A stretch of 64,000 nucleotides of DNA from Nitrospirales bacterium (GTDB lineage Bacteria; Nitrospirota; Nitrospiria; Nitrospirales; UBA8639), in NCBI GenBank assembly GCA_965223295.1, contig CBDCWC010000002.1, forward strand, positions 1,568,001 through 1,632,000, in the 5' to 3' direction. Positions 1-64,000 of the stretch are shown piece by piece (within the stretch, counting starts at the first letter, position 1; the number at the start of each line of letters is the position of its first letter). The position numbers were made by a program, and so were the translations under genes. A model generated the notes under the pieces. The model had not been told where the DNA came from. It made no database searches and was given only the letters and a program-made list of their open reading frames with translations.

Positions 1-1
1 A

Positions 2-1285
2 CCAAGTCCCATACAGTCCGAGACAGCCAGATTGCTTTGGGCTCGACAGGCTTATGTCCTGAACCTTCGAACCCAAGGCACACAGTCGGCAATGATCGAT
101 CAAGCCCTGCGAGCGAATCTCCATGCCGCTCCCATCCAACTCAAGGGCGTAACTGGCAGAGTGCATACCTTGACATTTGATCGTTCTGGCGATCACATCA
201 TTGGTGGAACAAGCAAAGGCACGATCCTCATATGGTCAATGACCAATCCTCTGAAATCCCCTCAAATGCTCACTGGACATTCTGCTGGTGTTTTATCCGT
301 CACGGTTAGTCCAAATGGACAACAACTGGCTTCTGGAAGCCTAGATTCCACTATTCGGCTCTGGGATCTTACGGAATCCCAAAAGCGGCCTCGTATTCTT
401 CAGGCACATATCAAAGGCATCACAAGTTTGGCTTTCCGCCCAGATGGGAAAGAACTCGCATCAGGGAGCCAAGACCACACCATTCGATTGTGGGATTTGA
501 CAAATGCCAAAGTACCCCAGGTGACACTAGGCACACATGCTGGCCGGGTCAATGCTATTGCCTATTCACCCGATGGCAAAGCACTCTTTTCTGGTGGCGA
601 CGATCTTAGCCTTCGTATGTGGGACCTCCAGCGAAAGGACGTCCCACCAAAAATTTGGCGAGGGCACCAACAAAGTATTTCGACAATCGCTATTCACCCG
701 TCAGGATGGACCGTGGCAACTGGCAGTCGGGATCGGAAAATTGGGCTATGGGACCTCCGCCAATCCTTAATTACTCCGACATTTTTACGAGGAGCTGAAG
801 GACGAATATCGGAAATCCAATTCAGTCCAGATGGAACCTCTTTGGCCTCGGTCAGTTCGGATAAAACCTTACGCATTTGGAACTGGGAGAAACCGGCCCA
901 GCCGCCAATCCAGTTTCCAAAACTCAAAGGAAATTTAGAAGCGTTGGCCATTAGCTCAGACGGACAAACTATTGCGGCGGGTGGGAGTAGCCAACGAGTG
1001 ACACTTTGGTCTGGAACAGAACAATTAGCTCATGCAGTATGCGATACCGCAAAAGAAAATCTTTCCTTTTCGGAATGGAAGAAAATCATAGGAGAGAAGA
1101 TCCCCTATGAACGAACTTGTCCTAATCTACCCATACACCCCTCATTTTTGGAAGAAGGAAAGCGATTAGCAAAAGAAGGATCTCGCGATCAGGCTGAATC
1201 TATATTTCAACGAGCCAAACAACTTGACCCGTTTTTAGAACTTGATCCTAAAGAAGAAGTAGAAAAGCTGTCTGCCAAATCCTGA
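2..1285 (+). CDS. WD40-repeat protein, C-terminal part (5'-truncated); tail resembles STAND NTPase-WD40 proteins, followed by a TPR-like helix pair
   Basis: Frame is open from base 2. About 7 GH...WD repeats (e.g. LTGHSAGVLSVTVSPNGQQLASGSLDSTIRLWD). Tail VCDTAKENLSFSEW...YERTCP. Confidence 0.85.
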   Translation, partial: PSPIQSETARLLWARQAYVLNLRTQGTQSAMIDQALRANLHAAPIQLKGVTGRVHTLTFDRSGDHIIGGTSKGTILIWSMTNPLKSPQMLTGHSAGVLSVTVSPNGQQLASGSLDSTIRLWDLTESQKRPRILQAHIKGITSLAFRPDGKELASGSQDHTIRLWDLTNAKVPQVTLGTHAGRVNAIAYSPDGKALFSGGDDLSLRMWDLQRKDVPPKIWRGHQQSISTIAIHPSGWTVATGSRDRKIGLWDLRQSLITPTFLRGAEGRISEIQFSPDGTSLASVSSDKTLRIWNWEKPAQPPIQFPKLKGNLEALAISSDGQTIAAGGSSQRVTLWSGTEQLAHAVCDTAKENLSFSEWKKIIGEKIPYERTCPNLPIHPSFLEEGKRLAKEGSRDQAESIFQRAKQLDPFLELDPKEEVEKLSAKS

Positions 1286-1455
1286 ATGCTCTTCAAATTC
1301 CGGGCCCGGCCATATTTTCCTTTACCCACCCTCTTCACACCTTCCAATCGAACAGGCTTCCTATTGAAGCTATTGATACATAAAGTTTTCTGGCATTGAT
1401 TCCCACTCTACCAACAGTAAGACTGTGGGCTATTCAGGAGTTAATTTCCATCTAA

Positions 1456-1646
1456 GGGTCTGCTGAAAAAATCCGTCAGCGGCGTTCTTGCCATTTTTCC
1501 GTACTCACGTAGTACCAGTACGCTCCACGCGAAAAAATGGCTGCGGCCTTGCTGAACGGACTTTTTTGAACCGACCCGAAGCTAATGGCCTCCAACGTCT
1601 TCCTGGCGAAACATGGTCTTCAGTATCCTCATTCTACATCGCTCTC
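1456..1646 (+). mobile_element. MITE family A copy 1 (191 bp)
   Basis: Starts GGGTCTGCTGAAAAA; internal inverted end TTTTGAACCGACCC finishing at 1577; degenerate outer end; direct repeat TCTAA at 1451-1455 and 1647-1651. Confidence 0.85.
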
Positions 1647-1743
1647 TCTAAGGATAACATGGAGCACTTGACGTTTGAATGTGATGTCTAAATTTCATCA
1701 TCATTGAATGGAACGATTCCTTGCTTGAACTTCGACGATTCCA

Positions 1744-3318
1744 TTAAGAGGAAACAGGTGTTTCCTGATGGCTTGTGACTTCTACTATAAGACTGTGTTT
1801 GCGAGAAGAACCGCTCAAGACAGGCTCTGATAAAAGGATATTTCGCAAGGCATAACATACATCGTTGTACTTTTTCCTACTCCATCCTCGTAGCCATAAC
1901 AGCCCTAATATCACCAGGACTATGGCAAGTAAATACAAGGGTTGCTGGACAACAACTAGGTTAATGAAATTTTCAAACATTCCCGGCAAGATATATTTCA
2001 GAGTTTTAGCCAGATAATGAAACGCTGCCCCGATTCCCTCTTGACTCATATTTGTTGAATGCACTGGCCAACTCCACAGCCACAAGGCAGCTCCCAGGAG
2101 AAAAAGAGACACATCCAAGAAAGCCCCATACAAGTAACTGCGCCACTTGGTCCATTTTTGCAATTGTTGTTGCAGCACTTCCCATTGAGAATGGTTCAAC
2201 GTGACGGTTTTCTCTGGTTTGCCTTCAGACACCACGGCAAATGAGGAAGGCAAATGACCGGGCGCATAATTGCCACTGAAGCGTACTATTCGTTCGAACA
2301 CACTCTGATGAATCTTGATGGGATTTGAGGAACTGATTCTCTCACGACAGAGATCAGCGATGTGGCGAGGATAGTAGCGCTAGAAGACTCCCAACCCGTT
2401 ACGTTCATTATAAAGTCGGCCATGTGGATTGGCTTTGGCATGCACCTCCTCCATTGCTCCGGGCTTGAGCGTCAAACCCAAGGGGATAGCCTTTGATAAC
2501 ATCCATTCGAGCGCGATGTGCGACAAGCCAGCTCGACCATATCCTCCCCCCACATTAGAATGAGCGCCCGCGAACCACACTTGTTCTACCTTCGTCGTTC
2601 CATCCTTTGGCTCTTTCCAGACTTTTGGTTCAAACGACAGTCGTTCGTCATCAATGGCCAAAGCCTGAAAGGCATGCTTCACGTTGCTGGTCAATTCATA
2701 CTGGTAAAAACGGTGTGCAAAGATCGTCTTGTCACAGAGCCAATCCAGCCCATGAAACAGTACATTTAATACGGGGCTCAGAATCCCCGCGATCCTCCAA
2801 TGTTGGGGGAATCCCAAGGCTGAGACTGTATCCCACACCCCTATGTAGGTTAGCTCTATGGCTCCGTGGTTGGGGAAAAGCAAGCCAGATTGTTTATGTT
2901 TGTAATGACAGTAGGCTTCCTTAATTTTCCCGTCTAATATTTCTTTATCCATATTCCGGCCATCTACAAGACCTGCCGCGGCAATCATCCCTGATAAGGC
3001 ACGAACTTCAGCAGCCCCGCGACTAAACCCAAATAGAAACACCCGATCTGGCGAGGTTTTTTGGTCACCTGGCTCATAATTTCTGGCCAAAAACTCATAC
3101 AGTTCCAGCACATTGCGTTTAAACCCAAAGCCAAACGCTCCCGTGAATGCCCGCCAATAGGCATTACTGGCAGTGCCGACGCCATTGTCATAATAGGTCC
3201 ATTGTGGCTTTGACGAATTATTTCGATCAATCAGGTGATAGGTCCGATACACATTCGAATCAGGAGTCGTACCACCCAGATTTCCCGTTCCATCCGCACA
3301 AAGAATGAGATTTTTCAT
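1744..3318 (-). pseudogene. DUF2235 / Tle1-like alpha/beta-hydrolase (phospholipase) with C-terminal TM helices, interrupted by an in-frame TAG at 2380-2382
   Basis: Motifs LILCADGTGN, GFSRGA, GVWDTV, QVWFAGAHSNVGGG. ORFs 2380..3336 and 1744..2301 share a frame and read GVF*RYYPRHI...KIHQSVFER...YAPGHLP. GGGAGG precedes the ATG at 3318. Confidence 0.85.
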
Positions 3319-3620
3319 GCCAGCCTCCCACGGCAAGTATGTTGGTCCTACTAATAGACTTTTCTACACATCCGTTGTCCATTCACCCTAGAAGCAATAG
3401 CAAGGTAAATGAAGATTTCTTCCAGCCGGATCTTGTCCCCATACACCTTGCTATGCATTGATTGAGCCAGAGAACTGTTAGCGGTTCGACTGCTGACGAT
3501 CTCCGGTGTCTCCGAAGTCAATACAATAGAACAACGTAAAAAACTCTGAGAACGTTCTCAATACCCTAATCTATTTCTGACATGTGGGAGATCATTTCGT
3601 TTTCCACAGTAGATTCATAT

Positions 3621-3762
3621 GGGCACCTCTAAAAAACCGATGATTTTTTCCGAGGGTAAGGAAGCGGCGCGCGGAAAACCGCAGTTTATGGGCCAATACA
3701 TGAGGATTTGTGCACGCGGCTGACGCGGCCATCGGGAAAAAGGACAGTTTTTAGAGGTTCCC
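3621..3762. mobile_element. MITE family B copy 1 (142 bp)
   Basis: Terminal inverted repeats GGGCACCTCTAAAAA / TTTTTAGAGGTTCCC; flanked by ATAT...ATAT; homologous to 47566-47744. Confidence 0.8.
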
Positions 3763-3774
3763 ATATGCAAATTA

Positions 3775-3935
3775 CTGAAGATACATACCATGCAGCAATT
3801 CTAGATGTCCGTTCACGATTACCTAGCAAAGCAGAAAGGAATAGCTTCTTAAACATCGGGAGATAGCACTTCGACATGAGTCTTATAGGTGGAATTTGTA
3901 TCTATTTAGATAAAAAGACGTATCTGTATAGATAC
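3775..3935 (-). promoter_or_regulatory. Tandem palindromic boxes plus degenerate sigma54-like promoter upstream of the DUF2235 gene
   Basis: GTATCTATTTAGATAA (3898-3913) and GTATCTGTATAGATAC (3920-3935). Minus-strand TGGTATGTATCTTCAG at 3790-3775, where the -12 element deviates (TTCA). Confidence 0.55.
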
Positions 3936-4541
3936 AATACTTCATGACATTTAAGATCGCGATTTGCGCATTGCGTTGAAGCCATCAACTGTGCCTGTGG
4001 CAATCAGTAGAAAACGTACCAATCTGTCCCCTAACCTTCCTAAAAACAAAGGTATTCATTTCTTTTCAAAGACAAGGCTCCTCGCATGGATGCGAAGAAC
4101 GTTCTGGCACCATTCTCTGTTCCTTTCCTGATGAGACTGAAAAGGCTATTTGAAAGAATATGAGTACTCGAGTACTAGTAAGCAGGACAACTGGGAGATT
4201 TAGTTTATAGCGTGAACGACTTTGAGAGAAATTCACACCGCCAGCTTATGAATATCCCTCTTGAAGAGCTATTGTCGCTCATTCCTTATTCATTAGGAAA
4301 GAAACACTGGCTAGCTTGTAGCAGATCTACAAGAAATTGAGGTGAACAGGAAGCTGTAAATTCAAAAATGAAGGAGAACCATCGCTACATTTTACGCAAG
4401 GCTAATACAATGATGGAGCTAAGCCATCCAAGAAAGAGGATGTTCATAAAAAATCCTTCCATTCTTTACTTATCGGTAGACGGTTTCATTACCTTAAGTT
4501 TTGTCTTGTTATCGCTCATTGTTATCGATTGGTTAGACACG

Positions 4542-4732
4542 GGGTCGGTTGAAAAAAGACGCCAGCGGCGTTCTCGCCATTGTTCCGTGCTCACATAGGA
4601 CCAGTACGCTCCGCGCGGCAAAATGGCTACGGCCTTGCTGGACGAACCTTTTTTAACTGGCCCGGAACCTCTGGTGGTCCGTAACGTCATGGTGCAATAT
4701 GGTCTTCAATATCGTCATTATTCAACAGTTCC
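4542..4732 (+). mobile_element. MITE family A copy 2 (191 bp)
   Basis: GGGTCGGTTGAAAAAA...TTATTCAACAGTTCC; same core sequence; flanks only partly duplicated (ACACG/ACAAT). Confidence 0.85.
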
Positions 4733-4805
4733 ACAATCGTTCCAGAACAAACATTTGAGACTGAATTACAGCCAAAAAGGAGAAAGAGGCAGGAGAAAAG
4801 ATAAG

Positions 4806-6020
4806 CTAATGAACTGAGGGAACGGGCAACCCTGCAATGTGATCTAACAGTTCACCTGCGAGTTGGCGTTTGGACATGCGAGGCAGATGAACAGGAGAGG
4901 CATCAGGAGTCAAGAGAATGACGGTGTTATCATCCCGACCAAATGCTGATTCTGAGCCGCCAACTTGATTCACAACAAGCAGATCAAGATTTTTCGCTGT
5001 CAATTTGGCCTGTCCATTCTTGATCATATTCTCAGTTTCAGCCGCAAATCCAACGAGGCGTTGATGGGTACGCTGCGCGGACAGGGTCAATAAAATATCC
5101 GGCGTCCGCTCCAGGTGAAGCGATTCTCCATTCCATTGGTTCTTCTTTACTTTGTGTCTATGCGATTCTTTTGAACGAAAATCTCCAACAGCTGCAGACA
5201 TAATAAGGGTAGTGGCCCAATCGAAACGCGCCGTCATGGCCTGTAACATCTCATCCGCCGTGACGACAGGCACTCGCGTCACTCCTGAAGGGCAATCAAG
5301 CTTGGTGGGGCCCGAAACTAATACAACCTCAGCGCCTCGTGCGGCAGCCACTTCAGCCATAGCATAACCCATTTTCCCAGATGAGCCATTGCTGATAAAT
5401 CGAACAGGATCTATAGGTTCCTGCGTGGGACCCGCAGATATTAACACTCGCTCACCTTGCCAATCTTTTCGAGTGTGGAGAATCTGCTGCAAGGTAGACC
5501 AAATAGTTTCTTCAGAAGCCAGCCGCCCCTGCCCCCATTGCCCAGAAGCCAATTCACCACGTTCTGGTTCTACAATGACAGCTCCCCGGCTCCGCAATGT
5601 CTCGACATGCGCCTGCACGGAGGGATGAGACCACATGTCTCCATCCATAGCAGGACAAACCACCATGGGACATTGCAGGGTCAGCGCCATCGTGCCCAAA
5701 ACATCGTCAGCCAATCCTAACGCCAATTTGGCAAGCGTATTAGCCGTACATGGTGCTACGACTAACAAATTGGCTTGATCGGTCAACGAAAGATGCTTCA
5801 TGTCCTGATGACCAGAAAAGAGATCCTTGGTCACAGGCGAGCCGGATAAGACTTCAAATGTCAGCGGAGTCACAAATTGTGTGGCAGATTCTGTCATCAC
5901 CACATGGACAGTCATCCCTTTCTGGGTCAGCAATCGCAACAGTCCTACGGCTTTATAGGCAGCGATACTTCCCGTTACAGCCAGGACAACTCGTTGATCG
6001 ACCATTTGAAAATCAGGCAT
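4806..6020 (-). CDS. coaBC: Phosphopantothenoylcysteine decarboxylase/ligase
   Basis: VTGSIAAYK, APCTANTLAK, AGPTQEPIDPVRFISNGSSGKMG and GFAAET motifs. Confidence 0.97.
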   Translation of the reverse strand: MPDFQMVDQRVVLAVTGSIAAYKAVGLLRLLTQKGMTVHVVMTESATQFVTPLTFEVLSGSPVTKDLFSGHQDMKHLSLTDQANLLVVAPCTANTLAKLALGLADDVLGTMALTLQCPMVVCPAMDGDMWSHPSVQAHVETLRSRGAVIVEPERGELASGQWGQGRLASEETIWSTLQQILHTRKDWQGERVLISAGPTQEPIDPVRFISNGSSGKMGYAMAEVAAARGAEVVLVSGPTKLDCPSGVTRVPVVTADEMLQAMTARFDWATTLIMSAAVGDFRSKESHRHKVKKNQWNGESLHLERTPDILLTLSAQRTHQRLVGFAAETENMIKNGQAKLTAKNLDLLVVNQVGGSESAFGRDDNTVILLTPDASPVHLPRMSKRQLAGELLDHIAGLPVPSVH

Positions 6021-6039
6021 GGATCAGGTTCACAATTTC

Positions 6040-6411
6040 TTACTCATCCGATTGTGGTTCAGCTTCGGCTACGCCGTGTTGAGCAGTATCATCAATATAC
6101 ACACTCAACTCTTTCTTAATTTCTTGGGCATTCTCATCAGGCGGCGCATACAGTGCTGGATCAATTGGTCGTTGACTTGCTATTCTCGCATCACGAATAG
6201 CCTGTTTGGCTTCTTGCCCAGTCAAATACGGGACATTTCCTCCCAACACTTCTTCAAGCGCAACGGAAGTGTCTTTCGCAAACTTGCTGCTCTCAGACGA
6301 CTCTGCTCCACGGACCAACTGCTTGGCTCGCTGAGCGGCTATCAACACGATCCTATAGCGAGAATCAAATTCTTTTTGATGATGTTGAGGCAATAACGAC
6401 AATGCATCCAT
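6040..6411 (-). CDS. rpoZ: RNA polymerase omega subunit
   Basis: SRYRIVLIAAQRAKQL...ALEE motif; gmk-rpoZ-coaBC synteny. Confidence 0.93.
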   Translation of the reverse strand: MDALSLLPQHHQKEFDSRYRIVLIAAQRAKQLVRGAESSESSKFAKDTSVALEEVLGGNVPYLTGQEAKQAIRDARIASQRPIDPALYAPPDENAQEIKKELSVYIDDTAQHGVAEAEPQSDE

Positions 6412-6489
6412 CCACTCACCTTTGTCCTTTCTCGAGAGTTCTCAATCTGATTAATACCTATCAGGCGACAACACGGCTATGACACAATT

Positions 6490-7095
6490 TTATCGAAACA
6501 CTTGGGCTGGGTCTACATGGACCGTTCGTACTCGTTCACTAACAATCACGGCTCGCAATTCACGAATGGCCTGCTCAAGCGTTTCATTGCGAATAGTATA
6601 TTGATATTCTACATAGCATTTCATTTCCTCCTGAGATTGTTGAAACCGTCGCTCTTGTTCCTCAGAAGAATCCGTCGCGCGTTTAGCGAGCCGAGCCCGC
6701 AAGGTCTCTAATGAGGGAGGGAGTATGAAAATCGTCACCGCCTTCTGCAATGTTTTCATGACTTGCCGGGCGCCTTGCACATCAATATCCAATAAAATAT
6801 CGGTATGGGATTCATGCTCCTGCTCTAATTCTTTCCATGGCGTACCGTATAAGCGCCCATAGACTTCTGCCCATTCAGCAAAGGCATGCTCAGATATTTT
6901 TTTCCGAAATTCGTCTTCAGGAATAAATCGGTACTCTTTCCCATCTGTTTCGCCGGACCGAGGCGGCCGAGTGGTATAAGAGACGGACAAGCGAATATCT
7001 GGCATATCCTGCAAGATATGACGGCAAAGCGTGGATTTACCTACTCCCGAGGGTCCCGACACGATAACCAGCAATTTTTTACCTTCTACAGACAT
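6490..7095 (-). CDS. gmk: Guanylate kinase
   Basis: SGPSGVGKST, SYTTRPPR, YGT and LDIDVQG motifs. Confidence 0.97.
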   Translation of the reverse strand: MSVEGKKLLVIVSGPSGVGKSTLCRHILQDMPDIRLSVSYTTRPPRSGETDGKEYRFIPEDEFRKKISEHAFAEWAEVYGRLYGTPWKELEQEHESHTDILLDIDVQGARQVMKTLQKAVTIFILPPSLETLRARLAKRATDSSEEQERRFQQSQEEMKCYVEYQYTIRNETLEQAIRELRAVIVSERVRTVHVDPAQVFR

Positions 7096-7128
7096 GCTGG
7101 CTCACTCACCATGCATTGCTGACATGAG

Positions 7129-8007
7129 CTATTCAATGTTTTGCACCTGTTCTCGAATCTTTTCCAATTCGCTTTTCAATTCCACCACCTCAGCAGAAAT
7201 TTCTCCATCATTGGCTTTGGAACCAATTGTATTCACTTCCCTGCCCATTTCCTGAAGAAGAAAATCAAGTCGTTTGCCCACAGGACCTTTGGTTTTTAGT
7301 CCGGCACGGAATTGCAGGAGATGGCTTTGCAGTCTCGTAAGCTCTTCCGTCACATCAGAGCGTTCCGCCAACATTGCAATTTCCTGAGCTAATCGATCCA
7401 TATTGACCGTCTGGCCTTCTAATAACTTTTCAACTCGCCCCTTCAGACGTACTCCGGAAGCCTTCAAGGCTATAGGTATACGTTCTTGAACCGTGCGAAG
7501 ACGTCCTTCAATCATCCGTATGCGTTGCGTCAAATCCTTTTGTAAAAGAACGCCTTCCTTTCTTCGCATTTTTTCTAAATCGCCCAACGCCTTTTTGGTG
7601 AGACCGGTCACAATCATTGGCATATCTTTGATTGGCGAGGTATCTTCATGGAACGAAAATAAATCACGGAAACCAGCTACGGCATTGACATCAATAGTCC
7701 CACTTAATCGACATTCGCGCTGCAACGCTTGCAAGCCCTGTATGTACCGGCGGGCTAGATCTTTGTCCAATTGGACAGTTTTTTTCGTACCGGACCCTCC
7801 ACCATTGACCGTAACCATCAACTCAATCCGTCCTCGTTCACAAATTTGTTTGACTTCTTCCTTGAGAGCCAACTCCATACTCGAGAGAGTTTTCGGAAGC
7901 CGCGCCAGGATTTCGCAGAATCGGTGATTGACTGAGCGAATTTCCACTCCTACCATCGTTCCCTTGGAGAGCGTTTCTCGTTTTCCAAATCCTGTCATAC
8001 TTTTCAT
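7129..8007 (-). CDS. yicC: YicC/YloC family endoribonuclease
   Basis: MKSMTGFG start (ATGA overlap with the nth stop); EIRSVNHRF; GKRLDFLLQEMGREVNTIGSK; EKIREQVQNIE. Confidence 0.95.
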   Translation of the reverse strand: MKSMTGFGKRETLSKGTMVGVEIRSVNHRFCEILARLPKTLSSMELALKEEVKQICERGRIELMVTVNGGGSGTKKTVQLDKDLARRYIQGLQALQRECRLSGTIDVNAVAGFRDLFSFHEDTSPIKDMPMIVTGLTKKALGDLEKMRRKEGVLLQKDLTQRIRMIEGRLRTVQERIPIALKASGVRLKGRVEKLLEGQTVNMDRLAQEIAMLAERSDVTEELTRLQSHLLQFRAGLKTKGPVGKRLDFLLQEMGREVNTIGSKANDGEISAEVVELKSELEKIREQVQNIE

Positions 8008-8699
8008 AGTATCTGTCGCTTTCCTTCCCATTCGCAATCGTCATAGAGCACGCACTGCTCGCAATGGGGCGTTCTTGCCTGACAAACATGACGCCCGTGT
8101 AAGAGAATACGTTGTGCACCGAGAGTCCATTGAGTTTGTGCCATAAGAGATTGAAGGTCCTCTTCGATTTTTGTTGGATCTTGACTTCTCGTCAAGCCCA
8201 AACGATTGGCAACCCGTTTGACATGGGTATCGACGACTACCGCTGGCTTTCCAAAATACGTCCCCAGAATAACATTAGCGGTCTTACGGCCAACACCGGG
8301 TAATGTCGTCAACTCTTCCATTGATTCCGGAATGTTCCCATCAAAATGCTTAATCAAGGCTCTTGCACATCCAATGAGATTCCGAGCCTTACTTTTAAAA
8401 AACCCTGTAGATCTGATGAGAGTTTCTAATTCAGCCTGATCAGCAGATGCAAAGTCTTCCGTCGTACGATACCGTGCAAATAGTTTTGGTGTGACTTGAT
8501 TAACCCGTTCATCCGTACATTGAGCAGACAAGATTGTTGCCACCAGTAACTCAAAGGCATTACTTGAATCTAATGCGACTTTGGCAAGAGGAATAGATTT
8601 TTGCAATCTCCCCAGAATCCGCGTGACACGTTTTCTGGCAGCAGCAAGGGTTCGCTGTGGACGACATTGACCTTTGAGAGACACGTTTCGAGAGGCCAC
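8004..8699 (-). CDS. nth: Endonuclease III
   Basis: ILSAQCTD, HhH LPGVGRKTANV, VDTHV, and a C-X6-C-X2-C-X5-C FeS motif. Confidence 0.96.
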   Translation of the reverse strand: MASRNVSLKGQCRPQRTLAAARKRVTRILGRLQKSIPLAKVALDSSNAFELLVATILSAQCTDERVNQVTPKLFARYRTTEDFASADQAELETLIRSTGFFKSKARNLIGCARALIKHFDGNIPESMEELTTLPGVGRKTANVILGTYFGKPAVVVDTHVKRVANRLGLTRSQDPTKIEEDLQSLMAQTQWTLGAQRILLHGRHVCQARTPHCEQCVLYDDCEWEGKRQIL

Positions 8700-8704
8700 C
8701 GTTC

Positions 8705-10408
8705 TTATCCAACGCCATGGGCTAATGTCACAGGATCAATCGGGCCGCTCGCGCGTGTCTCTCGAAATTGGGAATGGGATCTTTCTACGTGAAGCAGTAA
8801 GTGCTCAATCTTCTGCTGAATGAGTTGAAGGGACGTCTCCTCTCGCGCAGATCCACCAATCCCTTCATACCGGCTGCACAACCGCTGCATGTTTTCGATG
8901 TCCAGAAGATCTCCTTTATTGAAAAACCGAAGGCAAGGAATATGTTGAAAACCCAATTCTGTCAGAATCTGTTCCACGGCTGTGATGTGTTGTTCAGGGT
9001 TTTTGGCATGAGCATCCACCACGTGAATCAGAACATCGGCCTCCTCCAACTCTTGTAGTGTCGTGTGAAATGCGGCCACTAAGTCTTTAGGTAAATCTCT
9101 GATGAATCCAACTGTATCTGTCAAAATCACTTCTCCTACTCTTGAAAGGCACCAGCTCCGACTCACGGTATCCAAGGTTTCAAACACGCGATTTCTCACA
9201 GACACATGACTGTCTGTCAACGCATTAAACAAGGTAGATTTTCCAGCATTCGTATAGCCGATAATAGAAACAACCGGCAGCCCACGTTTGACTCGCCGCT
9301 TCCGCTGTTCATGCCGACCTTGCCCAATCGCCTTGAGGTCTCGTTCTAAATGTTGAATGCGCTCACGAATACGGCGCCGATCCGTTTCTAACTTTGTTTC
9401 TCCCGGCCCTCGAGTGCCAATGCCACCAGCCAGGCGAGAAAAAGCCGTGCTTGACTGCGCCAATCGAGGCAATCGATATCGCAATTGCGCCAACTCCACT
9501 TGAATATTCCCAATATGAGAATGCGCTCGCTTCGCGAAAATATCAAGAATGACTTGTGAACGATCCAATACTCGGATATCCGTCAGTTCAGAAAGTCCTC
9601 GTACCTGCGCTGGGGTCAAGTCCTGGTCAAAAATTAACATGTCTGCGCCCGACTGCAATGCTTGAATGGCTAACTCTTTCATTTTCCCTGAACCCACAAC
9701 ATATTTGGGATGAATAGAAGCCGGACGCTGCGTCACGCATCCTAAGACTTCGACATCTTGCGCCCTGACCAATTCCTGCAGTTCGTCGAGGCGCTCTTGT
9801 TGAAACGCCACATGGCCCATCCCGACACTGACTAACAGGGCCCGCCCCTCTCGTATACCTTCTCTGGAACTTTGGCAACCCTTCAGGATATCCTGCTCGA
9901 GTAACTGGATGAACTCTTGACAGTTCATGTGAAACGAATGAAAAGCACATGGCGCTAATTGCAGATAGGCATGACCGTTAGCAGAGTTCGGGACATTATG
10001 CGCCACATAAACATCCTGCAATCCACCTGACTTGTTCACTCCCAACGCCATCATGAGATCCAGACGCAAGAGTGCTAAGTCGGTCAGATCATCTTGCGTC
10101 AGGGGTTGATTATTCAGATGAGTATGCACCAAACGCACACCACGCAACAATCGCAGACCGGAACGAGTTCTGGATAAATGTGGAATCACCAACTCATGAT
10201 CATTGCCAATTATGACCGAGTCCACTTGCCCCCGCCGATCCACTAATAAGCCTATTTGTCGACGCGTTTCAAACGTCAAGTCTGCACATTCCCGGGCCAC
10301 ATCTACCGTGACAACTTTTTCAGGAGGGATGCGCCGCCGATACAGTCGTTCGATGCGACTGACAAAATTGGCCTTTAACCCGTGGAGATTGCCGAATACC
10401 TGTGGGAT
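8705..10408 (-). CDS. hflX: Ribosome-associated GTPase HflX (long form); probable ATC start at 10408
   Basis: GTRGPGETKLE, GYTNAGKSTL and DTVGFI motifs. Frame stays open upstream of the GTG at 10300 through IPQVFGNLHGLK...LYRRRIPP. AGGAGA lies 6 nt before ATC. Confidence 0.9.
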   Translation of the reverse strand: MPQVFGNLHGLKANFVSRIERLYRRRIPPEKVVTVDVARECADLTFETRRQIGLLVDRRGQVDSVIIGNDHELVIPHLSRTRSGLRLLRGVRLVHTHLNNQPLTQDDLTDLALLRLDLMMALGVNKSGGLQDVYVAHNVPNSANGHAYLQLAPCAFHSFHMNCQEFIQLLEQDILKGCQSSREGIREGRALLVSVGMGHVAFQQERLDELQELVRAQDVEVLGCVTQRPASIHPKYVVGSGKMKELAIQALQSGADMLIFDQDLTPAQVRGLSELTDIRVLDRSQVILDIFAKRAHSHIGNIQVELAQLRYRLPRLAQSSTAFSRLAGGIGTRGPGETKLETDRRRIRERIQHLERDLKAIGQGRHEQRKRRVKRGLPVVSIIGYTNAGKSTLFNALTDSHVSVRNRVFETLDTVSRSWCLSRVGEVILTDTVGFIRDLPKDLVAAFHTTLQELEEADVLIHVVDAHAKNPEQHITAVEQILTELGFQHIPCLRFFNKGDLLDIENMQRLCSRYEGIGGSAREETSLQLIQQKIEHLLLHVERSHSQFRETRASGPIDPVTLAHGVG

Positions 10409-10432
10409 GCTCTGTCTCCTTTTCAGATTTCT

Positions 10433-11473
10433 CTATTCGGTGGATGCTGCCACCTTTGCGAAAAATTCGTTCTTACATTGCAATGTGGATACGGCATCTT
10501 CATCCCAGGATGCGAACTCTTGCCGTTTCAATTTTTCCAGTCCCGCCGCGGCAATCATCGCGGCATTATCTGTACATAAAGAACGTGAGGGAAGAACCAC
10601 ACTCAATCCCTTCGCAACAGCCTGTTCTTCCAATTTCTCTCGCAACCGGGAATTAGCGGCCACACCTCCAACGACCGAAATCACGCTTGCCTCATACTGG
10701 CATGCAGCACGGCACAGCTTTTCCACCAACACATCGACAATTGCTTCCTGGTAGCTGGCTGCAATATCAGCAACAGGCAAGGATGACATTTCTCTTTTCT
10801 GCCTGTCCTTGAGATAATAGAGAAGAGACGTTTTGAGCCCACTAAAACTAAAGGTAAAATCCCTACTTTGTAATTGAGGGCGTGGAAACGAAACCGCTTG
10901 CCGATTGCCTTGTTTCGCCAACATATCAATGGCCGGGCCGCCGGGATAGGGCAAACCCAACATTTTGGCTCCCTTGTCAAAGGCTTCTCCAGCCGCATCA
11001 TCCAATGTCCAACCAATCAACTGATATTCACCACCGCGAGAAACTCGCGCCAGATGAGTATGCCCCCCAGAGGCTATCAGTATCATAGCTGGCGTTGGCA
11101 TACGAGGGTTGGCTAACCAGGCAGAAGCCAAATGCCCATCCAAATGATTGACTGTGACATACGGAATATTCAAAGCATAAGCTAAAGCTTTTGCGAAGTT
11201 CACACCGACAATCAACGCCCCCACCAAACCGGGACGATTGGTGACGGCGACCCCTGTGACATCGGAAAAGGAAATATTCGCTTGACTGAGAGCTTCCCTC
11301 GTCAACACTTCTACTCGCTCCATATGACGTCGAGAAGCCAACTCAGGTACAACCCCTCCAAAAGGCGCATGCGTATCGCTCTGAGAGTCGAGAACGTTCG
11401 ACACAATATGGCCTTCGCGGTTTAATACGGCAACAGCCGTTTCATCACATGAAGTTTCAATGCCTACGATCAT
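10433..11473 (-). CDS. tsaD: tRNA threonylcarbamoyladenosine synthase TsaD
   Basis: MIVGIETSCDET, GGVVPELASRRH, HLDGH, SGGHT, DDAAGEAFDK and CTDNAAMIA motifs. Confidence 0.97.
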   Translation of the reverse strand: MIVGIETSCDETAVAVLNREGHIVSNVLDSQSDTHAPFGGVVPELASRRHMERVEVLTREALSQANISFSDVTGVAVTNRPGLVGALIVGVNFAKALAYALNIPYVTVNHLDGHLASAWLANPRMPTPAMILIASGGHTHLARVSRGGEYQLIGWTLDDAAGEAFDKGAKMLGLPYPGGPAIDMLAKQGNRQAVSFPRPQLQSRDFTFSFSGLKTSLLYYLKDRQKREMSSLPVADIAASYQEAIVDVLVEKLCRAACQYEASVISVVGGVAANSRLREKLEEQAVAKGLSVVLPSRSLCTDNAAMIAAAGLEKLKRQEFASWDEDAVSTLQCKNEFFAKVAASTE

Positions 11474-11511
11474 TGAGCCGTGTTTGTCTTTGAGCTTCGA
11501 GTCAAAAAACA

Positions 11512-11548
11512 ACAAGACCCTCAGAACATAATGTTCCGAGGGTCTTGT
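11512..11548 (-). terminator. Hairpin, probable intrinsic terminator after clpC
   Basis: ACAAGACCCTCAGAACA-TAA-TGTTCCGAGGGTCTTGT, followed by a T-rich run on the minus strand. Confidence 0.7.
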
Positions 11549-11575
11549 CTCTCGTCAATTGTATCTTAGAACCAA

Positions 11576-14005
11576 TCAGACACTCGCTAACACTTCTTCC
11601 TCAATAAAACTCGGTGTCTGATCCGTTAAGACCACTTTAATTTTCTTGGCATCTTTAAAGCGCCCTTTAATCAGTTCTTCGGAGAGAGGATCACCCAAAC
11701 ATCGCTGAATGGTTCGCCGAAGTGGGCGAGCACCATATTGCGATTCAAATCCTTCATCGATGAGCCACTGCTTGACTTCTTCACTGACGTCTAAATGCAC
11801 ACCTCGCTCGACTAACCGAGCATTGAGTTCCCCAATGAGAATATCTATGATCGTCACCAAATGTTCTTTTGTAAGTTGATGGAACACAACCAACTCATCA
11901 AGACGATTTAAAAATTCAGGGCTAAAATGTCGTTTCAACTCACCCAAAACCTCGCCTCGGACGCGAGAGGTATTTTCAGAATCTTCATCGCGCTGGAATC
12001 CAAGCGATACACCTTTTTGGATAAATCGAGTTCCTAAATTTGAGGTCATGACTAAAATCGTATTTTTAAAATCAACTTTTCGTCCTAAACTATCAGTTAA
12101 GACCCCGTCATCCAGCACTTGTAACAGCACATTAAAAATATCAGGATGAGCTTTTTCTATTTCATCAAACAACACAACAGAATATGGCCGCCTTCGTACT
12201 TTCTCTGTTAATTGCCCGCCTTCCTCATATCCCACATATCCCGGAGGAGCACCAAATAGTCTCGAACTGGTAAACTTTTCTTGATACTCAGACATATCCA
12301 CTCGAATCAACGCGTCATCCGTATTGAATAAGAACTCCGCTAATGCACGGGCTAATTCCGTTTTCCCGACACCGGTCGGCCCTAAGAAAATAAACGAGCC
12401 AATAGGTTTTTTGGCATCCTTTAGCCCAGCACGGGAACGGCGAATAGATCGGCAAATGGCTGAAATGGCTTCGTCTTGTCCAACAATTCGCCTGTGAAGG
12501 TAATCTTCCATATGCAAAAGTTTTTCGGATTCTTCTTCTTCCAAGCGAAAGAGTGGAATGCCCGTGATTTTTGAGACAACATAGGCCACATCTTCACCAG
12601 AAATCACAGGACGATTTTTCTCTTGCTTTTTCTTCCAATCTTGCTTGGCATCGTCTAATAACTTTCTGAACCGCTCCTCTTCTTCACGGTATTTCACTGC
12701 ATCTTCAAAGTTCTGCAAGCCAATCGCCACTTCTTTCTCTCGAGCCACTCGTTTCAGTTCCTGATCCAGAGATTTCAACTCTGGAGGAAGCGCATAGGTC
12801 AGCAACTTGGCGCGAGAACCAGCTTCGTCAATCAAATCAATGGCTTTGTCAGGCAAAAATCGGTCAGTAATATATCGATCAGTGAGCTTCACCGCTTCTT
12901 CAACCGCTTCATCGGTGTAGTCTACGCCATGATGTTCTTCGTACCGATCCCGCAATCCTTGAATGATACTAATCGTTTCTTCCACAGACGGGGGCTGAAC
13001 ATGAATGGATTGGAACCGCCGTTTTAATGCGCCATCTTTTTCAATATGCTTTCGATATTCATCGAGGGTCGTGGCTCCAATACATTGAATTTCTCCACGG
13101 GACAATGCTGGCTTCAGCATATTGGCAGCATCAATCGACCCTTCGGCTGCTCCTGCACCAACCAGTGTATGAAGCTCATCAATAAACAATATGATATTGC
13201 CAGCTTGGGAAATTTCCTTCATGACAACCTTCAAGCGTTCTTCAAACTGCCCACGATATTTTGTGCCTGCAACCAAAGAACCCAAATCCAAGGCAATGAC
13301 CCGACGATTGAGCAAATTGTCTGGAACATCAAGCCCAATGATCCTCTGAGCAAGCCCTTCAACAATGGCCGTTTTCCCAACGCCAGACTCACCAATGAGC
13401 GCTGGGTTATTTTTAGTTCGCCGGCTCAGAATTTGAAGCACCCGTTCAATCTCATCGGCCCGACCAATCACAGGGTCTAATGTGCCTTCCTGCGCTAATT
13501 GCGTCAGGTCACGCCCAAACTCATCTAATGCCGGCGTGCTACTCTTTTTGTCCCGTTCTCTTGTCCCTGTTTTCCGTAAAAAGGTGACGGTCAACTGCCG
13601 GGCTGTTAAAAGATTCGCACCCAAGCTTCGCAACACCTTCCCGCCAATACCCTCTTCCTCGCGAAGCAGTCCGAGAAGCAAGTGCTCACTCCCAATATGA
13701 TTATGACCAAGCAAGCGCGCTTCTTCGACACCATATTCAATGACTTTTTTTACACGTGGACTAAACGGAATTTCACCGAATGTCACCGTGGTCCCGCCAC
13801 CCGGGAGGTTTCGTTCAATTTCTAAACGGATTTGTTCGGGAGAAAGCCCCATCTTTTTGATGATCATCAGAGCGATGCCATCAGACTCTCGGAGAATTGC
13901 CAAGACTAAGTGCTCGGTACCCAAATAATCGTTTTGGTGCCGTTCCGCTTCTTCTCTGGCAAGGATGATAATCTTTCTACCACGATCCGTGAATCGTTCG
14001 AACAT
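11576..14005 (-). CDS. clpC: ATP-dependent Clp protease ATPase ClpC
   Basis: MFERFTD Clp_N repeats; two AAA modules ([16 protein letters not shown]); short UVR-type middle domain. Confidence 0.96.
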
Positions 14006-14095
14006 TGTACCTCCTCTAGCCGATTATTCGCGAAACTTTTCGCTGACCGAATACATTCAGAACTGTCAAGAATTACAAGCAAAATTCATGATTTC

Positions 14096-14125
14096 AGTCT
14101 ATCCGCGACCCCCTAAAACTGTCAA
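14096..14125 (-). promoter_or_regulatory. Putative sigma70 promoter for clpC
   Basis: TTGACA-18 nt-TAGACT on the minus strand, about 90 bp upstream of the ATG. Confidence 0.45.
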
Positions 14126-14319
14126 GCAAGACACAGAAGTTGGCTTGATCAATACAAAGTAGATTTAGACAAACTCTACCAACAAAACTGATTCAAGGGA
14201 AGTCTTAAGAAATAGGAAAATTCTGCCTAGTTTTTTGTCAATATTCATCGCTTGCTATCAACTTCATTAAGAGACTACCATCGTGACTCTTCGGATAGAC
14301 CAGTACACAATAATTTACT

Positions 14320-15180
14320 ATGGCAACATTCCAAACAATCGGCATTCTCAGAAAACCTTCGGCACCGAATATGGCGCAACGGATCGAGCAAGTTCAGGAT
14401 TGGCTGCGCGTTCATCAGAAAACTGTCCTTCTTGATTCTACCGACATGCCGCCCTCTCCATCTTGCCCAGAACGGCAACAGATTGCGAAACAGGCCGATC
14501 TTCTCATCGTTCTAGGAGGTGACGGCACCATGTTGAGTGGAGCCCGTCTCGTAGAACAACGGAGCATTCCTATCTTGGGCGTGAACATGGGCGGACTAGG
14601 GTTCCTGACCGAGATAAATTTTGACGATCTTCCTCAGGCCCTGGAGAAAATATTTTCAGGAGAGTTCCATTTAGACGCTCGATTAATGCTGACCGTTCAG
14701 ATTCGCCGAGCTGACACAATCATTGTAACCCATTCAGCCTTAAACGATGTGGTCGTCAGCAAAGGACACTTGGCCAGAATGATTTCCACCACCGTTTCGG
14801 TTAACGATGCCTTCATGACCAACATGCAAAGCGACGGACTCATTGTCTCCACGCCAACCGGATCAACCGCCTATTCGCTCTCAACCAATGGCCCCATTCT
14901 GGATCCTAGCCTGGAGGCTTTGCTCATCAATCCAATCTGTCCCCACACCCTGTCTCACAGACCATTCTTGGCTCCCAGTACGGTTTCAATATCGATCACA
15001 CTAACGAGTCAAGAACGTGCCATGGCCACCATAGACGGACAGGAAAGACAAGAAATCATGACAAATGACATTGTGGAAATTCGAGCATCTGAACACCGCA
15101 CACAGCTTATTCGATTTCCAGGACGCAGCTATTTTGAAGTACTCCGCACCAAACTCAAATGGGGCGACGGGCTAGTCTAA
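14320..15180 (+). CDS. nadK: NAD kinase
   Basis: LGGDGT, GGLGFL, LND and DGLIVSTPTGSTAYSLS motifs. Confidence 0.96.
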   Translation: MATFQTIGILRKPSAPNMAQRIEQVQDWLRVHQKTVLLDSTDMPPSPSCPERQQIAKQADLLIVLGGDGTMLSGARLVEQRSIPILGVNMGGLGFLTEINFDDLPQALEKIFSGEFHLDARLMLTVQIRRADTIIVTHSALNDVVVSKGHLARMISTTVSVNDAFMTNMQSDGLIVSTPTGSTAYSLSTNGPILDPSLEALLINPICPHTLSHRPFLAPSTVSISITLTSQERAMATIDGQERQEIMTNDIVEIRASEHRTQLIRFPGRSYFEVLRTKLKWGDGLV

Positions 15181-15262
15181 TCTAAGGTGGGCTAAAATTG
15201 ATGAAGTTTGCAATGCACGACAACACTGCCATTTTTTTATAAGCTAAGAGTCTAACCACACA

Positions 15263-15634
15263 CTACGGTGAGCAGTCGGGACATTCACGCCGCTCATCTG
15301 CCATATGAAATTCTTCCGAAGTCAACGGAAAAAGTTGGTCGCACATCTCGCAATAGCGAATTTCAAAGAACGCGACCCCTTCGTCATTAATTTCGCACGG
15401 CAATAATAAATCTAGCGGATCATACCCCAACGTTTTTTCGTCGGGAAATTTCACTACCGCCAAGCGAACATTAAAAAACTCAAAGACACCTTCTTTGCCT
15501 TTATATCGGTCCTCGTGACCAATGACATAGACCGGCTGCCCTTTACGTTTCGTCCGTAAATCTTTTAAGGTCCTTTCCGTGTTCGTCGCACAACTGAATT
15601 CTTGCGTTGGGTTTACGTCACTCATCCTATTCAT
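15263..15634 (-). CDS. Hypothetical protein with C-terminal zinc ribbon (start uncertain)
   Basis: CEMC...CPDC at the C-terminus. Confidence 0.65.
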   Translation of the reverse strand: MNRMSDVNPTQEFSCATNTERTLKDLRTKRKGQPVYVIGHEDRYKGKEGVFEFFNVRLAVVKFPDEKTLGYDPLDLLLPCEINDEGVAFFEIRYCEMCDQLFPLTSEEFHMADERRECPDCSP

Positions 15635-15757
15635 TATCCTAGGTTGGTCATTTTTCAGAGACACACGCCTTTGCAACAAAGCGGAACAGCTTGTAGCATG
15701 GCCTCAAAAAGGAGGTCAAGGCAGTTGGTCCCATAATCAGTCAAGGGAGAGAACGTC

Positions 15758-16108
15758 ATGAATGAAATTACCATTTATCAAAAACCCACATGCTCCACAT
15801 GCCGAAATGTCATCAAGTTGGTAGAGGCAAGCGGCCAACCTTTTACCGCTATCAATTACTATGAAAAACCTTTTTCTAAATCAAAACTCAAGGGACTGCT
15901 CAAAAAAGCGGGTCTCAAATCTTCAGATATCATCCGCAAGAAAGAAGATATTTACAAGCGGCTCAATTTGGCCCAATCCCAATTTACCGATGACGAACTC
16001 TTGGATATTATGATCAAACAACCAGACTTAATTCAGCGTCCGCTCGTCCAAAAAGGCGATCAGGTAATCCTCGCCCGACCCCCAGAAACCGTCAAAGATC
16101 TTCTCTAG
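15758..16108 (+). CDS. ArsC/Spx family protein
   Basis: IYQKPTCSTCR...PDLIQRP motif; GGGAGA RBS. Confidence 0.9.
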   Translation: MNEITIYQKPTCSTCRNVIKLVEASGQPFTAINYYEKPFSKSKLKGLLKKAGLKSSDIIRKKEDIYKRLNLAQSQFTDDELLDIMIKQPDLIQRPLVQKGDQVILARPPETVKDLL

Positions 16109-16165
16109 GGCACAAACCGATTGAAATACTGCACCACGCGACACCATATTGAGTCATCCAATACC

Positions 16166-16357
16166 GGGAAGGCTGAATAATGACGATACCAAGAGTCATA
16201 TTTCGTCTGGAAGCCGGGAACGCTCGACGGGAGCGGGGCGGTTCAAAAAAGTCTGACCAGCAAGGCCCCAGCCATTTTTTGCGCAGGGAGCGTACTGACA
16301 GTACGTGAGCACCGGAAAAGGACGAGAACGCTACTGGCAGCTTTTTTCAACAGCCAC
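16166..16357 (-). mobile_element. MITE family A copy 3 (192 bp, inverted)
   Basis: GGGAAGGCTGAATAA...TTTTTCAACAGCCAC; direct repeat ATACC at 16161-16165 and 16358-16362. Confidence 0.85.
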
Positions 16358-16361
16358 ATAC

Positions 16362-16976
16362 CTAAAATGGCCGTTGAAACGATTCCGAGCCACCGGTCCC
16401 AAAATATTCAGTTTTAAGATATTGATAGGCCTCGATAATCTTTCGTAGTTCAGGCTCCGAGCTGCGATCACCCTTTCGACTATCGGGATGGAGTTTTTTC
16501 GCACGCTCACGAAAGGCCCGGGTTACGAGTGGCAATGAGGCCCCAAACTCGACTTCCAAAATTTCGTACGCCTGAATGGCCGAGCGAACTTCGCCAGCCG
16601 GAGCCATGGGATCTCCGCCTCCACCAGCTGCCGATTTAAAGAAATTAAACAAGTTGATTTTATTTCGCCGGCGCCGCGGACGTTGACGAATTTCACTTTC
16701 AAATTCTTCAAATCGATCTTCAATAAATTCCAGCCGAGACTCTAACCGCTGCGCAGAGTTCACTTCAGCAATCTTTTCAACTTCTTCTTCAACTAGCATC
16801 AGCATCCGATCAACTTCAAGTAAACCCTCTTCCACGCGCAAATAAGCTTCAACCCGTTCTTGAAACATAGTTTCAATAGCAAAATCCAAACTTTTTTCGG
16901 CCTGAGCGCGAAGTTGAGCAATACGGCGCGTCATCCCTGTGACGAACTTTCGTCGATTATGCTCATTGAGGGCCAT
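16362..16976 (-). CDS. Coiled-coil protein with C-terminal J domain
   Basis: AYEILEV...AFRERAKKLHPD...IIEAYQYL. Confidence 0.85.
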   Translation of the reverse strand: MALNEHNRRKFVTGMTRRIAQLRAQAEKSLDFAIETMFQERVEAYLRVEEGLLEVDRMLMLVEEEVEKIAEVNSAQRLESRLEFIEDRFEEFESEIRQRPRRRRNKINLFNFFKSAAGGGGDPMAPAGEVRSAIQAYEILEVEFGASLPLVTRAFRERAKKLHPDSRKGDRSSEPELRKIIEAYQYLKTEYFGTGGSESFQRPF

Positions 16977-17230
16977 AGAATGTGCTGGAATCCCTTTCTT
17001 GGATCGAGGGCGCTCATTCTATCATAACGCAGGCCCCAAGGGACCGTTTTGCATATCGAATCTTACTTCGCAAAAGAATTCTCAGCCATTGCCCACTATT
17101 TAAATGGCTTGTTATCCTCCCTATCTTTACGCCAGTCAAACGGTGATCGTTCTCATGAAAATATTTGGCTCAAAATTTTTATCCATATCCACATCTATTC
17201 CAAACTACTGAATCCATTAAGGAGGGTCCG

Positions 17231-17728
17231 ATGACACACAAAGCGTATTTGATAGGAATGTTTTTTCTACTGATGCCAACAATCCCATCCTGGGCTGTGA
17301 ACCCTGCCGGATACGGTACAGCCGGAGGCGAGTTTAATATTAAAATTACCCGCGTCCCGTCCAATGAACTGAAGGCTGCCAAAGCTCTCAAAGCACCTTT
17401 TGAAGCTACAGCCGAAATCCTTGCCGAAGGCAAAGAAATCTTTCTTGGCCGAGGAGGTTGCATTAGTTGCCATGGCGCCGAAGGGAAAGGAGACGGAGCG
17501 GCAGCAAAAAACTTGCCTATTCAACCACGCAATTTTACCAACCCGAAATTTAACAAGTACCGCACACCAGGGGAAATGATGTGGGTCCTGAAGAATGGCA
17601 GCATGGGACAAACCGGTCGGGTACCCGGGACCGGAATGCTACCCGTTGTTCAACCCAATGGCTTCATTTCAGAAGCTGACGGCTGGAAAGTTCTCCTCTA
17701 TGAACGCAGTCTTGGCGAGAAAAAATAA
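17231..17728 (+). CDS. Monoheme cytochrome c, exported
   Basis: Signal peptide; CISCH heme motif; PRNFT; downstream Met ligand candidate (GMLP); AGGAGG RBS. Confidence 0.9.
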   Translation: MTHKAYLIGMFFLLMPTIPSWAVNPAGYGTAGGEFNIKITRVPSNELKAAKALKAPFEATAEILAEGKEIFLGRGGCISCHGAEGKGDGAAAKNLPIQPRNFTNPKFNKYRTPGEMMWVLKNGSMGQTGRVPGTGMLPVVQPNGFISEADGWKVLLYERSLGEKK

Positions 17729-17807
17729 TGTCTGACTGTTCATACCTATTGTTAGGAAGCCTGAAAAACACGCTCAATCATTCTAGAGATGGGATCAGCT
17801 TTTCTTT

Positions 17808-20800
17808 ATGTCTCATACTTCAAGTGACCGACAACCTAATCGACTGATTCACGAAACCAGCCCGTATCTTTTGCAACATGCCTATAATCCGGTGGATTGG
17901 TTCCCCTGGGGTGATGACGCTCTCAAACAGGCAAAAGAACAGAAAAAGCCGATTCTCTTGTCGGTTGGCTATTCGGCCTGCCATTGGTGCCACGTCATGG
18001 AGCGTGAATCATTTGAAAATGATGGCATCGCTCAATTGATGAACAAATATTTCATCAACATCAAAGTTGATCGTGAAGAACGCCCCGATATTGATGAAAT
18101 ATACATGCAAGCCACCACCGCCATGAACCAAGGGCACGGCGGATGGCCCATGACCGTGTTTCTGACGCCCGATCAAGAACCAATTTTTGCAGGAACCTAC
18201 TTTCCCCCTACTGACAAATGGGGAAGGCCTGGCTTTGGATCGATCGTCACTAATATCGGAGAAGCCTGGATTAAAGATCACTCAAACATCGTGCAACAAG
18301 CCGAACGCTTTACCTCTCGACTACGTTCAGCACTGCAACCCGCTTCCCCGTTAGCCGTTGGTGAAGCTGATATTGAGAGCGCAGTCAAACAGTTTGCCCA
18401 TGATTTCGATGCCCGCTATGGAGGCTTTGGCCGCGCGCCAAAGTTCCCGCCAGCCACAGGCCTCTCCTTTCTGCTTCGCCAGTACCATTGGAGTCGGCAA
18501 GAGCAAATTCTCACCATGATCACAAAAACCTTGGACGGGATGGCCTCTGGAGGCATGTACGATCATGTCGGCGGCGGCTTTGCCCGCTACTCCACGGATG
18601 ATGAATGGCTGGTCCCGCACTTTGAGAAAATGCTGTACGACAATGCCCTACTTGCCCGCACCTACGTCGAAGCGTTTCAAGTTACGGGCTTGAAACGCTA
18701 CCGCAAAGTGGCCACGGAAACCTTGGATTATATTCTCCGCGAAATGACCGCCCCTGAAGGCGGGTTCTATTCCGCAACGGATGCTGACAGCGAGGGGGTC
18801 GAGGGTAAGTTTTTTGTCTGGACACCGGAGCAAATTCGAGAAATCGTTACCAACGAAAAAGATGCGGCCTGGTTTTGTGCCTATTATGACATTGCCGAGG
18901 AAGGGAATTGGGAGCAGGCTAGCATTCCCCGTACACCCCAATCGATTGAGAGCGTTGCAAAAGAAGTGGGATGTTCAGCAGAAGAGCTTCAGGCAACCAT
19001 TGATTATGTTCGCCCCTTGGTCTACCAAGCACGCCTTACACGCATTCCGCCAGGCCTGGATGACAAGATCATCACGGCGTGGAATGGCATGATGATCGGC
19101 ACCATGGCCGAAGCTGGACGAGTTTTGAACCATCAGCCTTACCTTGACAGCGCAATTCGAGCGACAGATTTTCTTCTTACGACACTTTCCAGACCAGAAA
19201 ACCGTTTATGGCGAACCTATCGCAAGGGCAAAGCCCATCTGAATGCCTGTTTAGAAGATTACGCCTATGCGGCCGAAGCCATGTTAGAAGTCTATGAAGC
19301 CACAGGCATTGAACGCTATCTTCATGAAGCCGTTGCCTTAAGTGAACGAATTATCGAAGACTTTGAAGATCGCGAACATGGCGGGTTTTTCACGACTGCG
19401 GCTGACCATGAGACCCTTATTCTTCGAGGCCGGGAAGGCGCCGATGGCGCGACTCCAAGTGGCAATGCCGTGGCCGCCGCAGTTCTCGCTCGTTTATCGT
19501 TTCATTTTGATCGAGAGGATTTTCGCAACGCCGCCACAAATGCCGTTCGAGCCTATGGTCAACAAATTGGCCAGGTTCCACGTGGATTCCCTAAGAGTTT
19601 GATGGTCGTCGATCTCCTACTTCGTGGCCCAATAGAACTAGCCTTGGTCGGTGGGACCGACGCTCAGTCCTACACTCAACTCCGCAAAGCCATGAATAGT
19701 TGCTTCGTTCCGTATCGTGTTATAGCCCATCATCAAGATGTTGAGGCAGACACTTCACATCCGTTATTAACGGGGAAAACACCCGTCGATGGACAGGCAG
19801 CTTTATACCTCTGTAAAAATTTTTCCTGCCAAACCCCAATTACCAATCCGGAAGTAGTCCCGTCCGCGCTACAACATTTTCAAAGACCATCAACGCAAAC
19901 AGAAGGAACACAACAGTCCCTCACCACCAAAGGGCTACCGGGACATGCTACGCCACAAGGCACCGGAAGGTATGTCGCAAACATCCTAGGAAGCGCTCGG
20001 AGTACACGCCCGTCTCCGCACGGCTACACGAGGCTGGGATCCACGGGATTGACCACTTCTCGAATCGGCTTCGGTGGCTATCGAATCAGTCTAGAAGTTG
20101 ACGACCACCGAAACGCATTAGAGAAAGCCTTACAAGAAGGCTGCAACCTCATTGATACTTCCACTAACTATGCCGATGGCCAAAGTGAACGCTTGGTGGG
20201 AACGGTCGTCAAAGACCTTATTGCCAAGCGATTTATTGCACGAGAAGAAATTATCATTGTCTCAAAAATCGGATATGTCCAAGGAAAGAATCTTGCACGA
20301 GCGGAAGCTCGAGAACAAGCGGGCAAGCCATTCCCTGACATGGTGAAGTACGGAGACGGTATTTGGCATTGTCTGCATCCTGAATTTTTGGAAGAACAAC
20401 TCACCTCGTCACTAGACCGACTGGGATTGTCCACATTGGATATTTGCCTCCTTCACAATCCGGAATATTTTCTGTCAGACGCTAAGAATCGCAACCTGTC
20501 CATCAATGCCATTCAACTCAACGATCTGAGACTAGAGTTCTATCGTCGAATAGAACAGGCCTTTGTGTATTTCGAATCACAAGTTGCAGATGGCCGACTA
20601 CAATATTACGGCGTCTCCTCCAACACATTCACAGCTACGCCAGACAATCCTGAATCTACTTCACTTGCACACATGTTAAAGGCCGCTCAAGCAGCCGCGC
20701 AACAATCAGGTCAAACCGCTCATCATTTTCAGGTCTTGCAACTACCAATGAATCTATTTGAAGCCGGGGCCCTCCTCGTGCAGAACACAGGGAAAGACTA

Positions 20801-21518
20801 CTCAGAAACGGTTTTATCGCTGGCCCAACAGAAAGAAATCGCTGTGTTAGTCAATCGTCCACTCAATGCTATCCCAGGAAAAGGCGGAGGCATGATTCGC
20901 CTAGCGGATCCACAGGCAGAAATTTCCAATACCAACTTTGAGGCTCAGCAACCGAAGGTGGCGGCACTCGAGAATGATTACAAACAAGTTCTGGGGCCAA
21001 ACATTCCCCAACCGGACAAAGGCGCATCGCCGTTAGAGTATTTCAATTGGGCAGAAGAACTCACACGAGTCCGTGAGTCAGTACAAAATCTAGAACATTG
21101 GGATCAAATTGAATCACAAACCATTGCGCCACACGTGAATCGAGTCTTTCAATTACTCACTCAGCATTTCACGGGACGTAAAGAAGAAGAACAAATTTGG
21201 CAGTCCTGGAGAGACAAATATGTGCCGGAACTTGTCACACTTCTGAAAGTCATGCGAATGGAAGCCGCTCAGAAAAGTGCCAAGAAACTCTCAGAATTAA
21301 AACATATAATCGATCCCTTATTGCCAGCAGATAAACAAAAGGCATCCTTTTCCCAAAAAGCCCTCTGGACAGTAGCCAGCACACCAGGCGTCACCAGCGT
21401 CCTCAACGGCATGCGGCATCCCATCTATGTCGACGACTCTCTCAGCATATTGCAATGGAAATCACACCCGAACCCCCGCCCAGTTTTTGAAGCTTTAAAT
21501 AAAGGGCCTGTCAATTAA
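17808..21518 (+). CDS. YyaL/SPATA20-like thioredoxin (DUF255) + alpha/alpha-barrel protein fused to an aldo/keto reductase domain
   Basis: [33 protein letters not shown]-terminal [25 protein letters not shown] and LLHNPE. Confidence 0.9.
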
Positions 21519-21615
21519 CCATCAAGATATCGCCTCTAGCTTTTGTGCAACTCTCTCTAATAAAGAACCCTGCCGCAGGCATCGGGGAATATCCCTTCAA
21601 GGGATATAATACATG

Positions 21616-22296
21616 TCAATCGCGTTTACCAGGATCGAGCTCGATGATGCCTTTGCGAATCGCTAAAATCGCGGCTTGAGTCCGGTCATAGGCATGGAGT
21701 TTATGGAAGATATTGCGAACATGGTTTTTGACGGTCTTCTCACTCAGATCTAAGACATTGGCAATCTCTTTATTGGTCTTGCCATCGGCGACGAGCTGCA
21801 AGACGGTGATTTCCCGTTCGGTGAGATCATGCTCAAGTATGCCTCGCCTTTTCCCTTTGCCTTCAGAGAGCAACGAAAATTCCGCCAAAATTTTACTGGC
21901 GACGGATGGGTGAATAAGCGACTCGCCTCGTGCAATGGTCCGAATCGCCGCAATGATTTGAGCCGAATCACAATCTTTAAGGAGATACCCTGTCGCACCT
22001 GCTCGCACAAGGTCAAAAATATACTGTTGTTCCTCATACATGGTCAGAGCCACCACACCGATATGCGGAAACTCGCGCTTGATAATGCGGGTCGCTTCGA
22101 TCCCAGTCATTCCAGGCATGCTCACATCCATAAGGATGACATCCGGTAATAAGGCTCGCGCTTGTTCAACAGCCTCACCACCATCTTTAGCTTCTCCCAC
22201 GACTTGAATATCATCCTTTGTTTCCAAAATAGCCGACAGCCCTTCTCGTACCACACGATGATCATCCACTATTAAGACCTTAGTTTTTTTTGGCAT
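21616..22296 (-). CDS. NarL/LuxR family response regulator
   Basis: VDDH, DVILMD, and LuxR HTH LTERE...NKEIA...SEKTVKNH. Confidence 0.95.
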   Translation of the reverse strand: MPKKTKVLIVDDHRVVREGLSAILETKDDIQVVGEAKDGGEAVEQARALLPDVILMDVSMPGMTGIEATRIIKREFPHIGVVALTMYEEQQYIFDLVRAGATGYLLKDCDSAQIIAAIRTIARGESLIHPSVASKILAEFSLLSEGKGKRRGILEHDLTEREITVLQLVADGKTNKEIANVLDLSEKTVKNHVRNIFHKLHAYDRTQAAILAIRKGIIELDPGKRD

Positions 22297-23425
22297 AACT
22301 CAGCTTCTCCTTTTCAACAAGGGGAATGGAAATTTCCACCCTCGTACCAGCTTTCGGCTTGGACATCCACCGAACCTCTCCCCCCAACATGCGCGCACGT
22401 TCCTTCATACTTCTCACACCAAAATGATCCCACTTTTCTTGATTCTGGGATTCTTTCTCGACATCAAACCCCTGTCCATTATCTGCAACCTTGGCCTCCA
22501 AAAGGCCTTTCTTGAGGGTCAGGGAAACGTCTACCTTGGTGGCCTTCGCATGCTTGGCAACATTACTTAAAGCTTCCTGTACCATGCGAAAAACAAAGAC
22601 TTTGGCTTTAGGATCAAGCTGCGACTCATCTCCTTTGCCCTCAAAGACGGTGTGAATCCGATGCTCCCGCTTATACGAGGTCAAATAATTCGACAAAGCG
22701 GGAATAAGTGCCAGGTGATCATATTGTCCCGGCCGAAGGTTATACACCACTTCACGCGCTTCTTGTATCGCATGTTTCAATTGGCCTTTAGTTTGATTCA
22801 ACATCATCAAACCTTTACTGGGATCCTCCGAGACAAGTTCCTGCACACGTTCCATTTTGAGGTTCACACCGACCAGAGTTTGCACCAACCCATCATGAAT
22901 TTCGCAGGCGATACGCGTCCGTTCTTCATCCACAGCTCCTTCCGCCTCTTCTTTCACATACAAGCGAAAGAGCGATTGATAGCGAGTGAGCGTGCTTTCA
23001 ATCTCGGCTGAAGCACGAATCCGCGCCTCGATAAGTTGCCACATAAATTTGGCACTCTGCCCGCCGACTAATGTTAAATGCGGAGCTTGTACCTCCAAGA
23101 GTTTCTGCTCAACTTCAGGATCGCCTGTCACGTCAATGACTAAATCAACATTCTTGATTTTTAAGAGGTTTTGATAACGGCGGACAATAGGTACTCCAAG
23201 CTTTTTCGCAAGGCGAAGGCCCTTCGTCATCGGCCGAGTTTCAGCCACACCAACCACCGTGACCAATGGGTCTTCCGCAAAAATTTCCATGAGTGCCGTA
23301 CCCCCATGACCTGCTCCAATGATCGCCACGCGGCTTGCATTGATCCCTTTTGCAGTAGGACTGGTAGACGGCTTACGAGAAATAGAAGTACGTTTGGCGG
23401 ATTTTGAGGATTTGAGAGTCGGCAT
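22280..23425 (-). CDS. Soluble HisKA_3 sensor kinase with N-terminal Rossmann-like domain
   Basis: VAIIGAGHGG; ERTRIACEIHDGLVQ; EALSNVAKHA; DNGQGF; overlaps the regulator gene. Confidence 0.9.
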   Translation of the reverse strand: MPTLKSSKSAKRTSISRKPSTSPTAKGINASRVAIIGAGHGGTALMEIFAEDPLVTVVGVAETRPMTKGLRLAKKLGVPIVRRYQNLLKIKNVDLVIDVTGDPEVEQKLLEVQAPHLTLVGGQSAKFMWQLIEARIRASAEIESTLTRYQSLFRLYVKEEAEGAVDEERTRIACEIHDGLVQTLVGVNLKMERVQELVSEDPSKGLMMLNQTKGQLKHAIQEAREVVYNLRPGQYDHLALIPALSNYLTSYKREHRIHTVFEGKGDESQLDPKAKVFVFRMVQEALSNVAKHAKATKVDVSLTLKKGLLEAKVADNGQGFDVEKESQNQEKWDHFGVRSMKERARMLGGEVRWMSKPKAGTRVEISIPLVEKEKLSYAKKN

Positions 23426-23569
23426 CAGACCACAGGCATAATGGTAAGCTTTTGGGAAGAATCATTGGAAGAGAAAAATTGTTCTTTTTCAATGTTCCCG
23501 AAAAGTACAAAATTGGTTATCTGAACTGCGATGTCATCTCTCAAAAGTTGCAGGAAGACATACTCCCTA

Positions 23570-24034
23570 CTAGGAACGCCCGGCATCATGCGTTAAGGCG
23601 CGAATCGTATCCATAAATTGGTCAATGTCTTTGAATTCACGATAGACCGAAGCAAACCGCACATAAGCCACTGGATCCAGCTCTTGCAAGGCCCGCATGA
23701 CTTCTTCTCCAACTGCTCGACTGGGCACTTCGGTTTCCCCACGGTCTTGAATGCGTTTTTCTATCCGATCTGTTGCCGCTCCCAACGCTCCGATACTGAC
23801 CGGCCGTTTTTCACAGGCCTTCTTCAGACCGGCGAGAATCTTGGCTCGGTCAAACGGCTCCCGCCGGTTATCTTTCTTAACGACCATGGGCAGGTTTTCT
23901 TCAATACGTTCATACGTGGTAAACCGTCGTTTACAGCCCAAACATTCACGGCGGCGGCGAATCACTTCTCCCTCCCGTGCCGTGCGCGAGTCAATCACTT
24001 TGTCTTCAAGCTTGTCACAGAACGGACATTTCAC
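23570..24034 (-). CDS. nrdR: Transcriptional repressor NrdR
   Basis: GTG start, then KCPFC...VIDSR...RRRRECLGC..RFTTYE; ATP cone; VAYVRFASVY. Confidence 0.96.
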   Translation of the reverse strand: MKCPFCDKLEDKVIDSRTAREGEVIRRRRECLGCKRRFTTYERIEENLPMVVKKDNRREPFDRAKILAGLKKACEKRPVSIGALGAATDRIEKRIQDRGETEVPSRAVGEEVMRALQELDPVAYVRFASVYREFKDIDQFMDTIRALTHDAGRS

Positions 24035-24074
24035 GGAAGGGCGTCCTTGGGTTGGAAGAGGTCGTGGGGAAAGA

Positions 24075-25337
24075 TTAGTATGGATGAAAGATAGGAAAGC
24101 GGGCACACAAGTTTTTGACTTCTCGCAGAATCCGTTTGTGAAGGGCAGCATCTTGGGCATGCTGGATAATCTCATCCATCCATGACACGATCTGTTCCAT
24201 CTCGGCTTGCTGCATCCCACGCGTCGAAACGGTGGGGGTGCCAATGCGAATCCCACTGGCTACCGCGGGTGGTTTCTCATCAAAAGGCACGGCATTTTTA
24301 TTGACCACGATACCCGAAGCATTTAACGCGGCTTCGGCCTCTTTTCCTGTGACATTTTTCGAGTGTAAATTTAACAGAAAAAGATGATTTTCAGTGCCGC
24401 CAGACACTACTTGATAGCCACGCCGCGCAAACCCCTCCGCTAACACCTTCGCATTAGCCAACACCTGCTTTTGATAGGTCGTAAAACCAGGAGCAAGGGC
24501 TTCCTTAAAAGCTACGGCCTTAGCCGCAATCACATGCATCAACGGACCACCCTGGATGCCGGGAAAAATCATTTTATCGACAGCCTTGGCATGTTCCTCT
24601 TTACACATGATCATACCCGAGCGTGGACCGCGTAACGTCTTATGCGTGGTCGTCGTCACAAAGTCGGCATAGGGAACAGGGCTTGGATGAAGCCCCGCAG
24701 CGACAAGACCCGCAATATGAGCAATATCGACGAGTAAATAGGCGCCAACAGATTTCGCGATGGCTTGAAAGCGCGGGAAATCCAGAATTTTAGCATAGGC
24801 GCTTGCCCCAACCACTAACATCCGTGGCCGAACTTCTTTGGCTTGCTTTTCAACCGCGTCATAATCAATGGCTTCGGTTTTCCGATCGACACCATAGGTA
24901 AAGGATTGGAAAATTTTTCCCGAAAAATTGACTCGACTGCCATGAGTCAGATGCCCTCCATGGGCCAAATCCATTCCCATGATGGTGTCCCCGGTTTTCA
25001 GCACAGCCAGATAGACAGCCATATTGGCTTGGGACCCTGAATGAGGTTGAACATTCACATGTTCACACCCAAAAAGTTCTTTGGCCCGAGCCATAGCCAA
25101 TTCTTCAACAACATCCACATGCTGGCAACCGCCGTAATACCGTCTTCGAGGATAACCTTCCGCATATTTATTGGTCATTAAGCAGCCTTGAGCACCTAAC
25201 ACCGCAGGGCTAGCATAGTTTTCTGATGCAATCAACACCAAATTTTCCCGTTGCCGCTTTTCTTCAGAACGAATAGCGGCATAGACCTCATAATCCGTAT
25301 CGCGAATGGCTTTCAATGTACCGACTGAATGACGCAT
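24075..25337 (-). CDS. glyA: Serine hydroxymethyltransferase
   Basis: [21 protein letters not shown] and [11 protein letters not shown] motifs. Confidence 0.98.
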
Positions 25338-25340
25338 ACG

Positions 25341-25871
25341 TTATGCCGTTTCGGTAGACTCAACAGTTGCTTCTTCGCTGCCCACTGCCTCATTGGAGTC
25401 AATTTCTCCGGCCTCCGGCTCATCACCACCTTTTTTCGACAAGGTGACTTCAATCTTTGCTATAACATCCCGATGAAGTTTGATCGGAACAGGAAATGTC
25501 CCAAGTTCTTTCAAGGGATGGGGCAACTGGATCTTACGGCGATCAACTGTCATGCCCTGCTCAGCTAATTGCTCGGCAATATCTTTTGACGTGACAGAAC
25601 CGAACAATTTATCGTCCTTACCGGTCTGAACTTCAAAAGTCAGTGCAACCTTGGAGATTTGCTTGCCAATATCCCCTAACGCCTCTAACTCTTTTTTGGC
25701 TTTCTGATCGATTTGGCGTTTAAGATGTTGTAATAATTTGACTTGGCGATCTTCCGCCAGCACAGCTTTTTTCCTGGGCAATAAGAAATTCCTGGCATAG
25801 CCGTCCGCAACGGTTAAAACATCACCCAAATACCCTAAACCCTCGACATTTTCCTGCAAAATCACCTTCAT
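25341..25871 (-). CDS. rplI: 50S ribosomal protein L9
   Basis: MKVIL...GYARNFLLP; KLFGSVTSKDI. Confidence 0.97.
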   Translation of the reverse strand: MKVILQENVEGLGYLGDVLTVADGYARNFLLPRKKAVLAEDRQVKLLQHLKRQIDQKAKKELEALGDIGKQISKVALTFEVQTGKDDKLFGSVTSKDIAEQLAEQGMTVDRRKIQLPHPLKELGTFPVPIKLHRDVIAKIEVTLSKKGGDEPEAGEIDSNEAVGSEEATVESTETA

Positions 25872-25906
25872 AAATATCTCTCCTTAGCCTGGCAAATAAG
25901 GGAAAC

Positions 25907-25935
25907 ATCTTAAGGCTGGGGTTCGAAAATGTCAA
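25907..25935 (-). promoter_or_regulatory. Putative sigma70 promoter for rplI-glyA-nrdR
   Basis: TTGACA-17 nt-TAAGAT on the minus strand. Confidence 0.6.
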
Positions 25936-26118
25936 TTGAATGGCCTAGTTGCTTCGACAAGAGCCTTGTGACGGGGAAGCCGAGTCACTGAGAAGATCAA
26001 GACCTGAATATGTCAAGAACTTCAAGCATTTCCAGGAAAGTCTTCCAATCAAGTATACTGGGATGACTGTAAAAAACTTTTAGATATTTACACGTATAAA
26101 CATAGAGGCCAACACTTT

Positions 26119-26613
26119 GTGAAGTCCTTCATTTCCATCCACTTAACCGTGAAGTTATGTCTGATTGTATTGTTGGTCATGATCCCCGTTCAGACCACAG
26201 CCGAAGAGAGTGATCAGGAAAATTTTCGGGAGACCGAATCGTTCGCTGCCAATTTGAATCTTCGATTGAGCAATCGACCGCTCACACCTCCAGACAACTT
26301 GATTGCCCAAGCCATCCCGCTTAAAGGTCTCATGGTTGCCCAAGCTTTTGTGGCCCCATCACCGCAAGCTGTGATTTTTGAAGATGACCAGCGACAGCGT
26401 ATCGCGGTACTTTCCCAGGACGAGGCTGAGCACCTCATACTCTTTCTTCTTGAACCACTTTCACTTGATCCCGCGCTACCCGGGCTGCTTCAATGTGCTG
26501 ACCATCGAAATTGCCAGACTGACCGAACGCCGATGACGGGAGGCCTGGGATGTTTGGCCTTTTGTCTTAAAGAAATTCTTGAATCTGCTATGACGAGTCC
26601 AACATTTCAGTAA
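26119..26613 (+). CDS. Hypothetical exported protein (four C-terminal Cys)
   Basis: Signal-like N-terminus; ends 4 nt before the next gene. Confidence 0.6.
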   Translation: MKSFISIHLTVKLCLIVLLVMIPVQTTAEESDQENFRETESFAANLNLRLSNRPLTPPDNLIAQAIPLKGLMVAQAFVAPSPQAVIFEDDQRQRIAVLSQDEAEHLILFLLEPLSLDPALPGLLQCADHRNCQTDRTPMTGGLGCLAFCLKEILESAMTSPTFQ

Positions 26614-26617
26614 CTTC

Positions 26618-28120
26618 ATGAAACTAGACGAACTTCTACAGCATTCATCTACTCAACTGTTGAACGAACGAGAAGCTGCGATGAGCCAAGGGTTGGATGC
26701 GCCCTTAGAGATTCCACAGGCTAGGCATATCGGCAAGGCGGGGGCACTCCATATCTACAGTTGCCAGGTTTTGCCTGGGAGCAAGATGGTCGCTGATGTC
26801 CCCATGACACTGTTACCCGGAAACGAAATGGAAGCGACTGAAGGGTTTATCCTTGGCTGGATGAATGAATCACTGCTCATTCAAACCTTTGACCATGTGG
26901 GACAAACACTGAAACACGGCACCCTTATTCCAGACACTTCAGGGTTTTTGGAAACTGGGGCCGCCCGGCTTGCTGACATGGCCACTAGACCCGACTCCTT
27001 TACGCTTGGCCCGGCTGAACGCCTTGTCCCCTGGCTTCACCCTGCCCCAACATTAGAAACCTCTCAAGCACGGGAAAATGTTCCTAGCACGATCCTAGTC
27101 ACCATTTGGGAAGATGATCATGCAACTCGATGGACCAAATTGACTACTCTTATCGTAGAACAGATTCGTAAGAATAAACGTATCCTCCTAGTTGCACCGG
27201 ACCATGAAACCGTTGACGCCTTAACAGGTGAGACGGCACGCGCATTAAAACTCGCAGCCCTGCCCCATCGCAGTCTGCTTTGTCGTTATGAACTCACGCT
27301 CACGAAAGATGCTGCGACGATGCCCATAGATGAACTGGGTTTCGAAGCCCAAATGTATCATTTTTATGCCAAAGCCAACGCAAACAAGATCGCCTTGCGC
27401 AAGAAATATGATCGCTTTCGCGAGCTCACGCCAATCTTGGCATATAAACGAGACAAGCAAAAAGATCTTAACGAGGTGAAACTCTTGGAATGGCGTCTGC
27501 TTACTCAGCTCAGTGATTGGCAAAGCAAAGTCAAGGGAATTGATAAGGTTTTGGCAGACTATGAACAATTGCCAATTTGGAAACGCATGAGCATGCAGTT
27601 GGCCGGAAAAAACGTAGAAACTCTGGCCGAATATCGAATCATCTATGAAGGGAAAATCCATGGACTCATGAAAGAAGTTGAAGTGGCACAAGCACGGATC
27701 AAAGAACTCATTCCGGAAGCTACGATTCCAAAAGATTTGCGGCCGGAATACGATGAGCTCAAAGAAGAAATCAAACGGCTGGGCGGCACCAAAAAAATTC
27801 GGGAAATGCTAAGTGCAGGCGAAGGCACGAACCGGCAGGCCTTTGCTCAAAACAAACGGATCATGGCCACGACTCCCGGTCGCCTCTTGACTGATCCTCT
27901 GTTCCGAAAAGTTCCCTATGATCTTCTTATTGTGGAAAACGCCCCACAAGTCCCAACCCCGTTACTCCTGGCTGCAAGCGGCCTGATTCGTGAACGCATC
28001 ATTTTGAGCGGCAACATAAATGATCTGACTCAAGCCTCACACCCACCCCAAACTTGTTGGCCCAGCGAATTCCTCACCACCACCACTCAGCCCTCGACCC
28101 CGCCTACCCCCGTCGGATAA
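26618..28120 (+). CDS. Degenerate SF1 (Upf1/Dna2-like) helicase domain with coiled-coil insertion
   Basis: RILLVAPDHETVD (motif Ia-like), YDLLIVENAPQV (Walker B-like), IILSGNINDL (motif III-like); no GKT. Confidence 0.65.
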   Translation: MKLDELLQHSSTQLLNEREAAMSQGLDAPLEIPQARHIGKAGALHIYSCQVLPGSKMVADVPMTLLPGNEMEATEGFILGWMNESLLIQTFDHVGQTLKHGTLIPDTSGFLETGAARLADMATRPDSFTLGPAERLVPWLHPAPTLETSQARENVPSTILVTIWEDDHATRWTKLTTLIVEQIRKNKRILLVAPDHETVDALTGETARALKLAALPHRSLLCRYELTLTKDAATMPIDELGFEAQMYHFYAKANANKIALRKKYDRFRELTPILAYKRDKQKDLNEVKLLEWRLLTQLSDWQSKVKGIDKVLADYEQLPIWKRMSMQLAGKNVETLAEYRIIYEGKIHGLMKEVEVAQARIKELIPEATIPKDLRPEYDELKEEIKRLGGTKKIREMLSAGEGTNRQAFAQNKRIMATTPGRLLTDPLFRKVPYDLLIVENAPQVPTPLLLAASGLIRERIILSGNINDLTQASHPPQTCWPSEFLTTTTQPSTPPTPVG

Positions 28121-28139
28121 AAAGGCACACCTAGTACTA

Positions 28140-28183
28140 TTAGGGGTCAGACTCGAATTAATTAATTCGAGTCTGACCCCTAA
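28140..28183. repeat. Perfect 44-bp palindrome
   Basis: TTAGGGGTCAGACTCGAATTAATTAATTCGAGTCTGACCCCTAA equals its own reverse complement. Confidence 0.95.
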
Positions 28184-28192
28184 ATATTTAGC

Positions 28193-28221
28193 TTGACCAC
28201 TTTTTATGAAAAGACGATAAT
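28193..28221 (+). promoter_or_regulatory. Sigma70 promoter for tRNA-Leu
   Basis: TTGACC-17 nt-GATAAT, ending 11 nt before the tRNA. Confidence 0.65.
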
Positions 28222-28232
28222 CCAATTCACGT

Positions 28233-28318
28233 GCCGAAGTGGCGGAACGGCAGACGCACCAGATTCAGGGTCTGGCGCCCTCCGGGGTGTGTGGGTTCAA
28301 ATCCCACCTTCGGCACCA
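28233..28318 (+). tRNA. tRNA-Leu(CAG)
   Basis: Acceptor stem GCCGAAG/CTTCGGC plus ACCA; anticodon arm CCAGA-TTCAGGG-TCTGG; long variable arm; GGTTCAAAT T-loop. Confidence 0.97.
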
Positions 28319-28372
28319 TTCTCTCGTCTCACCACAATAGAACAGCTTCCTTTTATATACCATAGAACAAAA

Positions 28373-29527
28373 CTAGACCAAATCAAAAGTAGCAGGGAAA
28401 TGACCTGGTCGGATTTGTCGTTGCGCCGCCGCTGTTCCAAGTAACGCCAGTTTATCCATGTTTTTTGGCTTATCCATTTTTTGAAGCCCTTTCACTTCAT
28501 GGGCATTAAGATCCACGGCTAAATTATCCTTTAACCACTCACGATCCAAGACCACATTATAACGAAGATACGAAAACAACTCTTTCCCACCTAGCACATC
28601 CCCACTCAGATCTCCAACTTCTCGATCAACCTCCCAGGCCATGGGACTACGAGACATCCATTGCAACATGGTTTGATTCATCGCATCGCAATCATTCATC
28701 AAAGACTTCAGAGCTTGGAGTGAAACTCTGGCCGAAGACATACCCATGACCTCACTCGCCGACATTCGGATTTCCTGTGCCCCCGTGCCAACAGATACCA
28801 GCAAGAGCTGATCAGCACCCACAGGCCATTTCAAACCGAACCCTTCAGTGGTTGCCATCAGCACCAATTGTAAAGCCGGATTATTGTGTGGACTCACGCC
28901 ACCATCCACAAACGCACCTTCCACACCTTTCCCAATTCGCAAGCGCTCTGGATTAAAATAATGTGGGGCTGCCGTACTGGCTCGCACAATTTCACGGAGC
29001 AGAAAATCCTTATTGGGCGAAGCTCTTCCTTTTTGGGATGCAGGATTGAAATATCGTCCCTTGGGGTTATTCATGAGCGGCCAAGGACTTCCTGAATCTA
29101 AGCGCTTCGTCATGATCATCAGTCCGGTTTGCAGATCGTCGCTCCCTAAGGTGCGGTCTCCAAACTGTTCGGTGAGCGCCTTCATGAGCGGGGTGCGGGG
29201 GAACTTGGCCTGAAAGATTCCTCTACGCCATATTGATTTCCGAAATACTTGCTCAGACAGTTCGTGATATAAGATTTCTAGCTTTTCCACGGTCCAACCT
29301 AAAGCTAGTCCTGTCGCGATAATGGATCCAGTTGAGGTCCCTCCAATCAGGTCAAAATACTGGCACAGACGAAAATGAGGATCATTCCCAGTCCGTTCGC
29401 ATAAGATCTTTTCTATCCGCTTCAAATACTGCAGTGTCAACATTCCGCGAACCCCGCCCCCATCCAAGGCCAACAGCCGTTTGGGACCGGGTGCAAATAA
29501 ATGTTGGTCACGAGTATGAGTGATCAT
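28373..29527 (-). CDS. Patatin-like phospholipase
   Basis: DGGGVRG, GTSTG, ASTAAPHYF and DGG motifs. Confidence 0.93.
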   Translation of the reverse strand: MITHTRDQHLFAPGPKRLLALDGGGVRGMLTLQYLKRIEKILCERTGNDPHFRLCQYFDLIGGTSTGSIIATGLALGWTVEKLEILYHELSEQVFRKSIWRRGIFQAKFPRTPLMKALTEQFGDRTLGSDDLQTGLMIMTKRLDSGSPWPLMNNPKGRYFNPASQKGRASPNKDFLLREIVRASTAAPHYFNPERLRIGKGVEGAFVDGGVSPHNNPALQLVLMATTEGFGLKWPVGADQLLLVSVGTGAQEIRMSASEVMGMSSARVSLQALKSLMNDCDAMNQTMLQWMSRSPMAWEVDREVGDLSGDVLGGKELFSYLRYNVVLDREWLKDNLAVDLNAHEVKGLQKMDKPKNMDKLALLGTAAAQRQIRPGHFPATFDLV

Positions 29528-29549
29528 AGGATCTCCAACTCTTGATATA

Positions 29550-30158
29550 TTATTTCGGGAGGGTAAGAATTTCAGTCACAACAATACCGCGCATTCGAGC
29601 TTCATTTGCAAAATGCCACGTCAGATCTCGTTCGCCACGAGGATGACCATCCCAGGCTATGACAGCGTGCATGCTCTGGAAATCTTGAGAAACATGTGTG
29701 GCGCCTTTCCTGGACTGCTTGGCAGATTGCCCCTGCGCCGCATCCAAGATAGCATGATTCACCGCTTGATACCCTGCATGTCGATCTTCACCTGTCTTCA
29801 GAATCACAAGATCTCCGTTCTCTTGAGCGGCACTCACAACTCCATCAAATATCGCCCCCCAATTCCATTCGTTTGAGTTAGGACGATCAACCACCGACGT
29901 CACTCGAAACTGTTCGACAGCAGATGGCAAAATAATTCGATAGCACACTCTGAGATTCTGCGCCACTTTCAACGCAAGTAAATCTGCTCCACAGGCAGCC
30001 GAGGCAATCAACATGGAAAACTCATTTTTTATAAACAGAGCCGTAATCTGTTGATACACCCGATCAATTTGAGATACCGGAAACCGAGACAGACTCGAAT
30101 CAGGAGCATCAATCCGTCGCCCTGCAAATCCAATAATAGAAGCTGGTCTCTTTTGCAT
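29550..30158 (-). CDS. Hypothetical protein, SLOG/LOG-like Rossmann fold
   Basis: FAGRRID, SAACGADLL, IILP...F and AVIAWDG...T patterns. Confidence 0.6.
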   Translation of the reverse strand: MQKRPASIIGFAGRRIDAPDSSLSRFPVSQIDRVYQQITALFIKNEFSMLIASAACGADLLALKVAQNLRVCYRIILPSAVEQFRVTSVVDRPNSNEWNWGAIFDGVVSAAQENGDLVILKTGEDRHAGYQAVNHAILDAAQGQSAKQSRKGATHVSQDFQSMHAVIAWDGHPRGERDLTWHFANEARMRGIVVTEILTLPK

Positions 30159-30161
30159 GTA

Positions 30162-32078
30162 TCAACTTGAAAGATTAACGGGCTTTGATTCGTGAAACCC
30201 TAGTTTCATCCATAGTGGACATAACATCATCCCCAGGATCAGCAACACTGCGATCCAGATCGTTCGAGAAGGCATCCAAAATGGCGCCGGGCTGCCGACC
30301 ATCCATGAACCAATCCCCGTGAGTACACAAAAAATCGACAACGCCGCTAAGCCCATGGCCAATACCGCTTGCCAAAAACGTTGGGAACTGATTGGATGAT
30401 TTGGATGAATTTGCTCCTCAATCGGCCCCCAAAACCCAGGTGGTTGGGCTCGTTGAAAAAAATTTTCTAAACGATCCTGATCTTCTGGCCCCGTGGCTAG
30501 CGAGACTCCCACTCCGATTATCCCGGAACCCAGGCCCATAATCAGTAATCGCAGCTGCTCTTGCTCTGGAAAGCCCCACAACAACAATGGCGCCAGCACT
30601 AGTGATGTCATGATGCAGGCTAGTTCACCCCACGCCGTTATTCGCCACCAAATCCAGCGTAAGACAAGTAACATGCCCATTCCGGCTCCTAATAATAAAC
30701 TCACCTGCCAGGCCATTTGAATCGAGGACAACCATGGAAGAATACTGAGCGCTATCATGAGTATCAGCACATTACTCCCTCGCGCGACCCACACCAAAGC
30801 CTGACGAGAAGGTTCACGCTTGAGCCAACTCTGGCAAATGAAACGCCGGCAGACATCATTCGTCCAATAGGACGCACCCCAATTTAAATGAGTATCAACC
30901 GTCGAAGCCAACGCGGCTAACATACCAACCAGCATCAACCCTTTTAATCCAGCCGGCAACAATTCATCAATGCCTTGAATAAATGTAAACTCGCGCGTGG
31001 CTAGATCAATTGGTCCAGGCGGGGGCGGAAAAATGACCAGCAACCCAAGGGCCAAGGGCAACCAAATCAAGCTCCGTAGGAGAACTTGCAGCACGGTAAA
31101 CACCACAGCGGCCAATCGTGCATCATCATCCGTACGACATGCCATAGATCGTTGCGCTAAATACCCAGTCCCATCCGCATTCATTTGCAGCAACCACTGA
31201 CAGCCATAGACAAGCATGACCATCATGGTGACATCTTTTGCGCCGGAGGGTGTAAACGCAAGAATTTGCTCACCGGTTAGAGGGTAACCCGTATTCGCAG
31301 CGAACAACTCATGAATCTTTTGAGTTAGGACCGCCAGCCCGCCCACATGATCCACCACCACCCACGCAAACCCCAAACTGGCCACCAATCCAATTCCTAA
31401 CTGGACCAGATCCGTCTGCACGACACTGCGCAGTCCCCCCGTGGTGGAATACAACATCGTGACTAGCACAATCGCTCCAATGGATATCAAATTATTGGTG
31501 GAGCGAATCCAAATGGACTCTGTCTCTATTCCCCCGATTGCAAACGGCACTCCGGCCCATTGCACGCTTTGCACACAACTCTCAAAGAACACCACTGGGA
31601 GCCAGTGATCCCACAACAGAAATGGCTCCGCCAAACGTGTCGCCGCCAACAGCACCATGGCCAAGACCGTACAATTCACAATGGTGCCAAAATAGATGGC
31701 TTTCATGCCACGTAGTACGGCCGCCGCCCGGTGGCCATACCGCACTTCCGTTAATTCAGCATCGGTCAACACACCCACTCGACGCCAACTTGGGGCGAGC
31801 AAGAATCCCATGAGCAAAAACGCCAGCGCATAAATCCACAAACGCCAAAGCGCAAAAATACCTGCCGTCGCGACCAGACCGGTCACAAGCAATGGCGTAT
31901 CGGCGGCGAACTGCGTCGCTGCCATGCTTAAACCCGCTTTCCAACCGGAAAGACTTTTTCCTGCTAAGAAGTACTCTTCAAGATTTTCGGAAGCTCGCGT
32001 CCGTTCCCGCAATCCTGCATAGAGCGCATACAGAACAAACACGGCCAGAATGGCCCAATCAAGAACTTCCATATTCAA
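30162..32078 (-). CDS. Sodium:solute symporter family protein
   Basis: EYFLAGK, SMAATQF, GGLRSVVQTD and AALASTVDT motifs; many TM helices. Confidence 0.92.
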   Translation of the reverse strand: MNMEVLDWAILAVFVLYALYAGLRERTRASENLEEYFLAGKSLSGWKAGLSMAATQFAADTPLLVTGLVATAGIFALWRLWIYALAFLLMGFLLAPSWRRVGVLTDAELTEVRYGHRAAAVLRGMKAIYFGTIVNCTVLAMVLLAATRLAEPFLLWDHWLPVVFFESCVQSVQWAGVPFAIGGIETESIWIRSTNNLISIGAIVLVTMLYSTTGGLRSVVQTDLVQLGIGLVASLGFAWVVVDHVGGLAVLTQKIHELFAANTGYPLTGEQILAFTPSGAKDVTMMVMLVYGCQWLLQMNADGTGYLAQRSMACRTDDDARLAAVVFTVLQVLLRSLIWLPLALGLLVIFPPPPGPIDLATREFTFIQGIDELLPAGLKGLMLVGMLAALASTVDTHLNWGASYWTNDVCRRFICQSWLKREPSRQALVWVARGSNVLILMIALSILPWLSSIQMAWQVSLLLGAGMGMLLVLRWIWWRITAWGELACIMTSLVLAPLLLWGFPEQEQLRLLIMGLGSGIIGVGVSLATGPEDQDRLENFFQRAQPPGFWGPIEEQIHPNHPISSQRFWQAVLAMGLAALSIFCVLTGIGSWMVGSPAPFWMPSRTIWIAVLLILGMMLCPLWMKLGFHESKPVNLSS

Positions 32079-32079
32079 C

Positions 32080-32544
32080 TCATTTCCAGAAATCAGGAAA
32101 TAACGTTGTCACCAGATACCACCCCCATAAGGGAAGGAGCAGCCCAACAGCCGCAAGAATTCCTCCCAATCCTATCGCCGTCCACCCCATGAGATCCGTT
32201 CGGGAACCTAACACGATTGGTGCTTGTGCACGAAATCCCATGCCAGCAGGCGGCCATTGCCCTGTCGCGCGAATTCTTGAGCCAATATACATCACATAGG
32301 CTCCCATCCCGACTGCAGGGAAACCCGCCATGATCGCGACCACTAACAGCATCAATCCGACTTGATAGATGGTCTCTGAACTTTGAGACGCCTCTCCCTG
32401 CGGTACCAATGAAAGATATTCCATGGTGAAATACAGCAGCGCACCCCCGAATACAGCTAGAATGACTAACAGGCTTAAGATTAATGGCTTTTGTGAGGAG
32501 TTCATACGATTCGAAATTACCCTAAGATAACACTCGCATAGCAA
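32080..32544 (-). CDS. Hypothetical membrane protein (3 TM; start may be 32505)
   Basis: Hydrophobic segments; GQWPP motif; abuts the next gene. Confidence 0.7.
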   Translation of the reverse strand: MLCECYLRVISNRMNSSQKPLILSLLVILAVFGGALLYFTMEYLSLVPQGEASQSSETIYQVGLMLLVVAIMAGFPAVGMGAYVMYIGSRIRATGQWPPAGMGFRAQAPIVLGSRTDLMGWTAIGLGGILAAVGLLLPLWGWYLVTTLFPDFWK

Positions 32545-32618
32545 GTCCTTCCGCTCTCCCCAAGGGGGCGAGGGAAATCCAAGATATTTTTTGGAGATCT
32601 CGCAATACCCAACATCAC

Positions 32619-33905
32619 TTATGCCTGATTCCGACGAATGCGTTCATGCCGCCGGCCTACCCACAGTCCTGTCGCTAACCAGAGCGCGGCAATGGGCATG
32701 GCCGTAAAGGCCATAGCGGGCAACCCCATTCCCCAGGTATGCAACAGAGAGACAATTCCCGTTCCGGTTGCATCGGCCCCTCGATGCACAACCGTATCAA
32801 TCACATTTTTCGCTTGATATTTTTCTTCGCGGGGCACCACGGTAAACAATGTTTCTCGTGTGGGTTTGGTAATAGAAAATTCTCCCGCCCGCCGTACAAC
32901 ACCAAACCCAATCAACACTGGCAACACGGTCCACATGCCAAACACGCCAAACCCAAGAAATGACACGAGCGGCATGACGGCTAACATGATCACCACACCA
33001 AAGCGCGACAGCAACCATCCTATTGCAAAAAATTGTAGCGTGAACGCTAACACATTAATCCCAAGATCCACAGACGCAAACAGTTGTATCCGATCTTCTG
33101 AATTCGGCATCACTTCAGGAATCAAAATCGTTTGCTGCGAATAGAGAAAGGTTGAAAGAATCGAATAACACATGAGATACAGGGCAATGCCTCTCAAATA
33201 GGGAGAACGAAGAATACGTACAGCCCCAACCCATAGGCTAGGTGGTACGGCATCAGAGTCCTTCATTGAGGACAAATGTGCTTCACCCAGGTCAACCCCA
33301 TGATGTGCGTGATACCATTGCAAGATTGCCAGAATGCAACCAACGGCAAATACTAAAAACGTTCCTGACACCAACAAGAGACCCTGAATCCCCACGCCTT
33401 TTACCGCCAACGCGGTAATGAATGGCCCGGTCATCGCACCAAGACTGCCTCCAGCCGAAATACACCCAAACAATCGACGAGCCGCATTCGTCGGAAACAC
33501 ATCGGCCATAAAACTCCAAAAGACTGATACCACAAAGAGATTAAAGACACTCAGCCATACAAAAAAAATCGGCCCAATGACTGCCAACTCAAACCCACTC
33601 TGTAAGGCCATAAAAAATCCAAAGAGATTCAGCACGAAAAACCCATAGACTGTTGGGAGTAAACGACGGATAGGGAAGCGACCGGCCACCCACCCAAACA
33701 ACGGAATCACCGCAAGCATAGTGAGAAACACGGCTCCAAATAACCAAGGAAGCGAATGTGCCCCTGACAATACCCCCATTTCATCTCGCACTGGCCGCAG
33801 AATATAGTACGCCGCCAAGACACAAAAAAAATACAAAAAGGACCAGAACAGGGCTGGCAGTTCTTCACGTTCAACCGGGACAACTCGTCGGATTAGCTCA
33901 TACAT
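32619..33905 (-). CDS. MFS transporter of the ATP:ADP antiporter (NTT-like) family
   Basis: AYYILRPVRD, NLFVVSVFWSFMAD and EKYQAKNVIDT motifs. Confidence 0.88.
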   Translation of the reverse strand: MYELIRRVVPVEREELPALFWSFLYFFCVLAAYYILRPVRDEMGVLSGAHSLPWLFGAVFLTMLAVIPLFGWVAGRFPIRRLLPTVYGFFVLNLFGFFMALQSGFELAVIGPIFFVWLSVFNLFVVSVFWSFMADVFPTNAARRLFGCISAGGSLGAMTGPFITALAVKGVGIQGLLLVSGTFLVFAVGCILAILQWYHAHHGVDLGEAHLSSMKDSDAVPPSLWVGAVRILRSPYLRGIALYLMCYSILSTFLYSQQTILIPEVMPNSEDRIQLFASVDLGINVLAFTLQFFAIGWLLSRFGVVIMLAVMPLVSFLGFGVFGMWTVLPVLIGFGVVRRAGEFSITKPTRETLFTVVPREEKYQAKNVIDTVVHRGADATGTGIVSLLHTWGMGLPAMAFTAMPIAALWLATGLWVGRRHERIRRNQA

Positions 33906-33990
33906 AGAAATCAGGCCCTATTCGGTTTTTGCCAGCATCTACATTCTGTACACACACTTGTTGTTTCTATGGAAATGCAGCTGGAGTGCC

Positions 33991-34797
33991 TTAGGAGATT
34001 TCGAAGACTCGAGAAATGCAGGGAGCGCCATAATCAGCAGACCCGGTGAGCACCTGAAGATTAGGAAGCATCTGGGCTGTTCCCTCATGATGCGTATGCC
34101 CGCAGAGAACGGTCACCTGACAGTTAGGTCTCGCTTGCGTGACGTCCAGTAACATTGAGCCAACAGCGTGGCAGGTAAAGTACGGCAACCAATCATCATT
34201 GCCCGGTTGACCTTCATACCAGCAGGCCTCTTTAAAGGGTGGCACATGAATCAAACAATAAACCCGTTCATAGGAGTCCATGGCATTGTTGAGCACATCT
34301 CGCAGATAAGCAGCAGATTCATCGCCCAAGGCCTGAAGCTTTCGTAGAATGGCATCCCGATCCAGCCCATGAAAATCCCGGATCAACTCTTGGTCACTCA
34401 ATCTCACTGGAGTCTGATGGTAATGGCCTAACCGGCCATCCCCCCACCCATCATGCCCAACTAAGACCGTCCTTGCTGTCAATTCAATTGGTCCCAAAAC
34501 AGAAAGATACTGGAGGCCTGATTGAGTGAGACACCAATTTTGAATTTCACATCGGCCTGATTCAATGGACCCATGGTAAAAATCATGATTCCCCAAGACA
34601 AAATAGATTGGCGCATTCACCGCTTGCTGCATTTCCTGCAGAAGCTCTTGCAGACAAGGAGCTTCTGCAATGTCACCCGTGATCAAAACGATATCAGGGC
34701 TCCTTTCACGAACAGCCAAATAAAATTTACCCCGCTCAGAAGGACGGAGAAAATTCAAATGAATGTCTGTTACCCATAACACGCGCATGTCCCGCAC
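33991..34797 (-). CDS. Calcineurin-like metallophosphoesterase (CpdA/Icc-like)
   Basis: TDIH, TGD, GNHD, HVPP and GHTH motifs. Confidence 0.9.
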   Translation of the reverse strand: MRDMRVLWVTDIHLNFLRPSERGKFYLAVRERSPDIVLITGDIAEAPCLQELLQEMQQAVNAPIYFVLGNHDFYHGSIESGRCEIQNWCLTQSGLQYLSVLGPIELTARTVLVGHDGWGDGRLGHYHQTPVRLSDQELIRDFHGLDRDAILRKLQALGDESAAYLRDVLNNAMDSYERVYCLIHVPPFKEACWYEGQPGNDDWLPYFTCHAVGSMLLDVTQARPNCQVTVLCGHTHHEGTAQMLPNLQVLTGSADYGAPCISRVFEIS

Positions 34798-34957
34798 ACC
34801 TTAACAAAAAACGAGGAAGATACAGTACGTTAACATTCAGGAGAGAACGTATGCCTCCCTTGGGCTTTAGTAGCCCAAAAAACTTTCCCATGGTATAACT
34901 CTTCGGATCCTGCAAAACTTTGAAAGCGCCACATAAAAGATACATTTTGAGTAGACC

Positions 34958-35521
34958 ATGGCTGATACATCTCAACCTTCATCAACAGAAAGCGACCTTG
35001 CCACAGTCGCGGGCGGGTGTTTTTGGTGTTTAGAAGCCGTATTTGATCAGGTCAAAGGCGTGGAATCTGTGGTCTCAGGGTATATGGGTGGTGGGCGACC
35101 TCATCCAACGTATGATGCAGTCTGTACGGGGACCACGGGGCATGCTGAGGTCGTTCAAATTCAATATAAACCTGCCTTCATCTCCTTTCGTGAACTGTTA
35201 GAAATCTTTTTCGGCATCCACGATCCAACCACACTCAACCGGCAAGGCAACGATGTTGGAACTCAATATCGCTCAGCCATTTTTTTTCACTCACCTGAAC
35301 AAGAGGCTACGGCCAAAACCGTCATAGAACAATTAACCAAAGACCAGCTTTTCAATGCTCCGATTGTGACCGAAGTTGTTCCAGCTTCCACATTTTATAT
35401 GGCCGAAGACTATCATCAAGAATATTTTTCGCAGAATCCGTCCCAGCTGTATTGCGCGTATCTGATCGGCCCCAAAGTCGCCAAATTTCGCCAGCAATTT
35501 GCGGAGAAATTGAAAGCCTAA
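34958..35521 (+). CDS. msrA: Peptide methionine sulfoxide reductase A
   Basis: GGCFWC, TGHAE, QYRS and AEDYHQ motifs. Confidence 0.97.
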   Translation: MADTSQPSSTESDLATVAGGCFWCLEAVFDQVKGVESVVSGYMGGGRPHPTYDAVCTGTTGHAEVVQIQYKPAFISFRELLEIFFGIHDPTTLNRQGNDVGTQYRSAIFFHSPEQEATAKTVIEQLTKDQLFNAPIVTEVVPASTFYMAEDYHQEYFSQNPSQLYCAYLIGPKVAKFRQQFAEKLKA

Positions 35522-35542
35522 TTTCTGTTATTTTCTTTCTTG

Positions 35543-35986
35543 CTACTCTCCAGAAACGACATGCAAGAGCGAATCACGTAACCCGCCCCAAAGGTCGGCT
35601 TTTAATGTGACTTGATAAACATGCAGAATAACTGGTGTTCGAGAAGGACAATACGGCATATCAATGCTCTCGACACCTACAGGCTCTGCCACCATAGACC
35701 CTGTTGAAGGGATATCTATTTTCTGCACGACTAACTGCACTCGAGATTCAAGAATGCAAAAATCTCGGTAGCCCTGTTGCGCCAGAATAGTAGGGTCGAC
35801 GAATTTCACACGATGCTGGTCGGTAGAAAACACCACATCTCCAACTTTGATTGGCCCTTCCGGGCCAACGGAATAAAGAAACACCGGAACCATCAGCACA
35901 GCAAAAATCGCCAACCCAATCGAAATAAGGGGCGTACGAGACGAGTCTGAAAGATTTTCATCTGATTGATGATGGTGATTCATCAT
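35543..35986 (-). CDS. Hypothetical membrane-anchored protein
   Basis: Single N-terminal TM; 147-aa ORF in a gene-sized gap. Confidence 0.7.
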   Translation of the reverse strand: MMNHHHQSDENLSDSSRTPLISIGLAIFAVLMVPVFLYSVGPEGPIKVGDVVFSTDQHRVKFVDPTILAQQGYRDFCILESRVQLVVQKIDIPSTGSMVAEPVGVESIDMPYCPSRTPVILHVYQVTLKADLWGGLRDSLLHVVSGE

Positions 35987-36071
35987 TGCTACTTTAAGAA
36001 GTATAGGCCCTGATTCGTTCTATTCTTTCGTCAGAGGATAGAGATGATTCACAATCTTTAATACGTCGATA

Positions 36072-36407
36072 GTGCAACAAAAGGCCGCCTTGGTGAGAAC
36101 AACATTCGATGAGCTGTGGGATCACTGGACATGGCGACCTATTCGAAATTGTCCTGGACGATTTGTGATACCCAGAACGGACCATCTTATTTCTTTTGAG
36201 ATTCTACTTGGCTATTCCTGCTTTCCCCAAACATACAAGAGTCCTATGGCAAAGGATCCTGTGTCAGTCATACCATTAGAAAACGGCGGACTGATTTCTT
36301 ATCAACAACCGGATGGTCGTTTGATTCATACACTGAATACGCCAGAAGGATTTGCCCGTAAACTCCGGCAATTGCAAATCCCACTGCCGACAACAACGGG
36401 AGTGTAG
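36072..36407 (+). CDS. Hypothetical protein
   Basis: WRPIRNCPGRF...GGLISY...HTLNTPEGFARKL looks like a genuine conserved small protein; its stop lies within MITE copy 4. Confidence 0.7.
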   Translation: MQQKAALVRTTFDELWDHWTWRPIRNCPGRFVIPRTDHLISFEILLGYSCFPQTYKSPMAKDPVSVIPLENGGLISYQQPDGRLIHTLNTPEGFARKLRQLQIPLPTTTGV

Positions 36408-36588
36408 ACTCATGAAGATATCAAAGGTCGTATTTCGTCAGGAAGCCTTTGGCGATCAACAGCATCGGGTCCGTTCAAAAAAGTCCGTCCAGCAAGGCCG
36501 CAGCCATTTTTGCGCGCGGAACGTACTGGCACTACGTGAGCACGGAAAAATGGCGAGAACGCCGCTAGCGGCTTTTTTCAACGGACCC
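36398..36588 (-). mobile_element. MITE family A copy 4 (191 bp, inverted)
   Basis: Internal GGGTCCGTTCAAAA at 36467; end TTTTTCAACGGACCC; flanks ACAAC/ACAAA. Confidence 0.85.
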
Positions 36589-36617
36589 ACAAATACAAAA
36601 AAGCAAGAAATCCGCGT

Positions 36618-37439
36618 TTATCGACGAGACGATGCAAGCGAGGAAAAATCAAAGAGGTGTTGGTCAAGAAGGTGGCTGGGCACAACATTGGTGAGCGCGG
36701 CAAAGACACTATCGCCGGAACTTGGATAGCGATTCTCCCAATCCTTAAGCAGGGCTTTCACTTCTTGTCGTTTTAAGTTTTCTTGCGAGCCACAGAGGTC
36801 GCATGGGATGAGAGGAAATTTTCGTAAATCGGCATACCTGGCCAATTCTGTTTCCCGCACATAGACCAATGGGCGAATCACCACATGTTTCCCATCATCA
36901 GAACGCAATTTTGGCGGCATCGCTTTCAGAGTACCATTGAACAACATGTTCAGCACCATCGTCTCCACCATGTCATCACGATGGTGACCTAACGCGATCT
37001 TCGTAGCTCCAAGTTTTTCAGCAACACTGTAGAGAATACCGCGGCGCAACCGGGAACAGAGGGAGCAGGTCGTCTTCCCTTCTGGAATCATTTCTTTGAC
37101 AACAGAATAGGTATCCTGCTCTTCAATGTGAAACGGCACACCTAGCTTTCGCAAATAATCAGGAAGAATATGCTCAGGAAATCCTGGCTGCTTCTGATCC
37201 AAATTGACGGCGATCAGTGAATACGGCACAGGTGAACGGGACTGTATAGACAACAATACATCCAGCAGACCATAGCTGTCTTTTCCGCCTGACAGACAGA
37301 CCATAACGGTATCGCCAGCTTCGATCATCTGAAAATCAGCGATAGCTTGCCCGACTAACCGGCACAACCGCATATGTAATTTTTGTGTGGGTCCGGTGAA
37401 GTTGACTTTTACGAGTGATTCTTGTGCGTGTGGCAACAT
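36618..37439 (-). CDS. ttcA: tRNA 2-thiocytidine synthetase
   Basis: [22 protein letters not shown] and CDLCGSQ motifs. Confidence 0.96.
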
Positions 37440-37875
37440 ACGCTGTCTTAGCTTTCAAGAGACAAGGGAATTAAGAATACTCAAAATTGACCGTCAGCAC
37501 TCCATGGTGAGGCACGGTAATCTCTCGTTCCATGCTACCTAACGTTTCATCCCAATCCACCACGGGTTCGGGTATGCACTTGCACCCTCGACAGTTGAGC
37601 GACATTTCCACATACACTGGCATCAATCTGAATAACCCTCGTTTCCGCCCTGGGAATCTTTCCAGAAAATCATACAGTACCCTTCACATGGGAATCATTC
37701 TCAATTGAAAATCCAACTCCCGCCGGCCATAAGAAAAGAACACTACAGGTCGCCATCTTCAAGAGGAAACTAAACATCCTTGCAGTCTATTCCTCTCCAT
37801 GTAGGCGGTCAAGATTCGAATGACTTAACTCCTCATGTTTACTTACTTCTAGATCTCCTTTATCCTTTCTTAGAC

Positions 37876-40368
37876 ATGGCCGTAACCGACGACTCCCGTT
37901 CGCACCTGCCCCTCTTTTCCCGCCTACGTGAAAAATGGCTCGGGAACCTGAGATTTCGTCATACCATATACCTTTCAGCCACTATCCTCGCCATTATGGT
38001 CTTTCTGGCGGGCATTATGCTCTCCAAACAACGCGCCATGCTCTATCATGCCGCAGAAACCAAGAGTCTCGCATTTACTCAAGCGTTTACCATTGGCGGA
38101 TGGGCAGCCCTGCAAAACAATCTCTTCCGGATTCAAGAGGCTCTCATGAACTATCCCTCAGATCCGGATATCCTCGGGCTTGAAGTGATTGACCATGACA
38201 ATATGGTCATGGCTTCGCAAATTCCTAGTCGCATCGGACTTGTGCTAAACGATCCTCTTTGGCTGGAGATGAAGCACCAAACAAACACCATACTCCGTTA
38301 TACACAAGCTGATGATGGGGACATACACCTGATCAGCGTGGCACCGTTGACAAGACCACAGGAAACGGATGCATGGATTCGCGTGACCTTTTCCCTCGCA
38401 GAAGTACAGCGTCAAGACCTACAATTGATCCTCAATATGATCTTAATGACAGTCTTGCTGATCGGAGCAGGTATACTGAGCCTCCATTGGTCGAAAAGCC
38501 ATATCTCGTCAATTCTACAATCTGTGATTGCACAACTTCAAAGCGCATTGGCTAAAGGTAGCGATAGAGATCTGGCAGATTCCACTCAAAGTTTCTCTAA
38601 GACAGACACCTTTCAGCACAAAGGGGACCTGGAACATTTAGAACATACCGTCACCACAACTGTCTCCCTCTTAAAAACCCAATCCGAAGCCCTGCAACAT
38701 TCGGCGTCTGTCCTTGAACAGACTGTCAAAACACGTACGAATGACCTCCTTAAGACCAAACAATCGCTAGAAAAGGAAATTCAAGAACGGCGATTCGCCT
38801 CGGAACAATTGGAAAAAATGAGCCGACAGAATCAACTCATTTTAGATTCTGCGGGAGAAGGCATCTATGGATTGGATGTCCAAGGACGAGTCACCTTTAT
38901 CAACCCTGCCGGGGCACAACTCTTGGGATACAGAACTGAAGAGCTGCTTGGCAAACCCATGCATGAAACCATGCATCACACCCAGGAAGACGGGACCTTC
39001 TACCCACGAAACCTCTGTCCACTACACGGTGATTTTCTACGAGGCCAATCCCATAGCGGTGAGGATGAACTCCTTTGGCGAAAAGATGGCACATCGTTCC
39101 CGGTGGAATATATTAGCACTCCCATTCAAGAACAGGAGAAAATCGTTGGAGCTGTGGTGAGTTTCTTGGATATCACCTTACGACGGCAGGCGGAAGCCAA
39201 AATTCGAAAGAGTGAAACCTCGCTTCGTCAAGCACAGAAAATGGAAGCCATGGGAACGCTGGCCGGAGGAATTGCCCATGATTTTAATAATATTCTGACA
39301 GCGATGCTTGGGTTTGGGCAGTTAGCCCAAATGAAGGTGGCTCCCGAGAATCAGGCGCATGAGTATCTGAATCAAGTTCTGACAGCAGGCACACGAGCCA
39401 AAGAACTCATCAAACAAATTCTGACGTTTAGCCGTCAAACCGATCCCGAACACCAGCCCATAGAACTACGCGGTCTTCTTGAAGAAGTGCTCTCACTTAT
39501 GCAAGCGACTCTTCCAAAGACCATTGAAGTCGACAAACGGATCTCCAACGAAGAAGGCATGGTGCTAGCCGCCCCCATCCAATTACATCAAGTCTTTATT
39601 AACCTGTTCACCAATGCTGAATATGCAATGCGAGGCAAGTCAGGACGCATGACCATCACACTGAAACGTTTGCATGTGGATAGGGACAATCAAAGCAAAT
39701 TCTCTGAACTGACACCAGGCTCGTATTTTAAGGTGACACTTAGTGATACAGGAACAGGCATCCCTCCCCAAACAGTCGCGCGCATTTTCGATCCATTTTT
39801 TACGACAAAAGAAGTGGGGGAAGGCACCGGCATGGGGCTTTCGGTAGCTCATGGAATCATTGTTGCCCATGGCGGAACCATTACAGTGGAAAGTCACATA
39901 GATGTCGGCACCACATTTCACATTTTTCTTCCGGAAATCGAAGCCACCTCAACGCACTCTTCAAACGTAACGGACCCTGCCCGTTATCAAAAACAGCAAG
40001 GGCATATCCTTTTTGTGGATGATGAAGAGCCTTTATCCAATATGGGTCAACATTTTCTCGAGCACTTGGGATATTCCGTGACAGTGTGTACGAGCGGCCT
40101 TGCCGCATTGGAAATCTTCAAATCCCACCCTCACAAATTCGATGCCGTCATCACAGATCAAACCATGCCGAAAATCACCGGCGAGAAGCTGGCGACCGAA
40201 TTACTTCGCATCAATCCAGACATACCGATCATCTTGTACACGGGATTTAGTTATACCATGACTCCTGAAAAGGCCGAGCAACTTGGTATCCGCCGATTAC
40301 TTCACAAGCCATTACTCATTCAAGAACTCGCTTCAGCCCTTGAAGGAATCTTGGAGCAAAAGGTGTAA
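37876..40368 (+). CDS. Hybrid sensor histidine kinase (2 TM, PAS, HisKA, HATPase, REC)
   Basis: AGGIAHDFNN, DTGTG, FFTTK, GTGMGL; receiver FVDDE...TDQTMP. Confidence 0.95.
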   Translation: MAVTDDSRSHLPLFSRLREKWLGNLRFRHTIYLSATILAIMVFLAGIMLSKQRAMLYHAAETKSLAFTQAFTIGGWAALQNNLFRIQEALMNYPSDPDILGLEVIDHDNMVMASQIPSRIGLVLNDPLWLEMKHQTNTILRYTQADDGDIHLISVAPLTRPQETDAWIRVTFSLAEVQRQDLQLILNMILMTVLLIGAGILSLHWSKSHISSILQSVIAQLQSALAKGSDRDLADSTQSFSKTDTFQHKGDLEHLEHTVTTTVSLLKTQSEALQHSASVLEQTVKTRTNDLLKTKQSLEKEIQERRFASEQLEKMSRQNQLILDSAGEGIYGLDVQGRVTFINPAGAQLLGYRTEELLGKPMHETMHHTQEDGTFYPRNLCPLHGDFLRGQSHSGEDELLWRKDGTSFPVEYISTPIQEQEKIVGAVVSFLDITLRRQAEAKIRKSETSLRQAQKMEAMGTLAGGIAHDFNNILTAMLGFGQLAQMKVAPENQAHEYLNQVLTAGTRAKELIKQILTFSRQTDPEHQPIELRGLLEEVLSLMQATLPKTIEVDKRISNEEGMVLAAPIQLHQVFINLFTNAEYAMRGKSGRMTITLKRLHVDRDNQSKFSELTPGSYFKVTLSDTGTGIPPQTVARIFDPFFTTKEVGEGTGMGLSVAHGIIVAHGGTITVESHIDVGTTFHIFLPEIEATSTHSSNVTDPARYQKQQGHILFVDDEEPLSNMGQHFLEHLGYSVTVCTSGLAALEIFKSHPHKFDAVITDQTMPKITGEKLATELLRINPDIPIILYTGFSYTMTPEKAEQLGIRRLLHKPLLIQELASALEGILEQKV

Positions 40369-40438
40369 TCCCACTTCATCAGTGGCCTCAATTCTCTCTC
40401 ACTGAGCACGGATAACGTATCAGCCACCGTATTCTTAT

Positions 40439-40629
40439 GGTCCTATTGAAAAAAGCCGCCAACGGCGTTCTCGCCCTTGTTCCGTGCTCACGGAGTGCCA
40501 GTACGCTCCGCGCGCAAAAATGGCTGCGGCCTTGCTGGACGGACTGTTTTGAACAGACCCGCGGCCTCTGACATATGACGTCGCAGAGACGAAATTTGGC
40601 TGTTGATATCATCATTATTCAACAGTCTC
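40439..40629 (+). mobile_element. MITE family A copy 5 (191 bp)
   Basis: GGTCCTATTGAAAAAA...TTATTCAACAGTCTC; direct repeat CTTAT at 40434-40438 and 40630-40634. Confidence 0.88.
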
Positions 40630-40668
40630 CTTATGGACAGCTGGTCTCCAGCAAATTGAGGTGGCCCG

Positions 40669-41205
40669 TTATCGAGAAACAAGCGTGTGAGACTGAAGTG
40701 GCTCTGCAACGAAGGAAGAGGAAGACGTATCTTGTTTTCTTTGAACCTGGTTATGGAGCAGGATTAAGGATGGACAATGCTCAACAATAGCAGCCAAAAA
40801 TCTTGCCTTGTCTTCTGGAGAAATCATCATGTTTTGTCCTGACAGACCATACACAACATTCAATCGATCTAAAGAACATGCGGGGCTGGACCAAGGGCTT
40901 TGGGTTGGAGTGATGGAATCAATATCTTGCAAGGCTATGCGAAATGAAAATGGACCACATCGAATACAGAGTTGTTCAGATTTCACCGTATAGCCTGTGC
41001 CGTATAATACCCATAGCATTAACCCATCCATCACAAAGAGTAGGCTCCCCACGAAAATCAGCGTGAGCCAGGAAGCTCCGGTCAGGACCAGAGGCAGAAT
41101 CCCACCAGCCACACTCACTGTGACTCCCAACCATATCAATCCAACAATCCACCCATCCCGCTTGGAGGGAAAATACAAGTCTTGGCCGAAATAGCTTGAT
41201 GACAT
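40669..41205 (-). CDS. Bacterial PH-domain membrane protein
   Basis: FPSKRD, two TM helices, SPACSLDRL and ISPED motifs. Confidence 0.8.
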   Translation of the reverse strand: MSSSYFGQDLYFPSKRDGWIVGLIWLGVTVSVAGGILPLVLTGASWLTLIFVGSLLFVMDGLMLWVLYGTGYTVKSEQLCIRCGPFSFRIALQDIDSITPTQSPWSSPACSLDRLNVVYGLSGQNMMISPEDKARFLAAIVEHCPSLILLHNQVQRKQDTSSSSFVAEPLQSHTLVSR

Positions 41206-41492
41206 GAAGCACCTTTTTCCCAAATATCTCCAAGAAATCAGACGTCCACCTTAATCTTCGGCAAATTCAGGGTTGGTCTAAAGTCTTTCTCACAAACCTC
41301 TGTTTTGTCCTGAATGCACCTTGGAGCGTTCGCCTATGAGGTCAAACAGCCGACGACAGCTTTCAAGAAAGAGACAAAGTCCCTAGAGGACCAACACGAC
41401 GGAGGAAAAAATTGAACGGTCAGCAAAGAAGGGAGAGTCGAACCAACACAAATAATTTGCGAGTAAACTTGTCTTGTTAATTAGACACGTTC

Positions 41493-41819
41493 TTACAGCC
41501 GAAGGATTTTTGTTACTTTGGATTTGAGTAATTGAATTAGTTCCGGTTGCATATATTCATAATGATCGGGGATATCCAGCACCATAAGTCTTTTCTCTTT
41601 CAACAATGCTCGAAATTTTTGAGATATTTTTTTCTTATGTATCTTTTCCATGACCAAAATGATGTCAGCCCATTCAACAAGATCGCCACTGATTGGCGTT
41701 GCAGCATCGGTATTCGTTCCAACCCCAATAGCCTCAATGGCTCGGTGGTCGGAAAAGACTGCTTCTGCCGTGGGACTGCGAAACCGATTTTCAGAACATA
41801 CAAACAATAGCTTCTTCAT
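41493..41819 (-). CDS. Low-molecular-weight protein tyrosine phosphatase-like protein
   Basis: LFVCSENRFRSPTAE, WADIILVM and LDIPD motifs. Confidence 0.88.
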   Translation of the reverse strand: MKKLLFVCSENRFRSPTAEAVFSDHRAIEAIGVGTNTDAATPISGDLVEWADIILVMEKIHKKKISQKFRALLKEKRLMVLDIPDHYEYMQPELIQLLKSKVTKILRL

Positions 41820-41842
41820 GCAGTTGTCAAAAACTTTCCGGG

Positions 41843-42625
41843 TTAGTAGGTGGACATGCGCTGGAGGATAACTTCTTTTTTCTTTTCTAAAAATGTCGTG
41901 AGTTCGTTTGGTTTATGTCGAAGCGGGCTAGGAATGATGGCTGCCAAGCTAGCACTTTCTGTCCTTGTCAGTTGTGCAGCGGACTTATGAAAAAAGCGTT
42001 GAGCTGCAGCTTCAATTCCAAATATTCCTTGTCCCCATTCAATAATGTTGAGATATAGCTCGAGAATTCGTTTTTTGTTTAACGTGGCCTCCAACATCCA
42101 CGCAACGATCAGTTCTCGCAACTTGCGAATCGGATCGCGTGCAGTAGAAAGATAGAGATTCTTTGCCAATTGTTGCGTAATCGTTGAGCCTCCTCTCACA
42201 ATCCTTCCCTGTTCCCAGTTCGCCGCAAAAGACTCCCTGACTTCATGCCAATCGATACCGGCATGCTCGTAAAACCTCGCATCTTCTGCAATCAAGACCG
42301 CACGTTGCAAATGTCTGGAAATGTTGGACAACGGAATCCATTGATACTCTATCGTCAATTTCTGGCCATTGTTCCGAGCCTCTTCTATCCGTTGCCGCAT
42401 CAAGGCTGTCTCTTTTGGATTTTCCCTATCAAGACTGAAAAGAGAAAGAAAAGGAAGCGTGCCAATTTCGAATAGAAGAAACAGAACAAAAATACTCAAG
42501 AACAATTTATAGGGGATGGCCCGAATCCATTGAAATCGATGACGACGAGATTTCGCGCGGTGACCAAGATTCCAAAGGTGTCGATTCGATCGTATCCGCT
42601 TATTTTGTCGATGAGGTTTGCTCAT
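41843..42625 (-). CDS. mtgA: Monofunctional peptidoglycan transglycosylase
   Basis: AEDARFYEH, GGSTITQQLAKN, RK..E and YLN motifs. Confidence 0.93.
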   Translation of the reverse strand: MSKPHRQNKRIRSNRHLWNLGHRAKSRRHRFQWIRAIPYKLFLSIFVLFLLFEIGTLPFLSLFSLDRENPKETALMRQRIEEARNNGQKLTIEYQWIPLSNISRHLQRAVLIAEDARFYEHAGIDWHEVRESFAANWEQGRIVRGGSTITQQLAKNLYLSTARDPIRKLRELIVAWMLEATLNKKRILELYLNIIEWGQGIFGIEAAAQRFFHKSAAQLTRTESASLAAIIPSPLRHKPNELTTFLEKKKEVILQRMSTY

Positions 42626-42905
42626 TCAATTTCACATGAGACAACGCGCCCCATTTTTCCCAGACGTTGTCATCCTATTGAATAGGTAAAACGTTAGCAT
42701 ACAAAAGACCAGCCCTTCTTGAACATTCACTTCGGATGTGACAGCCCAAGAATCGTAAGACGACACTCATTCCCTCGACAAACACAGGCTTGATGTTATT
42801 TATCATTTTGGGTACAAAAGGATCTCTCTCCTTCAACCAAGAGTGCTTCCTTTTTCAAGCACTCAATCCCCGCCAGTTTTTTGGCAGCGAGGACGAGGGA
42901 TAAGC

Positions 42906-44963
42906 ATGCAACAGCACTTCTCATGGAGTATCTCTCAAGGCCCATATCTCCGGCTCATGAGCGCCATAGCCGCTTTTACATGTATCATGAGCCTTTGTCT
43001 TGGGACGTCAAACTCCACGGCTTCATCGGATATACCGTCACCCGCAATCAATGAATTGACTTCCGGCATTCTTTCAGAAGACCTCCGTCAAGAACTTCAG
43101 TACCTTCAAGAAGAGGAAGTCATTACCGGAACATGGACATTACATCCTCTGAAAAACTCCCCGGTTCAAGTCAATATCATCACTGACCGAATGATGGAAC
43201 AAGCTGGAGCTACTCACATTCGGCAGACCCTGCAAGATGTTCCTGCCATTCAAATTCGACCGTTCGCCTCAGGCTTCGATTCTTTCCAACTCCAAGGGAT
43301 TCCAGATTCCCAAACCTTATTTATGGTGAATGGACAAGAATTAATTGGGAGCGTCGGAGGGCAACTCTTTACGCGAGGCTTGCTCGCCACTCCAGCATGG
43401 GAATCAATAGAAATTGTGAAAGGCGGCACGTCAGTCCAGTACGGCAGTAATGCAATTTCCGGCGTGATCAATCTCCGCACCAAGTCTGGCGTCGAAAACC
43501 TAGGAGGAACGGTTTTTGGTCAGTATGGGCGACATCAATCTCTCACAGTCTTTGGGGCTCCTGAATTTTCGGTGGGAAAGCTCAGCGGGTACTTTTCATT
43601 CGGCGCAACCAGATCAGACGGGTTCGATCTGACATCCAATCCCCGCACCGATGGGTCTCCTGAATTTTTAACCGCTTTGGCTAGCGGACAAGTCGAGTAT
43701 CGGCTCACCGACCATGTCAAACTGTCTGCGTTTTTGTTGTATACCAACGATACCCGCACAAGCCAACAAAACCCGACGTTGGCAATCCCCAGCAATCGAG
43801 AAAGTGAAACCGCAAACCGTCGTTTGCAAGCCGTGGTACGCATGGATTGGAACCTAGATACGGCATCAACGCTGACCCTCTGGGGACACTATCAAAACTT
43901 TTTTGATGGCGCGGAGGGTATACGACGAGATACGAATGCCATCATCAGGACCACCAGTCGCACCGAAGAACTCTGGGAGCCCCAATTTCAATATACCCGC
44001 TCCATCGGCTCCAGTCATTTGTTCACCCTCGGTGGAGAATATGATTTCCGCCGTGCCCGAGGAGATGCACAGCGGGGAGGCAACGCCTCCGTTGAAGAAG
44101 GAGCACTGTGGATTCAAGATGAAATAACCCTGACTCCATGGCTTCATATGCTGTTAGGAGGACGCTATACCTCCAATACTGATTCTGGAGGATTTTTTAG
44201 TCCACAAGCCAGCGTACTCGTGACTCCAGGGCAATGGCGTGGTCGCTTTAGTTATAGTCGCGGTTTTCGTAGCCCTGACTTGGCCGAAACTGATTTCCTC
44301 TTTGTTGAAACAGGAGGCTTCGGCGTCGTGGGCAATTCCAACTTGCGTCCCACGAAATCACACAGCTTTTTATTGAATCTTGAACGTGAATTTACAAGAG
44401 GCCAAATAGGCCTGACCCTTTTTCGTCACAAAGTCACGAACATCATAGACATTGTTAGCAATCAATGTTCGGCAGAGGAGATCGCAGCCCTAGGAATACC
44501 CTCCTTCCTCTGCTTCAAAGCCAGTAATGAGCAGGATATACGAAGTCAGGGCCTGGAAATTAATAGCACCGTCACACCCTGGTCATGGCTTTCAATGACG
44601 GCCGGCTATATGTATGTTGACGCGGTGGATCTTGATTCAGGCGCACAATTATTTGCCGTCTCACCCCATTCTTTCAAAACACGGGTTCGTTTCCACTGGC
44701 AACAATGGGACGCAACTATTCGCCTGAGGTACTTTTCCTCGTTTGGCCGATTCGACGCCAATGGAAATGGACGGGTCAATCAGAACGAGAAAGCACCTTC
44801 TAATACGCAGCTTGATCTCCGTCTTGCTCGCATGTTGAACCATCAATTCGAAATTTATGGTGGAGCAGAAAATCTGACCGGCGCCCGCATTAATGTCCGA
44901 AGTGTTGTGGTCCCTCCTGAAAGCGACCCCTTTTGGTTTTTTGGGATGCGCGCCCATTTCTAG
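42906..44963 (+). CDS. TonB-dependent receptor (start uncertain)
   Basis: Plug motifs IEIVKGGTSVQYGSNAISGVIN; GFRSP; NSNLRP; C-terminal Phe. Confidence 0.92.
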   Translation: MQQHFSWSISQGPYLRLMSAIAAFTCIMSLCLGTSNSTASSDIPSPAINELTSGILSEDLRQELQYLQEEEVITGTWTLHPLKNSPVQVNIITDRMMEQAGATHIRQTLQDVPAIQIRPFASGFDSFQLQGIPDSQTLFMVNGQELIGSVGGQLFTRGLLATPAWESIEIVKGGTSVQYGSNAISGVINLRTKSGVENLGGTVFGQYGRHQSLTVFGAPEFSVGKLSGYFSFGATRSDGFDLTSNPRTDGSPEFLTALASGQVEYRLTDHVKLSAFLLYTNDTRTSQQNPTLAIPSNRESETANRRLQAVVRMDWNLDTASTLTLWGHYQNFFDGAEGIRRDTNAIIRTTSRTEELWEPQFQYTRSIGSSHLFTLGGEYDFRRARGDAQRGGNASVEEGALWIQDEITLTPWLHMLLGGRYTSNTDSGGFFSPQASVLVTPGQWRGRFSYSRGFRSPDLAETDFLFVETGGFGVVGNSNLRPTKSHSFLLNLEREFTRGQIGLTLFRHKVTNIIDIVSNQCSAEEIAALGIPSFLCFKASNEQDIRSQGLEINSTVTPWSWLSMTAGYMYVDAVDLDSGAQLFAVSPHSFKTRVRFHWQQWDATIRLRYFSSFGRFDANGNGRVNQNEKAPSNTQLDLRLARMLNHQFEIYGGAENLTGARINVRSVVVPPESDPFWFFGMRAHF

Positions 44964-45058
44964 CAAGCCTCCTTTTCCGTCTGATTCTGGGCTGCTTTCC
45001 GTATAATGTAGACCGAGACCTTCGTGAAATGTTATCGACCGTTTAGTTATAATATCCC

Positions 45059-46021
45059 ATGGCTAACACAACTCGAGACTTTTACCGCATTTTAGGTGTC
45101 TCTAAGACGACTGATCAAAAAGAACTCAAGAAAGCCTATCGACGGCTGGCAAGAAAGTACCATCCGGATTTACATCCCGGAGACAAAAAGGCCGCGATGG
45201 AAAAGAAATTTCAAGAACTCAACGAAGCTTATGAAGTCTTGGGCGATGAGGAGACGCGAAAGAAATACGATCAGTACGGGCCAAATTGGAAAGAAGCCGA
45301 AGCCTATGAACGAGCCCGACAACAAGCAGGCAGCGCCTATCCTGGCGCACAACCTCACTCGGGGTTTTCTCAAGGCGGAGCTGATTTTGGTGATATTTTT
45401 GAAAACATGTTCGGGGGTGGAACACACCGACAAGGCTCTTCGTTCCGAGGCTTTGCCATGGCCGGAGCGGACCTGGAAACTGATCTGCCCATTTCCCTGA
45501 GAGAAGCCTATACCGGAACCAGTCGCACAGTGTCTTTACCTGATTCCACAGGAGGATCTCGACAAATTGAGGTTCGGATTCCTGGTGGGGTGCGAGACGG
45601 CGAACGTCTCCGTGTGAAAGGCAAGGGCGCGCCGGGCCGGGGTGGTGGACCATCCGGGAATCTCTTTTTCCGTGTACATATTGCCCCTCATCCAGTGTTT
45701 CAACGAAAAGATGCCGACATTGTCGTGTCTCTCCCTCTCTGGCCATGGGAAGCCATGTTGGGAACAGAAGTGCAGGTGCCCACATTGTCCGGACCAGTAC
45801 GCTTGAAAATTCCTCCAGGCAGTCAACCACAACAACGTATGCGATTAAAAGGAAAAGGGCTTCCGAAACGAAAAAACGGACATGGTGACCAATTTGTCGT
45901 GTTGAATATCGTTATACCACAAACGATTTCTCCTGAAGAACAACAACTCTATGAGCAATTAGCCAAGCATAATCATCCGGACCCCCGTTCATCCTTGCTT
46001 CATGAGGCCACCCATGACTGA
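45059..46021 (+). CDS. cbpA: DnaJ-class chaperone CbpA
   Basis: J domain with HPD; G/F region; DnaJ C-terminal domain without zinc finger; followed by a CbpM-like gene. Confidence 0.88.
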
Positions 46022-46361
46022 CAAATCTCAACCAATCTTGGAAGAAGTCACGGCGGAAATTGTCACCCACGGTTTGTTGCGCCGGGAAGAAGTCTGCGCT
46101 CGACTAGGTATAGGAGATGATTTATTAGAAGTGTGTTTACGATGGGAAATTGTTCGTGTACCTGAGCCAAACGCTCAAGGTACCATTCTGTTTTCTCTTG
46201 ATGCGTTTGATCGACTGCAACGCGGTCTTCGCTTGCACCATGACCTGGGGATTAACTGGCAAGGCGTCAGTGTGGCATTGGAGTTACTGGAACGCATTGA
46301 AGAACTGGAACAACAAGTTCATCATCTCTCAACTCAACATGCCAAGCCTCTCGATATTTAA
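46014..46361 (+). CDS. cbpM: Chaperone modulator CbpM (MerR-like)
   Basis: [23 protein letters not shown]; overlaps the cbpA stop. Confidence 0.85.
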
Positions 46362-46385
46362 CAACAACCCGCAACAGAACATTAT

Positions 46386-46574
46386 GGGTCTGTTGAAAAA
46401 ACCGCCAGCGGCATTCTCGTCATTGTTTCGTGTTCACGTACTGCCAGTACGCTCCGCGCGCAAGAATGGCTGCGGCATTGCTGGACGGACTTTTTTGAAC
46501 AGCCCCGAGCCTCTGACATGTGACGTCGCAGAGACGAAATGTGGCCGTTGATATCATCATTATTCAACAGGCCC
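46386..46574 (+). mobile_element. MITE family A copy 6 (189 bp)
   Basis: GGGTCTGTTGAAAAAA...TTATTCAACAGGCCC; direct repeat ATTAT on both sides. Confidence 0.88.
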
Positions 46575-46703
46575 ATTATCGCTGACGAGGCAATAACCGT
46601 TATAATTTTATATCAGGGGCCTCAAGACACTTACAAAGATAGTAGAGAGCAAACGACAGGAAAAATCTATTGGAACCGAAAAAGAGCGATCCGGGAAGAA
46701 ATT

Positions 46704-47408
46704 TTAGGGGCCAGCTCTTAATTGATGCCCCGTCAAACCATGATAGGCCTCATCAATCGTACTGACTGGAGACACATGCATCAGAAAAGGTGTACGCCAA
46801 TCACCATCTTGCTCATCATAGGCACTAGGGACAAAGACTCGTTGGAAATTGTGGTGATAAGCCGCTAAAAGCTTGAGTTGAATGCCACTGACCGGCCCAA
46901 TAACTCCATGGTCCGTTACCGTTCCAGTTAAGGTTCGCCCTTCAAGCACCTGATCGCCTTTGAGCATCGCCACGACACTCAACCCGACCATGGCCGACAA
47001 GCTTTCTCCATACATCGTCATCCCCGGATAAGGGAACCCTAATAAAATGGTCAATGATTTCCCGGAAAGATTTGCCCCACGTAACGAGCTGACAATGGCT
47101 TGATGAACGGATTTTCTGGCTAGTAGAGAAAAATTTCCAGGTTCCGTATGAAATTGAATTTGCAGCCCGTTCTGATCTTGCCGTTTGTATATATCAATTA
47201 TAATGTTCGAGACTCGACCCACTGGTTCGCGCTGTTTATTGAGAGAGACGCCTAAAATTGGAATGGTCAAATGAGGGATTTGCCGTGTTGATGGCTTCGC
47301 CCACAGACCTCCACTCAGACCGCATATCAAGACGAAAATGACACCACTCACAAGACACCAATAACGACCCTTCACACATCCTCCTATCTCAGGCTGTTCC
47401 ACACTCAT
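46704..47408 (-). CDS. Exported stand-alone Lon-like (S16) protease domain
   Basis: Signal/TM segment; GESLS (Ser), TGTV..G.IGPVSGIQLK (Lys). Confidence 0.75.
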   Translation of the reverse strand: MSVEQPEIGGCVKGRYWCLVSGVIFVLICGLSGGLWAKPSTRQIPHLTIPILGVSLNKQREPVGRVSNIIIDIYKRQDQNGLQIQFHTEPGNFSLLARKSVHQAIVSSLRGANLSGKSLTILLGFPYPGMTMYGESLSAMVGLSVVAMLKGDQVLEGRTLTGTVTDHGVIGPVSGIQLKLLAAYHHNFQRVFVPSAYDEQDGDWRTPFLMHVSPVSTIDEAYHGLTGHQLRAGP

Positions 47409-47565
47409 CCATTCGTCTATCTTTCATCATACCCCATTTTGTCTCAAATGTCGTAGGCATCCACAACGCCAATAAATAATATATGCCTCATCTTGCTACC
47501 GCACAGCAGAGCCCGGTAAGCCTCTCAAACACCTATTTCTCACCAAGCATCTCTCACCAAATAAA

Positions 47566-47744
47566 GGGCACTTATAAAAACCGGTGAGGTTGTGAGGGCA
47601 AGGAAGCCACGCGTGGAAAAACGCCGTGGACAGGCGAATACATGAGGGCGCACGGTGCGAAGAGCACCACGTTTGCCCATGCCGAAGTCGTGAGTACGCC
47701 ACTGACGCCACCATCAGGGAAAAGGATAGTTTTTAAAAGTGCCC
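47566..47744. mobile_element. MITE family B copy 2 (179 bp)
   Basis: Terminal inverted repeats GGGCACTTATAAAAA / TTTTTAAAAGTGCCC; direct repeat TAAA; shares internal blocks with 3621-3762. Confidence 0.8.
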
Positions 47745-48212
47745 TAAAGATCATTGGCGACCAACTATTGGTTCTGTCCAGACGTGGCAGAACAACATGA
47801 GACTCAAAAAATTAAGGAGGGTCCCTCAGAAAGTTTTCTCAAAAAACCCCCTTAATTTTCGTCTACTCGACACCCTCCCCATCAGACTCTCGAATAGCCT
47901 AAGTTCATACTCTTCATACCTTTTTTTCTGCCTCGTCTTATCCAAGTCACCTCAAACCCATGCCTTTTTCTTGCCCAGAATAAACGCTATCTTTTGTTTT
48001 TTCCATGTGCTAGGCTTTATCCTTCAAAGCTAGGGGCTTGGCTTTGAGCGAGCCGATCACTGAAGCCCGTAACCGGTGTTGTTTTGCCCGAGAGTTTCCT
48101 GGAAAGTGCCTGACCTCAGTCGCCTCAATCTCGCGTCCGCGGCCGCTCCCTTCCCATTGGTTGATGAATCTCGAGCCAAAAGCAATATCATTTTTTCAAA
48201 AGGAGGAACCCC

Positions 48213-48542
48213 ATGGGTTCAAAATTGTACGTAGGGGGATTGCCGTATTCCGCAACTCAGGACGAGTTAACGGAGTTGTTTGCGGCGCATGGGACCGTTC
48301 AATCAGCCAACATTATTAGCGACAAATTTACCGGACAATCTCGCGGATTTGGTTTCGTGGAAATGTCTTCGCAAGAAGAAGCCACAGCGGCCATAGAAGC
48401 GTTAAACTCCACAGAATTTGGTGGTCGAACATTAACAGTCAACGAAGCTCGCCCCCAAGCCCCACGAACCGGCGGCGGAGGACGCGGCGGATTTGGCGGC
48501 GGTGGAGGAGGGTTTGGCGACAAACGCCGCAGCCGCTTCTAA
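48213..48542 (+). CDS. RRM RNA-binding protein with Gly-rich tail (Rbp-like)
   Basis: RNP2 LYVGGL, RNP1 RGFGFVEM, RGG tail; AGGAGG RBS. Confidence 0.96.
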   Translation: MGSKLYVGGLPYSATQDELTELFAAHGTVQSANIISDKFTGQSRGFGFVEMSSQEEATAAIEALNSTEFGGRTLTVNEARPQAPRTGGGGRGGFGGGGGGFGDKRRSRF

Positions 48543-48567
48543 CGAACCTTGCAATATCGCTTACCAC

Positions 48568-48600
48568 AAAGAGGAGAGGTCATAAAGACCTCTCCTCTTT
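48568..48600. terminator. Bidirectional intrinsic terminator
   Basis: AAAGAGGAGAGGTC-ATAAA-GACCTCTCCTCTTT between convergent genes. Confidence 0.85.
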
Positions 48601-48629
48601 GTTTTTAATATGCTCATTGCCTTTTCAGA

Positions 48630-49760
48630 TTATTGAGGTTGCTCTAAGCCTGTAGAACGAGCAAGTGTGTTGGTACCTGCGACTTCCTCCTCAGAGTCTA
48701 AGGGAGCCATCCCCTTAAAAACAGCATCACTTAATTTCCGCTTTTTGACAAATTCGTTAGCAGCTCGACCCGTCGCAAAAAATTGCACATGTCGAGACCT
48801 ACTCGTATCAGGTGTAGCAAAGCTGTTATCGTTGTCCAAGGAAGCAAAGAAAGAAGGCACTTTCACTTCATACCAAGGGTTAAATGGTATTGGTTTCTTA
48901 TTTATATCGAGTTTAGGCGTACCATCCTCGTTCGCCAAAACCCGTTCCTCATTTTCGTTTAACACCACTTTCGTGTGCTTCCCATCTTCATCTACTTTAG
49001 GTTCCCCTTCTTCATCGGCTAAAACAAAATGACCACTATCGTTAAAAACTACCCTAGGTTGTCGTGGATTTTGATCCTGACATCCTTCCTTCGTCATTAC
49101 CGGTGGAATAGCTGACTCTTTTCGATTGTACCCAAGCTTCAAGTTCGTTGGGTACGGACCACCTGTACCATCCCATCCCACCTTAATTCCCACTGTCGTA
49201 TCCGTTGCGAAATAAAAGGCCCTTGTATTTTCGTCACCTTCTCCGAATAGCCAATGCCAAAACTTTTTCAGGGGAGGACGCGAGTCGGGTTTCTTGTCTA
49301 GACAAATCTCAGAATAAAGGCTGTCATCGTCTTCTGTTGAGGTCTCATCATTCTGAACAGGATCACTTCCTGAACCAACTGAACCTGTCGTAATGGCCTT
49401 ACTCGATAGACTCTCATCATCTGTTGTCGACTTTTCGCTTGACTCATTTTTTTTAGCTAGAAATACTGCCGCATCACCCCCTGCAAATAATGAGTTTAGG
49501 CCAGGGCTAAACAATCCTCCTGTTCGACCGAATGAAGCAATCAGCGGGGGCGTTTTCTCTTTTCCTACATTGTCTCTAAAAGCTGGCGCAATAGCCAACT
49601 CTCTTCTAGCGACGGTTATTTCTGCTGTTGGAGGTTTGTTTTCGACATCAAGACCCACATTGGTTTTTGTAACAAAAAGAATTCGGTCATATCCAAAGCA
49701 ACCGCTTAACAATGTCGAGCATAGAAGCATTGTCATACTCAATTTCAAGAAAGTAGTCAT
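48630..49760 (-). CDS. Uncharacterised lipoprotein with two homologous domains
   Basis: Lipobox LSGC; internal duplication (see findings). Confidence 0.85.
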   Translation of the reverse strand: MTTFLKLSMTMLLCSTLLSGCFGYDRILFVTKTNVGLDVENKPPTAEITVARRELAIAPAFRDNVGKEKTPPLIASFGRTGGLFSPGLNSLFAGGDAAVFLAKKNESSEKSTTDDESLSSKAITTGSVGSGSDPVQNDETSTEDDDSLYSEICLDKKPDSRPPLKKFWHWLFGEGDENTRAFYFATDTTVGIKVGWDGTGGPYPTNLKLGYNRKESAIPPVMTKEGCQDQNPRQPRVVFNDSGHFVLADEEGEPKVDEDGKHTKVVLNENEERVLANEDGTPKLDINKKPIPFNPWYEVKVPSFFASLDNDNSFATPDTSRSRHVQFFATGRAANEFVKKRKLSDAVFKGMAPLDSEEEVAGTNTLARSTGLEQPQ

Positions 49761-50173
49761 GGATGATCCTCCTTGTATTCAAGTGAATCTTTCAGTGCTG
49801 TATCGACAGAAGTTTTTGCCGGATAGGATCCTATCTTAAATTCAAAAAAGTCATTGCTTGGTGGTCGATCAATAGTTAGCGCAGTACTATCATCATAAAT
49901 AAGAATATGTTCACGTTGTGCCCACCCAATACTTATGCCCAATTCGCCATTATCTAAACCTAAAGCAAGCCCAGGTAAGGTTGTCCTCTGAATCAGTGCT
50001 TGCTTTTCATTTGAAGTAGGTGCCACCTTCATCGCAAGGTGACCAATACCCCAGATATGTTCAGCACCCGACTCACGGTCACGGTAATAAACTGCACACC
50101 CGCAGACATGCAAACTTACAATCAGTAGAATAAAAATTCTTAATGTCAGGCTGAACAGGAATGAGAGAACCAT
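49757..50173 (-). CDS. Uncharacterised lipoprotein
   Basis: Start at 50173 gives a signal peptide ending in VCGC; ATGA overlap with the downstream gene. Confidence 0.75.
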   Translation of the reverse strand: MVLSFLFSLTLRIFILLIVSLHVCGCAVYYRDRESGAEHIWGIGHLAMKVAPTSNEKQALIQRTTLPGLALGLDNGELGISIGWAQREHILIYDDSTALTIDRPPSNDFFEFKIGSYPAKTSVDTALKDSLEYKEDHP

Positions 50174-50215
50174 ATGGTACCGATCCGAAGTAGAGCCTTT
50201 GCTAAAAATAAAGCC

Positions 50216-50376
50216 TGCAAAAGTGAGACCCGGACATTGAATATCAGAAAGAGTGCTTAAAAAAGGAATTCCCCCCAGCAATAAACCCATAAGGTTATCG
50301 TGAATATCTCTTCTTAATCCAAATGATCACTGAAAATTTGTATCTAAAAAGATAAGTCCTGTATCTATTTGGATAA
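50216..50376 (-). promoter_or_regulatory. Sigma54-like promoter plus tandem upstream boxes
   Basis: Minus-strand GGGTCTCACTTTTGCA (50231-50216; GG-N10-GC). Boxes GTATCTAAAAAGATAA (50340-50355) and GTATCTATTTGGATAA (50361-50376). Confidence 0.7.
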
Positions 50377-50535
50377 TTTTTCGTGATTTTTAATGGAACG
50401 TATTCTGAACAGACCAATTGCTTGGCCTAATTTGAAAAAATAGGGGAGGTTTTAGTCTTAGAAAGGAATTAGGAGCAGAGCATTAGGACAGCGACTAATT
50501 TTGGGAAGAGACTGCTAAACGAACCTTCTATAAAA

Positions 50536-50658
50536 GCCATAGAGGCATTCAACTCCTCAGAATTTGGTTGACGTACCTTGACAATCAACGAGACCCACCC
50601 CTAAGCCCCACGCACCGGGGGCGGAAGGTTCGGACACAACGGTGGTAGCAGCTTCTGA
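50536..50658 (+). pseudogene. Decayed duplicate of the 3' end of the RRM (rbp) gene
   Basis: Translates AIEAFNSSEFG*RTLTINETHP*APRTGGGRFGHNGGSSF* versus AIEALNSTEFGGRTLTVNEARPQAPRTGGG...FGDKRRSRF*. Confidence 0.9.
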
Positions 50659-50678
50659 TACACATTCCATTCACAGAA

Positions 50679-50709
50679 AAGAGGAGAAGCCTTTTTGACC
50701 TCTCCTCTT
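50679..50709. terminator. Hairpin homologous to the rbp terminator; probably ends the lipase transcript
   Basis: AAGAGGAGAAGCCTTTTTGACCTCTCCTCTT. Confidence 0.7.
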
Positions 50710-50744
50710 GTGTTGTGTCAATTCTATTTTTGATGCCTATGGGC

Positions 50745-51920
50745 TTAGGGCAATTCTTTCAACAATGAAAAAATGTTCTTATAGAGCGTCTTCTGGGCTC
50801 CGATTAGACTGGGATCCGTGAAACACCCGAATCCAATATCCAGATGATCGAAGCTTCTGCCAGTGCTCTCTTTCACTTTTTCATAATACCACTTTCCTGG
50901 CTCAATTGGATTTCTTGTAAATATTCCCTCCCCTCCGACCGGGTGCTCTTTTCCCGTAAAGGGATAGCGTTGCGAGATGGAACTCACTGCTCCATCATTT
51001 TCTCGCCACTTCTCAATCACAAGATCGCCAGATCCCCAACTAGGAATTGGTGGATGATCAAAGTCCACGACAACTCCTTGATAAGCAGCCGTGGCTGCCA
51101 AGGAAGGATTCATTAACGGATCTGGATAATGATTAGAGGTCAGCCAACCTTTCGTGGTTTGTTCCGTGATAAAAGAGAGGTAGTAGGTCTGAGGGTCAGT
51201 TTGAAATCGTTGATTGGCTTCGTATCCCCCTTGAAGGGTGAGATCAAATGCTAAGTTATCCTTTCCTTTCGCATAGTTGCTGCGATCTATCTCAGCGACA
51301 ATATTTTTGAAATTCCCGCCTTTCCCTTTTCCAATCCATTGATCCAGGTCAAAATCAAAAATATTCTCAATGGACCCTCCACCGGCCATCGCAAAAAACT
51401 GAATGGCTTTCCCCAGAACAGGACCCAAAGAACCGACTAACAAGCCAGATTGTTTATCACAGCCCAACATATAGGGGAGCGTCGACCCATTCAAGACCGC
51501 AGACAAACACACCACCGCTTCGATCCATTGGGCGTTGGAACCCCATCCCCAGAAATCATCAGCCAACAACTGCTGCAATCGCAACGCGGTATGGCCTCCA
51601 GCACTATGTCCAATAATGATGACTGGGTTATCTTCTGACCAATCTGGAATCAACCCTTTCCCTGTATAATCATCAGAAAATCGGCTATGTTTTTCGGCTT
51701 CACCATGCGAGGCACCATAGTCAATATGCGTACCTTTGATTTGGGCACCCACTTCACAAGCGCGATCATGAAAGGAACTGACCGGTCCGCAACTCGCCTC
51801 ATGTACCGTAAAACCTTGGTGATCGACCTCGCCAGCATACCCCCAGTACGGCAAACCGCCTAACTCCTTTTTGCCCCAACCAAATAAACCGTGGATTAAG
51901 ACAGTATGCTGTGATTTCAT
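50745..51920 (-). CDS. Lipase (Staphylococcus/Geobacillus family I.5/I.6-like), no signal peptide
   Basis: HGLFGWG, GPVSSFHDRACE, GHSAGG, WRENDG and DHLDI motifs. Confidence 0.9.
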   Translation of the reverse strand: MKSQHTVLIHGLFGWGKKELGGLPYWGYAGEVDHQGFTVHEASCGPVSSFHDRACEVGAQIKGTHIDYGASHGEAEKHSRFSDDYTGKGLIPDWSEDNPVIIIGHSAGGHTALRLQQLLADDFWGWGSNAQWIEAVVCLSAVLNGSTLPYMLGCDKQSGLLVGSLGPVLGKAIQFFAMAGGGSIENIFDFDLDQWIGKGKGGNFKNIVAEIDRSNYAKGKDNLAFDLTLQGGYEANQRFQTDPQTYYLSFITEQTTKGWLTSNHYPDPLMNPSLAATAAYQGVVVDFDHPPIPSWGSGDLVIEKWRENDGAVSSISQRYPFTGKEHPVGGEGIFTRNPIEPGKWYYEKVKESTGRSFDHLDIGFGCFTDPSLIGAQKTLYKNIFSLLKELP

Positions 51921-52078
51921 AACTTGCTTCCTAGATCAGACCTATCCTGCTTCATCTTCACGACAATCTATTTTCCAACAGCACACGGGCTCCCATCCCG
52001 ATTCTTACTGTTTTCAACAAATTCAACTAAATAACGGCACACTAGACGAGCTCACCCTTCACTCACTCCCAAAACTCA

Positions 52079-52402
52079 CTAAACAATTACTTTGGCAACT
52101 TTTTCAGCAATGGCAATCACGCGAGCACCTCGATGTATAATGACAGATACATTTTTCAGTTTCTTCTTTTCACCTTTCAGTTCTTTCGTGATATCTGCAA
52201 GGGCTTTTCTCGCGTCAGTAATTTCAGTATTAGTCTGCCCCGCGCGTATGTCATCAATCTTTCTCCACCATTTGGTCATAGCCTTAATTTGACTATTGAT
52301 TGCCGCGCGATCGATCGAATCAGTAATTTTTTCTCGAATCGCGCCTAAATCTAAGATAATTGTCGCAAGTTCGTCTAAAAATTCCTCAGGGGTAGTCACC
52401 AT
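52079..52402 (-). CDS. Small helical hypothetical protein
   Basis: AGGAGA before the ATG at 52402; amphipathic heptad pattern. Confidence 0.75.
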   Translation of the reverse strand: MVTTPEEFLDELATIILDLGAIREKITDSIDRAAINSQIKAMTKWWRKIDDIRAGQTNTEITDARKALADITKELKGEKKKLKNVSVIIHRGARVIAIAEKVAKVIV

Positions 52403-52451
52403 TGTTTTCTCCTTTGCTGCTAAACGCTTCGCGGGAAGCACCTGTTTTCAT

Positions 52452-53375
52452 TTAATGAGTAATCTGATTCAAGGTTGATAAAAGATTTCGCGCATCACCG
52501 ACAAACTTAGCGATCGTATCGGAGTTGCCTCTCAAATCTGACTGTCGAATCGCCTCATGAGCCTTGACACAACTTTCTACGGTTGATTCAAACTTCTTAA
52601 TAAATAAGCGTGACGGCTCCACCGTAAGGATATCCCGCAATTCGTTTTTCACCAATTGACTAGCAAGTAAATCAAAGGTGGCTTTTTCAGCTGGAGTCAC
52701 GTCTGGATCCTTATAGTTGGCTCGAAAACCATTGAACCATGTTTCACGTGTCGCTTGCGCATTGAGTCTTGTAATTTTGCTCCGAGTCTGCATACCCTTA
52801 ATATCTTTTCGAATGACATCGGTGATAACTTTGATCTGCGGGTGCGCCAATTGGACTTTCTCATAAATGACATCCCTTACCTTCAGATCTACAAACACCT
52901 TCGCCAGAGAAGAAATCGCAGTGGCCAGAACTTGGTCTTTCTGATTCACCGAACCGTCTAACGTCTTTGAAAGATCTCCGAGATTGCCACTCAGCTCCTT
53001 TGAGGCTTTCCCAATATTTTTGTCGTCATTAAATGTGGCAATTTCATGGAGTCCCCTAGCATATTCGGCTAACGATGAAATCGCCGCGCGATTACGGCGA
53101 GCTTCAGCCATGAGGTTTTCACCTTTCACCGCACAATCCCAAGGAGTTCCAGCGCAATCAGAGCTGTCTTCGGGAGCTCCCAAATCCACCGTCATCGCAG
53201 CTAGTTGACGATCGGTTTCTAGTTCCATTTCGTAAAATTTTCCAGAAGCTTCCGACAGAGCTTCTGCGCCATCCGCAAATTTACCAACCGCTTCTAGATT
53301 CACACATCCATTGAGCATGCCAACCAGAAAGAAAAATCCTAGTAACAGACTATTCCGACGTCTGATTTCTGCCAT
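52452..53375 (-). CDS. Uncharacterised alpha-helical lipoprotein
   Basis: Basic N-region, hydrophobic core, lipobox LNGC; AGGAGG RBS. Confidence 0.85.
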   Translation of the reverse strand: MAEIRRRNSLLLGFFFLVGMLNGCVNLEAVGKFADGAEALSEASGKFYEMELETDRQLAAMTVDLGAPEDSSDCAGTPWDCAVKGENLMAEARRNRAAISSLAEYARGLHEIATFNDDKNIGKASKELSGNLGDLSKTLDGSVNQKDQVLATAISSLAKVFVDLKVRDVIYEKVQLAHPQIKVITDVIRKDIKGMQTRSKITRLNAQATRETWFNGFRANYKDPDVTPAEKATFDLLASQLVKNELRDILTVEPSRLFIKKFESTVESCVKAHEAIRQSDLRGNSDTIAKFVGDARNLLSTLNQITH

Positions 53376-53525
53376 GTTTGTTCCTCCTATTATGATTGTT
53401 AAATCTTCAAAAGAACGGGGCTATAGCAGCATTTACAGTGTTGTAAAACGATCTATCATTGATATTCCTCGTGTCTACACGACTTCGATTGAGCAACCAA
53501 CTATAAAACCTTCATGTCTAAAGAT

Positions 53526-53716
53526 GGGTCTGTTGAAAAAAGCCGCCAGCGGCGTCCTCACCCTTTTTCCTTGCTCAGGTCATACCAGTACGCACCGCGC
53601 ACAAAAATGGCCGCGGCCTTGCTGAACGGACTTTTTTGAACAGACCCGAGGTCTCTGACATGTAACGTCGCAGAGACGAAATGTGGCCATTGACATCATC
53701 ATTATTCAACAGCCCC
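53526..53716 (+). mobile_element. MITE family A copy 7 (191 bp)
   Basis: GGGTCTGTTGAAAAAA...TTATTCAACAGCCCC; direct repeat AAAGAT. Confidence 0.88.
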
Positions 53717-53837
53717 AAAGATGATTTCTTGCATTTCTCTATATGAAATACTCAATAAGAACCACATCCACGTTTGAAAGAGCGCTGAACAATACCATTG
53801 CTGACACATCTAACAAAACACGCTTCCCTCATGCCAA

Positions 53838-55241
53838 TCAAAATTTATGGGTGTTTTTCTCTAAACGCTTTGCTTTTTTTCGAGCAATGATTTCTACGTC
53901 GATTCCAGTTGGGCGAACAGCGACTTTCGTAAAATTATCGTCAGAAATCACTTTGCTGGGGTTGGCTAACCGAAATAGGCCAGCCTCTCCACCATCGATA
54001 AACCCTTTTGTTTGAAAATGCCGTGCGGATGGATGCGGGTACGGCCAAAAAAATGCAGAAGACACGACGGAAATAATTTTCAAATTTGATTCCGATACGA
54101 GCTCTACCGACAGTGAAGCATGAACATCTCCAGAGAAAAAGACTACCTTTTGAACTTTATTCTCCTCAATATGAGTAAGAATTTCCTTTCTTTGGTGTTG
54201 AAATCCTGCCCATTTATCACATGATTCTTCAGAACCTGAATCTGGGGCAAATGGAACAGACGTGACAATTATCTTGACCTGCCCCGACCCATCATTCAGC
54301 CACCGTTTAAGTGCCCGCATCTGGTCAATACTCAACATTTCGGACTTCCCGTCTGGATCCAACAGCCGCTCGGTTCTGGAATCAGTCACAAAAATATCAC
54401 AACATCCATCTGAGTATTTGTACCAAAGTTTGTTGGGTGTCCCATGCAATCTTCCTTGCTTGATAGGAATGAGCGGGCTATGGCTGAGTTGATAGGTTTG
54501 GTAAGCATGAATGGCATTGGGAAACAGAGTTTTCCAATCCTTGCCGCTAGATTTGGCTGGCCAATTATCTTCAATCTCGTGATCATCAAGCGTCATATAA
54601 GTGGGAACTTGACTCATCAATGTTCGAATATGTTTCTGAGAAAAGGCATCTCGATAGCGTTGGTAAAACTGACTTACAGATTTGTCTGGATTGAACACAT
54701 TGAGATCATCCGCATAAATTTGGTCGCCCATCATGATCAACTGGTGAACTTCGATGCCTTCATCCTGAATGAGATCCTTCACAATTGATTCGAACATTTT
54801 ATCTCCACGATCATCAAAGAAATCACCAAGGAATGTTTTCAGAAGATATCGACAGGACCCTATAACAAGAGTCCGAGATTTTTTCTTATTGGCCGATGCA
54901 GTCAGAAACTCCCCACCACTTACTCCTTCCCAGTCAATATCCTCAAAAATTTCATCCATTAACTCGGAATCCGAAAAGTAGTACCCCATTTGATATTCAT
55001 AACGCTCCTCGGGTCTTAACCTGTCTAATATGGCGATCCCTGTTAAATCAAAATTGGGATTCATCTTAAAGGTGAGGGGCTTGCTCCAGTTTTCGGTTTC
55101 CTTTTTACGAAAGCGAAGAGCACCAAAACATCGTCGTGGTTGGCCTTCAATGATATGAGCCATACCACGTCCCCAAATACGTGCCCGAGTCGGGGTCGTT
55201 TCTCCGACAATCGGACCAACTGTTAACGGATGAAGTTTCAT
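53838..55241 (-). CDS. PhoD-like alkaline phosphatase/phosphodiesterase, no signal peptide
   Basis: GSC, GDQIYAD, DDHEIEDNW, DSR, DKW and SGDVH motifs. Confidence 0.9.
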   Translation of the reverse strand: MKLHPLTVGPIVGETTPTRARIWGRGMAHIIEGQPRRCFGALRFRKKETENWSKPLTFKMNPNFDLTGIAILDRLRPEERYEYQMGYYFSDSELMDEIFEDIDWEGVSGGEFLTASANKKKSRTLVIGSCRYLLKTFLGDFFDDRGDKMFESIVKDLIQDEGIEVHQLIMMGDQIYADDLNVFNPDKSVSQFYQRYRDAFSQKHIRTLMSQVPTYMTLDDHEIEDNWPAKSSGKDWKTLFPNAIHAYQTYQLSHSPLIPIKQGRLHGTPNKLWYKYSDGCCDIFVTDSRTERLLDPDGKSEMLSIDQMRALKRWLNDGSGQVKIIVTSVPFAPDSGSEESCDKWAGFQHQRKEILTHIEENKVQKVVFFSGDVHASLSVELVSESNLKIISVVSSAFFWPYPHPSARHFQTKGFIDGGEAGLFRLANPSKVISDDNFTKVAVRPTGIDVEIIARKKAKRLEKNTHKF

Positions 55242-55440
55242 AAATCCTCCATAAATCTGAAAATATCACCAAAGATCATATAGATAAGAACGAAAACAAA
55301 ATATCTTTGACCGGATATCAGATCGTCGTACCTTACTTTTCATTGTTAACTACTAGTCGCAGGGGGGTTAGATACTAGATCTTCGATCAACTCTCAACCA
55401 TGTTTCCTCTGACTCTCCAAAGAAGCACCTACCTTATATC

Positions 55441-55596
55441 TGCAAAGACGAGACCTAGGCAGTGGAAAGCAATCAGATTTTTCTACGGAGAAATTTCCTG
55501 GAAAAATGAAGAAATTATCGTAAATGCTTCTCTATTATCCAGTCAGCTTCTTCAAGTTTGTATCTAAAATGATAAAATATGTATCTATTCAGATAA
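55441..55596 (-). promoter_or_regulatory. Sigma54-like promoter plus tandem upstream boxes
   Basis: Minus-strand AGGTCTCGTCTTTGCA (55456-55441). Boxes GTATCTAAAATGATAA (55560-55575) and GTATCTATTCAGATAA (55581-55596). Confidence 0.7.
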
Positions 55597-55684
55597 ATTT
55601 CTGGAATAGAAAAGGGAACGTAGTTAAGCAACAGCTGAGAGGTTCAATTAATGAAAACATTGAATTCCGAGAGGATAGCGGGAA

Positions 55685-56176
55685 TTAGGAACGCACCATA
55701 AAGGCAGCGGCAAGAAGAATGGCTAGACCGATCAACATAGTAAGCCGACTGATGAGGGGAGAGAGTCGCAGAAAAATTTTTTCAAGAGGAGTCAATGCCG
55801 ACACGGGTTTATGTTTGATGACTCGGACTTTTGGGCCAATGAATCGATCATGAGCCAGAGAGGCAATGACAAGAAAGAGAACAAGAGTTAATTTGATGAA
55901 CACTGGAAGTGGCCAATCTCCAAAGGATGTGGAGAAATCCACTTGATTGGGAAGAAGAATTCCTCCCGTTACGACGAGTAAAAGCAGGGCGACCCACACG
56001 AGCATCCGAAACCGACGCGCCAGGTTGATAAACTCGCGCTGGGCAATAGCGGGGTCGGGGGCCTTCTTAAGACGAGGGACCGCGACAAGGGAGAGAAAGA
56101 GCATACCGCCAACCCAGAAGGTCGCCGCAACCAGATGAATCCAGACTAAAATAATCTCAAATAACGTCACCTCCAA
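55685..56176 (-). CDS. CopD/DUF4149-like membrane protein
   Basis: WIHLVAATFWVGGMLF; TGG; KL...HD..IGP; four TM helices. Confidence 0.8.
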   Translation of the reverse strand: MEVTLFEIILVWIHLVAATFWVGGMLFLSLVAVPRLKKAPDPAIAQREFINLARRFRMLVWVALLLLVVTGGILLPNQVDFSTSFGDWPLPVFIKLTLVLFLVIASLAHDRFIGPKVRVIKHKPVSALTPLEKIFLRLSPLISRLTMLIGLAILLAAAFMVRS

Positions 56177-56365
56177 GATTGTAACGAGATCAATAGTAGG
56201 TTAACTACTCAATATCTCCAAAAAGTTTTTGTCCCCTTAGGTCTCCTTTCACATCTCTTGCTTTCCTACCTCACGCGAACTTCCCTCTGCAACGGAAATG
56301 AACTAATCGGGCATATGACATGTAACCGACACAAACGAAGGGTATTCAGACTGCCAATACAGAGT

Positions 56366-56588
56366 AAGAGTGTTGAATAACACAAAGCATCAGAGGCAAA
56401 TTTCCTCATGATCATGTCAAATACCAAAAACTTCGGGGCGGCTCAAAAAAGTTCATCCAGCAAGGCCGCAGCCATTTTTGCGCGCAGAGCGTACTGGCCC
56501 TGTGAGCATAGAAAAAGGTCCACCTGCCTGCGCGAAGCCGCTCCGGCGAAGGCAGGTACCGCCGCTGGTGGGTTTTTTCAACAGCCAC
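56366..56588 (-). mobile_element. MITE family A copy 8 (inverted, 223 bp, with nested hairpin)
   Basis: GTGTTGAATAA...GGGGCGGCTCAAAAAA...TTTTTCAACAGCCAC; extra ACCTGCCT...AGGCAGGT at 56522-56557. Confidence 0.8.
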
Positions 56589-56592
56589 AAGG

Positions 56593-57345
56593 TTAGAAGG
56601 CAATGCCTAAATAGGCACCTGTTGTCCCAAAATTATTTGTGGTGTCGGTTTGCCCAGTGGCCAAATGAAACCGTCCATCAACACCCAAATGAAGGGCTTT
56701 CCATACTCGAACTTGAGCTCCCACCGCAAACTGCACCCCAATATCTAATACCGTTGTATCGTTGGACGGAGGACTAATAACATGAAAATCTAACCCGACA
56801 GGGATGATCCAAGGCCGGAAACGGCTGCCTTCCATGAACATAATTTTCGGAGCCACATCCACCGTTAACATCGTGATCTGTACCCGTTCTTTTCTAGCTT
56901 TGCAAGTGGTCACACCAGCAAGCGCACAAGTACTGGGGACGGCTTGCTGTACCTTTTTTGAGTTAAATCGTTTAAATTCTACTCCGATTTCCCCTAAAAC
57001 CCAGGTTCCAGGCAACAAATCCCAGACATTTCGTGAGAGTAGGAGATCGACGCCAGCCCCAACATAATAGCCAGTATCACCATCGTTGCTCCCATCGAAA
57101 CCAAAGGCATCCGTTTCCACCTCATTCGATCGATCACTCGTCGCCCAAGCCCCACCACCGCGAAAGAAAACCATGTTCCCGGTTTCTTGCTCAGCTCCTG
57201 GTGAGGAAGAGAGCGTTTTTTGTTCTAATCGCTCCAACCGTTCTTCAACAGTCGCAGCTTGCGCCATACTCGCAACCCCCAACATCGCACATACTATCAA
57301 ACCACATACACTACTCCGCACTATGGACCGACCTCTTCTCATCAT
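56593..57345 (-). CDS. Outer-membrane beta-barrel protein
   Basis: Signal peptide (AQA), short coiled coil, amphipathic strands, C-terminal YLGIAF; AGGAGG RBS. Confidence 0.8.
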   Translation of the reverse strand: MMRRGRSIVRSSVCGLIVCAMLGVASMAQAATVEERLERLEQKTLSSSPGAEQETGNMVFFRGGGAWATSDRSNEVETDAFGFDGSNDGDTGYYVGAGVDLLLSRNVWDLLPGTWVLGEIGVEFKRFNSKKVQQAVPSTCALAGVTTCKARKERVQITMLTVDVAPKIMFMEGSRFRPWIIPVGLDFHVISPPSNDTTVLDIGVQFAVGAQVRVWKALHLGVDGRFHLATGQTDTTNNFGTTGAYLGIAF

Positions 57346-57661
57346 CACGCCACCTCCTTTATGACATAGTTGTAACATTTCCCTTGAACAGTCATATCTC
57401 ACACTCGACTCAAACCCCTTACATTCAATATCTAGAAAGCCACAAATTTATTTTCATGCGATTCATCCTAGACAAAACCCTCCGCCTCGTCATTGTGGAA
57501 TAACAAGGGGGATAACGATTGTGGTCAAGTTTTTCGATAGGGCGAAAGGCCTAGAAACCGCATGTAGACTTCGCACAGCCAGGAATGCGTTCGGGCTGGA
57601 AATACAGAAGAAAAGCTGTCTTTTGAAAAGGGGAAAAATCGAGAGAGCAGAGAAAAATTAG

Positions 57662-58429
57662 TTACCTTGAAGACGAGACACTTGCTATGTTGGTGAGACG
57701 ATCAACATTGAGTAGAGTGAGATTACGGCCTTCCACTGCAACCAATTCCGCTCCCTGAAAATCTCGGAGAAGACGCACAACAGTTTCAACGGTCACTGCC
57801 GCCATTTGAGCCAAATCTTCCCGTTTAAGTTGAAGGGTGATCCGGCTCCCCTTCTCTACAGGTTCCCCAAACCGCTCGCTCAGATCTACTAGCAAGCGCG
57901 CGAGCCGTTCTCGAGCTGGCGTAAAGGCAAATTGGTCAGCCGTATTTACGACATCGGTCATTTCTTTGCTGAGTACTTGTATCAATTTCACAGCCGCCTC
58001 CCCGTGGTCTTTCAAAAAATTAAGAAAGCTGCCTTGGTCTACAAGAGAAATTTGTGACGGCTCCAGCACCTCACAGGTCACCTGATGAACCGGTTGCTCT
58101 TGAAAGGCCTGCTTTTCTAAGAGTTGGCCTCCGCTTAAAATACCCACTAACCGTTGCTGCCCCTTGCGATTCAACCGCGTGAGTTTTACACGTCCCTGAC
58201 AGAGGATATACAAACCCAAAGCCACATGGCCTTCATAAAACACATGTTGGCCAGGTTGATAGATGACCTGCCGTTTGACCAGACTGAAAGCATCTCCATC
58301 TTGAGGGAGAATTTCACAAATTTCCGAGCATTCTCGATTCGGACAAAGCTCACAATCTGGAATGGCGGGAGATGGAATGGTTTTCATCACCACATCACTT
58401 TCTTCTTTAGCCTGACAATTATACCTCAT
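57662..58429 (-). CDS. Crp/Fnr family regulator with N-terminal Cys cluster (start 58429 or 58387)
   Basis: CELCPNRECSEIC; cNMP-like domain; HTH REDLAQMAAVTVETVVR. Confidence 0.9.
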   Translation of the reverse strand: MRYNCQAKEESDVVMKTIPSPAIPDCELCPNRECSEICEILPQDGDAFSLVKRQVIYQPGQHVFYEGHVALGLYILCQGRVKLTRLNRKGQQRLVGILSGGQLLEKQAFQEQPVHQVTCEVLEPSQISLVDQGSFLNFLKDHGEAAVKLIQVLSKEMTDVVNTADQFAFTPARERLARLLVDLSERFGEPVEKGSRITLQLKREDLAQMAAVTVETVVRLLRDFQGAELVAVEGRNLTLLNVDRLTNIASVSSSR

Positions 58430-58459
58430 TACCCATTCACGAACCAAATGTTCTATTCT

Positions 58460-58605
58460 GGAAGCGTTCAATAATGAAGAGTTCAAAGGCCGTATTTCGC
58501 TAGGAAGCCCTTGTCGATCAGCAGCGTCGGGTCAGCCTGCTCGCCAGTACGAAGCCGCTCCAGCGAAGGCAGAGAACGCCGCTGACGGCTTTTTTCAACG
58601 GACCC
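58460..58605 (-). mobile_element. MITE family A copy 9 (inverted, 146 bp; core replaced by nested hairpin)
   Basis: GGAAGCGTTCAATAA...TTTTTCAACGGACCC; direct repeat ATTCT at 58455-58459 and 58606-58610. Confidence 0.82.
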
Positions 58606-58759
58606 ATTCTTTATGACTCACAACCTCTCACACTCTCATTGACCCTCGTCCCTTCTATGTAAATAGGGTTTCCGCATGTGCCATAAAATGGTTTCCATTC
58701 AGTTACGTGAAGCTTTATACTCTCCTAACTCCCTCCTTTCACAATTCGTCTTATCGTTC

Positions 58760-59605
58760 ATGGCAGATTCTACTCAACCACTTTCTGAATTACAGACGAC
58801 ATCAGCTTACAAACGAGCAGATTCTGATTCAGCGTTTCTGCAGCGTGATGAATTGCGTGCAGCTCGCTTACAACTGGAATGGTTAAAAGCAGAACTTCTC
58901 CAACAGGATGAAGGTATCCAATCTACCATTGTCGTCTTCGGGAGTGCCCGTCTGTTAGATATGGAAGCTGCACAAGCAAAGGTGGCTGAAGCGGAGCAGG
59001 CACTGGCCCAAGCTCCCAATGATCCTGAAAAGCAACAAGCCATCAAGATTGCTCACAATCAATTGACCTTAGCACCCTATTATCAAGAAGCACGCGAGTT
59101 TGGCCGTTTGGTCTCTTCTGCCTGTCAATTGAAAGGCCGCTGTGAATACGTTGTCGTGACAGGAGGCGGCCCCGGGATCATGGAGGCTGGCAACCGGGGA
59201 GCATCTGATGTGGGAGCAAAATCCATCGGCCTGAATATTGACCTCCCGTTTGAACAAGCGCCTAATCCTTTCATCACCCCAGGCCTGTGCTTTCAATTCC
59301 GCTACTTTGCCATTCGCAAAATGCATTTCCTCCATCGAGCAAAAGCACTTGTCGTCTTTCCTGGAGGATTTGGCACGATGGATGAACTTTTTGACACGTT
59401 GACTCTTATCCAAACGGGAAAAGTGAACGATCTTTCTGTCGTATTAATCGGAAAAGCCTATTGGGAAGACCTGATTAATTGGAGGAAGTTTGTGGAATTT
59501 GGCCTGATTAGCCCTCAAGACTTAGACTTATTTCACTATGCCGAATCGGCAGCAGAGGCCTGGGAAATCATCGCCACCGAACATGAGGAAGGAACCTCGT
59601 CATGA
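58760..59605 (+). CDS. LOG family (TIGR00730-like) protein
   Basis: VVFGSAR, TGGGPGIMEA, FRYFAIRK and PGGFGTMDE motifs. Confidence 0.92.
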   Translation: MADSTQPLSELQTTSAYKRADSDSAFLQRDELRAARLQLEWLKAELLQQDEGIQSTIVVFGSARLLDMEAAQAKVAEAEQALAQAPNDPEKQQAIKIAHNQLTLAPYYQEAREFGRLVSSACQLKGRCEYVVVTGGGPGIMEAGNRGASDVGAKSIGLNIDLPFEQAPNPFITPGLCFQFRYFAIRKMHFLHRAKALVVFPGGFGTMDELFDTLTLIQTGKVNDLSVVLIGKAYWEDLINWRKFVEFGLISPQDLDLFHYAESAAEAWEIIATEHEEGTSS

Positions 59606-60999
59606 AAGTCTCGTTTCATGGTGCAGCACGATCAGTCACAGGCAGCCGGCATATCGTTGATGCGGGGAAGACCAGAGTGCTCCTCGATTGTGGATTGTTT
59701 CAGGGCCGTCGAGACCAGACACGGGAACGCAATAAGCATCTGGGCTTTGATCCAAAATCTCTTGACGCCGTCTGCCTATCTCATGCACACATTGATCATT
59801 CAGGCGCTCTCCCCGTCTTGGCGAAAAATGGATTTCGAGGTGCCGTGCATATGACCGATGCCACAGCTGATTTAACAGAAATTCTCTTGGCTGACTCCGC
59901 CCGTATTCAAGAGAATGATTGCCGATACGTGAACAAGCTGGAACGCCGTCGCGGGAAAAAATGCGTGAGCCCAATCTACTCCAGAGACCATGCACAACAG
60001 ATCGTCAAACAGTTTCAAGGGTCAGGCTACAAACAATCTGTCTCGTTGGCCGCCAATGTGACGGCGCGCTTTCACGATGCAGGGCATATCATTGGATCAT
60101 CTGCCATGTGGCTTCAACACCGCAATCGAGGGAATACGACTTCACTATTGTTTTCTGGCGATTTAGGCCGTGCGAATATGCCAATCCTTCGAGACCCGTC
60201 TCCCCCACCGCCATGTGATGCCTTGATCATCGAATCCACCTATGGCGACCGCTTACATCGTGATGAAGAAAAGCGACGAAAGAATATCGCGAAAGAACTG
60301 GTGGAACATGCCATTCAACACAAGAGTAAGATTATTGTTCCCGCATTTTCGGTAGGCCGCACACAAGATATCATTATGCGGATTAAAGCCTTAGTCAACA
60401 ATGGTGAAGTTGATCCCATTCCAATTTATATTGATTCGCCTCTGGCATCCAAGGCTACGAAGGTCTTTCGACGACATCCGGAATGTTACGACGAAGATAC
60501 CTATCGTACCTTTACCGCCTCCGGCGACGTCTTCGCGGCCAAATACATTAAGTTTATTTCGACAGCGAAAGACAGCAAACGGTTAAATCACAAGAAAGGG
60601 CCCTGTGTGATTGTCTCGGCGTCAGGAATGTGCGAAGGCGGGCGGGTGGTTCATCATTTGAAACATGCGATTCAGGATGAAGCCAATGTTATCGTCATCG
60701 TCGGATTTCAAGCTGAACATACCCTTGGACGAAAACTTGTCGAGGAATGGGATACCGTGACGATTTTTGGCGCACCAACAAAACGACGGGCACAAGTGGT
60801 GCGGCTCAATGGATTTTCGGCTCATGCCGATCGGAACGACCTACTGTCATACGTTCGAAGCATTACCCCACATCCACGGAAAGTTTTTGTGGTTCATGGT
60901 GAGGAACGTCAATCCTTGGCTTTTGCCATGACGCTTCGAGATGAATTTCCGGGGATAGAAGTGGAAGTGCCCAAACCGAATTCAACGTACGACGTGTAA
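59602..60999 (+). CDS. MBL-fold beta-CASP metallohydrolase (RNase-like)
   Basis: GAARSVTGS, SHAHIDH, AGHIIGS, SGDLG, ESTYG, FSAHAD and VHGE motifs; ATGA overlap with the LOG gene. Confidence 0.94.
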   Translation: MKVSFHGAARSVTGSRHIVDAGKTRVLLDCGLFQGRRDQTRERNKHLGFDPKSLDAVCLSHAHIDHSGALPVLAKNGFRGAVHMTDATADLTEILLADSARIQENDCRYVNKLERRRGKKCVSPIYSRDHAQQIVKQFQGSGYKQSVSLAANVTARFHDAGHIIGSSAMWLQHRNRGNTTSLLFSGDLGRANMPILRDPSPPPPCDALIIESTYGDRLHRDEEKRRKNIAKELVEHAIQHKSKIIVPAFSVGRTQDIIMRIKALVNNGEVDPIPIYIDSPLASKATKVFRRHPECYDEDTYRTFTASGDVFAAKYIKFISTAKDSKRLNHKKGPCVIVSASGMCEGGRVVHHLKHAIQDEANVIVIVGFQAEHTLGRKLVEEWDTVTIFGAPTKRRAQVVRLNGFSAHADRNDLLSYVRSITPHPRKVFVVHGEERQSLAFAMTLRDEFPGIEVEVPKPNSTYDV

Positions 61000-61077
61000 A
61001 TACCTCTCTTCTTCAACGACTACGCACCCCAGTTTCCTCCAGGTCAAAGAACGAGCAATAGTATCTGGAAGAACTGT

Positions 61078-61458
61078 TTATTCTAGAATAATCTGAGAAT
61101 CAACATTTCGAATGAAAATGGCACGGCCAGATTCGTTGACATAGGCATCAATCCAGTCACCTTTATGCGCTGGGCGATCAATGCTGGTATTTTCATCAAC
61201 TGGCAGACGAACTTCCTCATGCCCATTAGTATGAACGACATAGGCTGCACCTTCAAGATGATGGACTTGGCCCCGAACTTTTCGGACCGCTCCATTTCTC
61301 ATCATCGGATCTTCATGGAGTTGCTGATACCCTTTGGTGCCTTCAACAATACCCTGTCCCAGAGCCGATTGATGAGAGGTAGGTTCAGACATGTGATTTG
61401 CACATCCCAGCAATCCACAGACACTCAATATGAAAACTATTGTTTTTAACCAGATCAT
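61078..61458 (-). CDS. Lipoprotein with an OB-fold-like C-terminus
   Basis: Lipobox LLGC; VRGQV...GDWIDA. Confidence 0.7.
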   Translation of the reverse strand: MIWLKTIVFILSVCGLLGCANHMSEPTSHQSALGQGIVEGTKGYQQLHEDPMMRNGAVRKVRGQVHHLEGAAYVVHTNGHEEVRLPVDENTSIDRPAHKGDWIDAYVNESGRAIFIRNVDSQIILE

Positions 61459-61831
61459 ATTTCCGCTCCTTTAGTTTTGAAAGTGACGGCCATAAAATTA
61501 TCCTATCACACTCTTTCTAGGTGTCCAGAAGATGCCACCGGTTCTATTCAACTTTCAGAATAATCGTCGCCAAGACCGCAATGTCCTCGTTGAAAAAGGC
61601 TATGGGAATCTTGTTTTGGCATTCTGGGATACTTACATTCATGGTATTTGACGTATAGAACAAGATCTTTTACTCTTTCTTTGTCCTCATTCTTCCAGCT
61701 ACATTGTTTTCTCGAAAGCGTTCTTTTGACATTCACTCACATCACATCCCCTCATGCACATGTGAATGAAGCACCTTATGCTTCATTCAATTCGTGCAGG
61801 CCCTACACTTATTCATCTCAAGGAGGTTTTC

Positions 61832-62038
61832 ATGGCAACAATCGCTCGTGTCACCGAAATTATTGCGAGTTCACCCAAAAGCTTTGATGATGCTATGGCC
61901 GCGGGAGTTAAACGTGCCCATAAGACGTTAAAGAATGTATCCGGCGCCTGGATTAAGGACCAATCGGTCAAAATTGAAAAAGGCAAAATCGTACAGTACC
62001 GAGTCACCTTGAAAATCACGTTTATTCTCACAAATTAA
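61832..62038 (+). CDS. Dodecin family protein
   Basis: EIIASSPKSFDDA...RAHKTL...YRVTLKITF; AGGAGG RBS. Confidence 0.92.
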   Translation: MATIARVTEIIASSPKSFDDAMAAGVKRAHKTLKNVSGAWIKDQSVKIEKGKIVQYRVTLKITFILTN

Positions 62039-62045
62039 GGCACGG

Positions 62046-62081
62046 TGAAGGAGGCCAGAGGAAGACTTCTGTCCTCCTTCA
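62046..62081 (+). terminator. Hairpin after dodecin
   Basis: TGAAGGAGG...CCTCCTTCA stem; weak U tail. Confidence 0.5.
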
Positions 62082-62102
62082 TCAGTTTCTGCTTGAGTCT
62101 CT

Positions 62103-62966
62103 ATGTTCAATGCTCTTTCGCATCCTTATCTCGTGCTGCCTAATCATTCTTTTCGGCATGCACAGGCGTCGACTCAACCTCCTAAGTCTGCTCCCAGCAA
62201 AAAAATCTGCGAAAAACGGCTAGAAAAATATATTGAGCACTGTGACGAACTACAGCGTCGACTCTATGCCCATGATCGCTATTCTCTTTTGCTCATCTTT
62301 CAAGCCATGGATGCCGCTGGAAAAGATGGCACCATTCGAGCGGTCATGCGCGGTATAAATCCAGCAGGCTGCCAAGTTTTTTCGTTCAAACAGCCATCAC
62401 ATCGTGAATTAGATCATGATTTTTTATGGCGCACCACTTCTCGCCTACCAGAACGGGGACGCATCGGCATTTTCAACCGCAGCTATTACGAAGAGGTCTT
62501 AGTTGTCCGCGTTCATCCTGAATATCTCAAGAATCAGAAACTCCCCGCACCTACCAAGTCAGCTATCTGGGAAGAACGGCTCGAATCAATTCAACATCAC
62601 GAGTTGCACCTGGCTCGAAATGGAACCATTGTTCTAAAATTTTGGCTCCATGTCTCCAAAGACGAACAACGACGGCGCCTTCTGGCACGGCTGAACGAAC
62701 CCGAGAAACATTGGAAATTCTCTCAACAGGATTTAGAAGAACGAAAACTCTGGAAACAGTACATGACAGCTTATGAGGCTGCAGTGAACGCCACCTCACA
62801 ACCATGGGCCCCTTGGTATGTGATCCCTGCCGACGATAAGCCCTATATGCGCATGTGCGTAGCCGAAATCATCACGCAGACGTTAGAAAGTCTCAATCTT
62901 CAGTATCCCAAGGTGAGCAAAGTTCAGCGTCAAAAATTTGAAAAGTTTCGCAAACAGCTCAATTGA
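62103..62966 (+). CDS. ppk2: Polyphosphate kinase 2 family protein
   Basis: QAMDAAGKDG, FNRSYYE, KFWLHVS and APWYVIPAD motifs. Confidence 0.93.
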   Translation: MFNALSHPYLVLPNHSFRHAQASTQPPKSAPSKKICEKRLEKYIEHCDELQRRLYAHDRYSLLLIFQAMDAAGKDGTIRAVMRGINPAGCQVFSFKQPSHRELDHDFLWRTTSRLPERGRIGIFNRSYYEEVLVVRVHPEYLKNQKLPAPTKSAIWEERLESIQHHELHLARNGTIVLKFWLHVSKDEQRRRLLARLNEPEKHWKFSQQDLEERKLWKQYMTAYEAAVNATSQPWAPWYVIPADDKPYMRMCVAEIITQTLESLNLQYPKVSKVQRQKFEKFRKQLN

Positions 62967-63073
62967 GCTTCCTCATACGACTGAACCGTCTTCAAAAAGT
63001 TGATTGATCACTAAGTTGTATTAGTAAGTACCGCTCTCAACCAAACTATTTCGCAACAAGGAACAAATCATCA

Positions 63074-64000
63074 ATGATTGAGGGTTTTTGGCAAGAAGTG
63101 CAGCAAGTCTGGCATGAAGGGATTTTGGGGACGAACCTAAGCGACATTATCCTGGCCATTGGAATTTTTCTGCTGTTCTTATTCGCCCGACGACTGTTTT
63201 TTAGAACCACCGTCAAATCAATCAAACTACTTGTTCGAAGAACCCAAACCACTCTCGATGATGAGATTCTTGCTGCAATCGAACAGCCCCTTGAATTTGC
63301 CTTTGTTGTCATAGGCCTCTACGTTGCCGGACAATTCGTATCCCTGTCTGATACCCTCGCCCACATTCTCGCTCAACTCGTCCGTTCCATGATTGCTATC
63401 ACGATTTTTTGGGCCATCTTTCGGGTCATTGATCCGCTCTCCAGTTTGTTTGACCGCGCCGTCGGGCTCTTTGGCAGTGAAAGTATGCACGAAACCATCA
63501 AAGGGTTTTTCGTCAAAGTCGCGAAAGCTATTGTTGTGTGCTTAGGGATTGCAGCCGTTTTTCAGGAATGGGGTTTTAATATTGCAGCCGTGCTGGGCAG
63601 TCTGGGACTAGTCGGGATGGCCGTAGCGCTGGGGGCCCAAGATTTTATCAAAAACATGTTTGCCGGATTGACGATTTTTTTGGATCGGATGTTTGAGAAA
63701 GGCAATTGGATTAAAACACCAGACGTGGAAGGCAACATTGAAGAAATTGGGTTTCGTGCCACAAAAATCCGGCAGTTTGACAAAGCACTCGTCACCATTC
63801 CTAATTCCAAGCTTGCGAGTGAAGCCCTCGTGAATTATTCCCGCATGACGCAACGACGAATCTATTGGAGCATCGGCGTGGAATATCGAAGTTCACATGA
63901 GCAAATACGCTCGATTATCCAAGATATTCGAGACTACCTTTATAGTAATTCCGACTTTGAAACCGATCCTCAAAAGACTAAAACTTTTGTCTTTTTGAAC
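63074..64000 (+). CDS. MscS family mechanosensitive channel (3'-truncated; absent from the ORF track)
   Basis: Manual translation: MIEGFWQEV...LGLVGMAVALGAQDFIKNMFAGLTIFLDRMFEKGNWI...EGNIEEIGFRATKIR...VTIPNS. Confidence 0.92.
   Translation, partial: MIEGFWQEVQQVWHEGILGTNLSDIILAIGIFLLFLFARRLFFRTTVKSIKLLVRRTQTTLDDEILAAIEQPLEFAFVVIGLYVAGQFVSLSDTLAHILAQLVRSMIAITIFWAIFRVIDPLSSLFDRAVGLFGSESMHETIKGFFVKVAKAIVVCLGIAAVFQEWGFNIAAVLGSLGLVGMAVALGAQDFIKNMFAGLTIFLDRMFEKGNWIKTPDVEGNIEEIGFRATKIRQFDKALVTIPNSKLASEALVNYSRMTQRRIYWSIGVEYRSSHEQIRSIIQDIRDYLYSNSDFETDPQKTKTFVFLN

Follow-up and report, generated by a model that had tools for sequence, protein, structure and literature searches.

Activators of the NtrC class are enhancer-binding proteins that act at tandem UAS, as NtrC does at glnAp2, and an IHF site between the UAS and the sigma-54 promoter is common without being obligatory. 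Accessory Tle1/Hcp clusters of the T6SS are likewise placed under a sigma-54 activator, of the VasH type. PMC4641369 describes four Desulfovibrio cases in which a UAS acts over more than 300 bp. Two other boxes are relevant by their sequence: the Prs box, given by Haft et al. 2006 (PMC1569441) as 17 nt ending in TTTACA and lying 63 +/- 11 nt from its promoter, and the Azospirillum brasilense TyrR box, for which PMC6375630 gives the consensus TGTAACG-N4-CTTTACA. For Nitrospira, no description of a sigma-54 regulon or activator site was found in the open-access literature.

The DNA considered here (the window) is a stretch of 64,000 nucleotides from a Nitrospirales bacterium whose genome is labelled G000, C3 being one of its contigs. 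Its three pairs of tandem boxes are real, and are part of an enhancer set of about 20 members in this relative of nitrite oxidisers.

Paired boxes and their predicted sigma-54 promoters

Every element reported in the initial annotation, six boxes, three -24/-12-like strings and TTT, is found at the coordinates given there (Table 1), and the box is more fully described as an 18-bp TGTATCY-N4-RGATACA, repeated in tandem 20-22 bp apart. In a matrix of 44 boxes the TATC/GATA core is the most conserved part (0.94-0.97 per position), the outer TG..CA being weaker (0.54-0.64). When a matrix trained solely on the six boxes of the window is run over the whole genome, 24 pairs spaced by 19-23 bp are recovered, versus 1-3 in five block shuffles. 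When both boxes reach at least 10 bits and lie within 10-60 bp of each other, 22 pairs are obtained in G000, three of them in the window, and 20 of the 22 are spaced by 20-22 bp.

Do these pairs belong to promoters? The element GG-N8-YTGC is found 95-135 bp from the box, a range chosen after a first look at the box-promoter distances, in 16 of the 22 pairs (in 14 of 19 when those of the window are set aside) and at 3.5% of 5000 random intergenic positions, while the remaining distance bins hold 1, 0 and 1. Box-promoter distances follow a 10.5-bp period (R=0.52, p~0.008, n=17), and do so too when they are restricted to pairs outside the window (R=0.61, p~0.005, n=14). The proposal of tandem enhancer sites upstream of sigma-54 promoters is thus upheld by promoter association and phase, GG-N10-GC co-occurring with the pairs at a consistent spacing of about 100-120 bp. 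Modules 2 and 3 are among the 16 of 22 units that have this element, which is defective in module 1; the pairs match the pattern of sigma-54 UAS, palindromic, often tandem, roughly 80-150 bp upstream and helically phased, and the host encodes RpoN as well as a GAFTGA activator with an HTH. For six of the 22 pairs no promoter was scored within 95-135 bp, two of them having theirs at 133 and 148 bp, and none of the six pairs at the g13 locus has a sigma-54 site within 620 bp. A sigma-70 scan of positions 48400-56300 returns 10 sites for 13.6 expected. An IHF-like consensus shows no clear enrichment in the box-promoter spacers (5/17 versus a shuffled mean of 4.3), so that common inheritance is the more likely source of the shared TTATCGTRAAT.

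The pairs could instead be recombination, integration or chromosome-organising sites, the promoters being passengers: some stand at junctions with variable cargo (the CopD-like and hemL loci) and certain pairs have no promoter nearby. We regard this as highly improbable, given the phased distance to GG-N10-GC, the conservation at the hemL locus of CTGGCAC-N5-TGC, which 9 of 13 loci have (at least 9 bits) at a distance of 359-550 bp, and the co-location of pairs with one activator clade in two phyla; moreover, when 120 metagenome loci were compared with the proteins of G000, no recurrent recombinase occurred among their neighbours.

Gain, loss and decay of the genes behind the modules

Table 1. 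Features of the three modules and their genes (positions in the window)
Feature	Position	Strand	Remark
DUF2235 (Tle1-like) phospholipase gene	1744..3336	-	in-frame stop after codon 318 (318 + 185 aa)
MITE-like repeat	3613..3771	.	~150 bp, ~56 genome copies, directly behind module 1 promoter
Module 1 degenerate sigma-54 site	3775..3790	-	-24 GG 107 bp from box; -12 GC missing
Module 1 promoter-proximal box	3897..3914	.	TGTATCT-ATTT-AGATAAA
Module 1 distal box	3919..3936	.	22 bp from proximal box
376-aa predicted lipoprotein	48630..49760	-	lipobox-like LSGC; no family
138-aa predicted lipoprotein	49757..50173	-	lipobox-like VCGC
Module 2 sigma-54 -24/-12 element	50216..50231	-	GG-N10-GC, 108 bp from box
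Module 2 proximal box	50339..50356	.	
Module 2 distal box	50360..50377	.	21 bp spacing
Lipase-like protein (PF24708), 391 aa	50745..51920	-	
120-aa protein	52079..52441	-	no family
307-aa predicted lipoprotein	52452..53375	-	LNGC; no family
PhoD-like phosphatase, 467 aa	53838..55241	-	N-terminal export signal: none seen
Module 3 sigma-54 -24/-12 element	55441..55456	-	103 bp from box
Module 3 proximal box	55559..55576	.	
Module 3 distal box	55580..55597	.	21 bp spacing
CopD/UPF0093-like membrane gene	55685..56176	-	3' end is the fixed anchor for box + promoter

Modules 2 and 3 had been aligned over about 160 bp; the alignment is real, but extends over about 270 bp (50215-50493 versus 55440-55709, 174/266 identical, score 94 versus at most 38 in 100 shuffles), and the two modules are therefore of common descent and do not count as independent evidence. 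The module 2 box pair and promoter are kept before the same gene pair in three of the six relatives' loci examined (G174, G171, G177). Homologs of the 376-aa lipoprotein occur in 6 of 40 genomes of the genus, and the 138-aa one gives no match in NCBIfam, nor in Pfam when searched as a longer 177-aa ORF. The module 3 promoter is kept together with its boxes in G128 and G046, where the 307-aa lipoprotein is missing between phoD and the next gene, and a similar lipase-like gene directly follows phoD. Behind the CopD-like anchor, the cargo is PhoD in G000 and G046, the lipoprotein pair in G174 and G171, and another gene in G088. Accessory genes, the three units of the window among them, come and go behind modules that already exist.

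Module 1 is decaying, having lost its -12 GC, received a MITE and acquired an in-frame stop. Its promoter, which has CA in place of GC, the sole such case among 17 aligned promoters, is probably weak or dead. An intact homolog of the DUF2235 protein, which carries a membrane tail, is found in G169 (528 aa, 71% over 529 aa), and in public runs (four, all contigs from a single study) a related strain has a different base within the stop codon. A shared descent of the module 1 and G128 phoD promoters, considered from downstream collinearity, was dropped because the matching stretch lies in a multicopy repeat.

A candidate activator and its clade

The initial annotation had placed a single enhancer-binding protein outside the window, and a good candidate is L011 (G000:C3:1036887-1038302), a receiver-AAA+ (GAFTGA)-Fis-type HTH protein with the helix LQRTYL, for whose HTH no PDB match was found. 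Its clade shares the recognition-helix pattern L-x-LQR[TS]YL-[SAT]-R. Among 221 Nitrospirota genomes, 56 have this pattern and 31 a strict pair, 28 of the 31 being helix-positive and two of the other three carrying an LQRSYL variant; the strict pair is absent in 28 of the 56 helix-positive genomes. Outside the order, a pair is found in 4 of 8 helix-positive versus 1 of 145 helix-negative genomes (Fisher p=1.6e-5, related genomes not being independent).

Pairs also adjoin the activator gene itself in five distantly related families (f3, f5, f9, f10 and f17; genomes G003, G304, G329, G178, G195 and G185). A Latescibacterota record found via the DNA pattern alone has a pair just upstream of a same-helix activator, and four metagenome loci chosen by DNA pattern only have one beside the activator gene (L229, L257, L268, L284; 49-55% identity). 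Conversely, two genomes found by the helix pattern only, G718 and G696, have pairs adjoining the activator or about 5 kb from it. These activators form one clade (SH-aLRT 98) in a quick tree of 38 rows, from which L015, L022 and five relatives' sequences were left out at trimming or extraction. Among cultured species, N. moscoviensis (ALA60130.1) and Ca. N. neomarina (WNM61232.1) have an ortholog of L011.

This co-location is not universal, since no nearby box is found at the main Nitrospiraceae ortholog loci, nor at those of G064 (C40) and G076; G200 has one box only and L424 none. Genus g2 retains an activator ortholog (58-61%) with LQRSYL, and a pair was found in 0/34 and 0/15 of its genomes in two scans; a 21-bp tandem repeat accounts for the three relaxed matches in g2, and no box is found at three g2 kinase loci. 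The scan of all species genomes was limited to core spacings of 19-20 bp, those of further genome sets covering 18-21, 21, 21-22 and 20-22 bp. Its 19-bp matches, in Endozoicomonas, Smithellaceae, Kiritimatiellae and Acidobacteria, are unlikely to be related, and the activator helix is missing from all tested genomes, three with 19-bp matches and that of a Solimonas. With a looser helix pattern, chance matches occur in 6 of the 301 genomes sampled from the phylum of the Smithellaceae record, none in an activator, and therefore no clade member was found in that sample; chance matches also occur in 3 of the 6 genomes of the Latescibacterota phylum.

Other or additional readers of the same sigma-54 enhancers have to be weighed, as L018 (C3:764254), L015 (C3:1734549, an FHA activator) and L020 (C3:838129, a GAF activator) each lie within about 1 kb of a pair, L018 is an in-paralog inside the clade on the quick tree and may read some sites, and an L020 ortholog adjoins a pair in metagenome locus L212. 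Their helices (LQIHRSFL, LNVSRGTV and LGISRQGL among this set) are however unlike LQRTYL, their C-terminal matches do not exceed 41% in five box-positive distant genomes, and the operon behind the L020 pair retains its pair in G067 and G102 with another gene replacing L020, all of which makes this alternative unlikely. Taken together, boxes, spacing, promoter association, phase, conservation, and co-occurrence and co-location with the activator clade are directly observed, and we consider it probable, from sequence comparison, that the pairs are UAS of sigma-54 promoters, with one NtrC-class activator, L011, as their most likely reader.

Target genes and a proposed circuit

The initial annotation had proposed a dedicated regulon of lipid/phosphate hydrolases and lipoproteins, for envelope attack or defence or for phosphorus scavenging. 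Hydrolases do occur in two of the three window units, and a second DUF2235 type (737-759 aa) has a box pair in G128, G165 and G161. However, a check of downstream gene class shows that the window accounts for only 3 of the 22 units, the others being mixed, and no lipase or phosphatase is the first or second downstream gene in any of these 19 (Pfam scan). No signal peptide was seen by eye at the N-termini of the PhoD, lipase and DUF2235 proteins, the gene of module 1 is broken, the T6SS sheath gene VipB is absent (PF05943, 0 matches in the genome; E. coli control positive), and in 5 of 7 genomes the flank examined around the PhoD homolog (70-83%) contains no box. The list of targets across the genome largely refutes this reading, which is very improbable.

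The other targets comprise EPS genes, Ig/BNR and CBM proteins, an autotransporter, a PEP-CTERM protein, a tyrosinase, a di-haem peroxidase, radical-SAM enzymes, response regulators and a sensor kinase operon. Predicted export concerns 23 of 46 target ORFs versus 33% of 2904 (p~0.011), a weak enrichment because it relies on a hydropathy heuristic and three ORFs are counted twice. Judging from these annotations, the switch would control mixed surface, secreted and signalling genes.

In the circuit that we infer, with its activator binding, phosphotransfer, ligand and physiology, a co-transcribed PF04392 solute-binding protein would probably stimulate a membrane histidine kinase (C3:1042326-1044659, with a periplasmic region, HAMP, GAF, HisKA and HATPase), which would phosphorylate L011. 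Two activator dimers, bound 20-22 bp apart on one helix face, would oligomerise, the DNA would loop over about 100-120 bp and the AAA+ ring would open the sigma-54 complex, the output being about 20 operons modestly enriched for exported or surface proteins and further signalling proteins. Kinases adjoining clade activators share one H-box subfamily, with just two members in G000. In G000 a box pair and promoter precede the operon of the PF04392 protein and the probable L011 kinase, which suggests positive feedback: the circuit would be self-amplifying.

Ligands of the PF04392 family are Trp, Tyr and Phe (PMC10443332). A tentative and rather doubtful extension is that a self-amplifying loop of activator, kinase and PF04392 protein, joined in several lineages by a TonB-dependent receptor under box control, may sense an extracellular aromatic molecule and switch Nitrospira to an aggregate or biofilm state, with EPS, adhesins, secreted oxidases and peptides as outputs. 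If true, this would be a non-AHL, quorum-like lifestyle switch, phylum-wide in key nitrifiers, onto which newly acquired genes plug. With the motif, the named candidate reader, the candidate kinase and the target list, the control of surface and EPS genes can be tested directly. Regulon turnover around one core circuit is also seen: many Nitrospiraceae have a single site or a few and G000 has 22, an enhancer works past an intervening gene, and one genus keeps the activator with no detectable site.

Comparison with known systems

A DUF2235 phospholipase behind a sigma-54 promoter recalls T6SS Tle1 clusters, a link rejected here given the lack of VipB and a broken gene, with a membrane tail, that is one of about 20 targets. 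Of the likeness to TyrR boxes, the 18-bp outer geometry TGT...ACA stands; the core does not follow, being TATC..GATA rather than TAA..TTTA. TyrR itself is excluded as reader: L011 scores 257 versus 576 with the TyrR model, and a receiver domain replaces the aromatic-amino-acid-binding N-terminus.

The PrsK-PrsR-PrsT system, as described in PMC1569441, is similar in being a sigma-54 regulon of dispersed exported or EPS-linked genes found by cis-site profiling, and of the target units in G000 one has a PEP-CTERM gene as its last member and one is an EPS cluster. In contrast to the Prs box, the G000 boxes read TGTATCY-N4-RGATACA, are paired and lie about 110 bp from the promoter. G000 has a separate true PrsR, L002, with a different helix (TIGR02915, 601 versus a cut-off of 503), and PrsR is excluded as reader by box sequence, spacing and helix, L011 reaching 396 versus 503.

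Relatives of L011 bear the database names AtoC, ZraR or NtrC, and L011 stays below every NCBIfam equivalog cut-off (best AtoC, 401 versus 714, NtrC 393 versus 559, ZraR 332 versus 760). Although the box sequence is another and the targets are not nitrogen assimilation genes, the system resembles the NtrC class in its receiver-AAA+-HTH activator with GAFTGA, its occasional long-range action, its tandem palindromes on the same helix face and its -24/-12 promoter about 100 bp away.

A tandem box with a probable sigma-54 promoter

The six boxes (18-bp palindromes) and three promoter-like strings that the initial annotation had placed in the window were all found in position, and the genome-wide scan it proposed was carried out on the source genome (G000; 3.78 Mb, 100% complete), in which the window occupies C2:1568001-1632000 and which encodes RpoN and about 22 sigma-54 activators. 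A matrix of the six boxes yielded 24 tandem pairs at 19-23 bp, versus 1-3 in five shuffles, with a sharp spacing peak at 21-22 bp. Twenty-two pairs were retained (spacing 20-22 bp, each box at least 8 bits), leaving out two weak calls; a matrix retrained on them recovers, circularly by design, the identical 22 loci, versus 0-1 in six shuffles. The consensus is TGTATCY-N4-RGATACA (core TATC/GATA), and open-access searches on Nitrospira regulation or by motif text turned up no paper on this motif or a regulator of it.

A promoter element had been predicted at 100-115 bp, and its co-occurrence with the boxes holds genome-wide: GG-N8-YTGC lies 95-135 bp from the proximal box, a range fixed after the distances had been inspected, at 16 of 22 pairs (14/19 outside the window), versus 3.5% of 5000 random intergenic positions, with one, none and one occurrence at 10-50, 50-94 and 136-176 bp. 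Distances group at 97-99, 103-113 and 119-120 bp, and this 10.5-bp phasing (p~0.008) agrees with the need of a looping enhancer, for which helical phasing of site-promoter distance is a requirement. An IHF-like consensus shows no clear enrichment between boxes and promoters. We regard it as very probable that boxes and promoters form real sigma-54 enhancer modules.

Among relatives, a promoter at 55-140 bp accompanies 11/16 pairs in the same family, 12/22 in assorted Nitrospiraceae and 7/16 outside the order; at the g13 locus the sigma-54 site is absent (0/6). No near promoter occurs at the Nitrospiraceae hemL locus (0/14 pairs), where a conserved CTGGCAC-N5-TGC lies 359-550 bp from the pair in 9 of 13 loci, past a small antisense gene. 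In these loci (L056 and 12 other Nitrospiraceae), hemL and an ~80-aa acidic-tailed gene converge, with the pair between their 3' ends. Beyond the latter gene, ~360-550 bp off, the conserved sigma-54 promoter would drive an SNase-like secreted protein, an arrangement in which the enhancer would act over an antisense gene. Comparably long distances are documented for a few Desulfovibrio sites (PMC4641369).

Coordinates of features in the window and in G000 (contig C3)
Feature	Location	Coordinates	Description
Module 2	window	boxes 50339/50360	promoter 50231-50216
Module 3	window	boxes 55559/55580	promoter 55456-55441
Multicopy repeats	window	1456-1644, 3613-3771, ~4530-4740, 53522-53717, 56360-56589	MITE/REP-like, each ~50-230 genome copies (3613-3771, at module 1: ~56)
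90-bp duplicate	window	50536-50625, 48390-48479	81%
Gene cluster	window, minus strand	28373-34797	patatin, SSF transporter, TLC/MFS transporter, metallophosphoesterase
L011 activator	C3	1036887-1038302	receiver-AAA+-HTH
First H-box kinase	C3	1042326	behind pair 1046457
Second H-box kinase	C3	1618721-1621057	
Radical-SAM operon	C3	387.7-392.2 kb (L034:12147-16598)	
Second decayed target	C3	766.0-766.5 kb	behind pair 766712
hemL locus	L056	1000-1640	

Duplication and decay

Modules 2 and 3 can be aligned over ~270 bp (65%). In relatives, a unit of CopD-like gene, boxes and promoter is followed by PhoD in G046 (boxes, promoter and phoD likewise in G128), and directly by the lipoprotein pair in G174 and G171. 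Given this alignment and the differing cargo, both modules are one site with exchangeable cargo, duplicated in G000. PhoD homologs of five other genomes have no box within the fetched flank. The 90-bp duplicate flanking the lipoprotein pair is a possible trace of insertion.

Module 1 has two strong boxes and lacks the -12 GC. Its DUF2235 gene carries an in-frame stop in G000 (the 528-aa homolog in G169 is whole); in public contigs of a related strain this codon contains another base, so that the break is either recent or an assembly error. The first gene behind another pair is cut by a stop after ~58 codons, and the resulting piece has no Pfam match. A distinct 737-759-aa DUF2235 type has its own pair directly upstream in G128, G165 and G161 (L346, L347, L350). 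The minus-strand patatin cluster of the window has no box and is unrelated to the regulon.

The candidate reader

Orthologs of L011 occur in 16/16 genus genomes (69-93% over the C-terminal 87 aa) and across the order. Among 221 Nitrospirota genomes, 56 have its recognition-helix pattern and 31 a strict pair (reversed-pattern controls 0 for both), and 28 of these 31 are helix-positive; of the others, G055 and G064 have LQRSYL instead, and the G233 pair is probably a chance hit. Beyond the order, a pair is present in 4/8 helix-positive versus 1/145 helix-negative genomes, kin not being independent. Half of the helix-positive genomes lack an exact pair, and genus g2 has the activator ortholog and no pair.

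Co-location is a stronger argument than co-occurrence. In G304, G329, G185 and G003 the activator gene has the pair immediately upstream (promoters at 83, 64 and 119 bp in the first three); in G178 and G195 the pair follows it directly and precedes a receiver gene. A Latescibacterota record recovered by DNA pattern has a pair upstream of an activator whose best G000 match is L011 (45%, identical helix LGLQRTYL). Across 120 metagenome loci collected by DNA pattern only, L011 is the best match of five activators, four of which are no more than ~1 kb from the pair. In one case an ortholog of the GAF activator L020 adjoins a pair; five ORFs with FhlA-like matches lie at ~4 kb, and one locus has an L019-like gene at its edge. 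Conversely, G718 and G696, picked by helix, have pairs adjoining or ~5 kb from the activator (spacing 23-25 bp, 10-15 bits per box); a second G718 locus has no pair, and many activator ortholog loci no neighbouring box. A quick tree places the activators in one group (SH-aLRT 98) that includes L018 as an in-paralog on a long branch; close C-terminal matches to L018, L020 and the FHA activator L015 are absent from five distant box-positive genomes. The L011 clade is the most likely reader of the boxes. A true PrsR (L002) is also encoded in G000, but the Prs box, as described in PMC1569441, differs in length, end and promoter distance (17 nt, ending TTTACA, ~63 nt).

A second paralogous activator (LGLQRTYLTR; L335, L336, L337 in G121, G075, G057) is grouped with genes for a TonB receptor, a PF04392 protein and a kinase; boxes nearby, spaced 17 bp, often read ...GATTCA, which may reflect a diverged specificity. 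On an 82-kb Endozoicomonas contig (L081, L082, L088, L089, L105, L108, L109) a 35-bp box-like sequence recurs seven times at intervals of ~10 kb, probably as part of a repeated unit.

Kinases adjoining clade activators belong to one H-box subfamily with differing sensor domains, of which G000 has two members. The first type adjoins the activator in g5 and g7, and its operon position behind a pair is kept in G088 and G116. The second is the best match of the g2 kinases adjoining the activator, and possibly gives the L011-type activator another input. Beside the first lies the PF04392 binding protein, also present in G329, in G185 and in a paralog cluster of Nitrospiraceae; it has PDB matches and falls far under the TrpX cut-off (90 vs 390). 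The ligands of family members with solved structures are Trp, Tyr or Phe (PMC10443332).

Targets and function

Pfam was run on 77 of 105 ORFs around the 19 pairs outside the window. Targets comprise an EPS cluster (DegT, sugar transferase/Polysacc_synt_2, export protein), Ig/BNR and CBM proteins, an autotransporter, a cytochrome-c protein with a PEP-CTERM gene, a tyrosinase-PPC, a di-haem peroxidase, two radical-SAM enzymes after a repetitive peptide, an efflux set, two REC-PAS proteins, a lone receiver, and the PF04392 binding protein with a HAMP-GAF histidine kinase. In the radical-SAM operon, which lies behind a box pair, DPAPW motifs recur in the 176-aa product of the first gene; a B12-radical-SAM and a radical-SAM enzyme follow, and the operon would resemble a RiPP precursor cluster. 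By a hydropathy heuristic, export signals may be enriched among the targets (23/46 target ORFs vs 33% background, p~0.011). VipB was not found in G000. The hydrolase programme that had been proposed is not borne out: the predicted regulon is a mixed surface/signalling programme, and its target set instead agrees with the broad association between sigma-54 and the cell exterior described in PMC3162934.
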